Shown here piece after piece: positions 1 to 64,000 of a stretch of 64,000 bases of DNA; the first letter of the stretch is position 1; each line of letters opens with the position of its first letter. The DNA lies in the IMG/VR virus record IMGVR_UViG_3300011624_000001, positions 24,436 through 88,435 of that record. One strand, 5' to 3'. The notes under the pieces were generated by a model that searched no databases, was not told where the DNA came from, and saw only the letters and a program-made list of their open reading frames with translations. Source of the DNA: a virus. Its lineage: Duplodnaviria; Caudoviricetes. The translations under genes and the position numbers were made by a program.

Positions 1-1
1 G

Positions 2-712
2 CCTGTCAACTCGGTGACTGTCACCGTGGATGCCGGGAGCGCAGGCATGCAGGCGCTTCTATTCCAGCATGAGAATCGCGTCGATCCGCACCCGCAATAC
101 CTGACGAAAGAGCGCGGCGACGCACTGTTCCTGACGCCTGCCGAGGGCAATGCCGCCTACGAGGCGCGCTTCCCGAAGGGCACCCGCCTACTGTTCCAGC
201 AGACCGCTGCGCCAGTCGGGTGGACGAAGATCACCGAATTCCACGATGCCGCGCTGCGCGTGGTCAATGGCGACGCGGGCTCGGGCGGCACGATGAATTT
301 CTCGTCCGCGTTCACCTCGCGCACGCCCACTGGCTCTGTCGATACTTCCGGCTCGGTGCGCACCAGCGGCACCGTCACCACCACCGGCACGGCCGCGCCG
401 ACCACGCTCAGCTCGTCGCAGATGCCTTCGCACAACCACAGCAGCGGCGAGTACAGCTACCTGTTGCGTCCGCCATATGTCGATTCGTTGACGGGCGATG
501 ACTATGTTGGAAGTGGCTATGAGCAGGCCGTCGGCCCCAGTGATGGCGGACCAATTAGCAGCGCTGGCGGCGGCGGTTCCCACTCGCACGCCCTGGCTGT
601 GTCATCGACCTTAAGCGCCAGCTCAAGCTTTTCCGGCTCGTCCTCGTTCTCGGGCACGGCCATGAACTTCGCCGTCAAATATGCCGACGTGATTATCGCG
701 AGTAAAGACTGA
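2..712 (+). CDS. Tail fibre 1 (5' truncated), collar/His-rich tip type
   Basis: Frame open from base 2 (PVNSVTV..HENRVDPHPQY, matching the anchor end of the next three fibres); APVGWTK collar motif; MPSHNH and SHSH tip motifs. Confidence 0.8.
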   Translation, partial: PVNSVTVTVDAGSAGMQALLFQHENRVDPHPQYLTKERGDALFLTPAEGNAAYEARFPKGTRLLFQQTAAPVGWTKITEFHDAALRVVNGDAGSGGTMNFSSAFTSRTPTGSVDTSGSVRTSGTVTTTGTAAPTTLSSSQMPSHNHSSGEYSYLLRPPYVDSLTGDDYVGSGYEQAVGPSDGGPISSAGGGGSHSHALAVSSTLSASSSFSGSSSFSGTAMNFAVKYADVIIASKD

Positions 713-1038
713 TGGAACTGAAAACTGACAAATTCTGCCCCCTCATCAAAAAGGACTGCAAGCAGCTCGGCTGTAGCTGGTTCACGCGCGTGCGCGGCAA
801 CGACCCGCAATCCGGCCGCGAGATAGATGAATGGGGCTGCGCGATCACATGGCTTCCTGTCCTGTTGATCGCGACCGCCAACGAGGCCCGCCAGGGCGCG
901 GCCGCCACTGAGTCGTTCCGCAATGCTGTCGTCGGCGCGCGGCCAGCGCACGCGGGCGCGCCATCAAGCGTAGCAGCGCAAGCAGCCGACGTGATCGAAA
1001 CGGTCGCAACGCCACCACAAATCCAAACCGAGAGCTAA
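712..1038 (+). CDS. Cys-rich tail-fibre-associated hypothetical protein
   Basis: ATG overlaps the upstream stop; CPLIKKDC..GCSW..WGCA pattern typical of proteins next to fibre genes. Confidence 0.6.
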   Translation: MELKTDKFCPLIKKDCKQLGCSWFTRVRGNDPQSGREIDEWGCAITWLPVLLIATANEARQGAAATESFRNAVVGARPAHAGAPSSVAAQAADVIETVATPPQIQTES

Positions 1039-1041
1039 ACA

Positions 1042-1698
1042 ATGAAATTGACCATCATCCCCGACGATCAGACCGTCACCATCGACGGCGAGCGCTTCGC
1101 CATTGACTGCGCCGATTTAGTCGCGCAGCGTATTCACGCGGTCCAGTGGGATGGCGTGCGCGGGCACATCGAATTCCGCGACGCCGACGACGGCAACAAG
1201 CCAGCCAACGAGCTGATCGAGAGCGTCGCCCGCTTCCAGCCCTTGATCGACGCATGGCACGATGCCAAGGGCATCAAAGAGAATCCGCCGCCGCCTGCCC
1301 CGCTGTCTCTGGAGGCGGCCAAGGCGAGCGCGCTGCGCCGCATCAACGCGCGGTGCGCAGTCGAGCTGAAAAACGTCAAGGAGGGCTATCCAGGCGACGA
1401 AGTGCAATCGTGGGCCAAGCAGGAGGCCGAGGCGCGCGCCTATACCGCCGACACGGCCGCCCCAACGCCACTGCTGTCGGCCATGAGCGAGGCGCGCGGC
1501 GTGCCGCTGGACGAGCTGGTGCTCAAGGTCATCGAGAAAGCGGATTTGTTCGCCGTGGTGAGCGGCCGCATCATCGGCACCCGGCAGGCCTGCGAGGACG
1601 CCATCATGGCCGCGCAGGAGGCCGAGGAAGCGCTGGCCGTGACGTGGCCTGAGCCAGAGGTGCCCGAGGCTCCAGAGCCCGAGGAATCACCGCTGTGA
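1042..1698 (+). CDS. Tail fibre assembly chaperone-like protein
   Basis: C-terminal GYP..EVQSWAKQEAEARAY..TPLLSAMSEARG module of fibre assembly proteins. Confidence 0.7.
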   Translation: MKLTIIPDDQTVTIDGERFAIDCADLVAQRIHAVQWDGVRGHIEFRDADDGNKPANELIESVARFQPLIDAWHDAKGIKENPPPPAPLSLEAAKASALRRINARCAVELKNVKEGYPGDEVQSWAKQEAEARAYTADTAAPTPLLSAMSEARGVPLDELVLKVIEKADLFAVVSGRIIGTRQACEDAIMAAQEAEEALAVTWPEPEVPEAPEPEESPL

Positions 1699-1979
1699 GC
1701 CGCTGGGCGATGCTGGGGCTATGGTTCGTCGCGCAACTGGCCCATATCTTCGCTTCCGTGCGCATGATCTTTTTCATCATCGGCGGAAGTGAGCGCGGTG
1801 AGCGCGTCCTGCTCGCGTATGACCGCCTCGGTAACGTGGCTGCCGGTGGCGAGGACAATGAAACCATCAGCAGCCGTGCCAATCGTGAGCGCCAAGCGGG
1901 ATCACGCGGCTGGTGCCTGCTCTGTCGCATCCTTGATTGGTTCGACAAAGACCACTGCGAGAAATCGGCCGGGGTGTAG
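1695..1979 (+). CDS. Conserved small phage protein of tail-fibre loci
   Basis: GTGA overlap with the previous stop; DRLGN..GGEDNETISSR..W..LCRIL..DHC motif. Confidence 0.6.
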   Translation: MSRWAMLGLWFVAQLAHIFASVRMIFFIIGGSERGERVLLAYDRLGNVAAGGEDNETISSRANRERQAGSRGWCLLCRILDWFDKDHCEKSAGV

Positions 1980-2019
1980 GAAAACCGGGGCCAATCTAGC
2001 GCCCCGCCAGCCCGAGAAT
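1977..2019 (+). promoter_or_regulatory. Putative late promoter 1 (GGAAAA-N29-GAGAAT)
   Basis: GGAAAA 1979-1984; hexamer 2014-2019. Confidence 0.75.
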
Positions 2020-2045
2020 GAGGCAACTAATCATTCGAGGACGTA

Positions 2046-4205
2046 ATGCTCAATCTCAGCCCCAAGATCACGACGGCGGGCCTTGCGCTGGTGCGCGAGG
2101 CCGCGAAAACGCCCGGCGTCAGCGTGGCGATCACCAACGTCGCCATCGGCTCCCAGTCCTATGTGCCAATCGGCAACGAGGTCGCGCTAAAGCAGGAATT
2201 CGGCCGCTTCCCGGTCAGCGGCGGCGCATCCATCGACGGCACCCAGGTCAATCTCGGCTTCACGATCACCAACACCGACCAGCAGAACCGCTCGACCAGC
2301 AGCCAGTGGGTCGGCGAAATCGGCTTCTACGCGGGCGACACCCTGTTCGCGGTGCTCAGCAAGCTCGAACCAGCGTTCTTCTACAAGTCGCAGGACATCG
2401 ACATCCCGATTGTGTACACAATCGACATCACCGCCCTGCCGCTGGGCAGCGTCACGGTCAATTCCACAGCCGCCCCTGGCACGCTGTCGGCACTGATTGC
2501 CAACCACGAAGCGAATGCCGATGCCCACCCTGGCCTGCTCATCACGATCAGGAACGCCATCGTGAGCATGTTCGCGGCCGCAAACGGTTCGAGCCTGCTG
2601 GGCTTCAAGCAAGGCGGCGTGGGCTCGGTGACGCGGACGATGGAAGCGAAGGCGGCCGAGTCCGTGAGCGTGAAGGACTATGGCGCGCTGCCCGGCTCCC
2701 CTTCGTCGCAGCATGCCGCATTCATCAACGCCATCAACGCCCTGACGGCTGCGGGCGGCGGGCGGCTGGTCGTCAACGGTGGCGGCGACTACCTGATCGG
2801 CCAGTCCATCCTGCCTTCCCTCATCACCAGCGACATCGAAATCGTATTCGAGGCAGGCGCTCGGCTGGTGGCTGCGTCCGGCCTCAGTACCCCGGTCATG
2901 GACCTGCGCGCATCGAATTCAGCGATCACCGGCCGCATTCTAACGATCCGCAACCCGCGCATCGACTGTAGTGCAGGCAGCACGCAGGCTGGCGTGCAGG
3001 GGTGCAGCGGGATCAGCGCGCAGTATTTCAAGTCGCTTGTGATCGAGAACCCGTCGATCTATGGCGGTGAGAATCCGAACACCTCGACCGCCGATAGCGG
3101 CATCACGCCGATCTGCTGCAACTACGTGCTCATCGACGGCGGCGATATTCGCGGATTCAGCGACGGCGGCGTGTACATCGGCGGCGACAACACCGCAGGA
3201 GCGGTCGGCGATGGCGTGACGGCGACCGTTCGCGGCGTCCTCATCGAACGCTGCAACAATGCCGTATTGGCAAAGCGCGACCTGAACCACTTGCGCGTGA
3301 CCGGCTGCGCCATCAACGAGTGCAATTCAGGCGTCGTCGGCGCTGAAATCACCACGCCGAATTACACCAACCCGGTGCGCAGGCTGGAGGTGGAGGGCAA
3401 CCGCTTCAAGAAGATTGTCGCGAACATCGTGCGCTTCCGTGGCCCATGCAAGGGCAGCATGCGCGACAACGAGGTGGAGGACTGGGGCTACCGCTTCGAC
3501 GGCACCAGCCCGGCCGGAGCAAACGCATATGCTGTGGTCATCCAGGGCAGCACCGGCATCGACGTGGCCGACAACGATTTCAGGATCATCGACTGGCCGC
3601 AGAACGATCAGCGCGCGGTCCTGCTCCAGAACGTCACGCTCAACGGCCAGCAGTACGTCCAGGGCGGCCACCTGTTCTCGGGCAACAGCTACCGCAACGT
3701 CGGGCGCGTCGTCGTGGAGGAAGTCGGCGGGGCCGCCAGCGCGTACCTGAACGAATACTACGAAGGGCTGTCTACCGCGAAATTCTCGGGCCTGAACGCC
3801 GAGAGCGTAGTTACGTTCCGCGAGCAGGGAAAGCCGGGCCTTTGGCTACGCAGCGCCGGATTCGAGCGCCAGATGGGGCACCCGGCAATCATCGACAGCG
3901 CCACCGGCCTGACCCTGGCAGAGAAGGATTCCGGCTACACGTACACCAACGTTGGAGCCCCGGCCGAGGCGGTCTTCAATCTGCCACCGGCAGCGAAGGG
4001 GCTCACGTTCGACTTCATCTGCATGGATGACTTCGGCGTGCGGCTTCAACCGGCTGCTGGCGACCTGATCCGCGTGAACGCTTCAATCTCGCCTGCTGGC
4101 GGCGCAGCAAAGTCCATCGTGGTCGGATCGGCGATCAGGCTGACGGCGGTGGATGCGACATACTGGGTCGCGCAAAGCCTCACCGGGACGTGGGTGTGGG
4201 CCTAG
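2046..4205 (+). CDS. Tailspike/RBP 2 with right-handed beta-helix (pectate-lyase-like depolymerase)
   Basis: Shared N-terminal anchor; VSVKDYGA neck motif; repeated Asn/Ile/Gly beta-helix rungs. Confidence 0.8.
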   Translation: MLNLSPKITTAGLALVREAAKTPGVSVAITNVAIGSQSYVPIGNEVALKQEFGRFPVSGGASIDGTQVNLGFTITNTDQQNRSTSSQWVGEIGFYAGDTLFAVLSKLEPAFFYKSQDIDIPIVYTIDITALPLGSVTVNSTAAPGTLSALIANHEANADAHPGLLITIRNAIVSMFAAANGSSLLGFKQGGVGSVTRTMEAKAAESVSVKDYGALPGSPSSQHAAFINAINALTAAGGGRLVVNGGGDYLIGQSILPSLITSDIEIVFEAGARLVAASGLSTPVMDLRASNSAITGRILTIRNPRIDCSAGSTQAGVQGCSGISAQYFKSLVIENPSIYGGENPNTSTADSGITPICCNYVLIDGGDIRGFSDGGVYIGGDNTAGAVGDGVTATVRGVLIERCNNAVLAKRDLNHLRVTGCAINECNSGVVGAEITTPNYTNPVRRLEVEGNRFKKIVANIVRFRGPCKGSMRDNEVEDWGYRFDGTSPAGANAYAVVIQGSTGIDVADNDFRIIDWPQNDQRAVLLQNVTLNGQQYVQGGHLFSGNSYRNVGRVVVEEVGGAASAYLNEYYEGLSTAKFSGLNAESVVTFREQGKPGLWLRSAGFERQMGHPAIIDSATGLTLAEKDSGYTYTNVGAPAEAVFNLPPAAKGLTFDFICMDDFGVRLQPAAGDLIRVNASISPAGGAAKSIVVGSAIRLTAVDATYWVAQSLTGTWVWA

Positions 4206-4248
4206 TAGGAAAAGGCCAGCGATAGCGCAATTTCGGGAGCCTCAGAAT
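4206..4248 (+). promoter_or_regulatory. Putative late promoter 2 (GGAAAA-N29-CAGAAT)
   Basis: GGAAAA 4208-4213; hexamer 4243-4248. Confidence 0.75.
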
Positions 4249-4274
4249 GGTTTTAACGCCATAACGAGGTTCCT

Positions 4275-6623
4275 ATGCTAACCCGAAATCCACGCATCAC
4301 CGCTGCCGGTCTTGCCCTGTTCACCAAGCAGGCTCCCGGCTTTTCCGTCGCCCTCACGCATGTGGCGGTCGGCACGGCCGTTTATGACCCGACGGGCAAC
4401 GAGACAGCACTGAAAAGTGAGTTTGCCCGATTCCCCATCGCCACCGGGGTGGACATTTCAGCCAGCCAGCTCCAGGTGGGGGCGCTGGTCAAGGACACCG
4501 ACCCGCAGGGCCGCTCGGCCAACAACAAGTGGATTGGCGAGATCGGCTTCTACGTCGGCACGACCTTGCTGGCCGTGATGAGCCAGTCAGCGCGCGCGCT
4601 GTTTTACAAGTCGCCCGAGCTTGACGTGGCGCTCAGCTACATTCTGGACTTCTCTACCCTGCCCCCTGGCTCCCTGACGGTCGGCGCGCCCAAGCTGTCC
4701 GAGGACATTCGACTGGCCGCCCAAACCGCCCTGGCGAGCGCGCAGTCGGCGACCGGCGCAGCAGCGACGATCCGCGCGACCTATTACGGCAATTCGGCAG
4801 TCGCCCCGACGCTGCGCCCGGATGGCACGGCCCGCCAGAAAGGCGACCGCTATTTCGATACCGTTGCCAATGCAGAGCGCACTTGGAACGGTGCGCTGTG
4901 GGGCATCGCGAACCCCGATGCCGCTTCCCTGGCGAAGCCAAGCGGCGCAAGCATCGTCGGCTACAAGACGGGCAGCGTCGCAACCGCGCTCGAAGAGGTG
5001 GACGGCAAGATCAACGGCACCACGCAGCAAATCAACGACCTGCGAAATCGCATGTATCGCCGGTCTGTCGTCCACAAAATCCCCATGCGGTTCCCTGGCT
5101 ATGCGACCGTGATCGCAGCCAAGGGCTACACCTACCTGTTCCCGCAATCGTTCACGATGCACGCGACCGAGCTGTACATTCTGTACGGGGCCAACACAGG
5201 CGCGGCCGGGACGGGCTCGTTCGTGGCGATACACAACCGTGCAACCGGCGCTTATATTTCCGGCTTCTCTATCGGCGAATCCTATGGCGAGGGCATTGTC
5301 GTCAAGATGGAAGGGACCAAGAAATACCTGTACGCGCGCCACAAGTCGAGCGTCCTGGGCAAGTACAACATCACGAACCGGCCCGCCAACCTGAGCACCC
5401 TCGCGCCCGAGTCCACCACCGACCTGGGCTTCTATTCGTTCCTGAGCTGGGACGGTTCGCAGTTCACGATGCAGGTCTTGACGCGCAGCTCGCGCGCGTC
5501 GCAGCCGCGCAACCTGTTCGTGCGGCTCGATGAGTCGCTGGCGCTCCAGTCCCGGCTGGAGTTCAACCGGCTCGATGCATGGAATCTCAGTGCCGAGCAG
5601 CGCGACCTTGCGCCGAAGCTCCAGGGCTTCTCGCACTACCGGGGCGGCTACGTGCTCGGCTACGGCGCGACGCACTACTACGGCGGGGCGAAGAAGCAAA
5701 GCGACTTGTGCGGCATTAAGCTGTTCACGTCCGCGGGCGATCCGACTGAATCGGCGCTGATGAACCCGGATGCCTTCATCGACATTCTGCGCGCCAAGGG
5801 CTATTCGTGCGACCTGATCGAGAACGAGGGCATGCACTATGCCGATGATGGCGAGCTGTATGGCATGTGGGTAACGAGCAGCCATACGAACACCGGCAAT
5901 TACGGCATCCTCATCACGCGCGAAATGGGCGGCGACATCGACTGCACGGCAGCGGCGACGGCCGCCACGCCGGGCGCGTCGCTGGAGCACATGCTCGCGA
6001 AAGTGGATCACGACGACAAGGGCATCAAGAACCCGATGACCGGCGCGCCGTTCACGACGCTTGTCGAAATCGTGGAGTTCATGCGCGAAACGCAGCTCTC
6101 GCAATACGGTTTCACCACGACCGGATCGACCATCAAGGACTTGGCGGGCAACAACCTACCGGGCGGGCATATTTTCATGCTCATGACGGGCAATTACTTC
6201 TCCTGGGAGGTGCTGGACTATTCCTCCAGCGGCATCGCGACTTCGTGGATTTCGGGGGAAAAAGGTGCGCTGGTCCAGGCCTACCCAGCCTTCACGCTGG
6301 GCGGGCAAGCGTCCGAAACCATGAACAGCGTCAGCGTCGGCGTGGGTTCGGCCGCAAAGATCGCCATTGGCCGCAATACGACCGATCTGGTGAGCTTGTT
6401 CGAGGCCTGGGGCGCAGATGGCGTCATCGGTCGCATTTCCACCATCGGGGCCAATACCCGCTTCTATATTGGCAAGGGCGCGTTCATTACGGGCGGCACC
6501 GGGTCGCCAGAAGGCGTGGTAAGTGCGCCGCGCGGGTCGATGTATCTGCGCGAGGATGGAACGGGGCAATGCCGCTACGAGAAGGAATCGGGCAACGGCA
6601 ATACTGGCTGGGTACAGCGATAA
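4275..6623 (+). CDS. Tail fibre/RBP 3, probable beta-propeller receptor-binding domain
   Basis: Shared anchor; RPDG..GDRYFDT segment; PQSF..QGF..ENEG pattern; C-terminal GTGSPEGVVSAPRGSMY..KESGNGNTGW motif. Confidence 0.75.
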   Translation: MLTRNPRITAAGLALFTKQAPGFSVALTHVAVGTAVYDPTGNETALKSEFARFPIATGVDISASQLQVGALVKDTDPQGRSANNKWIGEIGFYVGTTLLAVMSQSARALFYKSPELDVALSYILDFSTLPPGSLTVGAPKLSEDIRLAAQTALASAQSATGAAATIRATYYGNSAVAPTLRPDGTARQKGDRYFDTVANAERTWNGALWGIANPDAASLAKPSGASIVGYKTGSVATALEEVDGKINGTTQQINDLRNRMYRRSVVHKIPMRFPGYATVIAAKGYTYLFPQSFTMHATELYILYGANTGAAGTGSFVAIHNRATGAYISGFSIGESYGEGIVVKMEGTKKYLYARHKSSVLGKYNITNRPANLSTLAPESTTDLGFYSFLSWDGSQFTMQVLTRSSRASQPRNLFVRLDESLALQSRLEFNRLDAWNLSAEQRDLAPKLQGFSHYRGGYVLGYGATHYYGGAKKQSDLCGIKLFTSAGDPTESALMNPDAFIDILRAKGYSCDLIENEGMHYADDGELYGMWVTSSHTNTGNYGILITREMGGDIDCTAAATAATPGASLEHMLAKVDHDDKGIKNPMTGAPFTTLVEIVEFMRETQLSQYGFTTTGSTIKDLAGNNLPGGHIFMLMTGNYFSWEVLDYSSSGIATSWISGEKGALVQAYPAFTLGGQASETMNSVSVGVGSAAKIAIGRNTTDLVSLFEAWGADGVIGRISTIGANTRFYIGKGAFITGGTGSPEGVVSAPRGSMYLREDGTGQCRYEKESGNGNTGWVQR

Positions 6624-6626
6624 GGA

Positions 6627-6962
6627 ATGAGCATGAAAAAGAACTGTGTAGTGCATGAGGGGAAGGTGATCCACGTCGGCCAGTGGGAGGCGCACGTCAT
6701 CCACTATGACCACGACGATGGGGGCGCGCTGGTGCCTGTCGCGACCGCTAACCCGATGCCCGAGGGGGCTGTCCAGGGCGAATTCGACATCGAGTACACC
6801 ACGGACGGCAGGATCGTTCTGGCGTCCGATTATCGCGAGCTGCGCGCCGCCGAGTACCCGTCAATCGGCGACCAGCTCGACGCACTGTTCAAGGGTGGGG
6901 CCGCCGCGAAGGCCATGGCGGACCGCCTGGGTAGCATCAAGAAAAAGTACCCGAAGCCGTAG
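6627..6962 (+). CDS. Tail fibre chaperone-like protein
   Basis: YRELRAAEYPSIGDQLDAL..IKKKYPKP motif; directly follows RBP 3. Confidence 0.65.
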   Translation: MSMKKNCVVHEGKVIHVGQWEAHVIHYDHDDGGALVPVATANPMPEGAVQGEFDIEYTTDGRIVLASDYRELRAAEYPSIGDQLDALFKGGAAAKAMADRLGSIKKKYPKP

Positions 6963-7002
6963 GAAAACCAGCGGCAGAAGGCAGCGGGGCGAACCTCAGA
7001 AT
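6960..7002 (+). promoter_or_regulatory. Putative late promoter 3 (GGAAAA-N29-CAGAAT)
   Basis: GGAAAA 6962-6967; hexamer 6997-7002. Confidence 0.75.
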
Positions 7003-7031
7003 GGTTCCAACTATTCCGAGGAACCCGCTGC

Positions 7032-10001
7032 ATGATTAACCTGAATCCCACCCTCACCGCCGCTGGCTTCGCGCTTTTCCGGGGCCAGTCTCCAGGCTTC
7101 AGTGTGGCTATCACGCACGTCGCTTTTGGCGCGCAAAAGTATGACCCGCTCGGCTTCGAGTCGAGCCTGAAATCGGAACTGGTTCGCTTCCCGATTGACG
7201 GCTCGGCGCTGATTTCGCCAAGTGCGATTCAGGTTGGCGTCCTGATGAAAAATGCCGCTCCAGACGGCCGCACCGCCAACGACAAGTGGATTGGCGAAAT
7301 CGGCTTCTATGCGGGCGATACGCTGTTCGCGGTGCTGTCGCAGGCCGCCGCCTACCTGTTCTACAAGTCGCCGGACATCGACATTCCTGTGACGTACGTG
7401 CTCGATTTTTCGGTTCTGCCAGCGGGCTCGATCACCGTCAACAACGATGCGCAGTCGGCAAGCATCGCCCTCGCCTCCAGCTACGCCCAGGCGGCCGCCA
7501 AAACGGCCCTGAACGCGCAGCAGGTCATTTCCTCGACCTATTACGGCCCGTTCGCTGCCGAGCCTACAGCTCGCCCGGATGGCACGGCGCGCCAGCCGGG
7601 CGACCGCTATTTCGACACGAAGGCCAAGGCCGAGAAAACGTGGTCCGGCACCGACTGGTATGCGGCGAACCTCAATGCGGCAATCCTGGCATCCAAGGAC
7701 GGTGCGGCGAGTGTCGGTGCGACGTGGTTCGGCGGCGTCCTCGGCAAGCTGTCCGACCTTGCCACAGCCGCAGGCTCAGGCTTGGTCGGGTTCGTGCAGG
7801 GCGGCGTAGATGCGGTTGCCCGCAGCATCCAGGACAAGCTGCGCGAGCAATATGACGTGCGTGATTATGGTGAATTCATCGCTGGCGGCACGTCGGCGGC
7901 CGTGGGCAAAATCAATCTGGCAACCCTGAACAGGGCGATCCTGGCTGTAAGCAATGCCGGGGGCGGCATCCTGCGACTGCCGCCAGGGACGTTCGTGTTC
8001 AGCGCTCTGCCGGGCTCGACCGTGCCCGACAGGTGTATCGTGTTGCGCCGCAATGTGGAGCTGCGCGGCTGCGGAGAGGGCATCACGGTCCTGCGCCGCA
8101 ACCAGCCGTCCACGCTGATGACCAACGCGCCCAACGGTGCGGTCAACATGGGCTACGGCGGGGGCGAGAACAACGTCGGGCTGCGCGACCTGACGCTAGA
8201 CGGCAATGCGGCCTACTCGGCGCTGTACCCGGCCAACATTTCCTATTGGTTCTGTTCCGACCATATCCGCATCCGGCGCGTGACCTTCCTCGATACTCCA
8301 GGCCTGCATGCCATCGACATGAACGGATGCCGCGATGCTGTAATCGAGAAGTGCAGCTTCAAGGGTCAGAATGCGGAACTGACGGCCGTTTTCTCGCCGA
8401 ATGACCCGAATTACTTCCCTGAGGCTATTCAGCTTGCTGGGGAAACGAACGGCTATACCATCGAGGCGCTGGCACCGAAGAAGATCAAGGTTATCGACTG
8501 CTATTTCGGCCCATCGGAAACCCAGGGGTCGCATTGGGTGGCCGTGGGCAATCACGCTCTGAATTACAACGTGCAGACCGAAGACGTGCTCTTGAGGGGC
8601 AACATCATCGACAACCCGCTGCGCCATGGATTCCGCCCGTTCGCATGGAAGCGCACGAAGATCATCGCCAATACCTTTATTGGCGGCAGTGTTGGTATCA
8701 CGCTTAGTTCAGCCGTTGACGTAAAGGACTCTACCGGAACGCCCACCGGCTTCTCGCAAAGCGGCGAGGATATGCTCATCGCCCTGAACCACTTCAAGGA
8801 TGTTGCGAACGAGTGTGTTTCCGTGTCGGCAGGCCACGTTGGCGCGACCACCTACCAGAAGTGGCGCAATCTGGCCATCATCAACAACACGGTCACAGGC
8901 AAGCTCACTACCTGCACCCCGTTTAACATGCGTTGGGTGTCGAGGCTGACGATCAGCGGCAATAACCTCAACGGTGATTTTTACCGTGGCATCTACATGC
9001 GCTTCTGTGACGCGGTGCGAGTTACCAACAACCACATCGAGAACACGAATCTTGAGGCATTGCTGGTGGTCGAAGAAGTGGAAACCGCGTGGTCCGGCAC
9101 CGGCTTGACCGCTGACTATGTCATCAGCGGCAATTCGCTGGTCAATACCGGCTACTCGGGGATGAACCTCCAGGCCATCGTCGGCGGCACCATCACCGGC
9201 AATACCGGCAAGAACTTGGGCTCTGTGGCTCCGGGCAAGCGGCCATTCATTGGCGTCAGCGCCTTCTGCAAGAACCTCGACATCACGGGGAATCAGGCTG
9301 CTGGCGGCACCTATGTCGTTGACGTTTCGGCGAGCTGCGCGGACATTCGTGTGGGTCCGAATAATGCGATTGGCATGGACAGTGGCACTATTCGCAACCT
9401 CGCCACCGGGAACAGCGCCACGTCGGACATGACGGCTACGAAAGGCAGTTGGACGCCCTACAGCGATAACCTCGACAGCTTCGGTTCGGCCGTGCGTCGC
9501 TATGCGCAGGGCTTCTTCTTCGACCTGCGCGTGCGTAATAACCTGCCGGTGCTGGCCGTTGTCGCCCAGGCCTACGTGTCGGCATCGGTGACGGGCACGA
9601 CGGACGAAACGGTCCTGGCTACGGTGAAGATCCCGGCAGGCTTGCTCGGCCCGAACGATATGCTCGAAATCTCGGCGCACTGGGGCTTCAACAACAACGC
9701 CAACATCAAGACGCCGAAGATCAAGCTCGCAGGCGTGGCCTACTACCAGCCGAGCATCACGACCAGCCTCCAGGCATTGAGCATCACCCAAATCCGCAAT
9801 GCCAACTCGCAAACCGCGCAGATCGGCGGCGTGAGTTCGGCAGGTGTGCAGCACGGCATCGGCAGCAGCGGCGCGGCCCTGGCTACGTCCGCCATCAACA
9901 TGGCCCAGGAACAGACCCTGACCTTTACCGGCACGCTGGCAAACGCGGCCGACAACATCACGCTACTCGGCTACACCGTCAAGTACGTGCCCGCACCATA
10001 A
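7032..10001 (+). CDS. Tailspike/RBP 4 with beta-helix depolymerase domain
   Basis: Shared anchor; RPDG..GDRYFDT; DVRDYG neck; HAIDMNG..EAIQL beta-helix motifs. Confidence 0.8.
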   Translation: MINLNPTLTAAGFALFRGQSPGFSVAITHVAFGAQKYDPLGFESSLKSELVRFPIDGSALISPSAIQVGVLMKNAAPDGRTANDKWIGEIGFYAGDTLFAVLSQAAAYLFYKSPDIDIPVTYVLDFSVLPAGSITVNNDAQSASIALASSYAQAAAKTALNAQQVISSTYYGPFAAEPTARPDGTARQPGDRYFDTKAKAEKTWSGTDWYAANLNAAILASKDGAASVGATWFGGVLGKLSDLATAAGSGLVGFVQGGVDAVARSIQDKLREQYDVRDYGEFIAGGTSAAVGKINLATLNRAILAVSNAGGGILRLPPGTFVFSALPGSTVPDRCIVLRRNVELRGCGEGITVLRRNQPSTLMTNAPNGAVNMGYGGGENNVGLRDLTLDGNAAYSALYPANISYWFCSDHIRIRRVTFLDTPGLHAIDMNGCRDAVIEKCSFKGQNAELTAVFSPNDPNYFPEAIQLAGETNGYTIEALAPKKIKVIDCYFGPSETQGSHWVAVGNHALNYNVQTEDVLLRGNIIDNPLRHGFRPFAWKRTKIIANTFIGGSVGITLSSAVDVKDSTGTPTGFSQSGEDMLIALNHFKDVANECVSVSAGHVGATTYQKWRNLAIINNTVTGKLTTCTPFNMRWVSRLTISGNNLNGDFYRGIYMRFCDAVRVTNNHIENTNLEALLVVEEVETAWSGTGLTADYVISGNSLVNTGYSGMNLQAIVGGTITGNTGKNLGSVAPGKRPFIGVSAFCKNLDITGNQAAGGTYVVDVSASCADIRVGPNNAIGMDSGTIRNLATGNSATSDMTATKGSWTPYSDNLDSFGSAVRRYAQGFFFDLRVRNNLPVLAVVAQAYVSASVTGTTDETVLATVKIPAGLLGPNDMLEISAHWGFNNNANIKTPKIKLAGVAYYQPSITTSLQALSITQIRNANSQTAQIGGVSSAGVQHGIGSSGAALATSAINMAQEQTLTFTGTLANAADNITLLGYTVKYVPAP

Positions 10002-10013
10002 CGAGAGGAAACC

Positions 10014-10337
10014 GTGTCGCCGCACTCCCCTGCATCGACCTCTGCATTCGTCAAGGCCGTCCGCGCGTTCTCCCTGAGCACGCCGGACTGGGCCGAGGCG
10101 ATCCGCTATTTCACCAAGCCGGACGAGCGAACCGACATCACCCTGATTGCCGAGCGGGTCTACGGCAACCGGGGCGAGTTCATGACCGTGTTCGCTGCGG
10201 CCGGGCTCGATACCCTCGAACAAGTGCTGGACGAGCGGCAACTGGTGCTGCCGACCAGCGCCCAGTTGCAGCTCATCAAACGACAGACAGGATACCTGAC
10301 CGATGCAGAGAAACGCGCGTATAGCGCCCTCCGTTAG
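10014..10337 (+). CDS. Baseplate protein, P1 gp26-like
   Basis: TKPDE..DITLIAERVYG LysM/tail-X-like motif; good RBS (AGAGG). Confidence 0.6.
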   Translation: MSPHSPASTSAFVKAVRAFSLSTPDWAEAIRYFTKPDERTDITLIAERVYGNRGEFMTVFAAAGLDTLEQVLDERQLVLPTSAQLQLIKRQTGYLTDAEKRAYSALR

Positions 10338-11331
10338 CGCGGCTACCGCCCGGCTCACTTCGGCCCGGCGAGAGGCTCAGGAGGCCGCTGAATTCGATCT
10401 GGCGCGGCGGCAGGCGGCGCAGACCATCCTGCGCCCGAACGAGGTATCCGGCGAGTATGATGCTGGCCGCCTGCTCACGACGACGCTGCGCGGCGAGGTG
10501 CGGGCGCTCACCCAGGACGACATCAGGGCGTTCCAGTCGAACGTCCAGCAGCTCAAGAAGAAATTCAAGGGCGGGATCACGGCCCAGTCCGTCATCGACC
10601 TTGCCCTGGAGTCGGACAAGACGCGCGCGAACAAGCAGATCAACATGGCCGTGCCCGCCTCGATCATGGGCGGCAAGGTGCATTTCATCACCAACGCCGG
10701 GCCGGATTCGGACGTGGCGCGCCACCACGTCCACGTCGAGTTTCTGGACTTCGATGCGGCCGTGGGCGCGTCGCCGAACGAGCCGAAGAAGCTGGGCAAG
10801 CTGGTGGCGGGCGGCCGCCTGCGCTTCGACTGCGATTGCGGCCGCCACACGTTCTGGTATCGCTACATCGCCACCATCGGCAAGTACAACACCGGGCGGG
10901 CCGAGACGGGCTACCCGAAGATCAGGAACCCGAAGCTGATGGGCGTGGCGTGCAAGCACGTCCTGCGCACCATGCACGTCATCCTCAAGGACAGCGCCGT
11001 GCAGCTCAAGCTGGCCCAGTCGGTGCTCAAGGCGCGCGACGTGCTCGACGGCCGCAAGGTCAAGGCCGAGCGCGTCAAGGTGGCCGAGCTGCGCGCCATG
11101 GCGGACGCCCAGGCGGGTAAGCGCAAGAGCAGCACCAACCTGCGCACGTCGGCCGAGAAGAAGCAAAAGGCGGCCGTCGAGAAGGCCCGGCGCGATATGA
11201 AGAAGGCGGCCGTCGAACGGGCCAACCCGACCGCGAACCTGCGGCAGATCGAGCGGCATGCGCGCTCGCTGCTCGACCTGGGCGCGATCACCCAGGCGCA
11301 GTATGACCAAATTGTAAAGGCAGCAAAATGA
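10303..11331 (+). CDS. P1-like tail stability protein with SWIM-like Zn site (gp25-like)
   Basis: CDCGRH..YPKIRNP..ACKH motif; adjacent to the gp26-like gene. Confidence 0.55.
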   Translation: MQRNARIAPSVSAATARLTSARREAQEAAEFDLARRQAAQTILRPNEVSGEYDAGRLLTTTLRGEVRALTQDDIRAFQSNVQQLKKKFKGGITAQSVIDLALESDKTRANKQINMAVPASIMGGKVHFITNAGPDSDVARHHVHVEFLDFDAAVGASPNEPKKLGKLVAGGRLRFDCDCGRHTFWYRYIATIGKYNTGRAETGYPKIRNPKLMGVACKHVLRTMHVILKDSAVQLKLAQSVLKARDVLDGRKVKAERVKVAELRAMADAQAGKRKSSTNLRTSAEKKQKAAVEKARRDMKKAAVERANPTANLRQIERHARSLLDLGAITQAQYDQIVKAAK

Positions 11332-11834
11332 TTAACAGCGTACCAGTAGCGATCACCAAGGCGGCCAAGGCCGTCACGCGCAGGCACCCGAATTCCCTGG
11401 ATTGCGTGGTCTACCGCAAGGTGCTGACCGCGCCAGCCGGGGAGCAGATGGGCGGCCTGCCCACGCTGGGCGGCATGGGCGTGCTGAAAAGCGAGGACGA
11501 TCCCGACTTCGAGTACCGGAAGGTAGGGATGGGCCGGATTCACGTCACCGGCCGCTTCGACGGCGGCGATATGTCGGACCGGGGCGACAGCATCGTGCCG
11601 GACCAGCCGATGCAGGAGGCGAACATCGTCAGCGCCGACGACCTGCCCGGCTTCGAGGTGCAGAAGGGCGATCTGATCGGGATGATGCCGGGCGGCGGGG
11701 TGCTGATCGGGTTCGAGATTGTCGGGCAGACCGGCAGCGTGGCGATCTACCCCTATGTGACGAAGTGGATCATCGCGCCGCGCGACGAGCTGCACGACCT
11801 TGAACCATGGAAGGGTGATGCGGACAACCCTTAG
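11328..11834 (+). CDS. P1-like virion morphogenesis protein (head-tail joining candidate)
   Basis: ATGA overlap; RHPNS..GGLPTLGG.G motif recalled from P1-like elements. Confidence 0.45.
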   Translation: MINSVPVAITKAAKAVTRRHPNSLDCVVYRKVLTAPAGEQMGGLPTLGGMGVLKSEDDPDFEYRKVGMGRIHVTGRFDGGDMSDRGDSIVPDQPMQEANIVSADDLPGFEVQKGDLIGMMPGGGVLIGFEIVGQTGSVAIYPYVTKWIIAPRDELHDLEPWKGDADNP

Positions 11835-12046
11835 AAAAGGGAGAACCGCGGATTGCGGGTAAAGACGATCTGGCCGGGCTCGACAAGGCTGTTCGCCTGG
11901 ACCTGATCCCGATAGCGCGGCGGGACATCGACCGTTGCGCCAGGGGCGTGATACAGCACGTCGCCGTTCGCCAGATCATAGCCATGTTCGGCGAACAGGT
12001 TGCGCAGCGCGGCCGCCGTCATGCTTTCGCCGAACAGGTCGCACAT
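11831..12046 (-). CDS. Hypothetical protein (accessory island 1)
   Basis: 71-aa ORF at the end of a tight minus-strand operon; stop overlaps the convergent stop. Confidence 0.55.
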   Translation of the reverse strand: MCDLFGESMTAAALRNLFAEHGYDLANGDVLYHAPGATVDVPPRYRDQVQANSLVEPGQIVFTRNPRFSLF

Positions 12047-12048
12047 GG

Positions 12049-12582
12049 TTATGCCGCCTTGCGTTTGCTGCGCGGCAGGGCCGCATAGGCGATCAGCGCG
12101 TCCGTCAGCGCCTCCCGCACCGCGCCGCGCTCGGCGCTGCCGCCTGTAATCTTGTCGAGCGCTTCGGCCGCTTCCTTCGGGAGCCAGGAGGTCAGGCGGC
12201 GCTCGCCGCGCTCACGCTTCGAGGCGTCCGAATCGCCCCGCTTTTCCTTGTCGTATGCCTTGCGGCCCTCGGGGTCTTTCGGCACCTTTGGCGCGGCCGC
12301 AGCGCCCGGCGACGGCTTGCGGCGCGGCAGCGGCGCGTAGTCGGTGGCGTCGAGCGAGCTGGCGGCGAATGCTTGTTCAGGCGCGGACAGGGCAATCTCG
12401 CATTGCTTGCGGTTGCCGGTGATCGTCCAGTACGTCACCAGATGACGCACGCTGATGCCAATGCCGAAGTTCGCCAGGGCGGCCACGGCGGTGCGCTGCG
12501 ATGACGCGGCGACTATGACGGCGCGCTGCTTGCCGTCGATCATGCTCGAACCGCTGTAGACCTTCAATTCTGCTTTTCTCAT
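12049..12582 (-). CDS. Hypothetical protein with C-terminal ribbon-helix-helix-like DNA-binding segment
   Basis: RRLTSWLPKEAAEALDKI..VREALTDAL fits the strand-helix-helix RHH pattern. Confidence 0.55.
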   Translation of the reverse strand: MRKAELKVYSGSSMIDGKQRAVIVAASSQRTAVAALANFGIGISVRHLVTYWTITGNRKQCEIALSAPEQAFAASSLDATDYAPLPRRKPSPGAAAAPKVPKDPEGRKAYDKEKRGDSDASKRERGERRLTSWLPKEAAEALDKITGGSAERGAVREALTDALIAYAALPRSKRKAA

Positions 12583-12604
12583 GCTGCTGTTCCTGAATCT
12601 GTAA

Positions 12605-12979
12605 TTACGTTCTCATTGCATCAAGGATCGCCGGGCCGGGGATGGCCGTCAGCTTGTCCTCACTGTACTCTGCCGCTTCCCATACGACGTTCACAATCGC
12701 CCGCCCGTCCTTCGCGTGCCCGGCGATGTACCCGAGATAGCCCTCGGGCGTATAAACCTGCTGGAAGCGCTCAAACTGGGCCTCCAGGGGCGTTTCCTCG
12801 GTGGGCTGGTCTGCCGGTGCAAACTGTGTGCCGAATTTTGCCAGCAGCGCGGCACGCTGGCGCTCGCGGGTTTCCACCATGACGCGCCCGAGTAGCGCCA
12901 GCATTTCCTCGGGCGAGCTGTCCGGGCTGTAGGTTGCCTCGTCCAATATCGCTTTGATGCGGTCGAATTCGTTGCTCAC
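12605..12979 (-). CDS. Hypothetical protein (accessory island 1)
   Basis: GTG at 12979 overlaps the upstream TGA. Confidence 0.55.
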   Translation of the reverse strand: MSNEFDRIKAILDEATYSPDSSPEEMLALLGRVMVETRERQRAALLAKFGTQFAPADQPTEETPLEAQFERFQQVYTPEGYLGYIAGHAKDGRAIVNVVWEAAEYSEDKLTAIPGPAILDAMRT

Positions 12980-13239
12980 TTCGGCCCTTTCGCCCACTCG
13001 CTGAAATCATCGACAATGCGCCGCGCCTCCGCGAGCTGGGCCGCCTCCGCATCGTTCTCGGGCACCATGCAGCCCATCAGCATCCCCTGCCCGCTCGCCA
13101 GCTTGTCAAAGCCCTCCAGTAAGCGCTTGCGGTTTTCGATGAAATGCGGCTGCAACGTCGGGTGAACCGGAATCTTCCCGTCGGTCGCGCTACGGTACAG
13201 GTCAAGCAAGCTCTGCAAGCCTTGAACGTCAATTTTCAT
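12976..13239 (-). CDS. Hypothetical protein (accessory island 1)
   Basis: 87-aa ORF coupled within the operon. Confidence 0.55.
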   Translation of the reverse strand: MKIDVQGLQSLLDLYRSATDGKIPVHPTLQPHFIENRKRLLEGFDKLASGQGMLMGCMVPENDAEAAQLAEARRIVDDFSEWAKGPK

Positions 13240-13248
13240 GGGGCACTT

Positions 13249-13548
13249 TCAGGAGTAATCATCAGGCCACATGCCGCCCGCTACCGGGTCATCTTCGCCC
13301 GGCAAGTGGGACAGACTCACTTGCGGCTCGGCGAGCGCATGGCTCGGCTGTGCGGTCGGGTAGGTCGCCAGCGCGGCCACGTCGTCCTCGAAGCAGTCGA
13401 GGAATTGCTTCATGGGCTGGCCTTCAAGTACGCCGCTGGTATAGGTGCCCCAGCCATAGACGCAAATCGGCTTGCCGCAGGGCTCCATATCGCGCTTGTA
13501 CTGGTAGGTGTAGCGGTCGTAGTCGTCCGCTCGGGTATTGGTGCTCAT
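13249..13548 (-). CDS. Hypothetical protein (accessory island 1)
   Basis: ATG at 13548 has a GGAG RBS; acidic protein of about 99 aa. Confidence 0.55.
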   Translation of the reverse strand: MSTNTRADDYDRYTYQYKRDMEPCGKPICVYGWGTYTSGVLEGQPMKQFLDCFEDDVAALATYPTAQPSHALAEPQVSLSHLPGEDDPVAGGMWPDDYS

Positions 13549-13567
13549 GTGTTGCTCCATGGTGAGA

Positions 13568-14128
13568 TTAGAAGCCGTATTTCTCGGCACAGATAGGGCC
13601 GATTCCGCGCTCGATGGATTCCGGGTCGGTCAGCTCGCGGCCGCAGCACGCGCACTGGCCGGTTTGTTGGCCGTAGGCGACGGCGGCCGCCAGTGGGTCG
13701 GCGCACAGGGCGACGATTTCGGCCTGCTTGGCGGCGTCGCAGTCGCGGGACGGGGTGAAAGTGCCGTCAGCGATCTTGCCCATGTACTCATCGGCGGCGG
13801 TGACGTAGATCGCGCCTTTGTTGCGGCCGGTGGCCGGGGCCAGCTTGAGCACGAAGCCGGACAGGCGCATCTTCGGGCGCTTCAACCCGCTCTCGATGGC
13901 ACTGGCGAACGCCTCCTGCATCTTCGCGACGCTGGCGACCTCTACAGCGGTGCCGGTGGCGGCGGCGGCCGACTGGCGGGACAGGATGCCGGTGACGGCC
14001 GCAACCTGCTTTTCGGACAGGGTGCCGGTGCGCAGCAGTTGCTTATCGAGCGAAAAAGCGAAGTCGTTGGTGCTCGCGTGGGCGATGATCCACTTGATTT
14101 CCGGCGCGTTCGATTTGATTTGCAGCAT
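13568..14128 (-). CDS. DUF6011-like Zn-finger phage protein
   Basis: YGQQTGQCACCGRELTDPESIERGIGPIC motif. Confidence 0.75.
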   Translation of the reverse strand: MLQIKSNAPEIKWIIAHASTNDFAFSLDKQLLRTGTLSEKQVAAVTGILSRQSAAAATGTAVEVASVAKMQEAFASAIESGLKRPKMRLSGFVLKLAPATGRNKGAIYVTAADEYMGKIADGTFTPSRDCDAAKQAEIVALCADPLAAAVAYGQQTGQCACCGRELTDPESIERGIGPICAEKYGF

Positions 14129-14150
14129 AGCGGCCCCCGTAGTTAATGAG

Positions 14151-14182
14151 CAGATTGTATGCGCTCATAAATAGCGCGTCAA
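14151..14182 (-). promoter_or_regulatory. sigma70 promoter of island 1 with shared 20-bp core
   Basis: Minus strand TTGACG (14182-14177), 17 nt, TACAAT (14159-14154). Confidence 0.75.
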
Positions 14183-14197
14183 GCGATAATGCCGGGG

Positions 14198-14240
14198 CAG
14201 GAAAACCGGCACCGCCCTGCCCTGCTGCGCGCCTGACAAT
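14198..14240 (+). promoter_or_regulatory. Putative late promoter 4 (GGAAAA-N29-GACAAT)
   Basis: GGAAAA 14200-14205; hexamer 14235-14240. Confidence 0.75.
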
Positions 14241-14245
14241 GACGC

Positions 14246-16885
14246 ATGGACAAATTCGCCAACATCGACAGGGCCGCGCACGCGGGCGCAAACGGCCACA
14301 ACCACATGCGCCCGGCGACGCCGGGGCAGCACGCCGCAGGGAACTACCTCAAGGGGCGGGAAGTCCTGCACGGCATGCGCATCGCCATCGAGAACCCGCG
14401 CGGCACCGTGCGCGAGTGGCGCGCGGCCGACGGCACCAGCGGCAGCAACCTGATGAAGTTCCACTACGGCTACATCGCGGGCACGCTGGGCAACGACGGC
14501 GACGAGCTGGACGTGTTCATCGGCCCGATCCCCGAGGCTGGCCGCGCCTATGTGGTGAACCAGAGCCACGCCGACGGCAGCGGCTTCGATGAACACAAGA
14601 TCATGCTCGGCTTTCCCGACCAGCGCACCGCTGTGGCCGGGTACATGAGCAACTACAGCGCAGGCTGGCCGGGCTTCGGTAGCTGCATCGGCTGCTCAAT
14701 CGACCAGCTCAAGTGGTGGATCGCCAACGGCAACAAGACCCGCCCCCTCACGCAAGACCAACTCCCCTACGAAGGAACGGATGACACGATGGAAAAAGTA
14801 ATTTGGGACAGCGCCGCACCGCACATGCCGCTGCGCTCGACGCTGGACGCGGTGCTGTACGGCATCCGCATGCACGACGCCGCCGATGGCCTGCTGTATG
14901 ACGCGGTGAGCATGGCCGACGTGCTCGGCGACGCCGAGGGCGTGCTGACGCTGGACGCCCTGGTGATCCCGTTCGCACGGATCGAGCAGCGCATGGCGGT
15001 CATGCGCAAGGTCATGGACCGCACCGGCCGCGCCGTCAAGATCGCAGCCATGCAAGTGTCGGACCCATTCACCCAGCGCGGCACCACGAACGTGGCCGTG
15101 ATCTACGAGCTGAGAGACGGCCAAACCGTGTCCGTGTTCTTCCATAACCCAGACGTGACCCCGAAGAAGATCGTTCCCGGCGACGATCTGGTGTCGTGGA
15201 AGTGGATGCTCAACAAGAAGGACATCACGGTAGCCGTCGCCCCGGAAAAGGGCCGCGATCTGGAGCCGCGCATTGTCGCCGCGCGCATCATGGCGCTGGC
15301 CGAGAAGAACAGCGACCGCTTCACGAAGGCGAACGGCAAGCGCGCCGAGCGCATGCAGGCCATTGCAGGCCTGCAATCGGAGCTGGATGAGAAAAAAGCG
15401 ACTTTGGCCAAGCTGGAGCAGCAAGTCGAAGCTCTCCAGGCGGCGCGTGACGCCGAAGGCCTGGGCGACGCCGATCCGGTCAACCCGGAGCCGCAACCAG
15501 AGCCGCAGCCAGAGCCAGCACCCGCCCTGGACGTGGACAGCCTCAAGGGCGTAGTGGCCTACACCGACCCGATGGTGGGCGTGCCTCATGGCGACAACTG
15601 GGTGCTGATGAACGCCCCGCGCCCGCTGCTGGGCACCGAAACCATGAGCAACGGCGAATTCCTGGCGGGCCGCTACTACGCCGCCATTGACCCGTCGGAC
15701 GGCATGGCCGCCGCCTACATCGCCGAGAACGTCAAGCTCAATGCGAGCGTGGTATTCATCGCCGACGAAGCGACGCAGGAAATCATGGCGCTCAACACGG
15801 TCAAGCCGGACTACCTGCCCGCGTACATGGAGATGGACGAAGGCGAGCGCCGCAGCGCCCTGCGCGGCTTCATCGAGAAGCTGCACGGCCGCAAGATTGG
15901 CGACCTCAAGGCGCTGGCCGCCAAGGGGATGCCGGTGGCCGACTTCTGGAAGCGTGACGTGGAAGCATTCGGCTTCAACCGTTCGGGGTTCTTCGGTCGT
16001 GCGCTGGGCATCATGGGCGGCGATCTGCTGAACAAGCAACCGGCAGGCACTTGGACTATCGCCAAGCTGGAAAGCGGCCGGTTCGTTGCAATGTTCGGGA
16101 CTGGCGAAGGTTGGAGCTACGCCGCCGAGTCCGACACCATCGAGCAAGCGCACGCCGCCATGCTGGAAAATGCGCAGTACATCGCCGCGACCGCCCCAGC
16201 CCCGGAGCCCGAGCCTGCGGAGCTGACCGCCGAAGAAAAGCAGGCACTTTCGGAGAAGCGCGACACGATCATCGACCTCCTGGCCGACAACCCGGATCGC
16301 AGCGGCGCGGACCAGATGCGCGCTGAGCTGGAGCGCATCAACGGCATCCTGGGGCCGGTGCCTGAAAAGGCCAAGCGCGAAGCCGTCAAACGTCTGACGG
16401 CCGCCGAGGGCGACCCGGCCTACATGCAGGCAATCTATGACCTGCTGTACAAGTGGGAGTCGTCCGGGGCCGATCAGCGCCTCGACTCCAAGTTCGTCGG
16501 CCAGATGAAGCGTGACATTCGCGCGCTGGCGAAGAAGGTTCCGGCGTCGGACGAGAAGGCAGTCTTTTACATCGACAAGCTGGTGCTGGCCGTGTTCGGC
16601 GACTACGACCCGAAGGTGGCCGCCGTTGAGTTCGCACCGGCTGTCGTAATAGTGGACCCGGCCGCGAAGGAGGCCCAGGAGGCCGAGGAAGCCGCTGACG
16701 GCGATTTCCTGGCGCTGGCCGCTGGTGGTGACGTGGACTTCTACGATAAGGCCGTGACGGACCGCCTCGCAGCCCTGGCGCGCAAGTACACCGACCCGGA
16801 GGGCGCATACCTCGATCTGGTCATGCAGGCCAAGACCGCCGCGAAGAATTTCTTCGTCAACGAGTTCAAGAAAAAGGTGGCCTGA
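14246..16885 (+). CDS. darA: DarA-like defence-against-restriction virion protein with N-terminal inorganic-pyrophosphatase-like (InPase) domain
   Basis: IENPRG..YGYI..DGDELDVF (InPase); DGQTVSVFFHNPD..SWKWMLNKKDIT..AEKNS (DarA_N); C-terminal DarA_C-like helix bundle. Confidence 0.8.
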   Translation: MDKFANIDRAAHAGANGHNHMRPATPGQHAAGNYLKGREVLHGMRIAIENPRGTVREWRAADGTSGSNLMKFHYGYIAGTLGNDGDELDVFIGPIPEAGRAYVVNQSHADGSGFDEHKIMLGFPDQRTAVAGYMSNYSAGWPGFGSCIGCSIDQLKWWIANGNKTRPLTQDQLPYEGTDDTMEKVIWDSAAPHMPLRSTLDAVLYGIRMHDAADGLLYDAVSMADVLGDAEGVLTLDALVIPFARIEQRMAVMRKVMDRTGRAVKIAAMQVSDPFTQRGTTNVAVIYELRDGQTVSVFFHNPDVTPKKIVPGDDLVSWKWMLNKKDITVAVAPEKGRDLEPRIVAARIMALAEKNSDRFTKANGKRAERMQAIAGLQSELDEKKATLAKLEQQVEALQAARDAEGLGDADPVNPEPQPEPQPEPAPALDVDSLKGVVAYTDPMVGVPHGDNWVLMNAPRPLLGTETMSNGEFLAGRYYAAIDPSDGMAAAYIAENVKLNASVVFIADEATQEIMALNTVKPDYLPAYMEMDEGERRSALRGFIEKLHGRKIGDLKALAAKGMPVADFWKRDVEAFGFNRSGFFGRALGIMGGDLLNKQPAGTWTIAKLESGRFVAMFGTGEGWSYAAESDTIEQAHAAMLENAQYIAATAPAPEPEPAELTAEEKQALSEKRDTIIDLLADNPDRSGADQMRAELERINGILGPVPEKAKREAVKRLTAAEGDPAYMQAIYDLLYKWESSGADQRLDSKFVGQMKRDIRALAKKVPASDEKAVFYIDKLVLAVFGDYDPKVAAVEFAPAVVIVDPAAKEAQEAEEAADGDFLALAAGGDVDFYDKAVTDRLAALARKYTDPEGAYLDLVMQAKTAAKNFFVNEFKKKVA

Positions 16886-18786
16886 TGAAGCAAGGGCAAG
16901 ATGAGTTCTTCGCCGTCGTCGGCGAAGGCGCTGCCTTGTTGAAGAATCTGGACGAGCAATCGTCTGGGTTTTTTGACGACCTGAACCGCCTGCGCGAAAT
17001 CCTGGCGATTCTCGGCTACGAATCGGCTACAAAGCCGCTGGCGTTCTCCCTGTCGGATAAGAAGGGTTCGCTCGAAGCGCTCAGGAACTATTTCGATGCC
17101 GGGCTGGGTGCGCTGCCGGACGAGCTGGCAATCTATGAAATGATGACGATCAGCGACTTGGGCCAGCTCGTCGGCATCGACGGCACCATGCTGCCCGAGG
17201 CCATGTGGGATCGCCAGAACGCGATCAACCTGCGCCCGGCCGACGCCGACGCCAAGCTGGCCGTGTTTGGCAAGCTGGCGGCGCGCGGCATCAAGCACGG
17301 CATCGAGCAGGAGGTGCTGGAGCAGGCCGTCAAGGACGCCGCCGAGCTGCTGGCGAAGCGCATTGATGACGACCCTGCCGTGGTGGCGGCGCGCGAGGAA
17401 TACCGCATCGCCAATGAGAAATACAAGCAGTCCTGGCAGGCCATCGAAGCGCTCGGCACCATGATCCGCGACCACATGCGCGACGGGCTCGACGTGACCG
17501 AACTGAAAGCGAAGCATGACGCGCTGGCGAATGAATCCGGGGCCGAGCAGACGGCCGCGTATGAGCGTTTCAAGGCTGCGGGCGAAAAGTTCAATGCAGA
17601 TCGTGCCAACGCGCACCGGGCGCTGTTCGAGGCGAACGGCGCGGCCATTATCGCCAAGGTGGCCGACGCATCACCGATCACCCAGGAGCAGGCCGACGCC
17701 TGGGCGGCCGAGCAAGTCATCGACGCCAACGCGCGCGCCAAGCTCAAGAAGCTGGGCTACAAGCCTGAGGACGTGGTGCGCGATATGGCCGAGTTCTACC
17801 GCCTGACGGGCGGCAAGGCTTCGGCTATCCGCATCGGCATCGACGGCGGCAAGCGCGCCAACGCTGTCGGGATCGGCGAGCGCCTGGGCGAGAAGGTCAT
17901 CAACCTGGGATCGCGCTTCAACAAGACGGTGCTGTTCCATGAGCTTGCGCACCACCTGGAGAACGATCCGATTGCAAAGGCGGCCTCGAACGGCTTCCTG
18001 CTCAAGCGTCGGGAGGGCGATGGCGCGTACAGCCTGCGCGACCTGACCGGCAACAGGGGGTACGACGCGCGCGAAATCGCCTACAAGGATCATTTCATGG
18101 ACCCTTACGTGGGCAAGATTTACCGCGACGGGATCACGGAGGTGTGGTCGATGGGCGTCCAGTACCTCGCCAACCCGAAGGATGCGGCCATTTTCGCGGC
18201 GAAAGACCCGGAAATGTTCGCCCTGATTACGGGCTACCTGACGATGCAGACCACCCCGGCGATGCACGCCAAGCTCAACATGCACAAGAGCGCCATCGGG
18301 GAAATGCAGGAGCAGCAGAAGACCCTGGAAGTCCAGTACGAGCGCGCCATGGCCTACCTAGCGGCGCGCGCTCCTGTCGCGAAAGACGACTGGTACGACT
18401 CGCTCGACAGCTATGACCCGGTGAAAGTCATGCTCACCTCCTATGTGCTGTGGAAGGCGAAAGGCGAAACGCAGTATGTCGGCGCGAATGGCAACTACCG
18501 CGTGTTCTCGGGCGTGTTCCGCAACAGCGCCACGAAGCGCAACGCCAAGGGATACGTGATCGTGGACATTACGACGGGCGGCGACCAGGGCGATGGCCGC
18601 CGCGCATTTCCCGAACACGAAACGATCCATGGCGACATGGAGAAGGTTCAGGCCGTAATTGCCTTAGCCCAGCGCGACGGCACCGGCCTGTTCCAAGCGG
18701 TATGGAACTACTTCCGGGATACCTGGGGCGGCGACAGCCGCAAGAAAAACCTGATCGAAACGGTGGGATCGGAGAACCTGCAATGA
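16885..18786 (+). CDS. ddrB: DdrB-like virion protein with zincin metallopeptidase domain
   Basis: LFHELAHHLE HExxH; SLRDLTGN..Y..EIAYKD..DPYVGKIY..TEVWSMG; follows darA as in P1. Confidence 0.65.
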   Translation: MKQGQDEFFAVVGEGAALLKNLDEQSSGFFDDLNRLREILAILGYESATKPLAFSLSDKKGSLEALRNYFDAGLGALPDELAIYEMMTISDLGQLVGIDGTMLPEAMWDRQNAINLRPADADAKLAVFGKLAARGIKHGIEQEVLEQAVKDAAELLAKRIDDDPAVVAAREEYRIANEKYKQSWQAIEALGTMIRDHMRDGLDVTELKAKHDALANESGAEQTAAYERFKAAGEKFNADRANAHRALFEANGAAIIAKVADASPITQEQADAWAAEQVIDANARAKLKKLGYKPEDVVRDMAEFYRLTGGKASAIRIGIDGGKRANAVGIGERLGEKVINLGSRFNKTVLFHELAHHLENDPIAKAASNGFLLKRREGDGAYSLRDLTGNRGYDAREIAYKDHFMDPYVGKIYRDGITEVWSMGVQYLANPKDAAIFAAKDPEMFALITGYLTMQTTPAMHAKLNMHKSAIGEMQEQQKTLEVQYERAMAYLAARAPVAKDDWYDSLDSYDPVKVMLTSYVLWKAKGETQYVGANGNYRVFSGVFRNSATKRNAKGYVIVDITTGGDQGDGRRAFPEHETIHGDMEKVQAVIALAQRDGTGLFQAVWNYFRDTWGGDSRKKNLIETVGSENLQ

Positions 18787-19424
18787 CCACGATGTATCAA
18801 GCCATCACGCCCTACGGGGCGTTTCAGGCCACCTGGGGCGATGACGAGGAAAGTCGTGTCGAATACACCGGCAGCGCCGATGCAATCGCCTACTTCAAGG
18901 CGTTTCTCGACCTGAATTCCATTTCTGGCGCAGGCGGTGCGCTGCTCCAGTTCGACGCCCTGGAACCGGCCGACCTATACGGATTTTGCCAGTCCGAACA
19001 ACACGGCATTAGCGTCCTGCCGACCGAGGACGACTTGATGGACGAAGCGCGAGGCAAACAAATGGAAATGACCCTGATGGACGCGGTGAGCCCGGCCGTG
19101 GCATTCGAGCTGATCGGCGAAGGTGCGCAGATTCTCAACCGCCTGGACGAGAGCGCCGATACGTTCTTCCCTGACCTCGACCGCCTGCGCGTGATCGTGC
19201 AGGAGCTGGGCGACGATGCGGACGACCCGAGCGCCGAGGCGCGCGCCTACCTGCAAGCCGTGATCGACGGCCCAGGCCTGTCCGCGCCGATGCTGGCCGA
19301 CGAGCTGGGGAAAATCCACGACGCGCACGGCGGCAGCGCGGATATGCTCGCTCTGTTCAAATCGGCCGTCACCGCGTATGCGCATCACGCCATCGCGCAG
19401 GCGAACGAAGCACTCAAAGGATAA
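18783..19424 (+). CDS. Dar-cluster protein (position of P1 hxr) with C-terminal DarA_C-like domain
   Basis: ATG 18783 overlaps the upstream TGA; C-terminal AYLQAVIDG..LADEL..AVTAY. Confidence 0.6.
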   Translation: MTTMYQAITPYGAFQATWGDDEESRVEYTGSADAIAYFKAFLDLNSISGAGGALLQFDALEPADLYGFCQSEQHGISVLPTEDDLMDEARGKQMEMTLMDAVSPAVAFELIGEGAQILNRLDESADTFFPDLDRLRVIVQELGDDADDPSAEARAYLQAVIDGPGLSAPMLADELGKIHDAHGGSADMLALFKSAVTAYAHHAIAQANEALKG

Positions 19425-19427
19425 ACA

Positions 19428-21056
19428 ATGCCGGACCCAGTTCAACACGTCGAGCTTGACCCGAATGCACAGCCGGGGCCGCAGCCGGTTTCGTGGCTCG
19501 GCTTCAAGCTCATCAATCAGGCCGCAGCGGACGAAATGGGCGCAACCGTCCTGCCGTCCGATAAGTCGCTTTCCGGTCGCGTATGGCTCGCCCTGACCGA
19601 TTCTGATGGCGATGCGCTGTATGTGGCCGGTATCGTGGTGGGCGTGTCGTTCACGGCCGCCGCCGTGCGCTACTCGGTCGCGTTCCCGGTCGCGCCGCAG
19701 CCGCGCGAGGGCGAAACCATGTACGCCGTCGTGGACAACATCGAGTCGGGGCTGGTGCTGGACGCCCTGCCGGACGATGAAACCGTGTTCGATGCGGTGC
19801 TGACCAAGGACGCCGCCGAGCTGCTGCCGGTGGCCGCCGTGGTGCCGGTCCCGGCCCCAGTGCTCGATTCGGCTGGCCTGCTGGCGGTCGGCCGCCTGGA
19901 GGGCGAGCTGGCCGAGCGCGTCACCGCCCTGAAAAGCGCCCTGGCTACGGAGGCCGACTCGATCTACACGCTGGGCGTGGTCCGCGAAGTGGTGAGCCTG
20001 ACCCAGCAAGTGCGGGCCGGTGAGCCTGCGCCAGTGGTCGAGCTGGACCCGACGGAATGGCCGGGCTATGCCGAGGTGCTGCGCGACGAAGGCAAGGCAA
20101 TCAAGTGGCAGGACCGGCTTGATTCGTTCTTCCAAGAGCGCCTTGTCGCCGTGCGCAACGCCCTGCGCGGCCTCGGCTGGACCGGCGAGCAGCGCGCCGC
20201 CCTGACCAAGAACGGCATCATCGCCCGCTTCGACTTCTGGCAGGTCGGCGCTGGCAAGAACGTCGTCGGCATGACCGTCAACGGCATCCGTGACGACCTG
20301 ACCAAGAACGTGGACGAGCTGGCCGCCGCCATCGACGCCACCGCTGCCCTGCCCGAGCCCGCAGGCCCATCCGATCAATTCGGCACCTATCGCGCCTTCA
20401 TCGAGAAGGAACTGGCCGAAGGCCGCACCATCCCGGCTGGCATGCTGGAAATCATCCGTATGGATACCCGCCTGAACGACGGTGAGGCCGAGCAGCTCGA
20501 AGCCCTGGCCGCAGCCCCGGCACCAACCCCGCAGGAGAAACGAAGCATGGAACAACTCATCAAGATCGCCGCCGACAGCCTCGCCCAGTTGCGCCGGATC
20601 GACGTGTACCGCGTCCTCAATTCCGCAGGCGACCAGCGCGCCGAGCTGGCGACCTACATCGCCGCTGGCCGCGCCGATCTGGTGCGCGAAGTCACCGATG
20701 TGATGGCCGAGGAATGGCCGGACCTGGGCTGGACGATGTTCGCGACACCTGCCGTAGTCGAGCGCTCGGACGGCGGCGGCGAGCTGCTGGTGCCGAACAA
20801 GGATGGAGCGCCGAAAGAGTTGGACGTTCCACCCATCCCGCCCGAGGCAAAGTCGGAGCAAGAACTGAATCCGGCCCGCGTGGGCGATATGGCGTTCCTG
20901 AACGGCGTCATTTCGCATGGTGTCGATATGTGGGATGACGGGCTGGCCGACAAGATCGAAGGCATGGCCGCAACCTATGAAGGTGACGCTGAAATCATGG
21001 AGCTGGTGGGCCGCGCGATCAACTCTTACACCGACTTCATGTTGGCAGCCGCGTAA
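19428..21056 (+). CDS. Polyvalent Dar-cluster protein with C-terminal DarA_C-like domain
   Basis: AAAGGA RBS; C-terminal DMAFLNGVISHGVD..LADKIE..AINSYTDFM. Confidence 0.65.
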   Translation: MPDPVQHVELDPNAQPGPQPVSWLGFKLINQAAADEMGATVLPSDKSLSGRVWLALTDSDGDALYVAGIVVGVSFTAAAVRYSVAFPVAPQPREGETMYAVVDNIESGLVLDALPDDETVFDAVLTKDAAELLPVAAVVPVPAPVLDSAGLLAVGRLEGELAERVTALKSALATEADSIYTLGVVREVVSLTQQVRAGEPAPVVELDPTEWPGYAEVLRDEGKAIKWQDRLDSFFQERLVAVRNALRGLGWTGEQRAALTKNGIIARFDFWQVGAGKNVVGMTVNGIRDDLTKNVDELAAAIDATAALPEPAGPSDQFGTYRAFIEKELAEGRTIPAGMLEIIRMDTRLNDGEAEQLEALAAAPAPTPQEKRSMEQLIKIAADSLAQLRRIDVYRVLNSAGDQRAELATYIAAGRADLVREVTDVMAEEWPDLGWTMFATPAVVERSDGGGELLVPNKDGAPKELDVPPIPPEAKSEQELNPARVGDMAFLNGVISHGVDMWDDGLADKIEGMAATYEGDAEIMELVGRAINSYTDFMLAAA

Positions 21057-21065
21057 CAAATGGCT

Positions 21066-21108
21066 TAGGAAAAGCCCCGGTTTTCGGGGAGTGGACGGGC
21101 AGCAAACT
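21066..21108 (+). promoter_or_regulatory. Putative late promoter 5 (GGAAAA-N29-CAAACT)
   Basis: GGAAAA 21068-21073; hexamer 21103-21108. Confidence 0.7.
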
Positions 21109-21152
21109 TTCGGGTGCGCTGCCCGTTTTTCCATTCCTGAACCGGACCTTTG

Positions 21153-24100
21153 ATGAGAATTTTTGACGACGTATCACCCGGCAATCCCCTTGCCAATCTC
21201 AAGCTCGCGCGCGAGCTGGCGCAGCTCAAGAAAGAGCGCGCCGCCATCCCGGCTGACGCCGACACGAAAGCCAAGCTGCGCCTTCTGAAAATCGGCGTGC
21301 GCGTGCGCGAAATCGTGCAGGCGCTCGGCCGCCGCCCGGCCGCTGCCGTCATCGTGCCGCCAGTTGGCGAGCCCGCAACCGTTACCGACCACTTCTACCC
21401 GGACGAAGGAAGCCGCACCAAGGGCCAGCGCCAGCGCGACAACAACGCCGCCATCGCCCTGCTCGCGAAGATCAAGGCCGGTGAGGTGGCCGTGACGGAC
21501 GCCGAGCGCGCCATCCTGGCGAAGTACAGCGGCAACGGCGGCGGCCTGACGGACGCCAACGGCATGACCGGCTCGCCCTACGAGTATTACACCCCGAAGC
21601 CCATCGCCAAGGCCATGTGGACCATGCTGGAAGAACTGGGCTTCCAGGGCGGCACCGTGCTCGACCCGTCGGCGGGTTCCGGCGTGTTCACCGCAACCCG
21701 CCCGGCCAGCGCCGTGATGACGCAGGTAGAGCTGGACGAAACCAGCGGCGGCATCAATGGCGCGATCAATGACGGCCCGACCGTCAGCACCACCATTTCC
21801 CCATTCGAGGCGGTCGCGGCCGCTACGCCGGACGAAATCTATGATGCCGTCGTCACGAACGTCCCGTTCGGCGATCTGGCGATGCGCGGCGACAACCCGT
21901 TGAAAGACAAGCGCTTCCAGAAGGCGAATTTGCAGGAATACTTCATCCTGCGCTCGCTGCAAAAGCTCAAGCCGAACGGGCTCGCCGCCTTCATCGTGCC
22001 GAAGTCGATTGTCTCGGGCCTGTCGTCCAAGGAATCGAAGCTGCGCACCAGCGCCTCGCTCATGGCCGAGTTCCTGGGCGCATACCGCCTGCCGAATAGC
22101 GTGTTCACGACGGCCGCCGCCGACGTGACCACCGACCTGATCGTGTTCCGCAAGTTCTCGCGCGAGGCGGCGACGAAAATCGCCGAGGTGCAGGAGCAGA
22201 ACCCGGCTCTGCTGGGCGAAGCGGGCGTGCTGTGGGATGAATTCCTGTCCGGTAAATACTTCGCTGGCGTGGGCCGCAAATACATCCTGGGCGAAGAAGG
22301 CACGACCACTGGCCGCTACGGCGAGGTGGCCGCCATCATCAACGACGACAGCATCTCCAACATCGCAAAGCTCATCAAGCGTTTCCCGGCGTCGCACATC
22401 AACTGGGAGCTGCTGAATACGGCCGAAACCGCGCCCATCACCTACGCCGACGGCGACGTGATCCATTCCAACGGGCAGACCCTGGAGTTCAAGGACGGCG
22501 CATGGGTGGCGCTGGAATCGGACGTGGCCGAGGACAAGGAAATGCAGGGCGTGGGCACGAAGGTGCAAACCCCGCTCGAATGCGTCAACAACGGCATCAC
22601 CTGGGATCAAGCCGCGCGCTGGATCGACTACGAGAACATGAGGGGCCGCCACATGGGCACGCCCCATTGGCTCCTGGCCGTGCGCAACTCGCTCGACCAC
22701 CTGGGCGAAGGCGAGCGCCAGAGCTGGTGGGAGGCGATCAGCGCCGGGCTGGCCGTCATGGGGCTCATGCAGGAGTCGAGCAGCGTCGAGCCGTACAACT
22801 ACAAGGAAGGCTACCCGGCCCTGTCGGCCCAGCTCGCGCGCGTCCAGTCCTACGGCAACAAGTCGTTCGGCCGCGCCGCCAAGGTCGTCAAGGACGGGCT
22901 GCTGTCGATCCGCAATGCCCGCGTGAAGGGCCAATTTACCCCGTTCTGGCTGGGCGAAATCCTGGCAACGACCGAGGCCGCGGTGCTCACGCCATCCCAG
23001 CTTTACGAGAAGGTCAAGTACGAAGCCGAGGACGAATCGGGCTATGTGCCGGTCGAGAAGATGGCGCAGGCATTCTCGGGCTTCGATCCGCTGGCGGATG
23101 AGGACTGGTGCATTTCGGCCGACGGCAAATCCGTCATCCACGCCAACGACTACTACACCGGCAGCTATGCCGACTTCCTGGCGAGTGCGGCCGCCGAGCT
23201 GGAGGCCTGCGACGATCCGGCAATCCGCATGAAGCTGGCGCGCCAGCACGAAGCGGCGAAGACCCGCCTGGGCACCGTGGACGTGTCGCGCATGACGTTC
23301 TCGCTGTTCACGCCCCACGTCACGATGCTGCAAAAGCTGGAGTTCCTGCGCGCCTACGTGAGCCCGGACATCTTCCTGACCACCGACGCGCTCGGCCGCG
23401 ACCAGTTCGACATCAAGCAGCCGTCGCTGTCGAAGTGGGCCACGCCCGAGCAGGCGGCCGCGCACAAGTCGATGCAGCGTTTCGTCAAAGGCTATCTGAA
23501 AAACCAGAACATCACGACCCAAAGCAAGGCCGTAGATGTGGAGTCGGACCCGGAGAAAGAGGCGGCGCTGGTCCGTCGCATCAAGGAAATCGCCGACGGC
23601 GCGAAGGCACAGTTCGACGCCTGGGCGCGCGCCAACGACGAAGTGCAGGCCGGGTTGAATGCCCGCCTCAACTCTCCCGAGGCGCTGCGCTTCATCCAAG
23701 AGCCGGACACCTCGCCCCTGGAAATCCCGAACCTGAACGTGCAGGACTTCCGGCCGCACGGCTACCAATACGGGGCAGTGCGTCGCTTTTCGCGCAACTT
23801 CGGCGGCGTCCTGGGCTTCGACGTGGGCCTGGGCAAGACCCTGACTGCGCTCGCAACCGTCCAGTATTGCCAGAGCATCGGCGTCAAGCGCAAGACCATT
23901 TTCGTGGTGCCGAATGCGACCCTGACCAACTGGAAGAAGGAAAGCGGCAAGGCCTATCTCGACACCTCCGATTGCCTGTATGTCGGTCTGGTGCAGGGCA
24001 AGAGCGGCAAGGACAAGATCGACAATGCCCAGGTGAAGCTGGACCTGAACACGATCCGCGAAAACCGCCACTCGAAAATCTTCATGACGCTCGAAGCGTT

Positions 24101-27100
24101 CAAGATGATCCCGCTGCGCGACGAAACGATGGCCGCCTACGTGCAATACCTGACGGAGAACGACGACGCCTATCTGCTGGCCGAAGAAGACGCCAGCAAG
24201 AAGAAGGCCAACATCGCAGCCGACAGCAAGAGCAAGGCCGTCAAGGATACCGGCGAGAAGTCCGGCGCACTGCCCTACTTCGAGGATATGGGCGTCGATT
24301 CCCTGGTGCTGGACGAGGCGCACAACTACAAGAACAGCAAGATGACCAGCTCCCAGTTCAAGGGCGCGAAGTATCTGGCCGACCCGAGCAAGTCGCAGCG
24401 CGGCATGGATATGCAGGCAAAGGCCTGGTTCCTGCGCGGCCTGTCGCCCCGCAACGACGGCGTGCTGTCCCTGACCGCAACCCCGGTGACGAATTCGCCG
24501 CTGGAGGTCTATGCGATGCTGACCCTGGCGCTGGGTGAGCGCGAAGTCAATTCGATGTACGGCGTGACCGGCGCGGACTCGTTCATGGCGGCCGCATGCG
24601 AGATTGACGAGCGCGAAGAAGAAAACATCGTGGGTATCATGCGCCCGGTGCGCGTGTTCGGCGGCCTGCAAAACGCGGGCCTGCTGCGCCGCCTGCTGCA
24701 AACCGCTGCCGTCATCAAGACCGCCGAGGACGTGAAGGCCGACGGCCTGAACATCAGCGTGCCGGACGCCGACGAAGTTGCCGTGTCGGTCGATATCGGC
24801 GGCGACGCCATGAGCACGATCATCGGCTACAAAGATGAGTACATCGAGGCAGTCGAGGCCGTCAAGGCTGGTGGCGCGTCGCCCGAGGAAAAGCTGGCCG
24901 CCAGTCCGTTCAACCTGATCCGCAAGATGACGAAGGTCATCAACGACCGCGAGCTGGACACCGGCATTTTCAGCTTCAAGCATGGCGCGGCGCAGAGCGA
25001 GGCGGCCGCCAAGGCAGTTGCGGCCTTCAACAAGAAAAACGTCGTGGAAGAACGCGACTACGTGGACGAGAACGCCGACCCGGCCGACGTGAAAACCCGC
25101 GTCGTGAAGGACATGGAAACCGGCGAATCGGTGACGAAGTTCCTCATCACCGTGCGCGCCCGCGCGGCGGCGAGCGGCAACGCGGTCGAGCTGCTGTCAA
25201 CTGACTTTGAAACCCAGGACGTGCTGCTCAAGCTGCTGGCCGCCAACGGCATCGAGCCATCGGTGAAGATCAGCCCGAAGCTGGCCGCGATGATCGAGAA
25301 CGTGCGCAATGAGGCGGCGACCCCGCGCCACATGGGACAGGCCAAGCAGATCATTTTCTGCGACGAGCTGAGCCTGCACCACAAGATCAAGCTGGCGCTG
25401 ACGCAGGCCGTCGGCATCCCGGCATCGAAAATCAAGATCGTCAACGCGGTGAGCGTGGACACGGCCGGTATGCAGGACGTGCAGGACGGGTTCAACGCCG
25501 ATGGCGAGGACAACAAGTACACCATCGTCATCGCCAACAAGAAGGCCGAGGTGGGCATCAACCTGCAAAAAGGCTGTCAGGCGATCCATCACCTGACTAT
25601 CGGATGGACGCCGGACTCGATCCACCAGCGCAACGGCCGTGGCGTGCGCCAGGGCAACCCGGTGAGCAAAGTCAGTGTGTACCACTACGACGCCGACGGC
25701 ACTTTCGACGGCTACAAGCGCAAGCTGGTGGGCATCAAGGCCGATTGGATCGGCGCGCTGATGTCCGGCGACTCGGCTTCGATCAAGATCGAGGGCGATA
25801 TGTCGAAAGAGGACTACGAAATGCTGGCGAACGCCGTGGGCGACGCGGGCGCGATGGGCCGCATCAGCGAGGAAATCGAAAAGCGCCAGAAGCGCCAGAA
25901 GATCGCCGCCGTCAAGGTGGCCCAGTTGCAAAGCCTACGCATCATCGAAGCGCAGTCGAAGTGGCTGGCGAGCTTCGGCGAGGCCTCGGGCGCGCGGCCG
26001 CTGACGGGCTTCTCGGCGTGGTGCAAGGGCAAGATGGTGGCAGCGACGCAGACCACTGCCGCGATCCGCAAGGTGCAAGAGCGCCTGGACGAAACCGAAG
26101 GCCCGATTCTGTCGGCGCGCCTGCGCAAGCAGATCGAGGAACTGACCGCCAAGCGCGCGGGCCAGCTCGCCATCCTGGGCGGCCTGCCAACCGATTCGAG
26201 TGGCATGCCGATTGCGCCGTCCGAATACACCCAGCTCAACGACGCCATCAAGGCGACGGAGGCCTATGCGAACTGGCAGAAAGACCTGTCCATCGTCACC
26301 CGCATGCGTGACGAAGCCGCAGTCAGCTTCAACATGCGCGCCACCGAGGGCTACAGCAAGGACGATCTGGCCGCATTCCAAGCCGGTGAGGCCGAAATCG
26401 TGACGGGCTCGCTCGCCACCGTGGGCAGCTTCGTGGAGTTCGGCGACAAGCTGCTGGTCGTGATGAAGCCGCGCGCCGGGGTTGCCCTGGTGGGCTTCAA
26501 TCCTGCGGACCAGAGCACGACCGAGCTGCTGCGCATGACCGGCGCGAAATTCGTCGCCCGCAGCTCCGACGAGTGGAAGGCGACCGTGCAGCGCGCGGTT
26601 GATCTGGACAAGGCGCGTATCGCCACCGGCCAGGGCTTCCAGGCCAACGACCTGTCGCTGTATTCGTCCCTGGTCGCCGACGTGCGCGACGCCCTGGACG
26701 TGGCGATTCCTTCGCAAAGCCTGAACGCCGACACGTTCCAGTTCAAGGAGCCATATTTCCCGTTCGCGCTGGAGCAAGGCGCAAAGGGCGGCGCGCTGGT
26801 GGCGAAGATCATGGCCGAGCATGCGCCGCTGATTCAGTCCTACGGCCGCTACAAGCAAGTGGTGCTGACGGACCTGCGCAACCTGGGCAGCGGCGGCTAT
26901 GCGGCCGAGGAAGGCAAGATCAAGGCGCTGGCCGTGTACGCCATCGGCCACAAGCTGCGCGCCACTGAGGCCGATCTGATGGCCGTGAGCGGCACTAGCA
27001 TGAGCCGGGCACTCACCATCCTGGGCACCCTGAGCGAGTTCACCAATGCCCTGCCGGGCGGCGTGGCGAGCGCCAAGACGCACGACGAGCTGGACGCCTG

Positions 27101-27950
27101 GGCTCTCAACTTCCTGCGCACCCAGCAGCAGGCGGTTGACGTGGAATCGCTGGAAAGCGCACTGGGCTACCAGTATCCCGCCTACGTGAAGCGCCGCAAC
27201 ACGATTGACGACGGCATCGAGCGCTGGCACCTGTTCCCGGCAGACACCAAGTACGCGATTCAGACGGTGGCCTCGACCGCACTGGCCGAGGCCGTCCAGA
27301 AAGGCCTGCTGTCCGACGAAATCGCCGCCGCATCGGGCGAATACTCGCTCCCGTATGGCTTCATGGCCGACCACGGCCGCAAGCTGGTCGAGGTGCTGTT
27401 CGCCGAAGTGGGCGAATATGTCGAGCTGAAAGTTGGCGCGGCCGAGGCGCGTGCCCTGCAAAGCCTGCCAGCGTCGGCGCGCATGCACGTCAAAACCTGG
27501 ACGGTGGCGCAACAGATCACGGAATACTTCGCTTCCGCGAGCTGGTACAACCTGCGCAAGCTGGGCAAGGCGCACAAGGCCATGCACTCGCTCGACGTGG
27601 CAGGCGTGGACGCTGACGGCATGCTCAAGGCGCTGCGCAAGCTGCCGGGTGTCGTGTCGGCCGTCGTGGGCACCGCCGACGAAATGAAAGCGGCAGACCG
27701 CTACTCGTCGAGTTACTTTTACGCGGCCAACGGGTACATTCTGCTGAAAACGACCAAGGGCACGCCAACACACGAAAAGATCGCCACCGCTGGCGCGGCC
27801 GGGCTGCAAGGCCGCACGTTCGACAACTCGGCCAAGGCATTCCGGGTGACGATCAAGGACGGCGAGAAATTCAGCGACGGCAAGCCAGTCGCGTCGGTCG
27901 CCAGCCTGTTTGCACACTTGGGCCTGAACATCGGCGACTACCTGCTGTAA
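21153..27950 (+). CDS. darB: DarB-like N6-adenine methyltransferase / SF2 (SNF2-like) helicase polyvalent protein
   Basis: YYTP, VLDPSAGSG and TNVPF MTase motifs; FDVGLGKT, LDEAHNYKN and QRNGRGVRQGN helicase motifs. Confidence 0.9.
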   Translation: MRIFDDVSPGNPLANLKLARELAQLKKERAAIPADADTKAKLRLLKIGVRVREIVQALGRRPAAAVIVPPVGEPATVTDHFYPDEGSRTKGQRQRDNNAAIALLAKIKAGEVAVTDAERAILAKYSGNGGGLTDANGMTGSPYEYYTPKPIAKAMWTMLEELGFQGGTVLDPSAGSGVFTATRPASAVMTQVELDETSGGINGAINDGPTVSTTISPFEAVAAATPDEIYDAVVTNVPFGDLAMRGDNPLKDKRFQKANLQEYFILRSLQKLKPNGLAAFIVPKSIVSGLSSKESKLRTSASLMAEFLGAYRLPNSVFTTAAADVTTDLIVFRKFSREAATKIAEVQEQNPALLGEAGVLWDEFLSGKYFAGVGRKYILGEEGTTTGRYGEVAAIINDDSISNIAKLIKRFPASHINWELLNTAETAPITYADGDVIHSNGQTLEFKDGAWVALESDVAEDKEMQGVGTKVQTPLECVNNGITWDQAARWIDYENMRGRHMGTPHWLLAVRNSLDHLGEGERQSWWEAISAGLAVMGLMQESSSVEPYNYKEGYPALSAQLARVQSYGNKSFGRAAKVVKDGLLSIRNARVKGQFTPFWLGEILATTEAAVLTPSQLYEKVKYEAEDESGYVPVEKMAQAFSGFDPLADEDWCISADGKSVIHANDYYTGSYADFLASAAAELEACDDPAIRMKLARQHEAAKTRLGTVDVSRMTFSLFTPHVTMLQKLEFLRAYVSPDIFLTTDALGRDQFDIKQPSLSKWATPEQAAAHKSMQRFVKGYLKNQNITTQSKAVDVESDPEKEAALVRRIKEIADGAKAQFDAWARANDEVQAGLNARLNSPEALRFIQEPDTSPLEIPNLNVQDFRPHGYQYGAVRRFSRNFGGVLGFDVGLGKTLTALATVQYCQSIGVKRKTIFVVPNATLTNWKKESGKAYLDTSDCLYVGLVQGKSGKDKIDNAQVKLDLNTIRENRHSKIFMTLEAFKMIPLRDETMAAYVQYLTENDDAYLLAEEDASKKKANIAADSKSKAVKDTGEKSGALPYFEDMGVDSLVLDEAHNYKNSKMTSSQFKGAKYLADPSKSQRGMDMQAKAWFLRGLSPRNDGVLSLTATPVTNSPLEVYAMLTLALGEREVNSMYGVTGADSFMAAACEIDEREEENIVGIMRPVRVFGGLQNAGLLRRLLQTAAVIKTAEDVKADGLNISVPDADEVAVSVDIGGDAMSTIIGYKDEYIEAVEAVKAGGASPEEKLAASPFNLIRKMTKVINDRELDTGIFSFKHGAAQSEAAAKAVAAFNKKNVVEERDYVDENADPADVKTRVVKDMETGESVTKFLITVRARAAASGNAVELLSTDFETQDVLLKLLAANGIEPSVKISPKLAAMIENVRNEAATPRHMGQAKQIIFCDELSLHHKIKLALTQAVGIPASKIKIVNAVSVDTAGMQDVQDGFNADGEDNKYTIVIANKKAEVGINLQKGCQAIHHLTIGWTPDSIHQRNGRGVRQGNPVSKVSVYHYDADGTFDGYKRKLVGIKADWIGALMSGDSASIKIEGDMSKEDYEMLANAVGDAGAMGRISEEIEKRQKRQKIAAVKVAQLQSLRIIEAQSKWLASFGEASGARPLTGFSAWCKGKMVAATQTTAAIRKVQERLDETEGPILSARLRKQIEELTAKRAGQLAILGGLPTDSSGMPIAPSEYTQLNDAIKATEAYANWQKDLSIVTRMRDEAAVSFNMRATEGYSKDDLAAFQAGEAEIVTGSLATVGSFVEFGDKLLVVMKPRAGVALVGFNPADQSTTELLRMTGAKFVARSSDEWKATVQRAVDLDKARIATGQGFQANDLSLYSSLVADVRDALDVAIPSQSLNADTFQFKEPYFPFALEQGAKGGALVAKIMAEHAPLIQSYGRYKQVVLTDLRNLGSGGYAAEEGKIKALAVYAIGHKLRATEADLMAVSGTSMSRALTILGTLSEFTNALPGGVASAKTHDELDAWALNFLRTQQQAVDVESLESALGYQYPAYVKRRNTIDDGIERWHLFPADTKYAIQTVASTALAEAVQKGLLSDEIAAASGEYSLPYGFMADHGRKLVEVLFAEVGEYVELKVGAAEARALQSLPASARMHVKTWTVAQQITEYFASASWYNLRKLGKAHKAMHSLDVAGVDADGMLKALRKLPGVVSAVVGTADEMKAADRYSSSYFYAANGYILLKTTKGTPTHEKIATAGAAGLQGRTFDNSAKAFRVTIKDGEKFSDGKPVASVASLFAHLGLNIGDYLL

Positions 27951-27999
27951 ACTCTAACCCGCCGCCCCATCACCGGGGTGGCGTCACCGAAAGAACGAT

Positions 28000-28401
28000 A
28001 TGAGCGAACCGGATTTCAAGATGGACCCCGACTACCTGCGCGGGAAGCTGGTCGAGCTGGGCGCGCAAGTGGGCGGCAAGCCCCTGCTGCCCATCTTCAT
28101 CGAGCAGACCCGCAAGGTGCTGGCGAAAGACCCGAAGAACTACCTGCGCTACGGCCCCTACTGGTGGGCCATGAAGCGCATCCTGCGCGCAGGCGGCGTG
28201 GCCGTGGGCACCTACGATGAGCCGGTATGGGCCGACGAATACGCGGTAAAGGACGGCGACGCGGTGAGCCCGGAACTGACTTTGCTGGCGGGCTGGGATT
28301 TCGGCGACGACCAGATAGGCAGCGTCGGCGTGCTGACCAACGAATACGACCTGGGCGGCCGCACGTTCGTGCTGTATGACCCGGATCAGGCTTCGCGCTG
28401 A
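28000..28401 (+). CDS. ulx: Ulx-like protein (P1 DarB packaging helper)
   Basis: KDPKNYLRYGPYW motif resembles P1 Ulx; adjacent to darB as in P1. Confidence 0.65.
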   Translation: MSEPDFKMDPDYLRGKLVELGAQVGGKPLLPIFIEQTRKVLAKDPKNYLRYGPYWWAMKRILRAGGVAVGTYDEPVWADEYAVKDGDAVSPELTLLAGWDFGDDQIGSVGVLTNEYDLGGRTFVLYDPDQASR

Positions 28402-28423
28402 CCAGCGCCAGCCCGCAGGACCG

Positions 28424-28447
28424 AGCCCGGCACGACCGGGCTTTTTT
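28424..28447 (+). terminator. Intrinsic terminator after ulx
   Basis: AGCCCGG-CACGA-CCGGGCT followed by a T-tract. Confidence 0.8.
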
Positions 28448-28467
28448 ACGCCTGATGAAAAAAGCGG

Positions 28468-28500
28468 TTGACGATGCGGATTATGAGCGCATACAATCTG
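28468..28500 (+). promoter_or_regulatory. sigma70 promoter of island 2 with shared 20-bp core
   Basis: TTGACG (28468-28473), 18 nt, TACAAT (28492-28497). Confidence 0.75.
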
Positions 28501-28547
28501 TTTCATTGATGCGGCGCACGGTGCGCGGCGAACGACGGAGAATTCAA

Positions 28548-29138
28548 ATGTCGAAGAAGGCAAAGAACAAATTCAGCTTTACTACCGCCGAGGGCAAAGT
28601 GGAAACCCGTAGCAGCGACCGCACCTACACCCACGTCGTTGTCATGCGTACCAATGTTGCCGCCCTCCGCGTGGAAGCGGTGTCGGCAGAGAATCGCAAG
28701 CAGGACCGCAAGAACTTCGCGTTCTTCGCTGCGATGGCGTCGGGCGAGGTGGGCAAGATTCCTGCGGTTCCTGGTGGCTGGAACTGGCCGCTCAAGCAGG
28801 AGGACAAGGACAAGTACGCGGCACAAGTCGCTCCGTACCGTGACGCCGAGGATTACGCCGACAAGCGCGCGGCTGCCCGCCTTGAGCACATCAACAAGCA
28901 GTACGGCGCTGCCGATATCGGCCCTGAATATGTCGCCCAGTGGTCTATGTCCGAAACGAACGCACGCAAGGGTGTTAAATCGTCGCAGTGGATTGCCAGC
29001 GCCCGAGTTGTCGCCCTGGCCTGCCCTGCGCCTGCTGCCGACAACCTGAGCGGCTGGGTGCCGGAAGATGACCCGGATGCCTGGAAGGCGCGCGACGACT
29101 CCCTGATCGCTGCCGCTGCCGCGAAGCGCAAAGCCTAA
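28548..29138 (+). CDS. Hypothetical protein (accessory island 2)
   Basis: GGAG RBS, ATG 28548; the upstream in-frame ATG at 28455 lies before the promoter. Confidence 0.65.
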   Translation: MSKKAKNKFSFTTAEGKVETRSSDRTYTHVVVMRTNVAALRVEAVSAENRKQDRKNFAFFAAMASGEVGKIPAVPGGWNWPLKQEDKDKYAAQVAPYRDAEDYADKRAAARLEHINKQYGAADIGPEYVAQWSMSETNARKGVKSSQWIASARVVALACPAPAADNLSGWVPEDDPDAWKARDDSLIAAAAAKRKA

Positions 29139-29179
29139 TAACCCGCGCCCGAAAGGGCGCACTACTGGAGATAGAGAAA

Positions 29180-29362
29180 ATGAGCACGGCCGAGCAAAAG
29201 CTGAATTACAACCCGAGTGACCCTGACAAGATGGACTTGCCGGTCGGCCTGACCTGCGGCGACTGTGCGCATATCAGGCGCTGCAAGGCGATGTTCGGCC
29301 ACGTCGAAAGCGACACCTCCTGCGACTGGTCGCCTTCGCGCTTCGTGGTTAAGACCGCCTAA
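29180..29362 (+). CDS. Small Cys-rich protein (CGDC..C..C)
   Basis: GGAG RBS; four Cys suggest a metal site. Confidence 0.65.
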   Translation: MSTAEQKLNYNPSDPDKMDLPVGLTCGDCAHIRRCKAMFGHVESDTSCDWSPSRFVVKTA

Positions 29363-29395
29363 CACCAGCCCGCGCCCGCTACGATGGGCACATAA

Positions 29396-29420
29396 AAAGC
29401 CCGCCGCGTGCGGGCTTTCT
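29396..29420. terminator. Probable bidirectional terminator
   Basis: AAAGCCCGC-CGCGT-GCGGGCTTT. Confidence 0.75.
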
Positions 29421-29425
29421 TCATT

Positions 29426-29468
29426 GGGGAAAACCAGCGCCGGACCACCCTCCCCCGCACGCAACAAT
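29426..29468 (+). promoter_or_regulatory. Putative late promoter 6 (GGAAAA-N29-AACAAT)
   Basis: GGAAAA 29428-29433; hexamer 29463-29468. Confidence 0.75.
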
Positions 29469-29496
29469 GCAGGCTGACACATCACCGTGAAAAGCC

Positions 29497-31113
29497 ATGC
29501 AAGAACTCTCCCTAACGTCCAAAGCGCGCTCCTTCCTGGGCAAGCTGTTCGGCCCGAAGAACGTCGAGAACAGCGCCATCGGCCAAGCCGAGGAAATGGA
29601 CGCGATGACGGACGGGCTTTCAATCTCGACCCTCCTGGGCACGTCCAAGCGCACCGCGCGCAACCGGCAGCAGCTTTTCATGAAGTGGCTGGATATGACC
29701 GGCGACCCGATCATCACGACCGCCCTGCGCCTGCACGTCACGGCCGCGCTGGGCGGGCATGAGACATCAGGCGATGTGGTTTTCCTCGAAGACAACCCGG
29801 CGCTCAAGGGCGACAAGGCGGCCGCCAAAATCGTGGAGGAACTGCGCACCGACCTCAACGGCATTTTCAACCGGATCGCCTACACCGTGGCCTACAACGG
29901 CGCGGCCTATGGCGATGGCTATGGGCGCGTGTACAGCGACGGCAAGAACGGCGTGGTGGACGTGTACGTGGACGAAATCGTGCATCCGTCGATGGTGACG
30001 GCCTACGAGCGCGGCAACGCCACGGTGGGCTTTGTCGTGGCGTCCGGCCAGAAGTTCAGCGAGCGCCTGGACCTGTCGCAGATGGCGCGCATGAAGATGC
30101 CGCGCACGGTCTACATTCCTCAGGTCCGGGCAATGGAAAAGGCGATCCGGCTGGCGCTGCGCGAGGACGACATCAACGCCCTGCCGATCCTGCCGTCCCT
30201 GTTCGGCGGCTCGTTCCTCGACGTGGCCGAACAGCCCTATGAATCGCTCTCGACCGCCCTGGCCGGTCTGGTGGGCCAGCGCGTGCTGGACTCGATTGAT
30301 GAGTCCATGCTGACCCTCAACATGGACGGGATGACCAAGGAGCAGCAGCGAGAGTACAAGTCGAATCTGGTCAAAATTCTGACGGCCTCGAAGAAGCGCG
30401 CCGAGGATGCCGTCAAGACCGGCAAGCCGGTTCTGTCGCGCATCTACAACCTGATCCCGGTATGGGGCGAAAAGCAGCTCACCGCCCTGACCGGCAGTAT
30501 TGCGGGCGGCGGCGGGCGCGGCCAGTCCGGCACGATCAGCATTGAGGACGTGCTGTTCCACGCAAAGCTACTTGCCGGAGCGATTGGCATCGACCTGTCC
30601 ATGTTGGGCTTTGCCGAGCTGCTGACGGGCGGCCTGGGCGATGGCGGGTTCTTCCGCACGTCGGCGCAGGCGGCTGAGAAGTCGCGCCTGCTGCGCGTGG
30701 GCATGGCCGAGTTCTTCAACCACATCATCGACATTCACACCTTCCACAAGTATGGCGTGGTGTACAAGGCCAGCGAGCGGCCGTGGGTCGTGAACTTCTA
30801 CGGCTCGATCAGCGCCCTGGAAACGGAAAAGCAGCACACCAAGACCGAGGCCATGAATACCGGCGCGATCCTGGCGCAAACCCTGGCGCAACTGCGCGAC
30901 CTGCGCCTGGATGACGCGGCGCTCAAGGAAGTGCTGACGAAGATCATGCTGCTGGACGAGGATCAGGCCGACTTGATCGTCAAGGGCATGGCGAAGCCGC
31001 CGCCAGAGGACGGTGGCGGCGGCGGGTTCGGCGGTGACGGGTTCGATGGGGGCGGCGGCTTCGGCAGTGGCCCGAAACCGCCAGTGCCGGGCGTGAAGGA
31101 TGACGAAGAATGA
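29497..31113 (+). CDS. Portal protein, P1 Prt-like
   Basis: DPIITTALRLHVTAALGG..AYGDGY..TGGLGDGGFFRTSAQAA motifs; near darB/ulx as in P1. Confidence 0.7.
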   Translation: MQELSLTSKARSFLGKLFGPKNVENSAIGQAEEMDAMTDGLSISTLLGTSKRTARNRQQLFMKWLDMTGDPIITTALRLHVTAALGGHETSGDVVFLEDNPALKGDKAAAKIVEELRTDLNGIFNRIAYTVAYNGAAYGDGYGRVYSDGKNGVVDVYVDEIVHPSMVTAYERGNATVGFVVASGQKFSERLDLSQMARMKMPRTVYIPQVRAMEKAIRLALREDDINALPILPSLFGGSFLDVAEQPYESLSTALAGLVGQRVLDSIDESMLTLNMDGMTKEQQREYKSNLVKILTASKKRAEDAVKTGKPVLSRIYNLIPVWGEKQLTALTGSIAGGGGRGQSGTISIEDVLFHAKLLAGAIGIDLSMLGFAELLTGGLGDGGFFRTSAQAAEKSRLLRVGMAEFFNHIIDIHTFHKYGVVYKASERPWVVNFYGSISALETEKQHTKTEAMNTGAILAQTLAQLRDLRLDDAALKEVLTKIMLLDEDQADLIVKGMAKPPPEDGGGGGFGGDGFDGGGGFGSGPKPPVPGVKDDEE

Positions 31114-31895
31114 GCCTGTTCGACCAGATCGCCAACAAGGTGTCGGCGGGCATGGCGTCCCGCGTTCCGTCGCTGGGCTCGATCAGTAGCGGCATCAGCG
31201 GCGCACTGGTGGGCAAGTTCGTGCCGAAGAAGCTGCAAGGCAGTGTCAACCGCGCGCTGCGCGGCGACATTGGCGGGGCCATCGCTGACGGCCTGGGCAA
31301 TGCCGTAGCGGGCGCAGCAGCGAATAAGCTGGGCAAGCTGCAACTGCTGGGCGGCATTTCGCTCAGCGAGGCCGAGCGGATCGCCGCCGAGGTGCAATCG
31401 ACCAACTACGCCAAGAAAAACCTGTGGTATCTGCAAATCGGGGAGTGGGAGACAGAGAGCGGCTACGAGGACATCGGGCACGCCTTCAATATGTTCGCCA
31501 CCGATGTGTCCTACTCGTCCCGCTCGATCACCAGCGAGGGCAAGCCTATCGGCATGGGCGCGATGGATGCCATTTCCGGTGCCGAGCGCGCCGAGCTGCG
31601 CATCACGACCTACGATGACGCGCGCGGCACGATCCGAGGCTGGTTCACGTCCAAGCTCGCCAAGGTCGCGCACGATGACGGGACGGTGGGCCTGCCGATT
31701 GAATACCTCATCAAGATTCTTGTCGGCCAGTCGGCAACGGACGAGCTGGGCGGCACCCTATTCGGCCAGTTCACGGAAACCTACCTCCTGCGCCCGACAT
31801 CAATCGAGCATGAGCTGTCTCGCACCGAGGACGGGCTACAGCAAATCCAGATGACGTTTTCCCAGTTTGACACCTTCATGTACAAGGGCACCTAA
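31110..31895 (+). CDS. P1 Tub-like tail tube initiator
   Basis: KNLWYL..FNMFATDVSY..RITTYDD..DGTVGLP; directly precedes the tape measure gene. Confidence 0.55.
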   Translation: MSLFDQIANKVSAGMASRVPSLGSISSGISGALVGKFVPKKLQGSVNRALRGDIGGAIADGLGNAVAGAAANKLGKLQLLGGISLSEAERIAAEVQSTNYAKKNLWYLQIGEWETESGYEDIGHAFNMFATDVSYSSRSITSEGKPIGMGAMDAISGAERAELRITTYDDARGTIRGWFTSKLAKVAHDDGTVGLPIEYLIKILVGQSATDELGGTLFGQFTETYLLRPTSIEHELSRTEDGLQQIQMTFSQFDTFMYKGT

Positions 31896-34051
31896 TGGCA
31901 CTCAATTCCGACCGCGACGGGTTCCTGCTGCCGGACCGCAGCCTGCGCGCCGACGACCTCGCGCAAGGCATCGGCGGCATCAAGCGTAATACCGACGCCA
32001 TCCTGACGCTGCTGCGCGGCCGCACGCGCCACTTGGAGCGCACCCGCGTCGCGAACCCGAACAGCCGCCCGCGCGGCCCTGGTAGCCCGCCTGGGCCTGC
32101 GCCAGCACCAGCGGCGCGCCAGAGCCGCGACCGCGCCTCTATTCCTGTCCCTGTGGGCGGCGGGTCGGCTGGCGGCCCACGCCCGCGTGACGGCCGTGGG
32201 CGGTTCGTGCGCGACCCTGGCGCAGAGGTGGCCGGTGAGGTGCGCCAGTTGACGCGCCAGCAGGCGCAGCAGAACGCCGAGCGCGAGCGCGCCGAGGAAT
32301 CGCGCCGCACCCGCGAAGGCACGGACCAGACGCGCGACTCGCGCGGCCGCTTTGGCGCTGGTGGCGGGTCGGACGGTGGCGCAGCCGGTTCCGACGACGA
32401 CAAGGGGCTGCTCGGCCGGATGAGGGAGTTCTTCAAGGATCACAGCGGCGGCCCGGCGCTCGATGGCGCAGACAAGGTGGACCCGGCCGTGGAGTCGGCC
32501 AAAGAGGTGGCGGGCTTGATGTCCGGCGCTGTCGGCGCGGTCAAGGCTACTGGCGAGCTGGGGCGCGCTGTCGTTGGCCGGGGATTCGGCGGCCGCAGCG
32601 GCGACCGCGAAACGCCCTGGTTCAAGCGCCTGCTGCAACAGCTCAAGCTAATGCGCCGGGATGATGCGCAATTCCATCGAGCCGAGCTGCGCGCGCTGAA
32701 CGAGCCGCGAGCGGCTGGCGGCGGCAGCATTATCACCGACTTGCTCAAGCTGGTCTTTAGCCCGCTAGGGGCGGCTATCGTCGCAGCGCTGGCGGGGGTC
32801 TGGATGGGATTCGGTGACAAAATCACCGGAGCGTGGAGCGGCTTCATCGGCAGCATGAAAGCAAAGTGGGATACGGCAGTAGAGAAATTCCTGGGCATTT
32901 GGGAGCCTATTGCCAAATTCTTCGCCGACAAGTTCGGAATCGTTGCCAGCACGGTCGCAGCGGTAGGCAACAGGGCGAACGAAGCGGTCAAGCAGGCGAC
33001 CGGTGTGGACGTGAAGAATGCAGCCTCGCGCGCTGCCGACGTGGCCGCGTCCAAGGCCGGTTCCCTGGCCGAGCGCTTCAACAAGGGATACCGGCACAAG
33101 GCCATGTTCGACGGCATCAAAGGCGGCGACGATCTGACCAAGTACGGCCGCTACACCGATGCCGAGGCTGCGAAAATCCGCCAGCTAAAGTCGAGCGGAG
33201 CGAACACCAGCGCCCGCCTGCCGGGCGGCATGAGCAAGCAGACGCGCGACAAGATCATCGCGCAGTCCAGGGCGGCCGGGGTGGACCCGGAAACCATGCT
33301 CAAGTTCGCGGCGATGGAGTCGGGCGGAAACCCGAATGCGGTATCACCCACTGGCGCTATCGGCACCTTCCAGATCGTTGGCGGCACCGCGTCCGGGCTG
33401 GGCGTGGCCGACCGCTTCAACGAGGACCAGAACATCGCGGGCGGCGTCAAGCTGGCCCAGGCCAACGCCAAGTACCTGACCAAGCACAAGCTGCCAGTGA
33501 CGGCCGAAAACCTCTACATGATGCACATGCTCGGGCCGCAGGCAGCACGCGAGGTCATCGTGGGTGCGCGCCAGGGCAAGCAGGTAAGCGAGCTGTCGCA
33601 GGGCACGCGCGACGCGATAGCGAAGAACCACGGCAGGGGCGCGAAAACGGCGGCAGAGTTCATCGGCATCAACAAGGGCGCGATGGAGCAGCGCTACGGT
33701 GCCGTGGTGCCAGCAGGCGCGGAAACGCAAATCGCGGCAGGCAAGGCAGGCGGCAATCAGGCCGCTGCGATGCGCGCGGCCAGCGCGCCGGGCAGCGCAT
33801 CGCCGTCGATGATGCCGACGATGGCAGGGACGGTTCCGGCCGTTGGCGTGCTGTCCGGCTCGCCGCGCATCGCGACGGTGACAGTCCCAGCGCAAACGCC
33901 CCCAGCGCCGCCGCCGCGCGCCGACACGCAGATTCCACTGGGAAGCAAAGCGCCGGTCGAGGTCACGGTGCGCAACGGCAGCAAACTGGCCGGGCAGGAC
34001 GTAAAGGACCGGCGACTGGCGCACATCGCCACCGGGGGAATGTCGGGTTGA
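31895..34051 (+). CDS. Tape measure protein with lytic transglycosylase (P1 Sit-like)
   Basis: AAMESGGNPNAVS..GAIGTFQI..TA SLT motifs within a long Ala/Gly-rich helical protein. Confidence 0.8.
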   Translation: MALNSDRDGFLLPDRSLRADDLAQGIGGIKRNTDAILTLLRGRTRHLERTRVANPNSRPRGPGSPPGPAPAPAARQSRDRASIPVPVGGGSAGGPRPRDGRGRFVRDPGAEVAGEVRQLTRQQAQQNAERERAEESRRTREGTDQTRDSRGRFGAGGGSDGGAAGSDDDKGLLGRMREFFKDHSGGPALDGADKVDPAVESAKEVAGLMSGAVGAVKATGELGRAVVGRGFGGRSGDRETPWFKRLLQQLKLMRRDDAQFHRAELRALNEPRAAGGGSIITDLLKLVFSPLGAAIVAALAGVWMGFGDKITGAWSGFIGSMKAKWDTAVEKFLGIWEPIAKFFADKFGIVASTVAAVGNRANEAVKQATGVDVKNAASRAADVAASKAGSLAERFNKGYRHKAMFDGIKGGDDLTKYGRYTDAEAAKIRQLKSSGANTSARLPGGMSKQTRDKIIAQSRAAGVDPETMLKFAAMESGGNPNAVSPTGAIGTFQIVGGTASGLGVADRFNEDQNIAGGVKLAQANAKYLTKHKLPVTAENLYMMHMLGPQAAREVIVGARQGKQVSELSQGTRDAIAKNHGRGAKTAAEFIGINKGAMEQRYGAVVPAGAETQIAAGKAGGNQAAAMRAASAPGSASPSMMPTMAGTVPAVGVLSGSPRIATVTVPAQTPPAPPPRADTQIPLGSKAPVEVTVRNGSKLAGQDVKDRRLAHIATGGMSG

Positions 34052-34104
34052 CGGGCAGCGGCCGCGATGCGTGTAGAATCTCGAAAATAATTCACGGAGG
34101 AAAT

Positions 34105-34542
34105 ATGCTCAAGCAAATTGTCGTGGCGGCCGCCCTGCTCGCCAGCGCCGCGCCAGCGCTGGCCGACTCATGGAACAGCAACAAGAACGTCGAGCGGGCG
34201 ATGAGTGCCGCCCTGGCGACCTATCGCGAAGCCGGAATAGGTGGGGCGGTGGACGAGTCGCAAAACTGCTATGCGGGCCTGGACACCAGCCTGCGCAACA
34301 AGAATGCCGGGCGTGACGTGGAGTATTGCATCGCCTACGAGTTCGCGGCGTCGGAAATCGACCGGCAGATGGTCGCGGCGATGCAGTTCCCGCCGACCGA
34401 AAGCCTGGAGCTAGGCATCGTCATGTTGCGCGCCACGGCCGCGCTAGAAAAGGCAGGCGTAGCGCGCCAGCGAAGTGACTTCGAGGCGTATCTGATCCCG
34501 CGCTACAAGAAAATAAAGGACGAGCTGCCCGCGAAAATGTAG
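34105..34542 (+). CDS. Exported (signal peptide) moron protein, superinfection-exclusion candidate
   Basis: GGAGG RBS; MLKQIVVAAALLASAAPALA signal peptide with ALA cleavage site; two Cys. Confidence 0.7.
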   Translation: MLKQIVVAAALLASAAPALADSWNSNKNVERAMSAALATYREAGIGGAVDESQNCYAGLDTSLRNKNAGRDVEYCIAYEFAASEIDRQMVAAMQFPPTESLELGIVMLRATAALEKAGVARQRSDFEAYLIPRYKKIKDELPAKM

Positions 34543-34560
34543 CCGCCCGAACCCCGGCAA

Positions 34561-34588
34561 GCCCGTGCGATCGCGCGGGTTTTTTTTC
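34561..34588 (+). terminator. Intrinsic terminator after moron
   Basis: CCCGTGC-GATC-GCGCGGG followed by T8. Confidence 0.8.
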
Positions 34589-34599
34589 GCCTGAGCGGT

Positions 34600-34642
34600 T
34601 AGGAAAACCGCGAGAAATGCCCCTGTTGTGGTGCCGCAAAGT
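34600..34642 (+). promoter_or_regulatory. Putative late promoter 7 (GGAAAA-N29-CAAAGT)
   Basis: GGAAAA 34602-34607; hexamer 34637-34642. Confidence 0.7.
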
Positions 34643-34676
34643 GTGATCTTCAACAATCCATTTTGACGGGTGACAC

Positions 34677-35165
34677 ATGACTACTTCGACGGGCGCATAT
34701 CTGGCGGCCTCCTACGGACAGGTGAAGGCGATGGGCGACAAGTCCGTTTCGTCCGATGCCATGTTCGTCATCGCAGGCTTCGAGCACCTGCGCCTGCTGT
34801 GCAAGCAATTCCCCTGGCCTACCCTCTCGCCGGGCGGTGAAATCGCCATCGCTACCCCGATGGGCGGCGAGGCGTGGCAACCACAGCAGCTCAAGGTGAA
34901 CCAGCAGGGCCAAGTCACGTTCTACGAAACCGTGCGCGGCGACGTGGAGCAGTTCATCGAGCAGATCACCGCGCAGGGCACCAAGTTCAACGCCGAAGTC
35001 TATGAGGGCACGATGGAGCGCCACCATCGCGGCGCGCGCATTGTCGATTGCTTCCTCCAGCTCGACAACCCGGATCGCGACTGGGAGAACCGTTCGACGG
35101 CCACCACCGTGTCCGGCACGCTGTTCTTCCACTATTTCGGCGAAAAAATTCCCGGCAACATCTAA
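34677..35165 (+). CDS. Tail tube protein, P1 BplB-like
   Basis: 162 aa; F.IAGFEHL.LL.KQFPWP..Q..VTFYET tube-fold pattern. Confidence 0.6.
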   Translation: MTTSTGAYLAASYGQVKAMGDKSVSSDAMFVIAGFEHLRLLCKQFPWPTLSPGGEIAIATPMGGEAWQPQQLKVNQQGQVTFYETVRGDVEQFIEQITAQGTKFNAEVYEGTMERHHRGARIVDCFLQLDNPDRDWENRSTATTVSGTLFFHYFGEKIPGNI

Positions 35166-35175
35166 GGGCTGAATC

Positions 35176-35559
35176 GTGACTCTTGGAGAGCTGGCCCTGT
35201 CGGTCAACTGGACGTTCGGCCTCATCATTGATGGGGACGAGGTAATCAAGCAGGCATGCGCGGCCGCACGCCAGTACCTCGCATGGGGTGAAATCGCCAG
35301 CATTGGCGCTGATGGCGCTCCTGCGGTCCTGGCCGACGTTGACGCGCATTGCGTCATCACCCCGAGCGAATGGGGGCTCATCAAGCCCCTGGCGGCCCTG
35401 TACGTCGAGCGCGAGAATGCCCGCGCCTTGGAGGCCTCGCGCGGCCAGGGTGTCGATGTGTACGGCCGCTCGGTATCGGAAATCGAGCAGTCCATCACGC
35501 AGTACGAAGTGATGGACCTGCCTCGGCTGGCATTTAGCTGCGCACCGGAGTCGATCTGA
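35176..35559 (+). CDS. Conserved P1-like virion protein (UpfB-like?)
   Basis: SEWGLIKPL..LYVERE.A..LEASRG.G.D.YGRS.SE motif. Confidence 0.45.
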   Translation: MTLGELALSVNWTFGLIIDGDEVIKQACAAARQYLAWGEIASIGADGAPAVLADVDAHCVITPSEWGLIKPLAALYVERENARALEASRGQGVDVYGRSVSEIEQSITQYEVMDLPRLAFSCAPESI

Positions 35560-35807
35560 TGGCGGGCGGGCTCATCAACTTCGAGATTTCGCAGTTCCCC
35601 GGCGAGGTGCGCGAGATGGCGAATGGCAACGAGCGTGACCTTGCTTCGTGCGCTGGTCACGATTTCCGCGCCCTCAACCAGTTCATCTACAACTCGCATT
35701 TCGCCTGCACCCGCTGCCAGGGCGTCGTTGACTACCTGACGGCCCTGCGCTTCGGCGCGCAGATGACCGCGCCCTACTACGAGCGCATCGCCCAGGCGGC
35801 CGCATGA
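35559..35807 (+). CDS. Hypothetical protein with CxxC
   Basis: Coupled at both ends (TGATG and ATGA overlaps). Confidence 0.5.
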   Translation: MAGGLINFEISQFPGEVREMANGNERDLASCAGHDFRALNQFIYNSHFACTRCQGVVDYLTALRFGAQMTAPYYERIAQAAA

Positions 35808-36682
35808 TCGCGATAGAGGGAATCTCGCCCGCGTTCCTGCTGGCGGCCTGCCTGCGCTATGACATGGCACCGATCCCGGTGACGTTCGAGGCACAGATTC
35901 GCCTGACCAGTGAAACGGCCCAGGTCGTGCAGGACGGCGCGCTGATCCGCGTAAATGAGATCCCGTTTCGGGTCATCAAGTGCGAGCCGCTGCGCAATGC
36001 GGGCGGCAGCGTGCAGGGAGACTTGCCGCTGTCGGCCGTGGCGATCACGGCGTTCCCTGATGCCCTGGTGGGCGTGGCGCGCAGGCGTCGCGCGGCCGTC
36101 ATCGGCATGAGCACGTCTTTCTCGACCATCTACCGGGCTTGCGGCGCAACCATCGGCGTTGACGGGGATATGAACATCGGCCGGTTCGCGTGCTTCAAGG
36201 GCGAAGTGCCCACGATGCAGCTCGCGCGGGTGCTGCAAGAGGAATCCGCGGTGCTGGTCTGGAAGGCTGGCCGGGTCGCCCTGGTGCGCCTGCGCGACCT
36301 CATGGCGCAGGAGCCGATTGCCGGGCTGACGGTGACGGCATCGGAAGACGTGCAAAGCGACTTTCTCGAAGCCGACGAAATCCCGCAGTACGTGTCCACC
36401 GGCCCGGACGGTGCATTCCTGCTCGGCGAGCGCCGCAACGAGGCCCAGGCGGTCATGTACGCGCCACGAAAGACCTCGCGCGAGCTGGGCCTGATGGGGC
36501 GAGTGCTGGTGCGCCGCAAGATCGTCACCGGACACCCGAACCTCGAAGTGCAGGCCGGGGCCGTGATCGACGTTCAGGGCATTCCCATGGCCGTCATGAC
36601 GGCCGTTCACTACATGCAAAACGGGACCGACGGCGGCGACGTGTCCCAGTATTCGCGCTACTGGCTAGGGAGCTTTAAATGA
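35804..36682 (+). CDS. Baseplate hub protein, P1 gp6-like
   Basis: LRYDMAPIPVTFE motif; precedes the spike gene. Confidence 0.6.
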   Translation: MIAIEGISPAFLLAACLRYDMAPIPVTFEAQIRLTSETAQVVQDGALIRVNEIPFRVIKCEPLRNAGGSVQGDLPLSAVAITAFPDALVGVARRRRAAVIGMSTSFSTIYRACGATIGVDGDMNIGRFACFKGEVPTMQLARVLQEESAVLVWKAGRVALVRLRDLMAQEPIAGLTVTASEDVQSDFLEADEIPQYVSTGPDGAFLLGERRNEAQAVMYAPRKTSRELGLMGRVLVRRKIVTGHPNLEVQAGAVIDVQGIPMAVMTAVHYMQNGTDGGDVSQYSRYWLGSFK

Positions 36683-37290
36683 TCGGACTGATGCCCGCCG
36701 AGGTCGATTCCATCGACCGTGAGAAGCGCATCGCTCGGGTGCGCATACCGGGCCTGACCGACGGCGCAACGGAGCTGCCCGAGGCGCAGTTCTGCAACCC
36801 AGTCGGCGACAAGAGCGAGCACACGGAAATTCGCATCTTGCCGGGCGACCGCGTATGGCTCGCGTTCGAGGGCGGCGACCCGCGCTATCCCGTCATCGTC
36901 GGCTACCGCCCGAAGAATCAGGAAAACGGCGTCGATTGGCGGCGCTTCCATCACGCAAACTTCCAGTTCGATGCCGATGACCAATTCATCATCAATGCGA
37001 AAACCGTCACGGTCAACGCGGAGAAGGTCGTCGTCAATGCCAAGCAGATCGAGGCCAACGCGAGCGAAAAGGCGACTGTCGTATCCCCGGAGGTGCTGAT
37101 TGACTCGCCCGATTCCAAGTTCACTGGGAAGGTGGAGGTGGCCGGGGCTTTCACCTACAAGGCGGGCATGACGGGCACAGGCGGCGCGGACATTGGCGGG
37201 TCCATGAAGAACAACGGCGTGAACATCGGCAGCACGCACACGCACGGCGGTGTCGCCACCGGCAGCGGCAAGACCGGCAACCCATCATAA
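36679..37290 (+). CDS. Baseplate central spike (gpV / P1 gp5-like)
   Basis: OB-fold RVRIPGL..PGDRVWLAFEGGD..P.I.G; C-terminal THTHGGV metal-binding apex. Confidence 0.85.
   Translation: MIGLMPAEVDSIDREKRIARVRIPGLTDGATELPEAQFCNPVGDKSEHTEIRILPGDRVWLAFEGGDPRYPVIVGYRPKNQENGVDWRRFHHANFQFDADDQFIINAKTVTVNAEKVVVNAKQIEANASEKATVVSPEVLIDSPDSKFTGKVEVAGAFTYKAGMTGTGGADIGGSMKNNGVNIGSTHTHGGVATGSGKTGNPS
36919..36961 (+). promoter_or_regulatory. Putative intragenic late promoter 8 (GGAAAA-N29-CAAACT), upstream of hdf
   Basis: GGAAAA 36921-36926; hexamer 36956-36961 identical to that of the darB promoter. Confidence 0.5.
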
Positions 37291-37300
37291 ATACAGGCAC

Positions 37301-37780
37301 ATGAAAACACTGATTTTCGATTTCTTCAAAGCGTCCGACAAGGACAAGTCCATCGCCAAGGCGAAGCGCTATTTCGAGCAGGCCGGGGCAAGCGTCACAT
37401 CGGTTGACGTGGACGCCAAGGTCAAGCGCGTGGCAGGCGTGTCGTTCCGCGACGTGCATTTCGGCTTCGCGGACAGCCAAACCATCAGCTTCGGCGTCAA
37501 GGAAACCGGCGACGTGTATCAGGTCAAGGTCAATGGCCGCCTGACGCCACTCAAGCATCAGGACGACCACCTCAAGGCTATCGGCGAGCTGGTCGCGGCG
37601 ATGGCAAAGGGCCGCGTCAAGTTCCAGTTGGCGCTGGCAAAGGTCAAGGTCGAGCTGCCCAAGTCGATCCGCACCGCCGCGCCAAAGATGGAAGTGGCGC
37701 TGCGCGAGCAAATCGCGGCCGTCGATGAGGCTATCGGCGTGGCCCAAGAACGCCTTGCTGCGCTCCAGCCGACCAGTTAG
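37301..37780 (+). CDS. hdf: Hdf-like protein (stand-alone DarA_N domain)
   Basis: KRVAGVSFR..FADSQ..VKETGDVYQVKVNG..PLKHQDD motif. Confidence 0.65.
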   Translation: MKTLIFDFFKASDKDKSIAKAKRYFEQAGASVTSVDVDAKVKRVAGVSFRDVHFGFADSQTISFGVKETGDVYQVKVNGRLTPLKHQDDHLKAIGELVAAMAKGRVKFQLALAKVKVELPKSIRTAAPKMEVALREQIAAVDEAIGVAQERLAALQPTS

Positions 37781-37820
37781 GAAAACTCGCGACGGCCGCC
37801 CCTTGCGGCCGCTTGAAAAT
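37778..37820 (+). promoter_or_regulatory. Putative late promoter 9 (GGAAAA-N29-GAAAAT)
   Basis: GGAAAA 37780-37785; hexamer 37815-37820. Confidence 0.75.
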
Positions 37821-37898
37821 GAAGTCTCTGCATGTGCGGGGTTCCGCGCATCGGTTTTTGTAGTGAATCACATTCCAATTTCTTTATAGGGCAACACC

Positions 37899-39533
37899 AT
37901 GAGCGGAACTACCCCGAAGTACACCCCGCAGGATGCGAGCGAGCTGCAATCGTTCGTCGCCAGCGCAACCCAAAACGACGGCAAGTCGGGCGCGATGTTC
38001 GACTCGGCCGCCGCCAGCGAAACCGCATTCGACTCGATCAAGAGCGAATCGGGCGGCGCACCGGCCATCGTTACCGAGCTGCTGGGCAAGGCCACCAGCG
38101 ACGATGAAAAGAAAATCGTCAAGGCCATCTTCGACGGCGCGCAGGCATACAACCGCGAACACGGCTTCATGCCGAGCGGCGACGTGCTGCTGTCGGCCGT
38201 GCATCAGGCCATGGGCGTCTACGACTCGGTGAACAACGGCCACCACAACCAGATTTCGGTATTCCCGAACGCGCCAATCGTCGCCATCATGGGCGCGATG
38301 GCCGAAGCGACCCCGTTTGCTGGCTACCTGCCAGCCGACAAGGGCTCGAACGAAGCACGCCTCATCATCGTGAACCACACCGCTGGCTCGAACTGGGGCG
38401 ACTACAAGACCGACGACATCATGGACGGCGTGGCCGCTGGTGGCGACTACATCAGCTCGTCGCGCACCAAAGAGCTGGCCGCACCGAACGACACCGCGAA
38501 CTACAAGTTCAACTTCGTCGCCAACAAGGACGGCGGCCCTGCCTTGAACCTGCTGCGCGGCCGTACCCTGGTCTACGTCAACGGCCTGCCAGCCATCACC
38601 GAAACCCCGAACGGTTCGAGCGGCGCGGCCAGCGTGCCGATCAGCGGCTTCATCACCCTGGGCGGCACCGAATACGCGCTGTCGGGCGTCGTCAAGCCTG
38701 CGAGCGGCGAAGTGATCGTCACCCCAACCCCCGCCCTGCCGGTCGGCTCCGTCGTGGCGGTCGAAGTGTTCGTCGATTACGAAAAAGACCCGAGCGTCAC
38801 CCCGCGCATGGCCGTCCAGGCGCGCAGCTACGCCCTGTTCGCCAGCCCGTACCGCGCCGTGTACCAGATCACGCCGGAAGCGCGCTCGCAGTTCGCCAAC
38901 GAAGTCGGCGTCGATGCTGGTGCCGAAGCGATGCTGGCCGTGCGCGGCCAGTACGCCCTGGAGCGCCACTACAACGCGATCCGCAAGGCCAAGATGATCG
39001 GCAAGTACGGCAACAGCGTGCCTTTCGACTTCGGCTACGCGGACCAGATTCTGCAAAAGACCATCCCGCAAATCTGGCAGAACTTCCAGTCGGTCCTGGG
39101 CGCCGTTTCGCAGCAGATGTCGGAAGACACCGCCGACCACGGCGTCACGCACCTGTACGTGACCAAGACCGTGCTGGCGATGTTCCAGTCGCTGCCGCGC
39201 GAGCTGTGGGAGCCGTCGGGCATCGTCGCCCGTCCTGGCATCTACCGCGCCGGTCGCCTGTTCGGCATGTACGAGGTGTACTACACCCCGAAAGGCCTGA
39301 ACGAATCGGCTGGCGGCGAGACTGCCGAAATCCTGTGCGTCGGCCGCTCGACCCAAACCGCGCGCTGCCCGATCATCTTCGGCGACGCATCGGCACCTGT
39401 GTTCGAGGCGCTGGGCCTGGGCACCGACCAGCTCTCGGGCTATGCCTTCAATGCGCGTTCGTTCACCACCGCGAACCCGCACCTGATGTCGGCCAAGGGC
39501 TGCGCGCTCATCACCGTGTCGAACCTCAAGTAA
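37899..39533 (+). CDS. Major capsid protein, P1 gp23-like
   Basis: 544 aa; strongly biased codons; P1 order 23-22-21-pmgG; GIVARPGIYRAGRLFG motif. Confidence 0.75.
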   Translation: MSGTTPKYTPQDASELQSFVASATQNDGKSGAMFDSAAASETAFDSIKSESGGAPAIVTELLGKATSDDEKKIVKAIFDGAQAYNREHGFMPSGDVLLSAVHQAMGVYDSVNNGHHNQISVFPNAPIVAIMGAMAEATPFAGYLPADKGSNEARLIIVNHTAGSNWGDYKTDDIMDGVAAGGDYISSSRTKELAAPNDTANYKFNFVANKDGGPALNLLRGRTLVYVNGLPAITETPNGSSGAASVPISGFITLGGTEYALSGVVKPASGEVIVTPTPALPVGSVVAVEVFVDYEKDPSVTPRMAVQARSYALFASPYRAVYQITPEARSQFANEVGVDAGAEAMLAVRGQYALERHYNAIRKAKMIGKYGNSVPFDFGYADQILQKTIPQIWQNFQSVLGAVSQQMSEDTADHGVTHLYVTKTVLAMFQSLPRELWEPSGIVARPGIYRAGRLFGMYEVYYTPKGLNESAGGETAEILCVGRSTQTARCPIIFGDASAPVFEALGLGTDQLSGYAFNARSFTTANPHLMSAKGCALITVSNLK

Positions 39534-39567
39534 TTCGGCCTCGATAACATAACCAAGGACGGCAACA

Positions 39568-39975
39568 ATGGCTAAAAAAGCCCCTGTTGCCGGTTCCACT
39601 CAGGAACCGGCAGTATCCGGCACCGCGCCCGTCGCGCTGTCGAAACCAGAAGCACCAGCCGATTCGACTGTCGCCGCCGCATCGGCTGCGCCTGTCGCGG
39701 AGCCAGAAGCCCCGGCAGCACCGGCCGCCCCGGCAGCGGTGGAAGTCGTCGCCGAACAATTCCCGCGCGAAGTCACCATCATCAACGACACGCCGCTGAA
39801 ATTCATCGTCGCTGCGGCCCTCATCGGCCCTGGCGATGCCGTTCCGGCTGTGGTGCGCAATCAGGACGAGATCACCCGCATCCAGACCGACTGCAAGCAC
39901 CTGATGAGCCTGACCCCGGCGTTTGCCGAGCTGGACCCGCAACCGCTGCGCGTCATCGACGCTGCGGCTGAATAA
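39568..39975 (+). CDS. Ala/Pro/Glu-rich virion-associated protein
   Basis: AAGGA RBS; lies between the capsid and sheath genes. Confidence 0.6.
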   Translation: MAKKAPVAGSTQEPAVSGTAPVALSKPEAPADSTVAAASAAPVAEPEAPAAPAAPAAVEVVAEQFPREVTIINDTPLKFIVAAALIGPGDAVPAVVRNQDEITRIQTDCKHLMSLTPAFAELDPQPLRVIDAAAE

Positions 39976-39983
39976 GGACACGC

Positions 39984-41615
39984 ATGTTCTATCCTCACAC
40001 TCGCCAGTTGCAGGCCCAGCCGGGCGTGCAGCTCAACCCGCTGCGCGACAACACGGACGGGTTCTCGCCAGCGCCGACCGATCAAGCATTCGCCGTCGTC
40101 GGCCGGTTCAAGCGCGGCCGCATCGACGCGCCATTCCGCGTAAATCGCGGCAACATCAAGACGCGCCTGGGCAATGCCGAATCGCTGCGCGTGTCGGTCC
40201 TGAACGAAGCCCATGTGCAGACCAGCGAAGCGCTGGACGGTGGCGCTTACGAGGCGGTCGTGGCGCGCCTCGTCACGTCGGCTGCTGCCAACGGCTTCAT
40301 GGCCTTCAAGCTCGGCGCGGCGGGCGCGGCCTCGACGTTCGCTGTCTCGGCGGCGGTCCCGGAAGCGCCATTCCTGTTCCACCTGCAAATGCTGGACTGC
40401 TTCAACGACGGCTACCGCTTCGAGGTGTCGGCGCAGGCGGCCGTGGGCGCGGACGGCGTGACGGCGGCCCCGGCCAAGGTCATCACCCTGGCGATCCGCG
40501 AGCCGAACGGCAACCTGCTGTACGAATTCACCGGCTCGCTCGACCAGCTCGCGGTGGATGAATACGGCAAGGACTACTTCATCGGCTCGGTCATCGAAGC
40601 GCAAACCGATCTGGTCAAGATCGTGGTGGCCGCCAACGCAAACATCCCGGTCAATGCCGACTGCTACGGCCGCAACGCCGACGGCACGCAGCGCATCGCC
40701 GCCAGCGGCGCGGACCCGCTCGTCCTGTTCACCGAAGGCGGCACCGGCTATGTCGTGGCCGACTACGACGCGGCCGTGGCGCGCCTGGAAAACGGCCCGC
40801 TGGACTTCGGCTACATGATTAGCGGCGGCTCCCAAGCCCCTGCCCTGCTGTCGAAGCTCGGCCAGCTCGCCGTGCGCTCGAACCGCCAGTTCGCTTTCGA
40901 CGTTCCCGGCACCTTGACCCCGGCCGCTGCCGTCGCGTTCATGGCCCAGCTCAACCTGGATACGCACTACTGTCAAGCCTACTGGGCACCCCTGCTGACG
41001 GATGATCCCGTCAACGGCGGCAAGGCCTATATCGGCACCGCTGGCTACAACGTCGGCCTGCGCTGCGCTCGCAATGCGCAGACCAACGCCTACGGCCTCG
41101 CGCCGAAGAACTTCCCTGTCGCTGGCAAGGAATGGCCCCTGGTGCGCACTGGCGTCAAGCAGACGTACAGCCCTGCCGACCCGGAGCTGTCCGATCTGGC
41201 GAATGCGAAGATCAACCCCGTCATCTTCCAGAGCTACACCGACGGCGGCCGCTTCGTGTTCAGCGACTCGATCACTTGCGCCAAGGTGTCGGTGTCGGCC
41301 CGCAAGCTCATTTCCGTCGCCGAGATGAGCAGCACCATTGACGATATGGTGGCGAAGTTCGGTCGCGAAGTGCTGCAACTGCCGATGGAAACCGCGATCA
41401 GCAAGACCGAGAAATTCCTGAAAGCGACTTTCGACGGCGCGCGCTCGTCCGACTGGTTCGTGCCGTCGTCCGAGAAGGAGCTGGGCGAGAAGGGCTACAC
41501 GTTCAAGGTCGAGCGCAACAGCGTGCGTCCGAATGACCGCATGGACGTGACCTACGGCTGTCACTACGACGGCGTGGCGCGTGCAATCCACATCACCCAA
41601 ACCCTGTCGCGATAA
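39984..41615 (+). CDS. Tail sheath protein, P1 gp22-like
   Basis: VVGRFKRGRIDAPFRV N-terminus; AKINPV..FSDS.T C-terminal sheath motifs. Confidence 0.8.
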   Translation: MFYPHTRQLQAQPGVQLNPLRDNTDGFSPAPTDQAFAVVGRFKRGRIDAPFRVNRGNIKTRLGNAESLRVSVLNEAHVQTSEALDGGAYEAVVARLVTSAAANGFMAFKLGAAGAASTFAVSAAVPEAPFLFHLQMLDCFNDGYRFEVSAQAAVGADGVTAAPAKVITLAIREPNGNLLYEFTGSLDQLAVDEYGKDYFIGSVIEAQTDLVKIVVAANANIPVNADCYGRNADGTQRIAASGADPLVLFTEGGTGYVVADYDAAVARLENGPLDFGYMISGGSQAPALLSKLGQLAVRSNRQFAFDVPGTLTPAAAVAFMAQLNLDTHYCQAYWAPLLTDDPVNGGKAYIGTAGYNVGLRCARNAQTNAYGLAPKNFPVAGKEWPLVRTGVKQTYSPADPELSDLANAKINPVIFQSYTDGGRFVFSDSITCAKVSVSARKLISVAEMSSTIDDMVAKFGREVLQLPMETAISKTEKFLKATFDGARSSDWFVPSSEKELGEKGYTFKVERNSVRPNDRMDVTYGCHYDGVARAIHITQTLSR

Positions 41616-41634
41616 CTAGAAGGAGCGAAAAATA

Positions 41635-42357
41635 ATGAACCTGAGTAATCACCCGCTGGCCGCCGCCCTGCGCCCGCTGATGGTCGCGAAAAAGCCCGGC
41701 GCGCCAGCGAAGGCGGCCGCCCCGGTGGCCGTGCTGGATGGCGTGGACGAAGACGAAGCCCCGCAAGGGGCGGCCGCCTACGCCCAGGCCGATATGCGCC
41801 TGAAAGCGGCGGCGGCGATCCACCAGTGGGTCGAAACCACCGCTGACGATCTGGCCGAGGGCGAAACCATGGCGGACCGCCTGCTGGCGCTGGTCGTCGG
41901 CATCGCCGACGGTGACAAGGACGGCGAGCTGGACGACGACGAAGCCGAGCTGTGCGGCATGGTGCTGGAAGCCATGTGGGACTACCTCTCGGCCAAGGGC
42001 GTATCGGACGACGACTGCTCGGCGCTGCTGAACGACTGGGACAATGGCGCGGCCGAGCGCATCATGGACCTGGTTGTGTCGGCCCTGCCGAGCGGCGACG
42101 ACGCAAGCGCCGACGATATGGATGCGTTTGCGTTCGATTCCGATTCGGACAGCCCTCTGTTCGATGCGGTCTACCGCAAGAAAATCGCGGTCCGTCGCGG
42201 CAAGAAGGTGCGCATCAACAAGCGCGTTTCCGGCCACGTTCGCCTGTCGGCCAAGCAGAAAATCTCGATCCGCAAGATGCTGCGCAAGTCGCACAATGCG
42301 GCGGCCACCATGCACCGGGCGAAATCGAATCGCGTGCGTAAAGCGGCCGGTCTGTAA
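41635..42357 (+). CDS. P1 gp21-like protein (acidic body, very basic tail; prohead-core-like)
   Basis: C-terminal YRKKIAVRRGKKVRINKR..RLSAKQK..RVRKAAGL. Confidence 0.6.
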   Translation: MNLSNHPLAAALRPLMVAKKPGAPAKAAAPVAVLDGVDEDEAPQGAAAYAQADMRLKAAAAIHQWVETTADDLAEGETMADRLLALVVGIADGDKDGELDDDEAELCGMVLEAMWDYLSAKGVSDDDCSALLNDWDNGAAERIMDLVVSALPSGDDASADDMDAFAFDSDSDSPLFDAVYRKKIAVRRGKKVRINKRVSGHVRLSAKQKISIRKMLRKSHNAAATMHRAKSNRVRKAAGL

Positions 42358-42373
42358 CCCGAGCAGCGCCCCG

Positions 42374-42402
42374 AAAGAGCCGGATTCGTCCGGCTCTTTT
42401 TC
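42374..42402 (+). terminator. Intrinsic terminator
   Basis: AAAGAGCCGGA-TTCG-TCCGGCTCTTTTT. Confidence 0.85.
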
Positions 42403-42404
42403 AT

Positions 42405-42447
42405 TGGGAAAACGGCCGCCAGAGGCCCATTTTCACGCGGCCATACT
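42405..42447 (+). promoter_or_regulatory. Putative late promoter 10 (GGAAAA-N29-CATACT)
   Basis: GGAAAA 42407-42412; hexamer 42442-42447. Confidence 0.75.
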
Positions 42448-42453
42448 GCGCGC

Positions 42454-43281
42454 ATGGCTATCACCGAAAAAAGCTCGAACGCGAGCGCATCGAAAATCCT
42501 CAAGTCGCACTGGGACGGCCTCTCGCCGCACCTGATCGCGCGCTTCTACCCGCTCAAGAAGGTGCAGGGCGGGTCGGGCTGGGTGCAAAGCCGCGACGTG
42601 CGGGAAGTGTCGGCCGCCGAGCGCTACAGCATTGACGACGGGTTCGAGGTGCATTGCCCGATCACGGACGGCACCAGCGAAATGACCCTCAACTGGACGA
42701 GCCCGTTCGAGAACGCGGGCGCGGAGTCCATCGCCACCACCCTGACGGCCATGCTGCAATCGGGTAACGCGGCTGCGATGCTGCAAACGGTGGCGCGGGC
42801 CATGGGCATGGACGCCAGCGGCACCAGCGTCGCGGCAACGCTGGAGAAGGCTACCGGCCGCACCGGCATCACCAAGCTCAATTCGACGCAGATTTTTAGC
42901 GGCATGCCGCCGATCAAGCTGTCCATGACGCTGCACTTTCGCGCCCTGTACGACCCCATCGCCGAGGTGCGCGACCCCATCGCGCAGATACAGAAATGGG
43001 GCACGCCGCAAATGCTGTCGGCCGATGGCGCTATCGCGGCCGGAGTCAAGGGCGCGGGCACAAATGACTTTATCGAAACCGTGTTCCCGTCGATCTCGCC
43101 CCAGGTCATCGGCATGCGCTATGGCGATATGACGTTGGAGCCGATGGTTATCGACAGCATTTCCGCGCCGTTCACGGCCCCGCGCTCGGACAAGGGCGTG
43201 CTGGTGCAGCAAAGCATCCAGATCACGCTATCCACCCTCACCGCTCTCGACCGTCGAGACATAGACAGGATTTACCGCTGA
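42454..43281 (+). CDS. P1 PmgG-like baseplate/tube-initiator protein
   Basis: LNWTSPFEN..TKLNSTQIFSGMPP..TLHFRA motifs; synteny with P1. Confidence 0.6.
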   Translation: MAITEKSSNASASKILKSHWDGLSPHLIARFYPLKKVQGGSGWVQSRDVREVSAAERYSIDDGFEVHCPITDGTSEMTLNWTSPFENAGAESIATTLTAMLQSGNAAAMLQTVARAMGMDASGTSVAATLEKATGRTGITKLNSTQIFSGMPPIKLSMTLHFRALYDPIAEVRDPIAQIQKWGTPQMLSADGAIAAGVKGAGTNDFIETVFPSISPQVIGMRYGDMTLEPMVIDSISAPFTAPRSDKGVLVQQSIQITLSTLTALDRRDIDRIYR

Positions 43282-44042
43282 TGATTACTTTCGCCCCGCT
43301 TCGCACTCGCCGCCTGGACGTGCAGCTACAAGAGCTGTCCATTGGCGACGAAATCGCCTTGTGCCACCTCCCCGAGCTGGCGCATGAGAAGTCCCTGACC
43401 ACGTTCCTTGAGCGCGCCGTGGAGGCCGCCAACGCGCCGACCGAGCGCCACGTCGCCAGTCCGCGCGCCTGGAGCGTTGGCGAGCGGCTGATGGTGCTGG
43501 CGCACTACTGCACGCACACCCGCGAGGATGGCCCGGATTACGCCGTCACGGACGTTTCGCGCCTGTCCGACTACCTCGACATCAGCAAGGATGCAAACGC
43601 GGCTCCTGCGGCCTTTGAGGCGTGCGGCGACCGCTGGGTGCTGCGCCCGCTCATCGGCGCGGCCGTGGAGGTGCTGGAGGGGCTGCAAGGCCAGATGGAG
43701 CTGCGCGGCCGCGAGTTCTGGATTGTCGGCGCGATGTCGGCGCAACTGCTGCGCGAGGGCGAGGCCATTCCCGACCCTGCAAGTGAGTTTGCCGAGTACG
43801 GCGAATGGCTCCAGCGCCGCATCGTCACGATGACCGCCATGCCCGGATCGGGCTTCGATGTGCTGTTCGCACGCTATGCCGAAGCGATGCAGGCGGGCGG
43901 CCAGTTCTTCCGCATTTGGTTCGATGAGCAGGGCGTGATCGTGCTGCCGAAGGAGGCCGGGGCGGTGACGCCACCGGCCCGATTTCCTGTTCATTCCGCC
44001 GTCGGCACAGTCGCGTTTTCACTTACAGGAAAAGCACACTGA
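43281..44042 (+). CDS. P1 PmgF-like morphogenesis/assembly chaperone
   Basis: Synteny; WSVGER...AHY and W.LRPL.G..VE.LE motifs. Confidence 0.5.
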   Translation: MITFAPLRTRRLDVQLQELSIGDEIALCHLPELAHEKSLTTFLERAVEAANAPTERHVASPRAWSVGERLMVLAHYCTHTREDGPDYAVTDVSRLSDYLDISKDANAAPAAFEACGDRWVLRPLIGAAVEVLEGLQGQMELRGREFWIVGAMSAQLLREGEAIPDPASEFAEYGEWLQRRIVTMTAMPGSGFDVLFARYAEAMQAGGQFFRIWFDEQGVIVLPKEAGAVTPPARFPVHSAVGTVAFSLTGKAH

Positions 44043-44068
44043 GGTGCTGGCGAGTTTGTTCTTAAACT
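44026..44068 (+). promoter_or_regulatory. Putative late promoter 11 for the lysis cassette (GGAAAA-N29-TAAACT)
   Basis: GGAAAA 44028-44033; hexamer 44063-44068. Confidence 0.6.
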
Positions 44069-44256
44069 TCGGTATTGACTACGGGCAAGCAAAGACGATG
44101 CGCAGCTCCGATGTGCGGTCGATCTTCCAAAGCAAGGCATTTGGTGACTGGAAGAAAAGCCGCGAAGCATCGCAAAAAGTTGATTTGGCAGTGATTGACC
44201 GTCTTGATGCAGTCATTAAGAGCATCGGGAATTTATCGAAGGTTATGTCGCGATAG
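44044..44256 (+). CDS. Small protein downstream of the PmgF-like gene
   Basis: 70-aa ORF with a weak GTG start. Confidence 0.5.
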   Translation: MLASLFLNFGIDYGQAKTMRSSDVRSIFQSKAFGDWKKSREASQKVDLAVIDRLDAVIKSIGNLSKVMSR

Positions 44257-44277
44257 CGGCATTTTGGAGAAATTTAA

Positions 44278-44625
44278 ATGGCAGAACCAGTAGCAGCGCT
44301 CGCGGCGATCTTGTCGTCGCTGGCGAAGGCCGCGATCAGCTACCTGCCCGGCGCGGCCGGTGCGGCTGTGTCGCTGAAATTCCTGGGCGGGGAGTTGTCC
44401 CGCTCGCAAAAGCTGATTTCGTTCGCAGCGGGCTTCGCCTGCGCGGTCTACGTTGCCCCGGCCGTCATCGAGCTGTTCAGCATCGAGGGCGCGCGGGTGC
44501 ATTCGGGCATCGAGTTCCTGACGGGCCTGTTCTCGATGGCGATCTGCCGCGAGCTGTTCACCGAAATCAACGAGGCCGACATCATCGGCGCAATCAAGCG
44601 TCGCTACCTCGGGGGTGGCAAATAA
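44278..44625 (+). CDS. Holin
   Basis: Three hydrophobic segments, basic C-terminus, first gene of the lysis cassette. Confidence 0.75.
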   Translation: MAEPVAALAAILSSLAKAAISYLPGAAGAAVSLKFLGGELSRSQKLISFAAGFACAVYVAPAVIELFSIEGARVHSGIEFLTGLFSMAICRELFTEINEADIIGAIKRRYLGGGK

Positions 44626-44768
44626 TGTTCATCGACAAAGTCATCCCCAGCATCATCCTTACGGTGTGCGTATGGGCGGTGCTGGATAAACGCCTCAAGA
44701 CCCGCACGCTGGGCACGGTGGCGCTGTCCATGATCGCCCTGCGCGCGGTGAGCGTCCTGTGCAGCTAA
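44625..44768 (+). CDS. 47-aa two-TM protein (holin partner/antiholin candidate)
   Basis: Read by hand: TAATG overlap; MFIDKVIPSIILTVCVWAVLDKRLKTRTLGTVALSMIALRAVSVLCS. Confidence 0.6.
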   Translation: MFIDKVIPSIILTVCVWAVLDKRLKTRTLGTVALSMIALRAVSVLCS

Positions 44769-45400
44769 TCACGCTCGACCAGCTCACCGCCATCATGCCC
44801 GGCGCGCGGGCGGTGGCGGCCGCGTTCATCGAGCCGCTGGAGCGTGCGATGTTCGAGTTTGCCATTGTGAGCGAGCTGCGCGTCGAGCACTTCACGGCGC
44901 AGATCGCGCACGAATCCGGCCAGCTCAGGAAGATGCAGGAGGGGATGAGCTACAGCGCTCAGCGCCTCATGGAAGTGTGGCCGTCCCGCTTCCCTACTCG
45001 CGCCATTGCTGACGCCTATGCGCACCGCCCGGAGGCCATCGCCAACAAGGTGTACGCCAACCGCATGGGCAACGGCAACGAGGCCAGCGGCGACGGCTGG
45101 CGGCACCGTGGCGCGGGGCTCATCGCCCTGACCGGCCGCGCCAATCAGGAGCGGTGCGCCAAGTATTTCGGCATCCCTCTGGCGCAGATCGGCGACTGGC
45201 TGCGCACGCCCGAGGGCGCATGCCGCTCGGCCGCGTGGTTCTGGTCCGAGGCCGGGTGCAACAAGCTGGCCGACAAAGACGACCTCGACGCCGTTTCGGA
45301 CGCCATCAACATCGGGCACCAGACGGCCGCCGAGGGCGACGCCATCGGGTATGCCGACCGCCTCGAATTTCTCACTGTTTCGCGAAGGGTGATCGCATGA
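44759..45400 (+). CDS. Endolysin, glycoside hydrolase family 19
   Basis: HFTAQIAHESG..YANRMGNG..GDGWRHRG.GLI.LTGR..SAAWFW. Confidence 0.9.
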   Translation: MQLITLDQLTAIMPGARAVAAAFIEPLERAMFEFAIVSELRVEHFTAQIAHESGQLRKMQEGMSYSAQRLMEVWPSRFPTRAIADAYAHRPEAIANKVYANRMGNGNEASGDGWRHRGAGLIALTGRANQERCAKYFGIPLAQIGDWLRTPEGACRSAAWFWSEAGCNKLADKDDLDAVSDAINIGHQTAAEGDAIGYADRLEFLTVSRRVIA

Positions 45401-45990
45401 AGGAAATCAAGTTTGTCCTGTCCCTGATGACGCCTCGCGTATGGGTCGTGTTGCTCCTGCTGGCCGCCCTGGTGCTGCTGGCCGGGCTCGGGATGGGCGG
45501 CTACGTCGGCTACCGCGTCGCTGACGGGCAGGCGCAGATCGCGGCGGGGAAGGTCGAGCGCGAGCGCGCGGCCGAGCGGCTGGCGCTGGCCCAGGAGCGG
45601 CTTACCCACGCGCGCCACCTGAGCGAAGCGAACGAACGGACCGACGCCACCGAAAAGCGTTGGCAAGACAAGCTCGGCACTGTCGCCGAGATTCACAAGG
45701 AGCAGATGGATGATGCACGAACGAAAATTGATGCTTTGCGCGCTGATGTGCTCACTGGCGCTGTCCGGCTGTCTGTCGCAGTCAAAGCAGCCGGAATCGC
45801 AGCCAGTAGTTGCACGCCAAGCGGAGATTCCACCGCTGCCGGTGGCGATCAAGAAACGCGAGCCGAACTTGTGCCGCAGGCTGCTCACGACCTTATCGGC
45901 ATCGCAGCCGATGGCGACGACGCGGTGCGCGACCTCAACGCCTGCATCGACGCCTACCACGCCATAGAGAGAAAGCAGGAGCAGCCATGA
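45397..45990 (+). CDS. Inner-membrane spanin (Rz-like)
   Basis: N-terminal TM, coiled coil, C-terminal DLNACIDAY. Confidence 0.85.
   Translation: MKEIKFVLSLMTPRVWVVLLLLAALVLLAGLGMGGYVGYRVADGQAQIAAGKVERERAAERLALAQERLTHARHLSEANERTDATEKRWQDKLGTVAEIHKEQMDDARTKIDALRADVLTGAVRLSVAVKAAGIAASSCTPSGDSTAAGGDQETRAELVPQAAHDLIGIAADGDDAVRDLNACIDAYHAIERKQEQP
45710..45967 (+). CDS. Outer-membrane spanin lipoprotein (Rz1-like), embedded in Rz
   Basis: Lipobox LSGC; Pro-rich; nested in a different reading frame. Confidence 0.8.
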   Translation: MMHERKLMLCALMCSLALSGCLSQSKQPESQPVVARQAEIPPLPVAIKKREPNLCRRLLTTLSASQPMATTRCATSTPASTPTTP

Positions 45991-46181
45991 GCCGTACCAA
46001 GGAAGACCGGGACGCGCAGCGCGCACGCGGCGCGCTGATCCCGAACGGGAGCTGCCATTTTTGCGGCTACAAGGTGCCGCCGAAGGCGCATTGGTGCTCG
46101 GGCGAATGTGCCCAGGATCATGCGGCCGAAACTCGGCACCAGGGCGGTGCCGAGGGCCAGCCGGGTCATTCCGGCTTGTAG
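45987..46181 (+). CDS. Small Zn-ribbon protein
   Basis: CHFCG..WCSGEC; ATGA overlap. Confidence 0.6.
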   Translation: MSRTKEDRDAQRARGALIPNGSCHFCGYKVPPKAHWCSGECAQDHAAETRHQGGAEGQPGHSGL

Positions 46182-46489
46182 TGCTCTTTGACGAGCTTTT
46201 CGATGTAGGGGATCAGGGCCGCATCCATGATCTTCTGCAACGACTTGTGACCGGGCACGTTCTCGGTGATCCACTCCATCTTGGCGTGAATCTGTCTCGT
46301 ATGCTTCCAGTTCAGCAGCGTGGTCTGCTCGGCGCTGGCGTTCTCCCACGGCGCGACGATGCGCGGCGGGCTAAAGTCCAGTGGTGCCTGTCCTGCCCCG
46401 ACCTGCTGGCGCACCTGCACGCCGCCATTGACCGGCACAAGGTCCGACGGATTGAAGGTGAATCCCGGTCGGAGTGCTAATTTTTCCAT
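46166..46489 (-). CDS. stbC: Plasmid stability protein StbC-like (RHH)
   Basis: PWE..LLNWK..KMEWITENVP..SLQKIM matches the StbC pattern; last gene of the stb operon. Confidence 0.6.
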   Translation of the reverse strand: MEKLALRPGFTFNPSDLVPVNGGVQVRQQVGAGQAPLDFSPPRIVAPWENASAEQTTLLNWKHTRQIHAKMEWITENVPGHKSLQKIMDAALIPYIEKLVKEHYKPE

Positions 46490-46508
46490 TTGAGGTTCCT
46501 CTTTCTGT

Positions 46509-46721
46509 TCAATGCGGGCCGATCACCAGCGCGACGATTGCCCCGCCCGCCAAGCCGCCTACAAGCGCGGCCACGGCGACCAGGGCCGCTACCTTGCGCG
46601 CACGCGCCAGCTCGGCCTGGGCGGCCGCCTGGACGGTCTGGTGCAGCGCTTTAACCTCGTCGTGCAGCTTCCCAACGTCGCCGAGCATTTCGGCGATCAA
46701 TGCGTCCAGGGCGGTTCCCAT
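46509..46721 (-). CDS. Small coiled-coil protein with C-terminal membrane anchor
   Basis: Within the stb operon; ALIAEMLGDVGKL plus a hydrophobic tail. Confidence 0.6.
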   Translation of the reverse strand: MGTALDALIAEMLGDVGKLHDEVKALHQTVQAAAQAELARARKVAALVAVAALVGGLAGGAIVALVIGPH

Positions 46722-46729
46722 GCCCTGCC

Positions 46730-47428
46730 CTACTTCGTCAGGGCTTTGAAGGCCGCATCATGTTCGCTCTTGACCCCGGCCGCAAGGCGCTTGATCCCGC
46801 GCAGGCGGCTGATGCGCAGCTTCTCGCCTGGGTCCGTCGCGTCCTTGAGCAACTGGGTCAGGTCGGCCGGGTCATCGAGCACGCCGTTGATGGTTTGGTC
46901 CGCGCCTGCGAGCTTGCCATAAATATCATTAACGTGCAGCACTGCTTTTGGGTTCAGGGTGAAGCTCTTGTCGGTTTCGTGCAGCTCGAACAGGCCCGAG
47001 AACACTTGCTCGATCACCTCGTCCACCTCGACCATGTTGAACAGGAGGCGGATTTTCTTCGCGGGCACGCCCAGCTCGGCCAGGGCGTCAATGGTCGAAA
47101 TCGTGTCGCGCTGCTGCTTTTTCGCCGGGGTGGTCGGGATCACGAAGAAATCGAAGTCCTCATGGCTACCGCGATATTGTTTCATCTGCAAAATCAGCGC
47201 CTCGATATTGGATGCGCCAATATCGACCACTACATCATCGACCATCGCCATCGCTTCGAGGACATTACCGAATTCTCGCCCTTTCACGCGGCCGACATCA
47301 TCGTGTTCATCCGCATTGATGGTTTCGACCGCGATAATATCGCAGTCATTCATACGAGGTTTCAGGACGTGGCGGGCAACAGTGGATTTACCTACGTTGC
47401 CGGAAAAGCTGAGAACACCGATTTTCAT
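46730..47428 (-). CDS. stbB: Plasmid stability ATPase StbB (ParA/MinD-like)
   Basis: SFSGNVGKST..VVVDIGASN..YRGSHEDFDFFVIPT.P..KQQRDT signature. Confidence 0.85.
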   Translation of the reverse strand: MKIGVLSFSGNVGKSTVARHVLKPRMNDCDIIAVETINADEHDDVGRVKGREFGNVLEAMAMVDDVVVDIGASNIEALILQMKQYRGSHEDFDFFVIPTTPAKKQQRDTISTIDALAELGVPAKKIRLLFNMVEVDEVIEQVFSGLFELHETDKSFTLNPKAVLHVNDIYGKLAGADQTINGVLDDPADLTQLLKDATDPGEKLRISRLRGIKRLAAGVKSEHDAAFKALTK

Positions 47429-47871
47429 TTCTGAGTACCTTTCAAGTTTTTTATCAGTGGGTTTGAATTGGAGCCGATAAATCTGTCGGCTCGTTCTTCC
47501 CGTCGTTTTCTGGTTTCCATTATTTCGGAAACCGCTTCATGCTGATCGTTCGCCTCTGGCTCGGGGGTGCCCCCCTCCCCTATTGGCACGATGGTTTCTG
47601 CATTAACACTCGGACCCGCTGGCGCTATTTTCGGTGCTGCTTTGGACTTCCCATGACGTATGCGCCAAAGCATTGACGAATACGCGCTCATTTTCAGATC
47701 AAAGCCACTTTTATTTAGTGCCTCCAATATATGCTCATGCGAAACACCGGCCGCTTGCAGCGCTTCAATTTCGGGTAGGAGCTGCCGCAAGCGAGCGGTT
47801 TTCTTCGTCACCTTCGTGCTGTCGTTTGCCAGGGCGCGCAGCGCGTTCGCTGCATCCTGTATGTCTTCCAT
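47425..47871 (-). CDS. stbA: Plasmid stability DNA-binding protein StbA-like
   Basis: LLPEIEALQAAGVSHEHILEALNKSGF..AYSSMLWRIR; coupled to stbB; AGGAGAGGG RBS. Confidence 0.7.
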   Translation of the reverse strand: MEDIQDAANALRALANDSTKVTKKTARLRQLLPEIEALQAAGVSHEHILEALNKSGFDLKMSAYSSMLWRIRHGKSKAAPKIAPAGPSVNAETIVPIGEGGTPEPEANDQHEAVSEIMETRKRREERADRFIGSNSNPLIKNLKGTQK

Positions 47872-47896
47872 AGCACGACTGCCCTCTCCTGTACTG

Positions 47897-48200
47897 GAAG
47901 AAATAGTATGTAAGTTTTCTGTCAAGTAGTCAAGAAAATATATTTATTTGGTAAGAATTTACGTGATAAATCGAATGAAATAGCAAGAAAATGTAAGTTT
48001 TTTGTAGTGTTTCGCGTAAGGCTGCTTGGTTCTTCATGCTCCTGTCTTGAGCTGCCGCCCACTCGACTCCTGCATGTTCGACCGCTTGGCGCTGCTCGGC
48101 GCGCAAAAATTCCGGCGCGCCCGGCCGCGCTGCCCGCCGCGTGCGCAATGACGCCGACTCGGCACAAAAACGAAGAAAATTCAGCGGCCAAAACTCAAGA
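47897..48200. repeat. AT-rich region with (C/G/T)AAGAAAAT-like and ATGTAAGTTTT repeats (candidate StbA centromere/operator)
   Basis: Copies at 47897, 47931, 47952, 47984 and 48172; ATGTAAGTTTT at 47908 and 47991. Confidence 0.5.
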
Positions 48201-48348
48201 ACGAAAATCGGTGATATTCTTGCGGTTATATTGGGAGTTTCTAGGAAAATATATAATACTGTATAGTTTTATATATTCGATGCGCGTCCGAAGTTGCCGC
48301 GCGAGCGCGGAGCGGCGAGAATCGGCGGGAAATTTGAGGGGTGCAGAA

Positions 48349-48386
48349 TTAAACAGAGCAATTCGGTTTTGAATCGCTCTGTTTAA
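48349..48386. repeat. 16-bp-arm inverted repeat with 6-bp spacer (terminator or recombination site)
   Basis: TTAAACAGAGCAATTC-GGTTTT-GAATCGCTCTGTTTAA. Confidence 0.7.
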
Positions 48387-48397
48387 ATCCGGTCAGG

Positions 48398-48586
48398 TTA
48401 ATTTTGCTGCGGTTTGCTAGGCTTGCATTTTTCGGAACAATAGCCCTCTGCTCGCCACGAAAGCCATTTGACGGCCAGGAATGTCGCGCCGCATGAGCAG
48501 CGCTTAGTTTCGCTAAATTCCTGGGGTGGGAACACAGCGGCCGGGGCCGCTGGTTCGACTGGTTCATCAAATAGGTTGAATTGCAT
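48398..48586 (-). CDS. Small Cys-containing hypothetical protein
   Basis: MQFNLFD..CSCG..YCSEKC; overlaps the upstream gene end. Confidence 0.55.
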   Translation of the reverse strand: MQFNLFDEPVEPAAPAAVFPPQEFSETKRCSCGATFLAVKWLSWRAEGYCSEKCKPSKPQQN

Positions 48587-49508
48587 CGCTATTTGGACCG
48601 GATTGCGCGGTAGTATCCGTCGCAGCGCGCAGCTTTGCCACTTCGTCGCGAATCGACAGCAATTCCTTCAAGGTGCCCGCGTCCACTGGCACTTTTTCGT
48701 CGTCTCGCATAGCGACCAATTCATCAGCCCGATATGGGAGCTTGTCGAATAGGACGCCGATGGAATCAGTAGCGCGCGTTACCAGCTTGCGTGGAACAGC
48801 CCGCCCCTGGACTGACTTGAGCGTCACCTTGCCCTTGCCGCTGGCCTTGAGCGCATTCTGGACGACCTTCCCGGCGTCGCTGCCGTGCTCGCGCACGATT
48901 TCCACGGCGGCCGTGCTCGCCACCTCGCCTGCGCGAATGGCTGCTTTCAAGTCCGGCTCGGCGCGCGCCAGCATCAGGCAGTTTTCGATGTGGGTCGTGG
49001 ACTTGCCCTGACGCGCAGCGATCTTTGCGATGTCCCAGCCAAAATTCATCAGCTCGATGTACTTTTCGCCCTGCACCAGCGGCGATACCCCGAGTCCCTG
49101 GCCGCTGGACAGCATGTGCGAGATTTGTTCGTCCAGCCCGCCCTTGAACTCGACAGCCGACATATCGCCCAGGTCGCGGCCGCTTGGGAAGCCAGCGCGG
49201 AATTCCTCGATCAGCTCGCGCACCGCCCACATGCGATGCTCGCCATCCACCATGAAGATGACGGACTTCTCGGCCGTGCGCTCGACGGCAACGTCGATAG
49301 GCTTGAGCTTGACCCCGCCACGGATCGCCTCTTTGATGTTGTCGATGTGTTCGCGGCTGAGCGGGCGGTTGAAGCCTGGGCGAATTTGGACCTTGAAAGG
49401 ATCGACCTTGAAACTGGTTTCCTTCGATACGCCTTCAATGGCCTTGTCCTCGGCGGCGGCCTTGAGTGAGGTGAATTTTTCGGCGTCGGCGGGCTGTTGG
49501 GTGGTCAT
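48567..49508 (-). CDS. ParB-like (ParB_N/Srx) DNA-binding protein
   Basis: IRPGFNR..KPIDV..MVDGEHR; HTH IAKIAARQGKSTTHI. Confidence 0.75.
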   Translation of the reverse strand: MTTQQPADAEKFTSLKAAAEDKAIEGVSKETSFKVDPFKVQIRPGFNRPLSREHIDNIKEAIRGGVKLKPIDVAVERTAEKSVIFMVDGEHRMWAVRELIEEFRAGFPSGRDLGDMSAVEFKGGLDEQISHMLSSGQGLGVSPLVQGEKYIELMNFGWDIAKIAARQGKSTTHIENCLMLARAEPDLKAAIRAGEVASTAAVEIVREHGSDAGKVVQNALKASGKGKVTLKSVQGRAVPRKLVTRATDSIGVLFDKLPYRADELVAMRDDEKVPVDAGTLKELLSIRDEVAKLRAATDTTAQSGPNSDAIQPI

Positions 49509-49528
49509 ATTGTTATATCCTTTCGTTG

Positions 49529-50755
49529 TTAGGCGGTGGGCTTGAGGATGGTGCGCTCACCGCTGGCGGCCATCGGGCTTACGATACCTTCGGACTCCAT
49601 GCGCTCGATGAGGCGCGCGGCTTGGTTGTAGCCGATGCGCAGGTGGCGCTGGACCAGCGAGATAGAGGCGCGCTCGTTTTCACGCACGACCTTGACGGCC
49701 TGCTTGTACTTTTCGTTGTCGTCCAGGCTGATGGTCTTGCCGCCCACGGTCAGGCTGATGCTCGCGCCATCCTGGGCGGCCAGCTTGTGCAGCGCGCGCA
49801 CGGGTTCCTGCACACCGCCGCCCTCGGCAATCTGGTGCTGGCCGTCGCTGTCAGCGTCGCCGATGGCGGCCTCGCCGCCGAGCACCTCGACCAAATCGGC
49901 CAGCATCTTCGCATATTCGAGCGTCATGAGCGTCACATCGTTGTCGAAGCGCTCGTCGTCGCTGTGGGTAATGGCGGTGCCTTCGCGCAGCACGTCCAGC
50001 GGCTTGATGCCCTTGACCGCCAGCGACTCGTCCAGGGTGAACGAAATGCGGTCGTTGTAGGTCAGTGCCAGCTTGACGCACTGCTTGCCTGCGGCGATGT
50101 GGCGGCGCATATCGTCCGGTTCGAGCGTGTGCAACTTGTAGGTGACGGTGGCGCGGCTCTCGCCGCTCGCGCGCAGGGTGGCGTTCTGGTCGATGGTGAA
50201 CCCGTACGGCCCTTCATCAGCTTCCAGCCAGCCGGTCATCACGGCCACTGGCGACTTCTTCACGCGCAGCGACTCCAGCGGCATCTTGTCCACGGCCTTG
50301 AGCAGCAGCTTCACCACGTCGTCGGCCTTGCTCGGGCTCGATGCGTCCACGACCAGCCAGCCGTTCACAGGGTCGATCCAGACCCAGGTGTCGGAGTCCT
50401 TCGGGAAGGCCTTCACCAGCAGCTCGTCGGTGACGCGCTCTTTCAGTTCCTTGGTCGCTTTCTTCCCAGGTGGGAATCCCTGCTGTTCTTCAAACACAGC
50501 CGCGCGCTTGCGCACCTCGGCGTTGATGACGGAGCCCGGCAGCACCTTCGTTTGCGTGCGCAGGCGCAGCAGCATTTGCCTGTTGACGACGTGGACCAGC
50601 TCGCCGCCCGCGCGAGGTGCGACCCAGCCCAGGCGCAGGGCTTCGGACTTGGTGCAGTCGGTAAAAGACTGGTGCTCGATGGCCTCGATCAACTGGGCGG
50701 CGGTCAGGGCGTAGGGCGCTGGCAGGCGGTAGATTTGTGCGTTCTTGAAAAACAT
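49529..50755 (-). CDS. rdgC: RdgC fused to C-terminal FtsK gamma domain
   Basis: MFFKNAQIYRL RdgC start; ASISLVQRHLRIGYNQAARLIERMESEGIVS gamma motif. Confidence 0.9.
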   Translation of the reverse strand: MFFKNAQIYRLPAPYALTAAQLIEAIEHQSFTDCTKSEALRLGWVAPRAGGELVHVVNRQMLLRLRTQTKVLPGSVINAEVRKRAAVFEEQQGFPPGKKATKELKERVTDELLVKAFPKDSDTWVWIDPVNGWLVVDASSPSKADDVVKLLLKAVDKMPLESLRVKKSPVAVMTGWLEADEGPYGFTIDQNATLRASGESRATVTYKLHTLEPDDMRRHIAAGKQCVKLALTYNDRISFTLDESLAVKGIKPLDVLREGTAITHSDDERFDNDVTLMTLEYAKMLADLVEVLGGEAAIGDADSDGQHQIAEGGGVQEPVRALHKLAAQDGASISLTVGGKTISLDDNEKYKQAVKVVRENERASISLVQRHLRIGYNQAARLIERMESEGIVSPMAASGERTILKPTA

Positions 50756-50809
50756 GGCGGTATCTTTTTTGTGAGAGTAGGGCAGGGTGGGCCTGCCCGA
50801 TTGTTGTTC

Positions 50810-51658
50810 TTACGCGGCCTTGCGCGTCGAACGCGAGGCAGCAATACGGGCTTCTTCGTAGGCCTCGACGCCTGGGATGCGCAGCTCGGTCCGCTGGGCC
50901 TTCGCCATATCGTTCAAGTCCATCAGCTTCACCTCGACCCAGCCGTGGCAGGCCGGGTTGTCGGCGATGTAGCGCAACAGGGCAGGGAGGTCGGTGACGC
51001 GCGCTTTCCACACGTCCGCGGTCGTGATGCCCTCGACAGTCGGCACGTTGGTGGCGGCCGTCGCAGCGCTGACCACGGTGGTGGTCTGTTGCAGCGCCAT
51101 CGACATTTCGTGCGCAGTCTCGGCCGCCGTCAGCGCCTCATTGACGCCCTCGGTATTGCCCGACGCCATGAGCGCCTTGGCACGTTCGTGCTCAGCCTCG
51201 GCAAGCGCTGCCTGCCGCGCCGACTCGGCCGCGAGCTGGGCGCGCTGGTCGGCCGCGATCTTGTCGAGCAGCGCTTGCTGGATGGCGGCCTTGCGCTTCT
51301 GTTCCTGATCGTAGGACAGCATCGAGCCCTTGAGCAGCTTGATTTGCGCGTCCAGGCGGTCGAGCGGCTTGCGGAACAGGTCCATGATGAGTTTCTTGGC
51401 CGCGTCCATCGGGCGCGTGATCGCCAAGCGCTGATCTTCGAGGCGCTTGTACATCGCCTGCAATTCGACCAGCTCGACCCCGGCCAGCTCGTACAGCATG
51501 GGGCTGTCGATGACGGTGACGAACATGCCATTGCAGGTGCTATCTGCCAGGGTCCACAGTTCCTCGGCCTTTGGCGTGCCAGCGGGCAGCGCGGGCAGGA
51601 CGGTCGGCGCGGCATCGTTCGCGGCTTCGGCCCCGGCTTTTGGCTTTCTACTTGCCAT
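50810..51658 (-). CDS. Coiled-coil recombination-module protein (Mu Gam-like?)
   Basis: RLAITRPMDAAKK..WKARVTD..IPGVEAYEE pattern; next to exonuclease and SSAP genes. Confidence 0.5.
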   Translation of the reverse strand: MASRKPKAGAEAANDAAPTVLPALPAGTPKAEELWTLADSTCNGMFVTVIDSPMLYELAGVELVELQAMYKRLEDQRLAITRPMDAAKKLIMDLFRKPLDRLDAQIKLLKGSMLSYDQEQKRKAAIQQALLDKIAADQRAQLAAESARQAALAEAEHERAKALMASGNTEGVNEALTAAETAHEMSMALQQTTTVVSAATAATNVPTVEGITTADVWKARVTDLPALLRYIADNPACHGWVEVKLMDLNDMAKAQRTELRIPGVEAYEEARIAASRSTRKAA

Positions 51659-52223
51659 GTTTAATTCTCCATTTGTGAATCGTCAGCAGCGACATAAAGC
51701 AGGGGAGGTCGGTCGGGTCCGTGAACTCCTGCAAGCGGTAGGTGCCATCCGGGCGCAGGCCCAGCGCGAACCGCTTTTCGATGCCAGCGCCTTCGAGGTT
51801 GTGCATTTCCTTATAGGCCGCAAGCTGCGGCCCGATAACCGGGCCGAGCTGCATCATTTTCTTGATGTCCACCACGGACTTGACGCCCCGGATCGCGCCG
51901 GTTCGGTCGGACGTGCCGCAGTAGCCAAGCGGGTGGTACATGCGCTTCTCGATGGTGTCGGGCACGAACTCGACCTCATCGCGAAACCGCTTCCAGCCAT
52001 TCAGGTAGGGCACCAGGATCGGGTCCAGATCATCCTCGTCCAGCGTGCCCGCGTCGTACAGCTCGGTCGTCAGGTGAACCATGGTGCCCAGCTCGCTCGC
52101 GCGGCGCAGCACGTCAGGATTGATGGCCGAGTAGTCCACCAGCGGCTTGAGGATGCCCGTTACCGACGGGACTAGCGTCCCGTTGTAGCGGTATTCGTGG
52201 CGGGCTTCGTCAAAAACTAGCAT
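51648..52223 (-). CDS. PD-(D/E)xK exonuclease
   Basis: VPSVTGIL..GTMVH..YCGTSDR..VVDIKK..QLAAY. Confidence 0.8.
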   Translation of the reverse strand: MLVFDEARHEYRYNGTLVPSVTGILKPLVDYSAINPDVLRRASELGTMVHLTTELYDAGTLDEDDLDPILVPYLNGWKRFRDEVEFVPDTIEKRMYHPLGYCGTSDRTGAIRGVKSVVDIKKMMQLGPVIGPQLAAYKEMHNLEGAGIEKRFALGLRPDGTYRLQEFTDPTDLPCFMSLLTIHKWRIKHGK

Positions 52224-53521
52224 CACTTCGCCTTGAGCCATTCCAGCACGCTAGGGAACAGCGGCACCGTCAGCGCGTCCGGCTCGATGCCGAATTGTTC
52301 CTTGAACTGGTCGGTCGTCTTGCCGCCCGTCGTGTCGAGCTGGGCTTTGACGAACGCGATTTTCGAGGCCGCCAGCGGTGGGCCTGCTGGTGCTTTCGCC
52401 GCTTGTTTTTCCGGCTCTGGCGTGGCCGCCGCTGCCGGGGCGGGCGTCCGTACCGGACGCTTTGACGTTATCTTCTCGGAAGTCGGCTCTGGCGCTGGGT
52501 CGGCAACCGGCTCGGGCTCGAACAGGTTGCGGGTGCGCGTGTCGATGCTGGCGTCCAGCACTTCGCCGGTAGCCATATCGACGCCCGGCACGTTGGACGG
52601 TGGGGTTGCCTCGGCGGCTGGTGCTGGTGCTGGCGCTGGGGCTGGCGCTTCTGCTGCCGGTTCCGGGGCAGGGGAGGGCGCTGGCGTCTGGACCGGCTCG
52701 ACCACTTCTGCGGCTGCTGGTGCTGCCTTGGCGCGCGGCGCGCGTGGAGTGCGCGCAGCATCCTGGGCGTCGCCGTTCGACTGCATGGCGAGCGATCCAT
52801 CAGCCTGGGGCACCACGTCGATGATGTCGTGCAGTTCCTCGGCAGTGGGCAGGCCCATGAGCAATTCCGGGTTGTAGGTGCGTCCGAAGAACGCCGCCGC
52901 CCGGTACTGCGCCATCACTTGCGGCATGGTTTTCCATTTCGAGCCGTTGCGCGTGTACCAGCCCTCTTGCACAGCCATTTCCAGGGTAACGGGTGGCGAC
53001 TCGACCAGCTCGCCGGTTTTGTCTTTCGTCCAGGCGACGCAGCGCGCGTTCTGGATGCGGACAGTCTTGACGACTTCGGTCTTGACGTTGTTGATCCACT
53101 CGAACGTCAACTGCTTGGCGTCCACCTCATCCAGCCACTCGAACTTGAACCGCAGATTGTGCGCGTACAGGCCACTGTTGTTGATGAGCGCGATGATGAA
53201 GGGCGAGCCCCAGCTCGGGCGGCCTTCGATGACGTGCAGGTTTTGCATCACTTGCAGCGGGCTCGCATTCATGCGCTGGGCCAGATCGAGCGCGACCATG
53301 CAATTCGGCAGGGCGGCGTCGTTCTGCACCCATTTCTTATCCCTGCCGTAGCCCTCGGACACGACGGCCTGATACGCGGCCGGGACCATCGTGGAGGACG
53401 CGAACAGCTTGGCCGCGCGCTGCATGAACTCGAAGGCGGCGAGGTTCTGGAATCCCATCATGGTCGCCGCATCGTGCGTGGCGGCCAGGGCGGTGACGGT
53501 GGATTGTTGGTTGTCGCTCAT
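52223..53521 (-). CDS. RecT/Bet-like single-strand annealing protein
   Basis: SPLQVMQNLHVIEGRPSW..SKWKTMP..M..YRAAAFFGR..PELLMGL.T.EE. Confidence 0.8.
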   Translation of the reverse strand: MSDNQQSTVTALAATHDAATMMGFQNLAAFEFMQRAAKLFASSTMVPAAYQAVVSEGYGRDKKWVQNDAALPNCMVALDLAQRMNASPLQVMQNLHVIEGRPSWGSPFIIALINNSGLYAHNLRFKFEWLDEVDAKQLTFEWINNVKTEVVKTVRIQNARCVAWTKDKTGELVESPPVTLEMAVQEGWYTRNGSKWKTMPQVMAQYRAAAFFGRTYNPELLMGLPTAEELHDIIDVVPQADGSLAMQSNGDAQDAARTPRAPRAKAAPAAAEVVEPVQTPAPSPAPEPAAEAPAPAPAPAPAAEATPPSNVPGVDMATGEVLDASIDTRTRNLFEPEPVADPAPEPTSEKITSKRPVRTPAPAAAATPEPEKQAAKAPAGPPLAASKIAFVKAQLDTTGGKTTDQFKEQFGIEPDALTVPLFPSVLEWLKAK

Positions 53522-53538
53522 GGTGGTGTCCTGTGCGC

Positions 53539-53691
53539 TTAATGGGTTGGGGTTTCGATGAGGCGCGGCGGGACCAGCATGTGCGGGTACGGCGTGAGGC
53601 CGCGCTGTTTCAGGTAGCGGCGGGCCAAAACCCACTTTGCCGCCAGGGTACGGTCGCCGAACAACTGGCGGGCTTTGGCGGTGGTGCTCAT
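53539..53691 (-). CDS. Small hypothetical protein (50 aa)
   Basis: Read by hand: MSTTAKARQLFGDRTLAAKWVLARRYLKQRG; ATGA overlap. Confidence 0.5.
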   Translation of the reverse strand: MSTTAKARQLFGDRTLAAKWVLARRYLKQRGLTPYPHMLVPPRLIETPTH

Positions 53692-53831
53692 ACCGGCAGC
53701 ACCACGACGGAGCAGAGGTAGCCGAAACGGGCGGCGGCAGCTTCAAGCGCTTCGCCGCTGGTGAATGCGGCCTGGTCGAATTCGTGGTGCTCGCCGTCGG
53801 GGGTCTGAACTTTTACGCTGTATGTACTCAT
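53688..53831 (-). CDS. Small hypothetical protein (47 aa), first gene of the leftward early operon
   Basis: GAGAG-type RBS before ATG 53831. Confidence 0.55.
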   Translation of the reverse strand: MSTYSVKVQTPDGEHHEFDQAAFTSGEALEAAAARFGYLCSVVVLPV

Positions 53832-53898
53832 GCTGGTTCTCTCTGCAAAGTGGGTTGTTGGAAGTGTGTCAACCGGCATAGAAATGCCGATATGAAAA

Positions 53899-53927
53899 AG
53901 TATAGTGATAGAAATAGTTTCCCGCAA
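53899..53927 (-). promoter_or_regulatory. Leftward early promoter (PL-like)
   Basis: Minus strand TTGCGG, 17 nt, TATACT. Confidence 0.7.
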
Positions 53928-54035
53928 TAGATATGCCTATATATTTTTGCGGAAAATGATTTGTGTTCCTATATTGTCTTAAGGAAATGACAACTTTAGA
54001 TAGCTTTTATAATGAAAAAAAGCGTTGTATAGGCG

Positions 54036-54060
54036 AAAAAAAGCCCGCGCGAGGCGGGCA
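54036..54060 (-). terminator. Terminator after cI
   Basis: Minus strand GCCCGC-CTCGC-GCGGGC followed by T7. Confidence 0.8.
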
Positions 54061-54089
54061 AATTGGAAGAAGGGGAGGCGGGGGAGGCG

Positions 54090-54785
54090 TCAGCAGCCCA
54101 TGCGCATGATGAACCGGCCCTTGATGGTCAAGGCCTCGGCTTGCTCGGCCGTATAGCCCTCATCGGGGTAGCGAATGCGGTCAGCACTGTCGCTGCGCAG
54201 GATCACATGGCCGTCAGCGCGGCGGTTAACTCGCTTTACCCGCAGGCCGTCATACGTGTCGAGCAGGTAGATGCCGCCATCCTGAAAGTCAGTTATGGAG
54301 GTGTCGAAAATCATGATGTCGCCATGGGTGATGTATGGGGCCATCGAGTCGCCATCGGCATAGATCGCCACCATCTTGGAGGCGATCACATTTGGGGAGT
54401 TGCGGCACCGATCTAAAAGTCGCTTGCTGATCCTGATAGGCGTGGTGTCTATGTCGCCGTACAGGCGGCCGTTGCCGCAGCTCCCTCTGCAATCGAGCAG
54501 CGGCACCACGTAAGCGTCCTCGTTCGCAGCTAAGCCCTGGATGGCGCCAGGGGGGATCATCTCGCCCAAGCCACTTTCTAGCCACAAGGCACTCACGCCC
54601 AGGGCAGCGGCAATCGAAGCAAGACTGCCGCTGGTATGCGCCCGATTCTTTTCTAGCGCCGATATGGTTGGCTGGGTCAGTCCCGCAAGCTGGCCCAGCT
54701 TGTCTTGCGAATAGCCTAGTTCCTGGCGTCGCATTTTCACGCGGTCGCCGGTCGTCAAGGTGCGGGGAAGTGTCATGTTGTTCAT
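54090..54785 (-). CDS. cI: CI-like repressor (XRE HTH + S24 autopeptidase)
   Basis: SQDKLGQLAGLTQPTISALE HTH; GDSMAP catalytic Ser; VKRV catalytic Lys. Confidence 0.9.
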   Translation of the reverse strand: MNNMTLPRTLTTGDRVKMRRQELGYSQDKLGQLAGLTQPTISALEKNRAHTSGSLASIAAALGVSALWLESGLGEMIPPGAIQGLAANEDAYVVPLLDCRGSCGNGRLYGDIDTTPIRISKRLLDRCRNSPNVIASKMVAIYADGDSMAPYITHGDIMIFDTSITDFQDGGIYLLDTYDGLRVKRVNRRADGHVILRSDSADRIRYPDEGYTAEQAEALTIKGRFIMRMGC

Positions 54786-54904
54786 CCGAGGTGGTCAGGA
54801 ATGCTCTTTAATTAAGATACTTATAAATCGTCGTTATACACTATATCTATAGAGAAATAAAGTAATGATTTTTCTGTTTCTTTATGGCACATTACAGGCA
54901 TTTC

Positions 54905-54934
54905 TTGCCCAACGAGTATCGGGATGCTTATAAT
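54905..54934 (+). promoter_or_regulatory. Rightward early promoter (PR-like)
   Basis: TTGCCC, 18 nt, TATAAT, upstream of the cro-like gene. Confidence 0.6.
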
Positions 54935-55021
54935 TCGTAGGCTTGATCTTACAAAATTAGTAGCCAAACAAGAAAGTGCTGCCCGCGAGGGTTCGCGATA
55001 CCAACAACTAGGGTTCCACGC

Positions 55022-55255
55022 ATGAAAGTAGTAGACGTTAAGAAGGCAATTGCCACCTTGCAACAGGAGGCAAAGATGACGCAGACGGAAATCGCTGGCG
55101 AGCTGAAATGCACCCAGGCCAACGTGCATTACCACCTCAACAACACTGCCAAGAACCCTAGTGCATCGGCCGTTCTGGTCGAGCGCATCAAAGCGGCGTT
55201 CGCAGCCCGCAATCTGGAGCTACCGATGTGCGAAGCGCCGGAAGGGGTGATCTGA
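55022..55255 (+). CDS. Cro-like HTH protein
   Basis: TQTEIAGELKCTQANVHYHL; divergent from cI. Confidence 0.75.
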   Translation: MKVVDVKKAIATLQQEAKMTQTEIAGELKCTQANVHYHLNNTAKNPSASAVLVERIKAAFAARNLELPMCEAPEGVI

Positions 55256-55803
55256 TGGCGAAGCACGGCAGCAAGCCCAAGCGCAACAAGCGCTATGTGC
55301 CGAAGGGCTTCGACAGGAACGCGATGTTCCACACGATCCGCGCCAACTGGCGCGCCAGCGCGACAGCAGCCAACGAATCGGCGCACGACGCAAATCTGCG
55401 CGCCCGGTTCTCAAGCCCGGTCGGCATCGAGCAGCAGGAAGAACTGTTCGCCGAATATCGCACCGCCCTGGTAGCGATGCGCGCGGGCGGCGGCGACTTG
55501 GACGACTGGAGCATGGTCATCAGCGCGCTCAACACCGGGCTCGTCTTGTGCGAGCGCGGCTTCGGCCCGGAATACCTGCCGACGTTCATGGCAGCGCTGG
55601 ACAGCATGGCGGCTGCGCATACGCACTACCACGCTACCGGCAAGTGGGAATGGAGCGAGGACGCGAACGCAGCCATCAACGACTGCATCGACGTACACGC
55701 CGCCCAGTTGGAGGCAACGATCCAGGCTGATGTGCTGTCAGCCTATGCCGAAGTAAAAAAACGAATCGACGCAAACCAAGTCATCACCAAGGAAGCCGCA
55801 TGA
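55255..55803 (+). CDS. Hypothetical early protein
   Basis: TGATG coupling to cro. Confidence 0.65.
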   Translation: MAKHGSKPKRNKRYVPKGFDRNAMFHTIRANWRASATAANESAHDANLRARFSSPVGIEQQEELFAEYRTALVAMRAGGGDLDDWSMVISALNTGLVLCERGFGPEYLPTFMAALDSMAAAHTHYHATGKWEWSEDANAAINDCIDVHAAQLEATIQADVLSAYAEVKKRIDANQVITKEAA

Positions 55804-56078
55804 GCAACATCACCATCACGCAGTTCGCACAAGTCCTGGGACACTCCGAGCCAGCATTGCTGGAGCGCATGAAGATGGATCAGATTTTGCAGCCGAGTGG
55901 GCTTCCGTACAGCGTGCATCTGCGCCGTCGTTACTTCGCCGTCGCCGAGCTGGGCGGCCGCACTCTTGATGTCGGCCTGACCGGCAAGGGCCAGATTTGG
56001 CTGGCCCGCCGTTACCCGGCCGGGTTCGAGCTGGCCGAGCGCAAGCTGGGTGAGCGTAAGCCGGGAGTCCGTCGGTGA
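55800..56078 (+). CDS. Stand-alone KilAC/antirepressor C-terminal domain
   Basis: ITQFAQVLG..PY..YF..TGKGQIWL. Confidence 0.7.
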   Translation: MSNITITQFAQVLGHSEPALLERMKMDQILQPSGLPYSVHLRRRYFAVAELGGRTLDVGLTGKGQIWLARRYPAGFELAERKLGERKPGVRR

Positions 56079-56239
56079 GCGCCAGTCATAAAAGGCAAGT
56101 GCTGACCTGTTCGCTGGTGCGCAAGCGCTGCGCCTGCGGGAAGCAGGTCACGGCGAAGCAGCTCGTCACGTATGGCGCGTGCGACGCCTGCTGCAAGGTC
56201 CGCGCCGCCGCCTCGACGGGAGCGACTGCATCAAAATGA
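56075..56239 (+). CDS. 54-aa Cys-rich Zn-finger-like protein
   Basis: Read by hand: RKRCACGKQVTAKQLVTYGACDACC; coupled at both ends. Confidence 0.55.
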   Translation: MSASHKRQVLTCSLVRKRCACGKQVTAKQLVTYGACDACCKVRAAASTGATASK

Positions 56240-56985
56240 CGTTGAAGCGGACCGAAATGGCACGCGGCACCACGCCGCTGCGCAACACCAAGCCGATGAG
56301 CCGAAGCACCGCCATGGCGCGCGGCACCTCGACCTTGAGCCGGGGAACCGGCTTCAAGCGTGGCGGCGTCGGATTGCAAAGTGCTGGTAATATTAAGGAA
56401 ACTATTGGCATTCCTGTATTGGCGAAGCCGCAAAAAACAGCATCGACGCCCCGCAAGCGCCCTATGAAGGTGACGCGGCCGAAAATGACTGCGATAAGGC
56501 AAAGTGCCCAAAACAAGGAATGTACGTTAAGATTCCCATGTTGCAATTACAGAATTGACACGACCGTGCTGTGCCATCGCAATGGCGCAGGCGGTGGGAT
56601 GAAGGCACCGGACACGGATGCGGCTTATGGCTGCTATGCGTGCCATGCGGTGCTGGACGGCCAATCGCCGCGCCCGGAAGGGTTCACGCGCGAGGCCATG
56701 CTGGCGAGGTTCGATGTGGCCGTAGGGCTCACGCATATCGAGCTGGCAGTGCTGGGCTTGGTTCGGCTGCTGGAAGGTGGCCGAGTTGAGGTGATAGAGA
56801 AACAGGAGCAGAAAAAACAAAAGCCGTCGCCTGCTGGAACAGGAAACGGCTTCAACTCGAATCAACTGTTAGGGCAGTCAATGAGTAAGAAAATAGTACC
56901 ACACATTAACAGTGTGGTGAGCGCGCACGCGCATCAAAACATCGCTTTTTCACCAGAAATCACCTCTGCGGGGGTGCGGCCATGA
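56236..56985 (+). CDS. DUF1364 (YbcO-like) His-Me finger nuclease-like protein
   Basis: SAQNKECTLR..C....TTVLCH..GMK.PD..AYGC.ACH..LDG. Confidence 0.75.
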   Translation: MTLKRTEMARGTTPLRNTKPMSRSTAMARGTSTLSRGTGFKRGGVGLQSAGNIKETIGIPVLAKPQKTASTPRKRPMKVTRPKMTAIRQSAQNKECTLRFPCCNYRIDTTVLCHRNGAGGGMKAPDTDAAYGCYACHAVLDGQSPRPEGFTREAMLARFDVAVGLTHIELAVLGLVRLLEGGRVEVIEKQEQKKQKPSPAGTGNGFNSNQLLGQSMSKKIVPHINSVVSAHAHQNIAFSPEITSAGVRP

Positions 56986-57932
56986 GCGTATTTGTCATGT
57001 CGCTGGTCTGGAAGCGGTTCCCATCAGGCGGCGGCGATATGCTGCTCGCCCTGGCCCTCGCCGATCACGCATCGGACGATGGCACGAAGGTCTACCCATC
57101 CATCAAGCATCTTGCGGCCAAGACTCGTCAATCCGAGCGCACGGTCCAGTATCAACTGCGGCGCATGGAGGAAATGGGCTGGATCATCCTCGTCAATGCA
57201 GGCAATGGCGGGCGTAATTACACCCGAGAATATCGTATTAGCCCTGACTGGATTAACGGTGCAGAAATTGCACCCCCATCCAAAACGCCGCCTGGAAACC
57301 CCGAAAATCGAGGGGGTGCAAATTCTGCACCCCTGCAAAACGGTGCAACTGACGACGGAAAGGGTGCAACTGGCGACGGAAAGGGTGCAACTGACAGCGG
57401 AAAGGGTGCAACAGCTATTGCACCCGCAGTAAACCATCAACAACCATCAATACCCATCAGTAAACCACCAACACCGGCTGCGCCAGTGGTGCCACCAGCA
57501 CCACCTGCGCCACCGGCACCAAAAGCCCCAAAGGCAAAGGCGGGTCCGGCTTCGCCGGTCGTTGTCTTGCCGGATTGGCTTCCTGAATCGGCATGGGGCA
57601 TGTGGGTGCGCCACCGTGCAAAGGACAAGCGGACGGCGCTCGATGACGACAGCGCAGGGCTGCAAATCAAGAAGCTCGCCAAGCTGCGCGCCGAGGGTAA
57701 TGACCCTGTGGCCGTCATCGAAACGAGCATCGAGCGGGGCTGGACCGGCCTGTTCGAGTTGAAGGGTGCGCCGCAGGGTGCTCCCGCTGCCACGCCAGTC
57801 CGTCCCGCCAAGTTCGACCCTAACGGGTTCGTGAATTCAGGAGCCGCATATGCAAGTCCAGCACCAGCACCAGCCTACCCAGGCGCAGAGCCCTTCACCA
57901 TCGACGCTCAATTCGTGGAGCGCCCCTCGTGA
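56982..57932 (+). CDS. Replication initiator (HTH_36, lambda O-like)
   Basis: LLALADHASDDG..YPSIKHLA..SERTVQY..L; internal iterons; IERGWTGLF C-terminus. Confidence 0.8.
   Translation: MSVFVMSLVWKRFPSGGGDMLLALALADHASDDGTKVYPSIKHLAAKTRQSERTVQYQLRRMEEMGWIILVNAGNGGRNYTREYRISPDWINGAEIAPPSKTPPGNPENRGGANSAPLQNGATDDGKGATGDGKGATDSGKGATAIAPAVNHQQPSIPISKPPTPAAPVVPPAPPAPPAPKAPKAKAGPASPVVVLPDWLPESAWGMWVRHRAKDKRTALDDDSAGLQIKKLAKLRAEGNDPVAVIETSIERGWTGLFELKGAPQGAPAATPVRPAKFDPNGFVNSGAAYASPAPAPAYPGAEPFTIDAQFVERPS
57258..57424 (+). repeat. Iterons / probable origin of lytic replication
   Basis: GGTGCAAC repeated with a 21-bp period at 57342, 57363, 57384 and 57405; GGTGCA-N5-TGCACC palindromes at 57258 and 57315. 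Confidence 0.8.
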
Positions 57933-57933
57933 A

Positions 57934-58710
57934 GTGATGGTCATGGAGCCGGACGGCCAGGGCGGCGTCCGCGAGGTGCCCCGCATGCTGTCGGCCATCG
58001 ACCGCCTGTATGGCCGCTTCGCCTCCATGTACATGCACAAGTGGAGTTCGCACTTCACTTCCCCGGCCGTGATCGCCGATTGGAAAAAGGCGTGGTCAAG
58101 CGCGCTGATCGCCGAGGGGATCACGCCTCGGCTTGCGCTAGAAGGCGTCGAGCGGTGCCGCACCGAGTACCCGACGTGGCCGCCGAGCGAGGGACAGTTC
58201 ATCGCCCTGTGCAAGCCGCCCCTGGACTACGAGCAGGCATTCCGCGACGCGGTGCGCGAGCTGCGCAAGCGGCTGCTGAACGATCCAGAGAAGGTGCCGC
58301 ACTGGCCGATCCCGGCGCTGTACTGGGCGGCCGTGGACTACGGCCAGGGGGAGCTGATTGAGGCGAGCTACGGACAGGCCGCGGTTCGCTGGAAAAAGCT
58401 CTTGGACAATCGGCTCAAGGGCGACTGCCCGGACGTGCCACAGTATGTCCCGCAGCTCGCCGCCCCAGTCATGAACGACAAGGGCGAGGCGATCACCAGC
58501 GCCCAGGCGAAGGCCGACGCGCTGGCCGCCATGCGCGCCCTGGTCCGTCGCCAACCGTCGCCGGACGTGGCCGCCGCCAAGGCGCGCGAGGTGCTGGCCC
58601 GGCATGCAGCGGGTGAGCCGTTCCTTCCGATCCAGTTGAGCCATGCGCGTGAAACGCTGGCCCGGCTGTCGGACCCGGCCACCGCCCCGGACGACGACGA
58701 ACCCATTTGA
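57934..58710 (+). CDS. Replication protein P-like (helicase loader family)
   Basis: WPPSEGQF..LC..W...ALYWAA motifs; follows the initiator. Start uncertain (ORF open from 57850). Confidence 0.65.
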   Translation: MMVMEPDGQGGVREVPRMLSAIDRLYGRFASMYMHKWSSHFTSPAVIADWKKAWSSALIAEGITPRLALEGVERCRTEYPTWPPSEGQFIALCKPPLDYEQAFRDAVRELRKRLLNDPEKVPHWPIPALYWAAVDYGQGELIEASYGQAAVRWKKLLDNRLKGDCPDVPQYVPQLAAPVMNDKGEAITSAQAKADALAAMRALVRRQPSPDVAAAKAREVLARHAAGEPFLPIQLSHARETLARLSDPATAPDDDEPI

Positions 58711-59993
58711 CCGAGAGTACCGCCATGAAGCAACAAATCCTTGAACTGATCCTGAGCCGCCCGAATATCCGCACGGTCGAGATTGCTGACCGCATCGACT
58801 GCGACGTGGAAAGCGTGCGCCCGCTGATCGCGGACGAGCTGCGCAGCGGCGTCATCGTGGAAGAAGATATTCGCGCGCCGAACGGCCGGATCGTCCAGTC
58901 GTTCCGGTACGCCAGTGCCGTGGCTGTCGCCGAGGTCATCAAGGTGCTGCCGCCCGAGCCGTTGCCCGCCCGCGTGCTGCGCGCGCTGCCGCCGACCGAG
59001 CGGCCGACTGTTCCGCGTGCCCAGGAGCCGAAGCGCACCCCGAAGCCGACGCAAGCACCAGCGCCGAAGCCAGCCCCGGCACCAGTTGCCGCCCCAGCGC
59101 CGACCCCTGTTGACGCGCAGGCCGCTGCCGAGCCCCTGGAAATCGACGTGCCGGTGTCGCTCAAGCCCGGCGTCACCCTGGCAGCGCCGCCTGCCAGCGG
59201 CAAGGCGAAAAGCCGCGTGGATATGGCGCTCGACTGCCTGCGCGCGGCTGGCGGCAAGTCCGTGACCAGCGGCCAGTTGATCGAGGCAATGGGTGTGCCC
59301 AAGCACCACTCGCCATCGTCCTACCTCAAGTTCGCGCTGAAAGACGGGCGGGTGGCGCGCAGCGAGAATGGCTGGATCGCTGGCCCGGCGCTGCTGGCCG
59401 ATTCCGTGGGTGCTGGCGCGGTGGGATTCGCTGGCGAACCAGCCCTGGACGCCGTGGAGCTGCCCGAGCCTGCGGTGGCGGTACGCTCCAAGCCGTCCGA
59501 AGTGGCCCTGGTCGAGCCGACCGCTACAGTTGCCCCTGCGCCCGTCGTCAGTGACCAGCCCGCCGCCCAGGTCGATCCCGATGCGACCGCGCCGAAAGAG
59601 CGCTACCCAGCGCCGTCGTTCTTGGCCCCGCAAGCCGAGGCCGTGCGCATTGGCGGGTCGAGCAACTACCCATTGCCGCCCGTTGCCGAGGGCGCGCCCG
59701 ACATCACCCGCAATGGGCTGTACGAAAACGGGGAGTTCCGTAAGCCTGCGGACGAGCTGCTTATCGTCGGCGGCATTGGCGTGAGCGGCGGCCTGTCCGA
59801 AAGTGTGAATATCGGACAAGAGGCAGCGAACGAGCCTGCCCCGGAGCGATTCCTGGCAGGCGTGATGTCCGACGGCTCGCTGTACTTGAGCGTGCCCGGC
59901 AATGCGCCGATGAGCCTTACGCCTGACCAGGGCCGTGAGCTGTTCGATTTCCTGCGCAAGATGGGGTATGCGGCGTGGCCGACGGCAGCGTGA
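58707..59993 (+). CDS. Multi-wHTH Pro/Ala-rich hypothetical protein
   Basis: Two HTH-like blocks (IRTVEIADRI; VTSGQLIEAMG) joined by PA-rich linkers. Confidence 0.65.
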   Translation: MTESTAMKQQILELILSRPNIRTVEIADRIDCDVESVRPLIADELRSGVIVEEDIRAPNGRIVQSFRYASAVAVAEVIKVLPPEPLPARVLRALPPTERPTVPRAQEPKRTPKPTQAPAPKPAPAPVAAPAPTPVDAQAAAEPLEIDVPVSLKPGVTLAAPPASGKAKSRVDMALDCLRAAGGKSVTSGQLIEAMGVPKHHSPSSYLKFALKDGRVARSENGWIAGPALLADSVGAGAVGFAGEPALDAVELPEPAVAVRSKPSEVALVEPTATVAPAPVVSDQPAAQVDPDATAPKERYPAPSFLAPQAEAVRIGGSSNYPLPPVAEGAPDITRNGLYENGEFRKPADELLIVGGIGVSGGLSESVNIGQEAANEPAPERFLAGVMSDGSLYLSVPGNAPMSLTPDQGRELFDFLRKMGYAAWPTAA

Positions 59994-60262
59994 CCGAGCC
60001 CGCTGGCCCATGCGAGTGGTGCCTGACCTTCTCGGGCCGGACGATGAAGGGCCGACCGTGCTGCGAGCTGCGCGCACTGGCCGGGATGCCCAAGGCCCAG
60101 CGTGAGGCCGTGTACATGCGTACATTGAAAGACGACGGGTTCGACGCCCTGGACGCGCTCAAGGCGGCCGTGGTCGGAGAGTACAAGCGCCGGATGGCGT
60201 TCAACGATGCCAAGCGCGGGAGCTTCGTGGCAGCGGCAAAGGCGGCTTTAGTGCGGCCGTAA
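59990..60262 (+). CDS. Hypothetical protein with CEWC..CC
   Basis: GTGA overlap. Confidence 0.55.
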   Translation: MTEPAGPCEWCLTFSGRTMKGRPCCELRALAGMPKAQREAVYMRTLKDDGFDALDALKAAVVGEYKRRMAFNDAKRGSFVAAAKAALVRP

Positions 60263-60279
60263 ATATAGGCATTTCAATA

Positions 60280-60519
60280 GTGGCTATTGATAAAGAAAAC
60301 GAGACGAATCGCCTGCTCCGCGACCGTATCGCGAAGCTGCAGGCGACGCTGCGCGCCTACGATGCGATGCTCAACACCGGCATGGCCGATGCCCTGCGCA
60401 AGAGGAATGCGGAGCTGGAGCGGGCGCTTTTGGGCGTGGTGTACAGCGGTCATTTGCCCGAGGCGGAGCTGGCCGCTTTAAAAGTTACGATAGGAAATAA
60501 AGTTACGTCAAAATATTGA
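60280..60519 (+). CDS. Small coiled-coil hypothetical protein
   Basis: 79-aa ORF with a GTG start. Confidence 0.45.
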   Translation: MAIDKENETNRLLRDRIAKLQATLRAYDAMLNTGMADALRKRNAELERALLGVVYSGHLPEAELAALKVTIGNKVTSKY

Positions 60520-60543
60520 CTTCCAAATATATTGCTGTCAGTA

Positions 60544-60588
60544 ATAGGGGTGCCAATGAAATAAACATTGGCATCCCTATTTTTATTT
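60544..60588 (+). terminator. 15-bp stem hairpin plus T-tract (terminator or operator)
   Basis: ATAGGGGTGCCAATG-AAATAAA-CATTGGCATCCCTAT-TTTT. Confidence 0.65.
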
Positions 60589-60601
60589 CAGAGAGTCCGC
60601 A

Positions 60602-60895
60602 ATGAGTGCGAAAAGCCAGCAAACCGTCATCACCGCCTTGACCGAGAATCACCTCGATAACCCGGACTACACGCCGGAAAAGCTGCTGGACACGATGCAC
60701 GCGCGCCTGGGACTCAAGAACGACGCCGCCCTGGCGCGCCTGCTGGAACTGCCGCCCGCCGTGGTGAGCAAGCTGCGCCGCCGTCAAGCGAGCATCACGG
60801 CCGCGCTGCTGGTGCGCATGCACGACATCACCGGCTGGTCGATCAGCGACCTGCGCGCGCTGCTGGGCCTCAAGTCCCAGTTCCAGGCCATCTAA
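60602..60895 (+). CDS. Small XRE HTH regulator
   Basis: PEKLLD..LGLKNDAALARLLE..VVSKLR..LLVRMHD, a type I associate with Oxalobacteraceae. Confidence 0.75.
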   Translation: MSAKSQQTVITALTENHLDNPDYTPEKLLDTMHARLGLKNDAALARLLELPPAVVSKLRRRQASITAALLVRMHDITGWSISDLRALLGLKSQFQAI

Positions 60896-60908
60896 CGCTG
60901 CCTGCTCG

Positions 60909-61346
60909 ATGACCGCACGCCGCCGCTCGAACAATTGGACCGCTGCCGACCTGGCGCTGGCGCAGGCACGCGCCGCCAGCCCGGCCGTCGCCGCGCCCGC
61001 CAAGCAGGCCAAGTACCGCAACCGCAAGGTGGTGGTCGATGGCGTGGCGTTCGATAGCGCAGGCGAGCAGCGCCGCTATGCCGATCTGTGCCAGTTGCAG
61101 GCGGCCGGGATCATCGCAGGCCTCAAGCGAAGCGTGGCGTTCGAGCTGGCCCCAGCGTGTCACCTGGGCGGGAAGGCGCGCAAGCCCGCGCTGCGCTACG
61201 TGGCCGACTTCACCTATACCGAGGGCGGGGCGCTGGTGGTCGAGGACTTCAAGAGCCCGGCCACCCTGGCGAATCCGGTCTACCGCATCAAAAAGCACCT
61301 GATGATGACCGTCCACGGCATCCTGATCCGGGAGTCCCGCAAGTGA
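60909..61346 (+). CDS. DUF1064 family endonuclease-like protein
   Basis: KYRNRKVVVDG..FDS..E..RY..YVADF.Y..VVEDFK. Confidence 0.85.
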   Translation: MTARRRSNNWTAADLALAQARAASPAVAAPAKQAKYRNRKVVVDGVAFDSAGEQRRYADLCQLQAAGIIAGLKRSVAFELAPACHLGGKARKPALRYVADFTYTEGGALVVEDFKSPATLANPVYRIKKHLMMTVHGILIRESRK

Positions 61347-61738
61347 TCCTGTACCACAACTCCCGCATGGACAAGCCGGAAACGATCGCGCGCCTGGAGG
61401 CGATCATCGCCAGCGTCGAGGCGCACGGCAACCGCACGGCCGAGCAGATCGCGGCCGACACCGGCATCCTGCCGCGCATGGTGACGCTGTACGTCGCCTA
61501 CCTGCGCTCCATCGGCCAGCTCGGCATCTTCAAGCGCCCGAGCTGCACCCGGCGCGAGGCCGCAGTATTCAACCGAGGCCCGATCACCGGCCCGCTGCCG
61601 ACGACTGCCGCGCCCGAGAGCGTGCGTGTGACGGGCACAACCGTGCGCCGGGTGGGCGCGAACGACTGGCCGCGCGGGCAAGAGCATGTGCGCCGCACCG
61701 GCCTGATGGCCTACCTCTACCCGTTCGCCCCGGAGTAA
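61343..61738 (+). CDS. wHTH-domain hypothetical protein
   Basis: GTGA overlap; TAEQIAADTGILPRMVTLYVAYL. Confidence 0.6.
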   Translation: MILYHNSRMDKPETIARLEAIIASVEAHGNRTAEQIAADTGILPRMVTLYVAYLRSIGQLGIFKRPSCTRREAAVFNRGPITGPLPTTAAPESVRVTGTTVRRVGANDWPRGQEHVRRTGLMAYLYPFAPE

Positions 61739-61740
61739 GC

Positions 61741-62202
61741 ATGGAAATCCAGCTCATCAAGGTAGCGCAGGGCGCGCTGGTCCCGGCCGACGAGAACGAG
61801 GCCGAGAAGATCAAGAAATTCAAGCTGGGCGCGCTGGTCCGCTGCGAGGTAGCCGAGGTGCGCAACCCGCAGTTCCACCGCAAGTTCATGGCGCTGGTGC
61901 GCCTGGGCTTCGATTCGTTCAGCCCGCCCGAGGCGACGCACAAGGGCTTCCCGGTCGAAACCGACTTCGAGCAGTTCCGCGAGGACTTGACCATCGCAGC
62001 CGGGTTCTTCGTCGTGGCCTACCGGATCGACGGCACATTCCGCGTGCGCGCCAAGTCGATCAGCTTCGCCCGCATGAAGCAAGACGAGTTCGAGCGCGTG
62101 TACAGCGCCGTGGCGAACGTGCTGCTGCGCGGGGTTCTGGCCCGTTACCAAAATCGGGCGGTTTTGGACAATGTAGTTAATCAAATCCTGGGATTCGTAT
62201 GA
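61741..62202 (+). CDS. DUF1367 family protein
   Basis: LVPA..RNPQFHRKFMAL..RAKSISFARM...FERVY. Confidence 0.85.
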   Translation: MEIQLIKVAQGALVPADENEAEKIKKFKLGALVRCEVAEVRNPQFHRKFMALVRLGFDSFSPPEATHKGFPVETDFEQFREDLTIAAGFFVVAYRIDGTFRVRAKSISFARMKQDEFERVYSAVANVLLRGVLARYQNRAVLDNVVNQILGFV

Positions 62203-62897
62203 CCGAAGCAATCACCATCGCGCTGGACGGCCTGGAAAGCGCACCTACCAAGCGCTTCGTGCGCAACAAGGACGTGCCGCTCGAAACTGAGCGCGTGCGC
62301 GAGCGCATGATTTCGGCGCGCGTGATGAATGGCCTGACCGCCGTAGAGGCGGCATCGCGCCTGGGGTACGCCAACAGCACGCAACTGAGCCAGATCGAGA
62401 GCGGCGAGCGCAAGGTGCCGAACGACTGGCAGTTCCTCCTGCGCATGAGCCGGGTCTACAGCGTGTCGGTCGATTACCTGCTGGGCGTGTCGCCGCATCC
62501 AGAGCGCGATCCGGTCGCGGCCGAAAGTTTCGCCATGCTGCGCGGGTTCGAGGGATTGCTCCAGGCGCAGGCCACGGCCATGACGGCGGCATTCGTTCGC
62601 TACGGGAAGGAGAAGGAAGCCGCGCGGGTGGACCTGCAAGCCGTCTGTGGCGCTGCCCAGCACGTCACCGCCGCGCTCGCACGCATCCGTGAGCTGAACC
62701 CGGCGTTCGATGACGAGATGCGCGGTAGCAGCACGTTGCTGGCCGCCGTAGAGCGCCTGGAAGCTGCCGCCATCCCTGTGCAGGACGCGATCAACCGCCG
62801 CGCGCTGAACGAACAGCACTGCCTCGCGCTCGCCAAGGGCAAGGAAGGGCCGCTCGCATCCTATGTGGCCGACGTGCAGATGGGCCTGGAGTTCTGA
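62199..62897 (+). CDS. XRE-HTH regulator with long C-terminal domain (late-activator candidate)
   Basis: LTAVEAASRLGYANSTQLSQIESG..SVDYLLG; two genes upstream of terS. Confidence 0.75.
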   Translation: MTEAITIALDGLESAPTKRFVRNKDVPLETERVRERMISARVMNGLTAVEAASRLGYANSTQLSQIESGERKVPNDWQFLLRMSRVYSVSVDYLLGVSPHPERDPVAAESFAMLRGFEGLLQAQATAMTAAFVRYGKEKEAARVDLQAVCGAAQHVTAALARIRELNPAFDDEMRGSSTLLAAVERLEAAAIPVQDAINRRALNEQHCLALAKGKEGPLASYVADVQMGLEF

Positions 62898-63097
62898 TGA
62901 TCGTCAACTTCATTGCAATCGCTGTTGCCGCCGTTATCGTCTACCGCGCCGTGGATGAGGTCATGGAGCCGCTGAGTAGGTCGCGCGTGTCGGACGACGA
63001 GCTGCTTGCCATGCTGGGCCGATTCCTGCGCGTAATGGGCGGGACCACGTTGCTTGTGCTCGCCCTGGTGGCGCTGGCACTCGGGAGGGCTGCGTAA
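62897..63097 (+). CDS. Small two-TM membrane protein
   Basis: Two hydrophobic segments; coupled at both ends. Confidence 0.55.
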   Translation: MIVNFIAIAVAAVIVYRAVDEVMEPLSRSRVSDDELLAMLGRFLRVMGGTTLLVLALVALALGRAA

Positions 63098-63996
63098 TGG
63101 CCCGGTTGTCGAAAGAGCAGTGGGTCGAGGCGCGCGCATGGTGGGAGAGCGACGCATCCGTGTCGTTCCAGATGATTGCCGACCGCTACGGGTGCAGCCG
63201 TCCCGCAGTAGGGCAGAAGGCCGACAAGGAAGGCTGGGCCAGGGGAGAGGAAGGCACCGCGGATTCCCCCGCCCAGGGGGAGAAAGAAGCCGCAGCCCCG
63301 AAACTTTCGCCCACCCCGAAACTTTCGGGTCCGAAAGCATCGAAAGTTGCGCCCAAGGCACCCGCGCAGCCAGAGGATGAGGCACCCGCAAGCCTCCCAG
63401 CACTGTCGCAGCGTGACCGGGAATTGATGCTGGGCCGCCGCCCTGTTGGTCGCCCCACCGACTATCGCCCGGAGTTCGTGGCCGAGCTGATTGCCTACTT
63501 CGACATAGAGGTGAGAAGCGTCGCCGAGGTGGACGTGACCGACAAGGACGGCAAGACCCGAACCGAGAAAACGCTCGTCGTGAACACCTTCCCGACCCTG
63601 ACGCGCTTCGCCGCCAAGATCGGCGTTACCCGGCAGACGCTGCACGACTGGGCAACCGCAAAAGACCGCGATGGAGCCCTGTTGCGACCGGAATTTGCTT
63701 ACGCATATGCGCGCGCGAAAGATGCGCAGGAAAGTTTACTGGTCGAGGGCGGCATGACTGGGGTATATGAGCCCCGATTCGCCGTGTTCGCAGCCAAGAA
63801 CCTCGCGGGCTGGAAAGACCAGATCGAGACGACCGGCGAGGTCACGCATACCCTGGTCAAGTCCGACGAGCTGGACGAGCTGTACGCGCAGGGCACCGCC
63901 GCCATGGAGGCGAACCGCGCCAAGGTGATCGAGCGCAAGCGCCGCACCCTGGAGGCGGAAACCGTGGACGTGCGCGAGGTAAAGCGTGGCGGCTAA
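63097..63996 (+). CDS. terS: Terminase small subunit
   Basis: N-terminal HTH; GRPTDYRPE..FPTLTRFA..GV.RQTL.DW..PEF..AY..AK..QE motifs. Confidence 0.8.
   Translation: MARLSKEQWVEARAWWESDASVSFQMIADRYGCSRPAVGQKADKEGWARGEEGTADSPAQGEKEAAAPKLSPTPKLSGPKASKVAPKAPAQPEDEAPASLPALSQRDRELMLGRRPVGRPTDYRPEFVAELIAYFDIEVRSVAEVDVTDKDGKTRTEKTLVVNTFPTLTRFAAKIGVTRQTLHDWATAKDRDGALLRPEFAYAYARAKDAQESLLVEGGMTGVYEPRFAVFAAKNLAGWKDQIETTGEVTHTLVKSDELDELYAQGTAAMEANRAKVIERKRRTLEAETVDVREVKRGG
63296..63348 (+). repeat. CGAAACTTTCG repeats inside terS (candidate pac site)
   Basis: CCCCGAAACTTTCG at 63296 and 63314; inverted CGAAAGTT at 63341. Confidence 0.45.
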
Positions 63997-64000
63997 GTCC
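63986..64000 (+). CDS. Probable start of terminase large subunit (truncated by window end)
   Basis: GAGGT RBS then GTG GCG GCT AAG TCC overlapping the terS end; only five codons visible. Confidence 0.35.

Follow-up and report, generated by a model that had tools for sequence, protein, structure and literature searches.

Putative activator-dependent late promoters with a box at a fixed distance from a −10-like hexamer in a P1-like phage-plasmid

The 88,435-bp genome of this phage-plasmid carries 14 copies, all on one strand, of a bipartite motif in which GGAAAA is followed after exactly 29 nt by a −10-like hexamer (GGAAAA-N29-NANAVT). Eleven of these sites lie in the window (the whole stretch of DNA analysed here, 64,000 nt), all on the plus strand and none on the minus strand, where a sequence-only reading had already placed them; three more lie 5′ of the window (genome positions 11096, 19213, and 23974). 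The sites are probably the promoters from which this P1-like phage-plasmid transcribes its late genes, each combining a −10 element for the host primary sigma factor with an activator box, and a 232-aa XRE protein is the most likely activator. From sequence comparisons we infer the start sites, the lateness, the use of σ70 holoenzyme and the identity of the box-binding protein; the promoters probably need a phage-encoded DNA-binding protein that is so far undescribed.

Dinucleotide shuffling of the window (100 shuffles) gave an expectation of 0.17 sites and a maximum of 1, against the 11 observed, and a position weight matrix (PWM) scan of the genome returned 14 sites at or above 20 bits, with the runner-up at only 12 bits. 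The genome-wide scan and shuffled background proposed earlier as a check were both in favor of the motif. The spacing is as fixed as had been claimed: a histogram of spacings from 20 to 40 has its sole peak at 29 (13 sites), with 0–1 sites at every other spacing. A blind scan of all 6-mers at all spacings placed GGAAAA at 29 within its top two matches, the second of which (TAGGAA at 31) overlaps it. GGAAAA itself occurs 26 times on the plus strand of the window and 10 times on the minus strand; 15 of the plus-strand copies lack the hexamer, more than the "about ten" originally counted.

Logos of the 14 sites extend the box beyond GGAAAA to tTAGGAAAAsc and give a hexamer consensus of cAnAaT, followed by G or T, in which A2 and T6 are invariant. 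In the same logos no positions are conserved at the −35 distance, in agreement with the initial statement that a −35 consensus is lacking, and nothing is conserved near −22; a σ70 consensus scanner detects none of the sites. Pooled logos and counts of TTCC/TTTC offsets reveal no conserved second half-site or dyad in any genome, and no RNA structure or repeat is common to the sites. In three IMG/VR relatives some sites have an A-tract near −25, which is not conserved. If the hexamer is set at −12 to −7, the box 6-mer would fall at −47 to −42, in agreement with an ATG at +1 at three sites. Across 11 genomes, an ATG stands 5–8 nt 3′ of the hexamer at 24 of 140 sites (the control is flat), and the pattern recurs at orthologous genes that have no Shine-Dalgarno sequence; its presence at many sites fits leaderless mRNAs and a true −10 element. 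For three units the predicted first transcribed base is the A of the start codon, which would give leaderless mRNAs.

All of the sites in the window read in the plus direction. Putative late promoters 1 (1979..2019, GAGAAT, PWM 30.9 bits) and 2 (4208..4248, CAGAAT, PWM 31.2 bits) head a tailspike/fibre cassette (2046–4205) and a fibre cassette (4275–6623), respectively, and putative promoter 3 (6962..7002, CAGAAT) heads a tailspike gene (7032–10001) and baseplate genes (10014–11834). ORF 1695–1979 ends in a TAG stop whose G is also the first G of the box at 1979, and such sharing with a TAG stop, which the first reading had noticed at three sites, holds also at 6962 and 37780. Putative promoter 4 (14200..14240, GACAAT) lies within a 117-bp divergent gap; the ATG of a DarA_N/pyrophosphatase-like gene (14246–16885) stands 5 nt past its hexamer without a Shine-Dalgarno sequence, and a leaderless mRNA is predicted for this gene. 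Putative promoter 5 (21068..21108, CAAACT) heads a DarB-like methylase-helicase gene (21150–27950). Putative promoter 6 (29428..29468, AACAAT), 3′ of a terminator hairpin, heads the portal gene (29497–31113) and a unit that runs through a transglycosylase gene (31895–34051), and putative promoter 7 (34602..34642, CAAAGT), after a terminator at 34559–34582, heads the tail tube gene (34677) and tail/baseplate genes. Putative promoter 9 (37780..37820, GAAAAT), with a 78-nt leader that contains a hairpin, heads a 544-aa phrog_1014 gene (37899–39533) and the sheath gene (39984–41615). Directly 3′ of a terminator, putative promoter 10 (42407..42447, CATACT) has the ATG of a PmgG-like gene (42454–43281) 6 nt past its hexamer, again without a Shine-Dalgarno sequence and with a predicted leaderless mRNA.

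The site at 36921..36961 (CAAACT) is located within a baseplate gene (36679–37290), 288 nt 5′ of an Hdf-like gene (37250–37780), and is kept at the same location in pBVIE05 and several IMG/VR relatives. The site at 44028..44068 (TAAACT) straddles the end of gene 43281–44042 upstream of the holin (44278–44625) and endolysin (44759–45400) genes, and it is found at the same location in pBVIE05, Xanthomonas phage Rb1, and an Ideonella element. Two sites are intragenic, and coding constraint may account for part of their conservation.

Taken over the genome, the sites precede the virion (tail fibres, baseplate, portal/head, tail), Dar anti-restriction, and lysis blocks, and the early, replication and maintenance regions contain none. 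The claim that they head every virion, Dar and lysis unit goes slightly too far: the terminase genes (window 63097–63996; genome 110–1666) have no such site, a point against the late-promoter reading. Hairpin and T-run terminators lie directly 5′ of 29428, 34602, and 42407, the same number of sites as had been reported before, and a strict terminator scanner flags only 34559–34582; two sites occupy divergent gaps, where a promoter must exist.

The box-N29-hexamer layout recurs, on the late-gene strand only, in at least 12 related phage-plasmids from Burkholderia, Ideonella, Xanthomonas, Pseudomonas, and Acinetobacter, with a box word that varies by lineage (GGAAAA, GGAAAG, GCAAAC, TGGAAC). It is present in pBVIE05 of Burkholderia vietnamiensis (at spacings of 29 and 30), in phage Rb1 and the Ideonella element, in four IMG/VR phage-plasmids analysed whole, and in a 45-kb fragment covered by pattern scan only. 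The box is TTCGGAAAG in Pseudomonas psychrotolerans and GCGCAAAC in P. putida pKF715C; that these two Pseudomonas elements differ in box word (GGAAAG versus GCAAAC) argues for a phage-coded rather than a host reader. In the AT-rich Acinetobacter phage ABMM1 the box is TGGAAC, and no N29 signal is found in P1, Aeromonas pASP-135, or Vibrio p0908. The proposal of one class of activator-type promoters, which lack a −35 but have a −10-like hexamer and a fixed box near −45, is supported, and in these relatives the layout is conserved with a changing box word. Megablast found no match in a phage collection and, in a plasmid collection, only the DarB region of pBVIE05; a description of the motif was not found in the literature on P1-like or phage-plasmid late promoters, pBVIE05, Rb1, and ABMM1, of which the coverage was incomplete.

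Among activators of established type, a homologue of P1 Lpa is absent (tblastn of the whole genome, best E 6.2; HMMER and hhalign also negative), and neither the Mor/C family (PF08765, whole genome) nor the Ogr/Delta zinc finger (PF04606) has a match at E ≤ 1. No sigma factor (PF04542) is matched in the genome, and PF08281 gives only sub-threshold matches of 12–13 bits to small HTH ORFs; promoters for alternative or ECF sigma factors were rejected because there is no sigma gene and the spacing is 29 bp rather than the expected 16–17 bp or so. Family scans that covered part of the ORFs gave no MotA- or AsiA-like gene.

The best candidate for the activator of the box promoters is the 232-aa protein encoded at 62199..62897 (plus strand), which joins an XRE helix-turn-helix to a novel helical tail. 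In the rightward early operon no regulator gene follows it; its gene lies after a NinB-like gene and directly before the small terminase gene; in P1, lpa holds the matching place before the pac genes. Residues ~30–100 form a 434-repressor-like XRE helix-turn-helix, for which Pfam HTH_31 gives E 2.6e-5 with a score below its cut-off, and the family profile gives E 2.5e-11 to ICEBs1 ImmR and 3.7e-7 to the 434 repressor. Fold matches of this domain (Z 8–9, rmsd about 2 Å) show that it shares the fold of lambda cI and of restriction-modification (R-M) controller C proteins, and include 1rio, a structure of the N-terminal domain of lambda cI bound to sigma region 4. The tail (~130 residues, with three long helices at ~105–212 and no family match) gave nothing informative in a sequence search of the PDB, with Foldseek, or in NCBIfam; VIA-align returned generic helical hairpins only and ESM Atlas 0.82–0.84, which is chance level. 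A remote relationship to Lpa was rejected (weak BLAST patch at LNPxF, E 0.17; hhalign probability 0.2).

Gene-by-gene comparison identified the 232-aa protein as the only regulator-like protein kept in 5 of 5 relatives. A homologue is found in every genome with the N29 layout, the Acinetobacter ones included, and none in P1, Aeromonas pASP-135, or Vibrio p0908; the recognition helix of the family changes wherever the box changes, and in phage Rb1 a box lies directly 5′ of the candidate gene itself. All records with a true homologue belong to the P1-like family with this virion module, and one unrelated provirus has only the HTH in common with the protein. Since the family is found with one virion module only, its co-occurrence with the motif is confounded with common descent.

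In the mechanism that we propose, the NANAAT-type hexamer would be a −10 element read by host primary-sigma RNA polymerase, without a −35, and a phage-encoded activator would dock at tTAGGAAAAsc (about −50 to −41), with exactly 29 bp between box and hexamer, and keep the polymerase in a single invariant register. The 232-aa protein, made from the early rightward operon, would bind the box (TTAGGAAAAC) and turn on 14 units, encoding tail fibres, baseplate, Dar cargo, portal/head, tail, and lysis functions. It is a tentative further suggestion that this protein represents a previously undescribed late-activator family, in which one XRE HTH sits on a single asymmetric −45 box and the tail takes hold of RNA polymerase through sigma region 4 or alpha, replacing −35 recognition in a form of sigma appropriation, and that it displaced Lpa and the −22 box in a wide P1-like branch. 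XRE-HTH proteins usually bind palindromes as dimers, and the lack of a conserved second half-site here is a point against the candidate.

That point also enters the case for a different reader. The promoters may be late and activator-dependent with the box recognized by another phage protein, such as a small early protein that evolves fast, or by a host factor in modified form, and the 232-aa protein may be a repressor or other regulator; we consider this unlikely. It would accommodate an asymmetric box where XRE proteins normally use dyads, the finding that the HTH has repressors as its closest relatives in NCBIfam and the PDB, and the link of the 232-aa protein to the box, which is by co-occurrence within one lineage only. 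Small early ORFs with weak HTH signals (e.g., 59975–60262 and 60602–60895) could supply such a reader, but unlike the promoter layout they are not kept beyond pBVIE05; the genome has no gene for Lpa, Mor/C, Ogr/Delta or a sigma factor, and it is the XRE recognition helix that varies along with the box.

Dispensing with a phage activator altogether, so that the A-rich box is a proximal UP-element-like alpha site or a host-factor site and the promoters are constitutive or host-controlled, is distinctly improbable. The proximal UP subsite lies at about −46 to −38, a position that GGAAAA at −47 to −42 overlaps, and most lineages have an A-rich box core. However, the invariant GG and flanking TA are not UP-like, the strict 29-bp register exceeds what an UP element needs, and the word shifts from GGAAAG to GCAAAC between two Pseudomonas elements and to TGGAAC in an AT-rich Acinetobacter phage; a plasmid prophage that made holin and endolysin constitutively would, moreover, presumably kill its host. 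Least credible is a strand-specific DNA or RNA signal other than a promoter (for processing, antitermination, or a replication-related role), which would suit the two sites within genes but not those in divergent gaps that require a promoter or those after terminators. Such a signal would also leave the −10-type invariance of A2 and T6 in the hexamer and the ATG-at-+1 pattern that recurs across genomes without explanation, and the sites have no RNA structure or repeat in common.

If the box promoters are activated as proposed, they would constitute a testable late-gene switch for a widespread, little-studied family of 75–100-kb phage-plasmids that includes pBVIE05, Xanthomonas phage Rb1, Pseudomonas plasmids, and Acinetobacter temperate phages now studied for therapy. 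The layout predicts which genes are transcribed together and that several mRNAs are leaderless, and it points to a candidate master activator. Because box word and recognition helix vary in nature, the family offers a built-in specificity-swap experiment, and these variants may offer orthogonal promoter/activator pairs for GC-rich hosts. P1-like virion modules would also be served by at least two unrelated late-transcription systems, that of P1 with its box at −22 and the present one with its box at −45.

P1, whose late genes are under Lpa (gp10) with host SspA, has the same kind of virion module (DarA, DarB, Hdf-like, PmgG-like, sheath, portal), late promoters likewise scattered before each morphogenetic block, and similar −10 words (e.g., CAGAAT, TACAAT). 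In the sites taken from the annotated P1 record, however, a 9-bp −22 box (of the AAGTGACT type) lies 4 nt before the −10, whereas the box here lies 29 nt before it, and the early view that the Lpa and −22 box system is not used here agrees with the absence of both. T4 middle promoters (MotA, AsiA) keep the host −10 and replace the −35 with an asymmetric 9–10-bp box at a fixed distance, as here, but the center of the MotA box is near −30 and its distance from the −10 about 12 bp, rather than 29 bp. XRE activators such as lambda cI at PRM and R-M controller C proteins have their sites at around −42 and activate through contact with sigma region 4; they act as dimers on palindromic operators and also repress, whereas the candidate here has a helical tail, a single asymmetric box and 14 target promoters. 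The late promoters of Mu (Plys, PI, PP, and Pmom, activated by C) and its Pm promoter (activated by Mor) share with the present sites a −10 without a usable −35, an activator site at a set position on or next to the −35 region (here a box predicted at about −50 to −41), and, as proposed here, the placing of several late units under one earlier-made phage protein. In Mu, a dimer of the Mor/C family binds an imperfect dyad, in contrast to the asymmetric box without a second half-site and the XRE-HTH candidate with its unrelated helical tail. The position had been thought unlike that of known systems, but Mu C and Mor bind 16-bp dyads centered at −43.5, in promoters with a −10 and no −35 (PMC2582627, PMC4390567), which is essentially the place predicted for the box here. 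On this comparison of sequences, what appears new here is the asymmetric 9–10-bp box and the candidate protein family; the predicted −45 position itself has a precedent in Mu.

The predicted late-promoter motif, GGAAAA-N29-NANAVT (a box, a 29-nt spacer and a −10-like hexamer), has 11 exact matches in the window, all on the + strand, with boxes at 1979, 4208, 6962, 14200, 21068, 29428, 34602, 36921, 37780, 42407 and 44028, as the sequence-only reading had claimed. The excess over shuffled DNA expected by that reading is also borne out: 0.17 matches are expected in the window, and no shuffle gave more than 1. The hexamer stands at N29 after 11 of the 26 plus-strand GGAAAA copies in the window, against 0 of 10 on the minus strand. 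The whole virus record (88,435 bp, 63.8% G+C; the window is its bases 24436–88435) contains 14 sites; the 3 outside the window lie upstream of it. Among the aligned sites, the box consensus is tTAGGAAAAsc and that of the hexamer cAnAaT, followed by G or T, and no position of the intervening spacer is conserved. A weight-matrix scan, proposed earlier as a check and run here on both strands, scored the 14 sites at 20–33 bits and the next best at 12–14 bits, the level reached by shuffled genomes; because the 14 sites were also used to build the matrix, only the score gap is informative. A motif-free test, in which −10-like hexamers were counted downstream of every 6-mer at every spacing from 0 to 44, placed GGAAAA at 29 and the overlapping TAGGAA at 31 at the top on the + strand and gave no comparable signal on the − strand; the histogram of spacings from 20 to 40 has a single peak, at 29. 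Two finer claims about the surroundings were confirmed: a TAG stop codon supplies the first G of the box at 1979, 6962 and 37780, and terminators, each a hairpin with a T-run, lie just upstream of three sites, 29428, 34602 and 42407.

The + strand carries a long block encoding three tailspike/fibre cassettes with a common N-terminal anchor, baseplate proteins, a DarA_N/pyrophosphatase-like protein, a DarB-like methylase-helicase (2266 aa), portal (sharing 26% identity with the P1 portal and 70% with its counterpart in Burkholderia vietnamiensis plasmid pBVIE05), transglycosylase, tail tube, an Hdf-like protein, tail sheath, a PmgG-like protein, holin and endolysin. The remaining genes of the window include an S24/HTH repressor, a Cro-like gene, lambda-P-like replication genes and NinB, after which the terminase genes stand at the end of the window. 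All sites are co-oriented with the genes downstream, each ahead of a virion, Dar or lysis block, and the early, replication and maintenance region is free of them. Two are intragenic, and coding constraint may contribute to their conservation. At window 14200 and genome 19213 the sites fall between closely spaced divergent genes, a position that requires a rightward promoter.

The hexamer retains A2 and T6, the two bases of greatest weight in a −10 element. Three sites have an ATG as the earliest possible start codon (window 14246 and 42454, genome 19259), 5–6 nt past the hexamer and without a Shine-Dalgarno sequence before it; since transcription usually starts 6–8 nt after the −10 element, leaderless mRNAs are predicted for these three genes. 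Across 11 genomes, the first ATG falls 5–8 nt after the hexamer at 24 of 140 sites, mostly in orthologous genes, and the ATG distribution upstream of the boxes, taken as a control, is flat. If the A of this ATG is the predicted +1, the 6-mer box extends from −47/−46 to −42/−41 and the full box from about −50 to −41.

Several further features accompany individual promoters. A 70-aa ORF at window 44044–44256, conserved in four relatives, has a GTG start at 44044 and spans the hexamer that belongs to the 44028 promoter; translation from the in-frame ATG at 44104 would agree better with the predicted transcript. The 78-nt leader of the 37780 promoter contains a GC-rich hairpin followed by a T-run (window 37832–37851), about 5 nt past the predicted start and ahead of a 544-aa phrog_1014 gene that probably encodes the major head protein. 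A hairpin stands at the matching position in pBVIE05, and the structure could stabilise the mRNA as a 5′ stem or act as an attenuator. No box-hexamer promoter precedes the small and large terminase genes of this genome (window 62897–63996, genome 110–1666); they directly follow the candidate activator gene, and their transcription probably comes from the early operon; the element within an Ideonella dechloratans plasmid has one site immediately ahead of its small terminase gene. An identical 14-mer, TGTATGCGCTCATA, occurs three times, at window 14156–14169 (+), at 28482–28495 (−) and, outside the window, about 60 nt upstream of the genome 11096 late promoter. It ends on the opposite strand with TACAAT, and one copy is part of a sigma70-like promoter, TTGACG-N18-TACAAT (window 28468–28497); a similar copy precedes the DarA gene of pBVIE05. 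The 14-mer looks like a second, conventional promoter class for leftward accessory genes back to back with late promoters, perhaps including an operator.

The same layout recurs in relatives. In whole records of pBVIE05, Xanthomonas phage Rb1 (portal 52% identical) and the Ideonella element, the motif was found only on the late-gene strand, and four more complete IMG/VR records of 93–100 kb have 10–16 sites apiece. Spacing histograms of the fetched relatives have one peak at 29, except that of pBVIE05. In this closest named relative (CP000621.1), the distance from TAGGAAAA to the hexamer is 29 at about 5 sites and 30 at 5–10; elsewhere it is 29 almost exclusively. In more distant relatives the geometry is kept and the box word differs: a Pseudomonas psychrotolerans plasmid has TTCGGAAAG, P. 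putida pKF715C has GCGCAAAC, Acinetobacter phage vB_AbaM_ABMM1 has TGGAAC (14 sites, the top hit of the motif-free scan there), and an A. oleivorans plasmid has GGAAC, with spacings of 28–29. The last (NZ_CP110255.1) also carries a 30-bp unit, GAAGACATGTCATGATCCATACCTTTCATC, in about 13 tandem copies at approximately 44.9–45.3 kb in reverse-complement coordinates, probably replication iterons or a partition site, which swamp motif scans of that sequence. No N29 signal was found in P1, Vibrio p0908 or Aeromonas pASP-135. Judged from these genomes, the predicted late-promoter regulon is real and family-wide.

Who reads the box? A host factor would be one answer; two elements from one host genus have different boxes, which argues against it. 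Known phage activators are another, and neither this genome nor its relatives encode a homologue of Lpa, the P1 late activator; Mor/C, Ogr/Delta and sigma-factor domains are absent from this genome, and a scan of the large early proteins, several of which have no Pfam match, found no polymerase-like family. Membership of the Mor/C, Lpa, Ogr and MotA families was rejected, since the protein and site features that define them were looked for and are lacking here, for MotA in family scans that covered part of the ORFs. In an ORF-by-ORF comparison with five relatives, a single regulator-like protein was shared by all of them: the 232-aa protein encoded at window 62199–62897. Its gene is the last of the rightward early operon, between a NinB-like gene and the small terminase gene. 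It has dozens of homologues, many on 60–93-kb contigs, annotated only as XRE-family regulators; residues 30–100 form a 434-repressor-type HTH, and residues 105–212 are predicted to form three long helices and have no informative match. Both Acinetobacter genomes encode a homologue; P1 and the plasmids from Aeromonas and Vibrio have none, a distribution that tracks the N29 layout. In this genome the recognition helix reads NSTQLSQIE, and that of pBVIE05 is almost identical; both genomes have box TAGGAAAA. Rb1 and Ideonella have N(P/S)SKLSKVE, and elsewhere the helix is QCSQVSQWE with box GGAAAG, GVTQISLFE with GCAAAC and KNR(M/L)SEIE with GGAAC. In Rb1 a box-hexamer pair immediately precedes the candidate activator gene, which suggests positive feedback. 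The 232-aa protein is a plausible candidate activator, and we lean towards it as reader of the box, with TTAGGAAAAC as proposed target. Its co-occurrence and co-variation with the box are seen within one lineage, and all true homologues reached share the virion-module family; the assignment is therefore an inference.

The first reading held a position near −45 to be unlike anything known, which is wrong: the binding sites of Mu C and Mor are 16-bp dyads with their centre at −43.5, in promoters that have a −10 but no −35 element (PMC2582627, PMC4390567). Mu late promoters are alike in function to the predicted system, as are lambda cI and restriction-modification C proteins (class II activation), whose fold the candidate's HTH shares. 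In P1, lpa occupies the place of the candidate gene, before the packaging/terminase genes. The P1-like plasmids pASP-135 (Aeromonas hydrophila, NZ_CP016381.1) and p0908 (NC_010113.1) have boxes of the P1-style −22 type, GAAGAC(G) at 8 sites and CCGGAGT at 5–6, each 7–9 nt before a −10-like hexamer, and neither has an Lpa homologue at E ≤ 0.01. No earlier description of the motif was found in the literature, a provisional result of incomplete coverage. Compared with these systems, what appears new is an asymmetric 9–10-bp box in an almost invariant 29-bp register, a candidate family of activator proteins, and the running of P1-like virion modules on two unrelated late systems.

Follow-up and report, generated by a model that had tools for sequence, protein, structure and literature searches.

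A conjugative-plasmid-type stbABC operon with a short stbC and an RHH-like fourth gene in a probable phage-plasmid

Introduction

The Stb system of the IncW plasmid R388 is a poorly understood system of DNA segregation, in which the activity of StbB is hard to separate from that of the transfer machinery. R388 StbA segregates the plasmid without any plasmid-encoded NTPase and is opposed by StbB, the antagonism between the two setting nucleoid-bound inheritance against delivery of the DNA to the pole or membrane. StbB, which carries the deviant Walker A motif SGxxGK[T/S] that defines the R388 group, is not required for stability and is needed only for conjugation, which counts against assuming a partition role for the StbB described here (PMC3098194). 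Segregation of R388 requires an array of two sets of five repeats at 11-bp spacing (PMC3098194; bioRxiv 10.1101/2022.04.29.490116).

While the stb system itself is already known, what is new here is a phage-borne form of it, with a short StbC and an additional gene for a predicted ribbon-helix-helix (RHH) protein. In the literature we found no paper describing Stb in phage-plasmids, and none on pBVIE05, the finished circular Burkholderia plasmid with which the present element is compared below. The window analysed is a stretch of 64,000 nucleotides, positions 24,436 to 88,435 of the viral record IMGVR_UViG_3300011624_000001; coordinates refer to this window unless the genome is named.

Results

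Organization of the stb locus

Four co-oriented minus-strand genes occupy exactly 46166-47871 and lie, as a sequence-only reading of this DNA had placed them, between the lysis cassette and the early genes, the latter comprising ParB-like, RdgC-FtsK-gamma, exonuclease, RecT-like and CI-like repressor genes. The features of the region are as follows.

44759-45400: GH19 endolysin of the lysis cassette, on one flank of the stb locus
Ending at 45990: Rz-like spanin of the lysis cassette
46166-46489, minus strand: fourth gene, 107 aa, with a conserved N-terminal tail and a predicted C-terminal RHH-like domain
46509-46721, minus strand: short stbC, 70 aa, with the N-terminal motif and a C-terminal transmembrane helix
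46730-47428, minus strand: stbB, 232 aa, a ParA/MinD-superfamily ATPase matching NF041292
47425-47871, minus strand: stbA, 148 aa, with a pairwise match to R388 StbA
47905-48013, minus strand: predicted stbA promoter/operator region, candidate StbA binding site
48014-48397, minus strand: phage-specific spacer upstream of the stb segment, with blocks conserved in an alignment of six phage loci
48398-48586: 62-aa ORF that follows the ParB-like gene
48567-49508, minus strand: orphan ParB-like gene, 313 aa, matching the ParB-like partition proteins of phrog_1033 (E 2e-42)

The AT-richness that had been noted for this segment is real for stbA, stbB and the upstream spacer (GC 51.7, 56.2 and 47.9%, respectively, vs 63.8% for the element). 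Since stbAB shows this dip in conjugative plasmids and in every phage relative as well, the low GC belongs to the module itself and does not point to recent arrival. No Pfam match was obtained for StbA, StbC or the 107-aa ORF, and no Rfam RNA family was found in 45900-48700.

The stbA gene starts at the ATG at 47871 and not at the TTG upstream at 47925, and its stop overlaps the start of stbB. Its product is 31% identical to R388 StbA over 108 residues (pairwise BLASTP, E 4e-20), the N-terminal region aligning with the helix-turn-helix DNA-binding half of the R388 protein; six phage loci keep its MxDIQ start and N-terminal half. With NF041290 the protein scored 19 bits against a curated cut-off of 100, so its membership in the StbA family rests on the pairwise match and on position. 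StbB scored 282.1 bits with NF041292 against a cut-off of 200, at full length (1-230 of 233); its identity is 48% with the R388 protein and 59% with the StbB of a Sulfuriferula plasmid. It has the deviant Walker A of the R388 group, SGNVGKS at residues 9-15 (S9 to S15), and F8, S9, G10, N11, V12, G13 and K14 are invariant in 34 homologues.

The earlier assignment of StbA, StbB and the stbABC order stands, while that of StbC has to be corrected. The 107-aa ORF, previously called StbC, has no similarity to R388 StbC and is foreign to plasmid stb operons. The StbC homologue is instead the 70-aa membrane-anchored ORF, previously taken for an extra gene; stb operons normally have such a gene in third place, and in R388 its product is likewise anchored in the membrane. 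The ORF retains the N-terminal ALIAE(M/L)LGDVGxLHD, and the extended central portion seen in plasmid StbCs is missing. When it was compared, by BLASTP and alignment, with R388 StbC and with the corresponding genes of five further stb operons, A-x2-AE-x-LGDVG proved invariant in 12 sequences. The transmembrane helix lies at residues 47-67 (Kyte-Doolittle mean 2.4). Owing to this conserved motif and anchor, StbC is no orphan protein, and the corrected order is stbA-stbB-short stbC-extra RHH-like gene. We also considered the 70-aa and 107-aa ORFs as a split form of the 171-203-aa plasmid StbC, and rejected this as the 107-aa ORF matches none of those proteins.

Operator repeats and the upstream region

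Upstream of stbA we identified a predicted promoter, with TTGACT at 47933-47928, a 17-nt spacer and CATACT at 47910-47905. It is accompanied by AAAACTTACA repeats, two exact and one degenerate, 40-83 bp apart: AAAACTTACAT is present in two exact copies at 47908-47918 and 47991-48001, and the degenerate copy AAATTCTTACC lies at 47950-47960. The 88 kb contain 3 occurrences of the 9-mer AAACTTACA, where about 0.1 would be expected. Six phage loci carry these operator repeats without variation, and they are also found upstream of stbA in two conjugative plasmids (L014 and L015). Their number and spacing are unlike those of R388, where ten TTGCATCAT copies are arranged in two groups of five with 11-bp spacing, against the two to three dispersed AAAACTTACA here; the layout thus differs from the array that R388 needs for segregation, which counts against a partition reading.

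The spacer beyond the repeats (48014-48397) contains a conserved AT-rich imperfect palindrome at 48248-48277 (inverted repeat I2), GATTTTCG-like short repeats and a variable GC-rich stretch, and has no counterpart in pBVIE05 or in plasmid stb loci. The palindrome was examined as a LexA box and rejected, a single ACAG half being present.

About 640 bp upstream of the stb locus lies the orphan ParB-like gene, which the sequence-only reading had left unweighed. It scored 22.3 bits with HTH_ParB and 26.7 bits with TIGR00180, both below their cut-offs; its product is 34% identical to that encoded at 35285-36007 of pBVIE05, and the gene is a conserved neighbour both in the phage clade and in pBVIE05. 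It could be the real centromere binder, which counts against partition by Stb and would leave the stb module as a regulator only. In keeping with such a role, R388 StbA represses several promoters (bioRxiv 10.1101/2022.04.29.490116), a third motif copy, ACAAAAAACTTACAAT, lies in a short intergenic gap far from stb (genome 13041), and the ParB-like gene is kept in the clade and in pBVIE05 whichever ATPase module is present. Yet PF02195 (ParB_N) had no match in the record at E 0.01, the palindrome is single-copy and was not found in pBVIE05, and regulation would not explain why stbB, stbC and the RHH-like gene have been conserved. We regard a purely regulatory module as unlikely.

The element is probably a phage-plasmid

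The contig is 88,435 bp long, with a CheckV completeness of 97%. It encodes virion, lysis, lysogeny and packaging functions, namely portal, sheath, tail fibres, DarA/DarB-like proteins, endolysin, spanin and a CI-like repressor of the S24 type. As to circularity, the ends share a 122-bp overlap and the contig is colinear with pBVIE05 also across its ends, the end genes sitting next to each other there; the IMG/VR entry, however, lists the record as linear, and the plasmid state is drawn from this relative. A further relative (G001) has terminal repeats. A profile search of the 88-kb record found neither a tyrosine integrase (PF00589) nor an rve transposase, the sole recombinase being a 199-aa serine recombinase of the resolvase/invertase type. 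Relaxase, coupling protein and VirB4 were likewise absent, PF08751, PF03432, PF10412 and PF03135 all being unmatched in the 97%-complete record. The expectation that the prophage has no integrase and no visible transfer machinery is thus borne out. Taken together, the element is probably an 88-kb temperate tailed phage living as a plasmid.

A search of the record for a maintenance set of the P1 type (AAA_31 ParA, ParB_N and tyrosine recombinase) found none of the three, in agreement with the earlier statement that P1-type parA-parB is missing. The description of the phage as P1-like holds at the level of the virion (portal 26% identical, DarA/DarB-like proteins, sheath) and only there; it is not a Punavirus. 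Among replication genes we recognised a lambda O/P-like pair only and no dedicated plasmid replication initiator in the element, which counts against the explanation that we favour.

Conservation and origin of the module

The same four genes were found at the same site in at least eight related phage contigs from independent assemblies (L008/L009, L010, L011/L012, L013, L018, L019 and L020), and one further contig lists its genes in the identical order. StbB identities to the window range between 97% and 63%, and none of the four reading frames is disrupted. The dN/dS values (0.20-0.27 for stbA, 0.035-0.24 for stbB, 0.12-0.45 for stbC and 0.08-0.19 for the fourth gene, which also has a strong ribosome binding site) are far below 1 while dS reaches above 1, a pattern indicating that the four genes are under purifying selection. 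The low GC of the segment relative to its flanks might be taken as a sign of an assembly chimera or of decaying, functionless passenger DNA. Identical junctions in the independent assemblies, the intact frames under constraint and the occurrence of the same GC dip in stbAB everywhere make this barely credible.

In the StbB phylogeny the phage proteins form one clade (SH-aLRT 99), nested in a 17-row clade (SH-aLRT 100) with StbBs of plasmids that have TrfA, relaxase and VirB4, and sister to the StbBs of these TrfA-type conjugative plasmids. DNA homology to the TrfA plasmids runs from 48013 to 46644 of the window, operator repeats included, which indicates that the AAAACTTACA promoter repeats arrived together with the stb genes.

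This ancestry bears on the possibility of mobilisation in trans, in which StbA and StbB would, like those of R388, pass the DNA to the secretion apparatus of a conjugative plasmid in the same cell (TrfA/PromA- or IncP-like) from a cryptic oriT in the conserved AT-rich spacer. Conjugation is the only demonstrated role of R388 StbB, and stb operons adjoin oriT (PMC3098194); conjugative plasmids hold the nearest StbBs outside the phage clade, and the palindrome at 48248-48277 is conserved upstream. Against it, the record has no recognised relaxase or coupling protein; plasmid homology ends at the distal StbA repeat, leaving out the inverted-repeat region by the plasmids' RHH gene where oriT is expected; and nothing in the spacer resembles that region. 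Mobilisation does not seem a likely function of the locus.

Search of phage collections for stb, as had been suggested, recovered two unrelated complete IMG/VR phages carrying stbABC or stbAB in addition to the related contigs; both are without integrase, relaxase and VirB4. The IMG/VR relatives of StbB were recovered by an alignment-based scan, a single-sequence scan of IMG/VR having given nothing. The module was present in 0 of 50,697 GenBank phage records. At least three unrelated lineages of phages therefore have Stb modules, against none in GenBank phage records.

The fourth gene

The 107-aa protein is 40% identical to the C-terminus of Bcep1808_7724 of pBVIE05 and 28% identical to Bcep1808_7725 over most of its length. 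In pBVIE05 these two genes lie directly downstream of a 225-aa ParA with a KGGxxKT motif, while here the 107-aa gene follows stbB and stbC. The family numbers 16 proteins; neither Pfam nor the PDB sequences yielded a match, a profile search of the latter returning chance hits only. An earlier AF2 model, built from 7 sequences, had a pLDDT of 57 and was too poor for use. The present model shows a strand-helix-helix at residues 55-103 (pLDDT 79-90), and nearly all of the top structural matches of residues 58-107 are to RHH proteins, pCXC100 ParB and omega among them, though weak (Z 3.3-4.6). Foldseek against the PDB gave no match at E 0.001. Language-model neighbours included ParG, CB_ParB_C and DUF5388 clusters, with scores (0.90-0.92) that serve as leads only, and a complex prediction of StbB with the 107-aa protein scored 0.00, which bears neither way.

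These data raise the question of a hybrid type Ib system, in which StbB would have replaced an ancestral ParA and would form a motor-adaptor pair with the ParG-like RHH protein, StbA being mainly the operon repressor. The homologues that follow a classical ParA in pBVIE05, the modelled RHH fold and conserved N-terminal tail, which may resemble those of ParG, omega and pCXC100 ParB, and the language-model leads are consistent with it. No repeat array for the RHH protein was identified, however, the structural matches do not exceed Z 4.6 and the family is tiny. On balance we consider such a hybrid quite improbable.

Discussion

Our results favour the view, which we hold to be reasonably likely, that the element is a circular temperate myovirus phage-plasmid of about 88 kb that captured stb from a TrfA-type plasmid and uses it for stable inheritance. 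The element is still best read as a prophage that is kept outside the chromosome, has Stb and lacks transfer genes; that its stb module partitions the plasmid prophage, a role that homology and conservation point to, is most likely. The ancestor of the clade would have captured one contiguous segment of a TrfA-type conjugative plasmid, comprising the StbA operator repeats, stbA, stbB and part of stbC. This segment would have come without oriT, relaxase and type IV secretion genes, and would now adjoin a resident ParG-like RHH gene. StbA may bind the AAAACTTACA repeats at its own promoter and so repress the operon, and, by analogy with R388, may mark the DNA for positioning over the nucleoid. 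StbB, as a ParA-family ATPase, would modulate this positioning, with short StbC as a putative membrane-anchored accessory. The RHH protein may be a second DNA-binding or regulatory partner, a remnant of the older ParA-ParG-type system still present at this locus in pBVIE05. The outcome would be the stable inheritance of a low-copy prophage.

A phage lineage with intact stbA, stbB and stbC and no transfer genes offers a natural separation-of-function case for StbB. The fact that stbABC has long been under purifying selection (synonymous divergence above 1) without transfer genes argues that StbB and StbC serve vertical inheritance. It is doubtful, though conceivable, that Stb has been both freed from conjugation and rewired in phage-plasmids, with StbB acting as a ParA-type motor for the RHH adaptor and/or StbA, or with the StbA/StbB antagonism deciding whether the prophage is maintained as a plasmid or enters lytic replication or packaging. 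If true, this would reveal a conjugation-independent activity of StbB and StbC.

Comparison with known systems

With stbABC of R388 the locus shares the stbA-stbB-stbC order, the stbA/stbB overlap and direct repeats around the promoter (Guynet et al. 2011, PMC3098194; bioRxiv 10.1101/2022.04.29.490116), along with the similarity of StbB (48%) and StbA (31%) and the N-terminal motif and C-terminal membrane helix common to both StbCs. It differs in that StbC is shortened to 70 aa, an RHH-like fourth gene is attached and the host replicon is a phage. R388-type stb sits in the leading region by oriT, whereas the present one does not, and no recognised oriT, relaxase or type IV secretion system is present close to stb or elsewhere in the element.

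Beyond the phage clade, the closest StbBs are those of TrfA-replicon conjugative plasmids from metagenomes (P0005, 77%; P0014, 68%). Two such plasmids (L014 and L015) have the CTTGACT promoter, the AAACTTACA repeats and 70-75% DNA identity from the repeats into stbC, but they carry TrfA, relaxase and VirB4, their StbC is 171-203 aa long with an extra C-terminal domain, and there is no RHH fourth gene.

The 107-aa protein resembles ParG (TP228), omega (pSM19035) and ParB (pCXC100) in its small size, conserved N-terminal tail, modelled C-terminal strand-helix-helix and the position of its homologues after a small ParA. Unlike these type Ib adaptors, with which it has no sequence similarity, it neighbours StbB and not a classical ParA.

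Phage P1 is likewise a temperate myovirus with a low-copy plasmid prophage; the portal is 26% identical to P1 Prt, and the sheath and DarA/DarB-type proteins are distantly related. In contrast to P1, with its parA-parB-parS, the element lacks a type Ia ParA-ParB pair and a tyrosine (Cre-type) recombinase; its repressor is of the CI-like S24 type, and its replication genes are lambda O/P-like.

The closest relative as a whole is pBVIE05 of Burkholderia vietnamiensis G4 (CP000621.1), a circular 88-kb phage-like plasmid that is colinear throughout, with virion proteins 55-70% identical. It shares the ParB-like and RdgC neighbours, homologues of the 107-aa protein and the absence of integrase and transfer genes. 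It differs at the place where our element has stbABC, which in pBVIE05 holds a classical ParA (KGGxxKT), two RHH-like genes and a RepB initiator. By this comparison of gene content the locus is a predicted maintenance slot, and phage-plasmids and conjugative plasmids appear to swap maintenance modules at such a fixed slot, ParA-RHH-RepB in pBVIE05 and stbABC-RHH here.

Nature of the element

The window derives from bases 24436-88435 of one 88,435-bp IMG/VR record, which CheckV rates as 97% complete. The final 122 bases of the record repeat bases 3-124, and the record is colinear, gene by gene, with pBVIE05, a finished circular plasmid of 88,096 bp from Burkholderia vietnamiensis G4. The genes at the two ends of the contig adjoin each other in pBVIE05; therefore the contig holds no host DNA and its map is circular. 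The end overlap and the colinearity, together with the absence of the tyrosine integrase family (PF00589) in a family search of the record, agree with the extrachromosomal prophage proposed in the sequence-only reading. The same search of the record found no rve transposase (PF00665), AAA_31 ParA (PF13614) or, at E 0.01, ParB_N (PF02195). The TrwC relaxase (PF08751), MOBP/Q relaxase (PF03432), coupling protein (PF10412) and VirB4 (PF03135) were all absent from it as well, which bears out the earlier statement that no transfer machinery is visible. One serine recombinase (199 aa) of the resolvase/invertase type is present.

The virion module is of the contractile-tailed type: besides a portal (phrog_1497) and a sheath (phrog_1036), it encodes DarA/DarB-like proteins and several tail fibres. 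With P1 Prt the portal shares 26% identity, and the phage matches belong to the P1 group; thus the description of the element as P1-like holds for the virion module only, where it shares a distant portal with P1. It does not extend to lysogeny and replication, which are lambdoid: the repressor is CI-like (S24), and an HTH_36 initiator-like and a lambda-P-like protein are encoded; the early genes also include a RecT-like protein and exonucleases. No plasmid initiator of the RepA, RepB or TrfA type was recognised in the element. A 428-aa protein (58707-59993, plus strand) without recognisable family, encoded after the lambda-P-like gene, and the interval 52223-53746 (minus strand) were noted in connection with lysogenic replication.

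A 408-aa protein (49529-50755, minus strand) joins an RdgC domain to an FtsK gamma domain, and the fusion is kept in the related phage contigs L010-L013, L018 and L019. The usual functions of the gamma domain are KOPS reading and XerD activation, and this protein might therefore connect the prophage with dimer resolution by the host. ARAGORN called a tRNA-Ile(GAT) at 33782-33853, which lies on the same strand inside a 718-aa transglycosylase/tail ORF (31895-34051) and is probably a false positive.

The stb operon

The interval 46166-47871 is filled by four genes, all on the minus strand:
47871-47425, minus strand: stbA, 148 aa, 31% identical to StbA of the IncW plasmid R388 over 108 aligned residues (pairwise E 4e-20)
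47428-46730, minus strand: stbB, its start overlapping the stbA stop, matching NF041292
46721-46509, minus strand: short stbC, 70 aa, with an N-terminal motif and a C-terminal hydrophobic helix
46489-46166, minus strand: ribbon-helix-helix (RHH)-like fourth gene, 107 aa

On the curated model NF041290 StbA scored 19 bits, far under the cut-off of 100. Six related loci share the MxDIQ start methionine of stbA behind an AGGAGA-type ribosome-binding site, and a longer TTG-initiated frame (47925) was therefore rejected. StbB scored 282 bits on NF041292 against a cut-off of 200 and shares 48% identity with R388 StbB and as much as 59% with other plasmid StbBs. Its P-loop, SGNVGKS, has a form invariant across 34 homologues, and it is the SGxxGK[T/S] form given for the R388 group by Guynet et al. 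(PMC3098194). The AT-richness remarked upon earlier is real for stbA (51.7% GC) and stbB (56.2%), and the upstream spacer has 47.9%, against 63.8% for the element. The GC of stbAB is 3-10 points under the flanks in conjugative plasmids and in every related phage, the unrelated phage G003 being the exception, and the dip therefore does not date the acquisition.

The assignment of the third and fourth genes had to be corrected, as the 70-aa ORF, previously taken for an extra gene, is StbC, and the 107-aa ORF, previously taken for StbC, has no similarity to R388 StbC. An invariant N-terminal A-x2-AE-x-LGDVG and a C-terminal hydrophobic helix are common to R388 StbC (L002:3710-4096) and the third gene in each of five further stb operons (alignment A2), namely those of Xanthomonas (L003), three TrfA-type plasmids (L014-L016) and an unrelated phage (L021). 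In the 70-aa protein the helix has a mean hydropathy of 2.4 (residues 47-67), and the long middle part of StbC is missing. StbC of R388 has been called an orphan (PMC3098194; bioRxiv 10.1101/2022.04.29.490116); the recurrence of the motif and predicted terminal membrane helix in diverse stb operons shows a small conserved family instead.

The 107-aa protein matches the C-terminal domain of two pBVIE05 proteins, both encoded after a classical KGGxxKT ParA. Its AlphaFold model (16 homologues) is strand-helix-helix at residues 55-103 (pLDDT 79-90), and exhaustive structural comparison of residues 58-107 returned almost exclusively RHH proteins, including the centromere binders pCXC100 ParB and omega, with modest matches (Z 3.3-4.6, rmsd 1.9-3.9 Å over 41-49 residues). 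Its language-model neighbours, which serve as leads only, were ParG, CB_ParB_C, DUF5388 and RHH clusters. That StbB and this protein work as a hybrid motor appears very improbable to us.

Candidate StbA sites and upstream region

The 11-mer AAAACTTACAT occurs twice on the minus strand, at 47908-47918 and 47991-48001, with a degenerate copy between. The proximal one overlaps a TTGACT-17-CATACT promoter at its spacer and -10. The 9-mer core of the repeat is found 3 times in 88 kb, where base composition predicts about 0.1 occurrences, and the copies are invariant in six phage loci with StbB identities falling to 63%. The repeats and the same CTTGACT box recur upstream of stbA in plasmids L014 and L015, whereas plasmid L016, whose StbA is more distant, carries some ten repeats of 11 bp with a different sequence, in a layout like that of R388; the repeat sites therefore travel with their StbA. 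The candidate StbA sites here are few and dispersed, while R388 segregation requires two arrays of five repeats (PMC3098194; bioRxiv 10.1101/2022.04.29.490116).

A third genomic copy, ACAAAAAACTTACAAT, lies beyond the window (L006:13040-13056, whole-record coordinates) in a short gap between two minus-strand genes and is identical to the distal stbA site at 15/16 bases. By analogy with R388, this copy at genome 13041 may belong to a second promoter under StbA control.

About 640 bp upstream of stbA is an orphan ParB-like gene (phrog_1033), which pBVIE05 also has. It is unlikely, in our view, that StbA is purely regulatory and that this ParB-like protein carries out partition. An AT-rich imperfect palindrome at 48248-48277 (13-nt arms, 4-nt loop) is kept in 6/6 related phages, single-copy in the element, absent from pBVIE05 and matched by no family; it may serve as an origin, as an oriT or as a ParB-like binding site.

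Distribution and history of the module

In PLSDB, StbB was found in 1627 plasmid records (1251 conjugative, 151 mobilisable and 225 non-mobilisable), against none at E 0.001 in 50,697 GenBank phage records and 5 IMG/VR viral contigs in an alignment-based scan. Full-text literature searches returned no description of Stb in phage-plasmids. A protein search gave StbBs 63-97% identical on long contigs, and the stb contexts of L008/L009, L010, L011/L012, L013, L018 and L019 match the window in gene order: CI, RecT-like, exonucleases, RdgC-FtsK-gamma, ParB-like, spacer, stbA, stbB, StbC (70-105 aa), RHH gene (107-115 aa) and lysis/virion genes. The P0006 gene list has the same order. Furthermore, G001, a 91,370-bp IMG/VR record with terminal repeats, has StbB and an 83% identical portal.

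Besides G001, the five IMG/VR contigs with StbB comprise two complete records that are unrelated to the window. G002 (L021, L025-L029; 94,661 bp) combines terminal repeats and a full stbA-stbB-stbC with a terminase, an internal virion protein and a portal-adaptor, and G003 (57,754 bp) has a terminase and stbA-stbB. Family searches found no tyrosine integrase, VirB4 or PF03432 relaxase in either. G002 is a high-GC phage with open frames of about 5,200 and 2,100 aa.

A quick maximum-likelihood tree of 124 StbBs places every phage-borne sequence in one 10-row clade (SH-aLRT 99), nested in a 17-row clade (SH-aLRT 100) with plasmids carrying TrfA, relaxase and VirB4. The near plasmid StbBs (77%, 68% and 65% identical) belong to plasmids with these genes and a long StbC. 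Between positions 48013 and 46644 the window shares 70-75% DNA identity with L014 and L015, a stretch that spans the distal operator repeat, stbA, stbB and the 5' portion of stbC; the region of inverted repeats next to the RHH gene of these plasmids, the expected place of oriT, falls outside this homology. Mobilisation in trans seems decidedly unlikely to us. Against six relatives dN/dS was 0.20-0.27 for stbA, 0.035-0.24 for stbB, 0.12-0.45 for stbC and 0.08-0.19 for the RHH gene, with dS to >1. The simplest history is that the promoter and stbABC were captured once, as one segment lacking transfer functions, and have since descended vertically for a long time under selection.

The position of stbABC in the window is occupied in pBVIE05 (L004:37900-41167) by genes for a classical ParA, a RepB initiator and two RHH-like proteins, and the stb locus is therefore a maintenance slot, a fixed position between lysis and early genes at which maintenance modules are exchanged.

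Proposed role and comparison with known Stb systems

The stb operon noticed in the sequence-only reading is real and, after the StbC correction, better supported than sequence alone allowed. The analysis establishes the identities and context of the genes, their conservation and single origin, the co-transfer of the repeats and the lack of transfer and integration genes, and we consider it fairly likely that the module serves inheritance of the prophage-plasmid. StbA would bind the repeats, autoregulate the operon and position the prophage; StbB would modulate this positioning, and StbC would act as a membrane accessory. The RHH protein may act as a further DNA-binding partner that stems from a ParA-ParG-type system. 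A known Stb system is thus found in a new kind of replicon, and its make-up is changed: compared with the R388-type Stb, it has a short StbC, an added RHH gene and few repeats, and is without oriT.

Follow-up and report, generated by a model that had tools for sequence, protein, structure and literature searches.

A P1-type phage genome with lambda-type control and replication genes and a plasmid-type stb cassette

Related genomes and genome closure

The closest database relative of the phage described here is pBVIE05, a circular plasmid of 88,096 bp from the finished genome of Burkholderia vietnamiensis G4 (CP000621.1). It is annotated as a plasmid only, and no paper on it was found. Matches in pBVIE05 were detected by tblastn for 58 of our 115 genes, and in 48 cases the match covered half of the gene length or more (wGRR-like score 0.21). 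The P1-type virion and Dar genes are colinear (capsid 66% and DarB 64% identical), and CI (46%), cro (43%) and the HNH, RdgC, ParB-like, NinB, late regulator and terminase genes are also present. In contrast, RecT is replaced in pBVIE05 by ERF, O/P by a different phage initiator (phrog_11233) and StbAB by ParA plus Rep_3, and a dif-like site is missing. The isolated Xanthomonas phage Rb1 (PQ569993.1, 91.5 kb, unclassified Caudoviricetes) shares the P1-type virion and the Dar block with our genome (capsid 42%) and carries an annotated CI that is not detectably homologous to the CI found here, a divergent rightward operon, an annealing protein, an exonuclease, RdgC and a late regulator 5' of the terminase. 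It differs by a DUF1376-type replication gene, the lack of Stb and of a dif-like site and a 632-aa serine recombinase, due to which Rb1 is presumably integrative.

The uncultivated metagenome record IMGVR_UViG_3300028585_000003 from IMG/VR (91,370 bp, from now on G001) contains 93 of the 115 genes in colinear arrangement (capsid 85%, CI 76%, P 85%). It also has stbA, stbB, the 70-aa and 107-aa genes described below, a syntenic dif-like site and a Cin-like recombinase. However, the N-terminal, iteron-binding part of its O protein is unlike ours, and the match is limited to the C-terminal ~50 residues.

The window, which is the whole stretch of 64,000 nucleotides that was analysed, represents the final 64 kb of a closed genome of ~88.3 kb. 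The genome was completed by means of an end repeat, in which the terminal 122 nt of the record are a copy of nt 3-124, and a second, independent assembly (Logan), an 88,341-bp stand-alone contig with an identical StbB and the same neighbours. The small terminase gene (63097..63996, + strand) is followed across the contig junction by the large terminase gene (genome positions 110-1666, +; 34% identical to PacB), and joining the contig ends restores the same TerS-TerL junction that the relatives have.

The genome belongs to a temperate myovirus with a Burkholderiales-type host, in which control and replication genes of the lambda type are combined with a P1-type particle. Its architecture, a P1-type virion with CI/Cro and a recombination module, is common to pBVIE05, Rb1 and four IMG/VR genomes of 85-94 kb. 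Within this lineage the replication and maintenance cassettes alone are swapped. Literature and database searches found no name, paper or genus for the lineage, in agreement with its designation as undescribed in the sequence-only reading. The maintenance slot is occupied by StbAB here, by ParA in the genomes G002 and G003, by ParA plus Rep_3 in G004 and by a tyrosine integrase in G005, an integrating relative.

Virion, control and replication genes

By tblastn, 18 proteins matched P1 with identities of 21-40%, among them capsid, sheath, portal, PacB, DarA, DarB, DdrB, Hdf and Ulx. The P1-type Dar block (14246..28401, +; tblastn against P1 28-40%, 59-64% identical in pBVIE05) contains DarA-like (14246-16885, +), DdrB-like (16885-18786, +), DarB-like (21150-27950, +; 2266 aa) and Ulx-like (28000-28401, +) genes. 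P1-type morphogenesis and lysis genes (29497..45990, +) encode portal, tube, BplB, gp5, Hdf, capsid (37899-39533, +), sheath (39984-41615, +), PmgG, endolysin (44759-45400, +) and spanin (45397-45990, +). A nin-like region (60909..62897, +), kept in pBVIE05, G001-G004 and partly in Rb1, comprises a Holliday-junction resolvase (60909-61346, +), NinB (61741-62202, +) and an HTH regulator as a candidate late activator (62199-62897, +).

The CI repressor (54090..54785, − strand) combines a 434-type HTH_3 domain, homologous to the 434 repressor (E 3e-7), with a self-cleaving Peptidase_S24 domain. In its sequence, a serine in GDSM, a lysine in VKR and a Cys-Gly pair as the candidate site of cleavage can be recognised. 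A terminator of cI is found at 54043-54059. Divergent from cI, a small Cro-like HTH protein is encoded (55022..55255, +; phrog_6223, HTH_24) which is 80% identical in G001 and 43% in pBVIE05. The intergenic control region (54786..55021) contains a rightward promoter (54905-54934) and two copies of a 16-nt repeat (54816-54831 and 54923-54938) that is absent elsewhere, with 0.4 expected by chance. CI is predicted to cleave itself and to use operators.

The leftward operon encodes a RecT-like single-strand annealing protein of 507 aa (52223..53746, −; phrog_561, E 9e-66; no match in the Pfam search) and, from two genes (50810..52241, −; phrog_10477 and phrog_298), exonucleases of 282 aa (50810-51658, −) and 197 aa (51648-52241, −). 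RdgC is fused to FtsK-gamma (49529..50755, −; PF04381 342 bits, PF09397 85 bits) and is 30% identical to P1 HrdC. A ParB-superfamily protein of 313 aa (48567..49508, −; phrog_1033, E 2e-42; weak matches to HTH_ParB and TIGR00180) is kept in G001-G004 and pBVIE05. It is no homologue of P1 ParB and lacks a ParA partner. The final gene is a zinc-ribbon ORF of 62 aa (48398..48586, −), of which the start and the C-terminal half are kept in G001. A hairpin terminator with a 14-bp stem (48351..48384, −) ends the operon; its counterpart in G001 is also a hairpin, with the stem retained despite a changed sequence. Thus, the stb genes behind this terminator form a separate transcription unit.

The lambda O-like initiator (56982..57932, +; phrog_678, E 7e-37; HTH_36 N-terminal domain) is 42-43% identical to O of integrating Burkholderia and Bordetella lambdoid phages, and its family gave no match in 72,556 plasmids. 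Directly 5' of O lies an HNH/YbcO-type nuclease gene (56179..56985, +; phrog_131, PF07102), the real start of which may be near 56100. The origin resides within the O gene (57258..57475, +) and consists of seven GGGTGCAA iteron cores at 57267-57425, then a less GC-rich stretch. The iterons are arranged as a 21-nt × 3.6 tandem array plus inverted copies, four being direct at 21-nt spacing, and no cluster was found elsewhere. The lambda P-like helicase loader follows (57850..58710, +; phrog_109; PF06992 35.6 bits, cut-off 26). No internal promoter was detected for O/P within the cro operon.

The sequence-only reading had named P1-like structural and Dar genes, a self-cleaving CI with divergent cro, RecT plus exonuclease, and an O-like initiator with iterons plus a P-like loader, and the matches given above confirm all of them. 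It had also noted that C1, repA, repL, parAB, cre and cin are missing from the window. The closed genome as a whole lacks P1 C1, RepA, RepL, ParA, ParB and Cre, so that no P1-type control genes lie beyond the window. This statement has to be qualified for cin and parAB, since a Cin-like small serine recombinase (genome 4117-4716; 37% identical to Cin) is encoded outside the window and the non-P1 ParB-like gene inside it. A six-frame search of the whole genome revealed no tyrosine integrase, Rep_3 or ParA. There is also no large serine integrase in the genome, which has one small resolvase-domain gene.

The stb cassette and the dif-like site

The stb cassette comes after the leftward operon's terminator. 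In relatives, the place past the distal end of this operon, beside the virion and lysis genes, is taken by ParA, by ParA plus Rep_3 or by an integrase. StbB, an R388-type Walker ATPase (46730..47428, −), matched NCBIfam NF041292 over its full length with 282 bits (cut-off 200) and is 48% identical to R388 StbB. Matches to StbB occurred in 1,516 plasmid records and in none of 50,697 phage records, and its nearest relatives are found on conjugative plasmids. In R388, StbB is required for conjugation and not for stability (PMC3098194), and its role in stability here is therefore putative. The StbA-like DNA-binding protein of 148 aa (47425..47871, −) is 31% identical to R388 StbA (E 2e-20, pairwise) and matched NCBIfam StbA_2 weakly (19 bits, cut-off 100). 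The 70-aa ORF between stbB and the 107-aa gene (46509..46721, −) is kept in G001 alone (70%), and family searches with it gave no match.

The last gene of the transcription unit (46166..46489, −; 107 aa) had been a candidate for StbC. This call was rejected, as no alignment to R388 StbC was obtained. The protein shows homology to the ParA partner protein of relatives, in the C-terminal part of the latter (38-47% identical to the ParA-adjoining genes of G002, G003, G004 and pBVIE05). Of the plasmid Stb maintenance proposed earlier, the StbB part (above the curated cut-off) and the homology of StbA to R388 were upheld, while StbC was not supported.

The AT-rich stb promoter region (47895..48010, −) contains a promoter match, TTGACT-17-CATACT, and six direct heptamer repeats of the AACTTAC/TTCTTGC type with spacings of 10, 32, 21, 8 and 12 nt, the core of which is kept in G001. 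Within the window the AAACTTACA motif is confined to this region, which may act as an stbS-like centromere and as an operator. The genome contains a single dif-like XerC/D site, with an XerD arm identical to E. coli dif at 11/11 positions (0 expected by chance), and one such site each occurs in G001-G003. This site had escaped the first inspection. StbA, StbB and the dif-like Xer site thus appear to provide plasmid-type stability functions, and partition by StbA on the repeats as well as use of the site by Xer recombinases would be consistent with these features.

Maintenance of the prophage and comparison with known systems

Overall, the genome is best explained as a CI/Cro-controlled P1-type phage that likely persists as a plasmid prophage (probability about 0.7). 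In the prophage, the 434/lambda-type CI would repress two divergent operons, one rightward (cro-...-O-P-nin) and one leftward (RecT-exo-RdgC-ParB-like). RecA activated in the SOS response would cause CI self-cleavage, so that Cro, O and P are made; O would bind the iterons within its own gene and P would recruit the host helicase, with late gene expression and PacB-type headful packaging afterwards. The integrase-less prophage would most likely be kept as a low-copy circular plasmid, because plasmid stability genes are carried instead of an integrase. Partition may be achieved by R388-type StbA on the direct repeats upstream of stbA, together with StbB, and dimers may be resolved by host XerCD at the single dif-like site. 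Against the plasmid state, headful-packaged virion DNA would give a circular assembly too, and the dif-like site could serve Xer-mediated integration instead.

We only tentatively suggest, at somewhat less than even odds, that the prophage replicates from the same O/P origin. In four members, O/P occur together with a partition system, and a plasmid Rep cannot be recognised. However, O/P lie downstream of the CI-controlled promoter with no detectable internal one and would therefore be unexpressed in the CI-repressed prophage, and the O family is found in integrating phages, not in plasmid records. These points favour a more doubtful alternative that still deserves weight, namely a plasmid prophage whose lysogenic replication starts from a separate, unrecognised replicon, with O/P serving lytic growth only. 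P1, in which RepA and RepL divide the replication work, is the model for such an arrangement. Candidates are the conserved AT-rich non-coding stretch 5' of stb, located between the leftward operon's terminator and the promoter of stb, or a small HTH_36 gene cassette outside the window, where a second HTH_36 protein is encoded (genome 3220-3552). ParA is paired with a dedicated Rep_3 in pBVIE05 and G004, and as pBVIE05 retains Rep_3 beside a phage-type initiator at the O position, the lineage may need a dedicated plasmid replicon. On the other hand, no second iteron array, DnaA box or Rep_3 was found genome-wide, and no unusual RNA structure 5' of stb in this genome or G001. Moreover, the slot of G002 holds ParA and its partner and nothing more, and a recognisable extra initiator is absent in four related genomes.

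An integrated prophage, in which the dif-like site is an attP joined by host XerCD to the chromosomal dif in an IMEX-like manner and the RdgC-FtsK-gamma protein is the Xer activator, would fit the missing integrase gene, the encoded FtsK-gamma domain and the single site with full XerC and XerD arms at a position kept in G001. TLC-phi is a precedent for a phage-encoded Xer activator (PMC6744903, PMC9226527). We consider this unlikely, since every integrase-less member has a partition system (StbAB or ParA) that would be superfluous after integration, the central region (TCTATC) differs from that of dif on the chromosomes of the nearest host-lineage genomes (TTTGTA or TTTATA), pBVIE05 exists as a free plasmid and both independent assemblies stand alone without chromosomal flanks. 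Similarly improbable is the three-way chimera of the sequence-only reading, if this means that a P1-like phage, a lambdoid phage and a conjugative plasmid recombined recently and only once. The GC content of the stb region (48-56% versus 63.8% genome-wide), the relationship of StbB to conjugative plasmids and that of O to integrating Burkholderia lambdoid phages speak for it. Nevertheless, the same layout recurs in pBVIE05, Rb1 and the four IMG/VR genomes: CI, Cro, HNH, NinB, the late regulator, RdgC and the ParB-like protein are common to members down to 61% capsid identity, and the layout persists in Rb1 at 42% in spite of its dissimilar CI. Therefore, the union of P1-type virion and lambdoid control is old. 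The stb cassette alone resembles a later swap, yet it is also present in G001. A metagenomic mis-assembly of unrelated elements, suggested by the classification of the IMG/VR contig as 'linear', is hardly credible given the identical gene order in G001, G002, G003 and pBVIE05, the independent Logan contig and the TerS-TerL junction.

The preferred plasmid prophage can be compared with three known systems. With P1 (Punavirus) it shares myovirus morphogenesis, the PacB terminase, the Dar system (DarA, DarB, DdrB, Hdf, Ulx), an RdgC homologue and, probably, a plasmid-prophage lifestyle with partition and dimer-resolution functions. The relationship is distant (wGRR-like score 0.03), and C1/Coi/Ant immunity, RepA/oriR, RepL, ParAB/parS, Cre/lox and Lpa have no homologue here. 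Their roles would be filled by CI/Cro, O/P, StbAB and the dif-like site, the latter two as putative functional analogues of ParAB/parS and Cre/lox. As in the lambdoid phages (lambda, 434, the Burkholderia phiE125 group), cI, encoding an S24 repressor, is divergent from cro, the recombination genes form a leftward operon, the origin lies inside O, with P following, and NinB and a junction resolvase precede the late genes. Unlike these phages, our genome has a P1-type myovirus virion, twice the size and no int/xis/attP, and stb takes the position of lambda int, past the distal end of the leftward operon. The order stbA-stbB and the direct repeats overlapping the stbA promoter correspond to stbABC of R388 (IncW) (PMC3098194; bioRxiv 10.1101/2022.04.29.490116). 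In contrast to R388, genes for a relaxase or for type IV secretion and an oriT are missing from the surroundings of stb, the third gene is unrelated to StbC, and the repeats are of another sequence with only approximate 11-bp phasing.

Genome completeness and P1-type genes

The IMG/VR record has 88,435 bp, of which the window covers 24436-88435. The last 122 nt of the record repeat nt 3-124, and the small-terminase gene at the window end continues directly into the large-terminase gene (genome 110-1666), a junction that is the same in the relatives. In an independent Logan assembly (run SRR1749284) an identical StbB with unchanged gene neighbours was encoded by a stand-alone contig of 88,341 bp, and the element is also present in run SRR7192206. 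Therefore, the genome is complete (about 88.3 kb), circular or circularly permuted, and the genome completion that the sequence-only reading had proposed as a check has been achieved.

Comparison with P1 by tblastn revealed 18 matching proteins with 21-40% identity. They include capsid, sheath, tube, portal, baseplate proteins, Pro and PacB (P1 gp23, gp22 and Prt being among the proteins matched) as well as DarA, DdrB, DarB, Hdf and Ulx of the Dar anti-restriction set, which bears out the claim of P1-like structural and Dar genes. Four tail-fibre-like genes (368, 719, 782 and 989 aa) are arranged in tandem on the same strand (window 1-10001, starting at genome 24041). All four resemble one N-terminal segment of about 150-180 residues in the single 1354-aa fibre of the Burkholderia plasmid pBVIE05.

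The plasmid and immunity functions of P1 were searched for in the whole genome. No homologue of C1, RepA, RepL, P1 ParA/ParB, Cre or Lpa was detected by tblastn, and C1 with Coi/Ant immunity, RepA/oriR, RepL, ParAB/parS and Cre/lox all lack a match at this scale. Six-frame searches of the whole genome yielded no tyrosine recombinase (PF00589), Rep_3 or AAA_31 ParA. The absence of C1, repA, repL, parAB, cre and cin, previously claimed for the window, thus extends to the genome for the P1-type genes, but two entries of that list had to be modified. A ParB-like gene of non-P1 type lies inside the window, and a small Cin-like serine recombinase (37% identical to Cin, Resolvase and HTH_7 domains) is encoded outside it at genome 4117-4716, distant from the tail-fibre-like genes, as the sole resolvase-domain gene. 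A 5.4-kb segment with this recombinase and a small HTH_36 gene is flanked by two arrays of about 110 bp (genome 2290-2440 and 7785-7925) in inverted relative orientation, which have several GGACA-type half-sites in common and may serve as an invertible switch or as paired res-like sites. In the accessory region at genome 2.8-17.7 kb most of roughly 20 scanned proteins had no PHROG, Pfam or NCBIfam match.

The lambda-type early region

The repressor gene cI (54090-54785, minus strand) encodes HTH_3 and Peptidase_S24 domains, and the N-terminal domain is homologous to the 434 repressor. The protein contains the GDSM serine and the VKR lysine of the Ser/Lys dyad motifs and a Cys-Gly candidate cleavage site. 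CI is predicted to be a RecA-cleavable S24 repressor, and a cro-like gene is divergent from cI as in lambdoid phages. A terminator lies 3' of cI, and AT-rich control regions are found on either side of the gene; in the right-hand one, a promoter close to consensus accompanies a 16-nt repeat that is present twice and does not recur in the window. The products of the leftward operon are a 79-aa protein, a RecT-like protein (phrog_561, E 9e-66), those of two exonuclease genes, an RdgC-FtsK-gamma protein, a ParB-superfamily protein and that of a zinc-ribbon ORF; a hairpin terminator closes the operon. A self-cleaving-type CI, a divergent cro and RecT with exonuclease, all named in the sequence-only reading, are indeed present.

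The rightward operon comprises cro, two small proteins, an HNH/YbcO nuclease, the O-like initiator and a lambda-P loader (PF06992 above cut-off). Downstream of the loader follow a 428-aa winged-helix protein, a junction resolvase, NinB, an HTH regulator and the terminases. Within the O gene four direct 21-nt iterons and three further GGGTGCAA cores are followed by a less GC-rich stretch, and the GGGTGCAA motif forms no second cluster elsewhere in the genome. Lambda has the same arrangement, with iterons inside O, a less GC-rich stretch behind them and the P loader after O. The O-like initiator with iterons and the P-like loader were thus recognised correctly.

At its N-terminus the 428-aa protein adjoining P (window 58707-59993) has a segment of winged-helix type, and its long linkers are rich in Pro and Ala. 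It has no PHROG, Pfam or NCBIfam family match and is kept in three (G001-G003) of four related IMG/VR genomes. A 110-aa protein (genome 3220-3552), conserved in G001, G002 and G004, carries an HTH_36 domain as does the N-terminus of O, to which it is weakly similar in pairwise alignment (E 3e-4); it may serve as another origin-binding protein or as a regulator.

The stb cassette and the relatives

The stbB gene (46730-47428) encodes a full-length protein of 232 aa which scored 282 bits against NF041292 (cut-off 200) and is 48% identical to StbB of plasmid R388. StbA (148 aa), encoded directly upstream, is 31% identical to R388 StbA (BLASTP, E 2e-20), with a score under the NCBIfam equivalog cut-off. 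Of the proposed plasmid Stb maintenance genes StbB and StbA are thus homologous to those of R388, but the 107-aa gene called StbC is not part of the set: it gave no alignment to R388 StbC and shows homology to the C-terminal portion of the protein following ParA in the relatives, the ParA-partner family of the lineage. Neither the 107-aa nor a 70-aa ORF belongs to a PHROG, Pfam or NCBIfam family.

The stb operon lies behind the leftward terminator and has its own promoter. Six related heptamers (AACTTAC/TTCTTGC type), with a core kept in G001 (IMGVR_UViG_3300028585_000003), overlap this promoter. In R388, stbS consists of direct-repeat arrays in an 11-bp register at the stbA promoter. The heptamers, a candidate site of this kind, are spaced by 10, 32, 21, 8 and 12 nt. 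An AT-rich element between terminator and stb promoter (window 48230-48300) is strongly conserved with G001; it reads AAACTATA..TAT.ATATATTTTC, then CCGCAAGA.TA.CACCGATTTTCG, and has no Rfam match and no unusual fold.

StbB had 1,516 matches in plasmid records, 82% of which were conjugative, and 0 in the 50,697 phage records searched. A pattern-based search of IMG/VR retrieved no StbB relatives; G001, which carries stbAB, was reached via the capsid protein. Two StbB-bearing Pseudomonas plasmids of 84-90 kb were considered as candidate phage-plasmids; the one inspected has an ordinary relaxase and MobC beside stbB. R388-type Stb genes are located beside the oriT and relaxase of conjugative or mobilisable plasmids, but here no relaxase or oriT-like sequence lies nearby. 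Relaxase and T4SS genes were absent from the scanned proteins (about 65 of the 115 called ORFs, among them every one in 46166-64000 and most of those in the first 18 kb). The region upstream of stb was also rejected as an oriT remnant of a donor plasmid, having no DNA similarity to R388, Sulfuriferula or Pseudomonas stb/oriT regions. The lower GC content of the cassette (52-56% versus 63.8% for the genome) and the plasmid-only relatives of StbB point to capture of stbA-stbB from a conjugative plasmid.

The closest record is pBVIE05 (CP000621.1), a colinear circular plasmid of 88,096 bp from Burkholderia vietnamiensis G4, with 66% identity for the capsid protein, 64% for DarB, 46% for CI and 43% for Cro. 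It differs by a different phage initiator at the O position and by ParA, a partner protein and a Rep_3 initiator in the slot held here by stb. Four complete IMG/VR relatives of 85-94 kb lack a tyrosine integrase. G001 is colinear for 93 of 115 genes and likewise has stbA-stbB as its cassette, G002 and G003 combine O/P with ParA and have no Rep_3, and G004 has ParA and Rep_3 and no O/P. The partition slot of G002 (17084-18273) and pBVIE05 (37900-39412) is filled by ParA and a 165-185-aa partner. Since the C-terminal part of this partner is homologous to the 107-aa gene downstream of stbB, the stb cassette seems to have displaced parA together with the first part of the partner gene. Four Pseudomonas plasmids of 81-114 kb encode capsid proteins with 35-43% identity and a ParA. 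Among more distant members, which would integrate, a 95-kb provirus has a tyrosine integrase, and the isolated Xanthomonas phage Rb1 (PQ569993.1) shares the virion and Dar block but differs in its 632-aa serine recombinase, found with an annotated CI repressor and a recombination module; Rb1 presumably integrates.

The sequence-only reading had seen a three-way chimera. The genome is not a unique one, as the architecture recurs across relatives including pBVIE05, G001-G004 and Rb1. P1-type virion and lambda-type early region together form the stable architecture of a lineage, whose exchanged parts are the replication initiator and the cassette beyond the far end of the leftward operon, where lambda keeps int. 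The suggestion that the lineage is undescribed was supported: literature searches yielded no paper or genus and nothing relevant on pBVIE05, its RefSeq number or Rb1, although the sequences are public, that of pBVIE05 as a plasmid entry in GenBank. When the region was compared with phages and plasmids at near-identical DNA level, only short matches or none were obtained.

Prophage lifestyle and comparison with known systems

A single dif-like site, CGTTCGCATAA-TCTATC-TTATGTTAAAT, is present outside the window (genome 11292-11319) in an AT-rich divergent intergenic region. Its XerD arm is identical (11/11) to that of E. coli dif, and shuffled sequence contained no such site. One site each occurs in G001 (syntenic), G002 and G003 and a weaker one in G004; none was found in pBVIE05, Rb1 or P1, all of which have a resolvase, serine recombinase or Cre of their own. 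RdgC (window 49529-50755) is fused to an FtsK-gamma domain (PF09397 at 85 bits), a domain that activates XerD. P1 HrdC, in contrast, has only 301 aa, and its match to the fusion protein ends at residue 296. Fusion protein and dif-like site together hint at a phage-encoded Xer activator.

Low-copy plasmids usually rely on partition together with a Xer site, and StbAB partition and the dif-like site would stand in for ParAB/parS and Cre/lox of P1. As in phage-plasmids, the genome combines a complete phage gene set with plasmid partition/resolution genes and has no integrase. The stb cassette, the missing integrase, the Xer site and the free-plasmid relative pBVIE05 argue for a plasmid prophage as the most likely lifestyle (probability about 0.7). 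Indirect evidence for an extrachromosomal prophage comes from the stand-alone circular contigs and from pBVIE05, a finished plasmid. The main alternative, Xer-mediated integration at dif, would also employ the site; its TCTATC central region is unlike the chromosomal dif of the nearest host-lineage genomes. We regard integration by this route as improbable, because all integrase-less members also retain a partition system.

How such a plasmid prophage replicates is less clear. Replication by O/P is given slightly less than even odds. It fits the occurrence of a partition system with O/P, and without another recognisable initiator, in four related genomes. Three points speak against it: O/P lie inside the cro operon, where no internal promoter was detected, the O family is confined to integrating lambdoid phages (0 plasmid records), and pBVIE05 retains a dedicated Rep_3 beside its phage initiator. 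A separate replicon that escaped recognition is a somewhat less likely alternative. Against a second origin, there is no extra iteron array, the other 20 kb have no tandem repeats or marked AT-rich tracts, the window has no DnaA boxes, and neither a Rep_3 nor a structured RNA was found. A copy-control RNA or RNA-based origin upstream of stb was rejected: no Rfam match was obtained, and the folding energy did not exceed the level of shuffled sequences here or in G001. The idea that O-like and Rep_3 initiators exclude each other, which would have favoured a single initiator for both jobs, was dropped because pBVIE05 carries a different phage-type initiator at the O position in addition to Rep_3.

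In its strongest form the O/P reading would make the CI-silenced lambda-type origin the sole replicon of a low-copy plasmid prophage, alongside StbA/StbB partition and a host-Xer dif-like site, with RepA, ParAB and Cre/lox of P1 all swapped for unrelated analogues. This full combination is rather unlikely. To our knowledge StbB is known only as a conjugation factor; if the combination were true, StbB would have a conjugation-independent role, or else its presence could be a sign that the phage-plasmid can be mobilised in trans.

Phage-plasmids are recognised as common gene carriers between phages and plasmids, and nearly all mechanistic knowledge of them that we are aware of comes from P1, N15 and SSU5 in enterobacteria. 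The genome and its relatives define a lineage found in Beta- and Gammaproteobacteria, in which a P1 particle with injected anti-restriction cargo is joined to a lambda-like chassis. A Burkholderiales host is suggested by the closest relatives, namely pBVIE05 in Burkholderia and the O-protein homologues of Burkholderia phages; in this group generalised transducing phages are useful tools. The variable maintenance slot (StbAB, ParA, ParA with Rep_3, integrases) offers a natural series on switching between integrated and plasmid lifestyles, and also bears on the role of StbB without conjugation genes and on whether CI-controlled O/P can sustain a prophage plasmid. Most notable are R388-type StbAB in a phage without conjugation genes and a putative unrelated analogue for each P1 plasmid function.

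The wGRR-like scores of this genome are 0.52 with G001, 0.21 with pBVIE05 and 0.10 with Rb1. P1-like phage-plasmids (Punavirus; P1-g1/g2, Pfeifer et al. 2021) reach about 0.75 within the group (PMC7969092), whereas this genome scores only 0.03 with P1. Lambdoid phages, for their part, possess virions of the Lambda/HK97 or P22 type and carry integrase, excisionase and attP where the leftward operon ends; here the virion genes are P1-type, PF00589 is absent and the stb cassette occupies that place instead.
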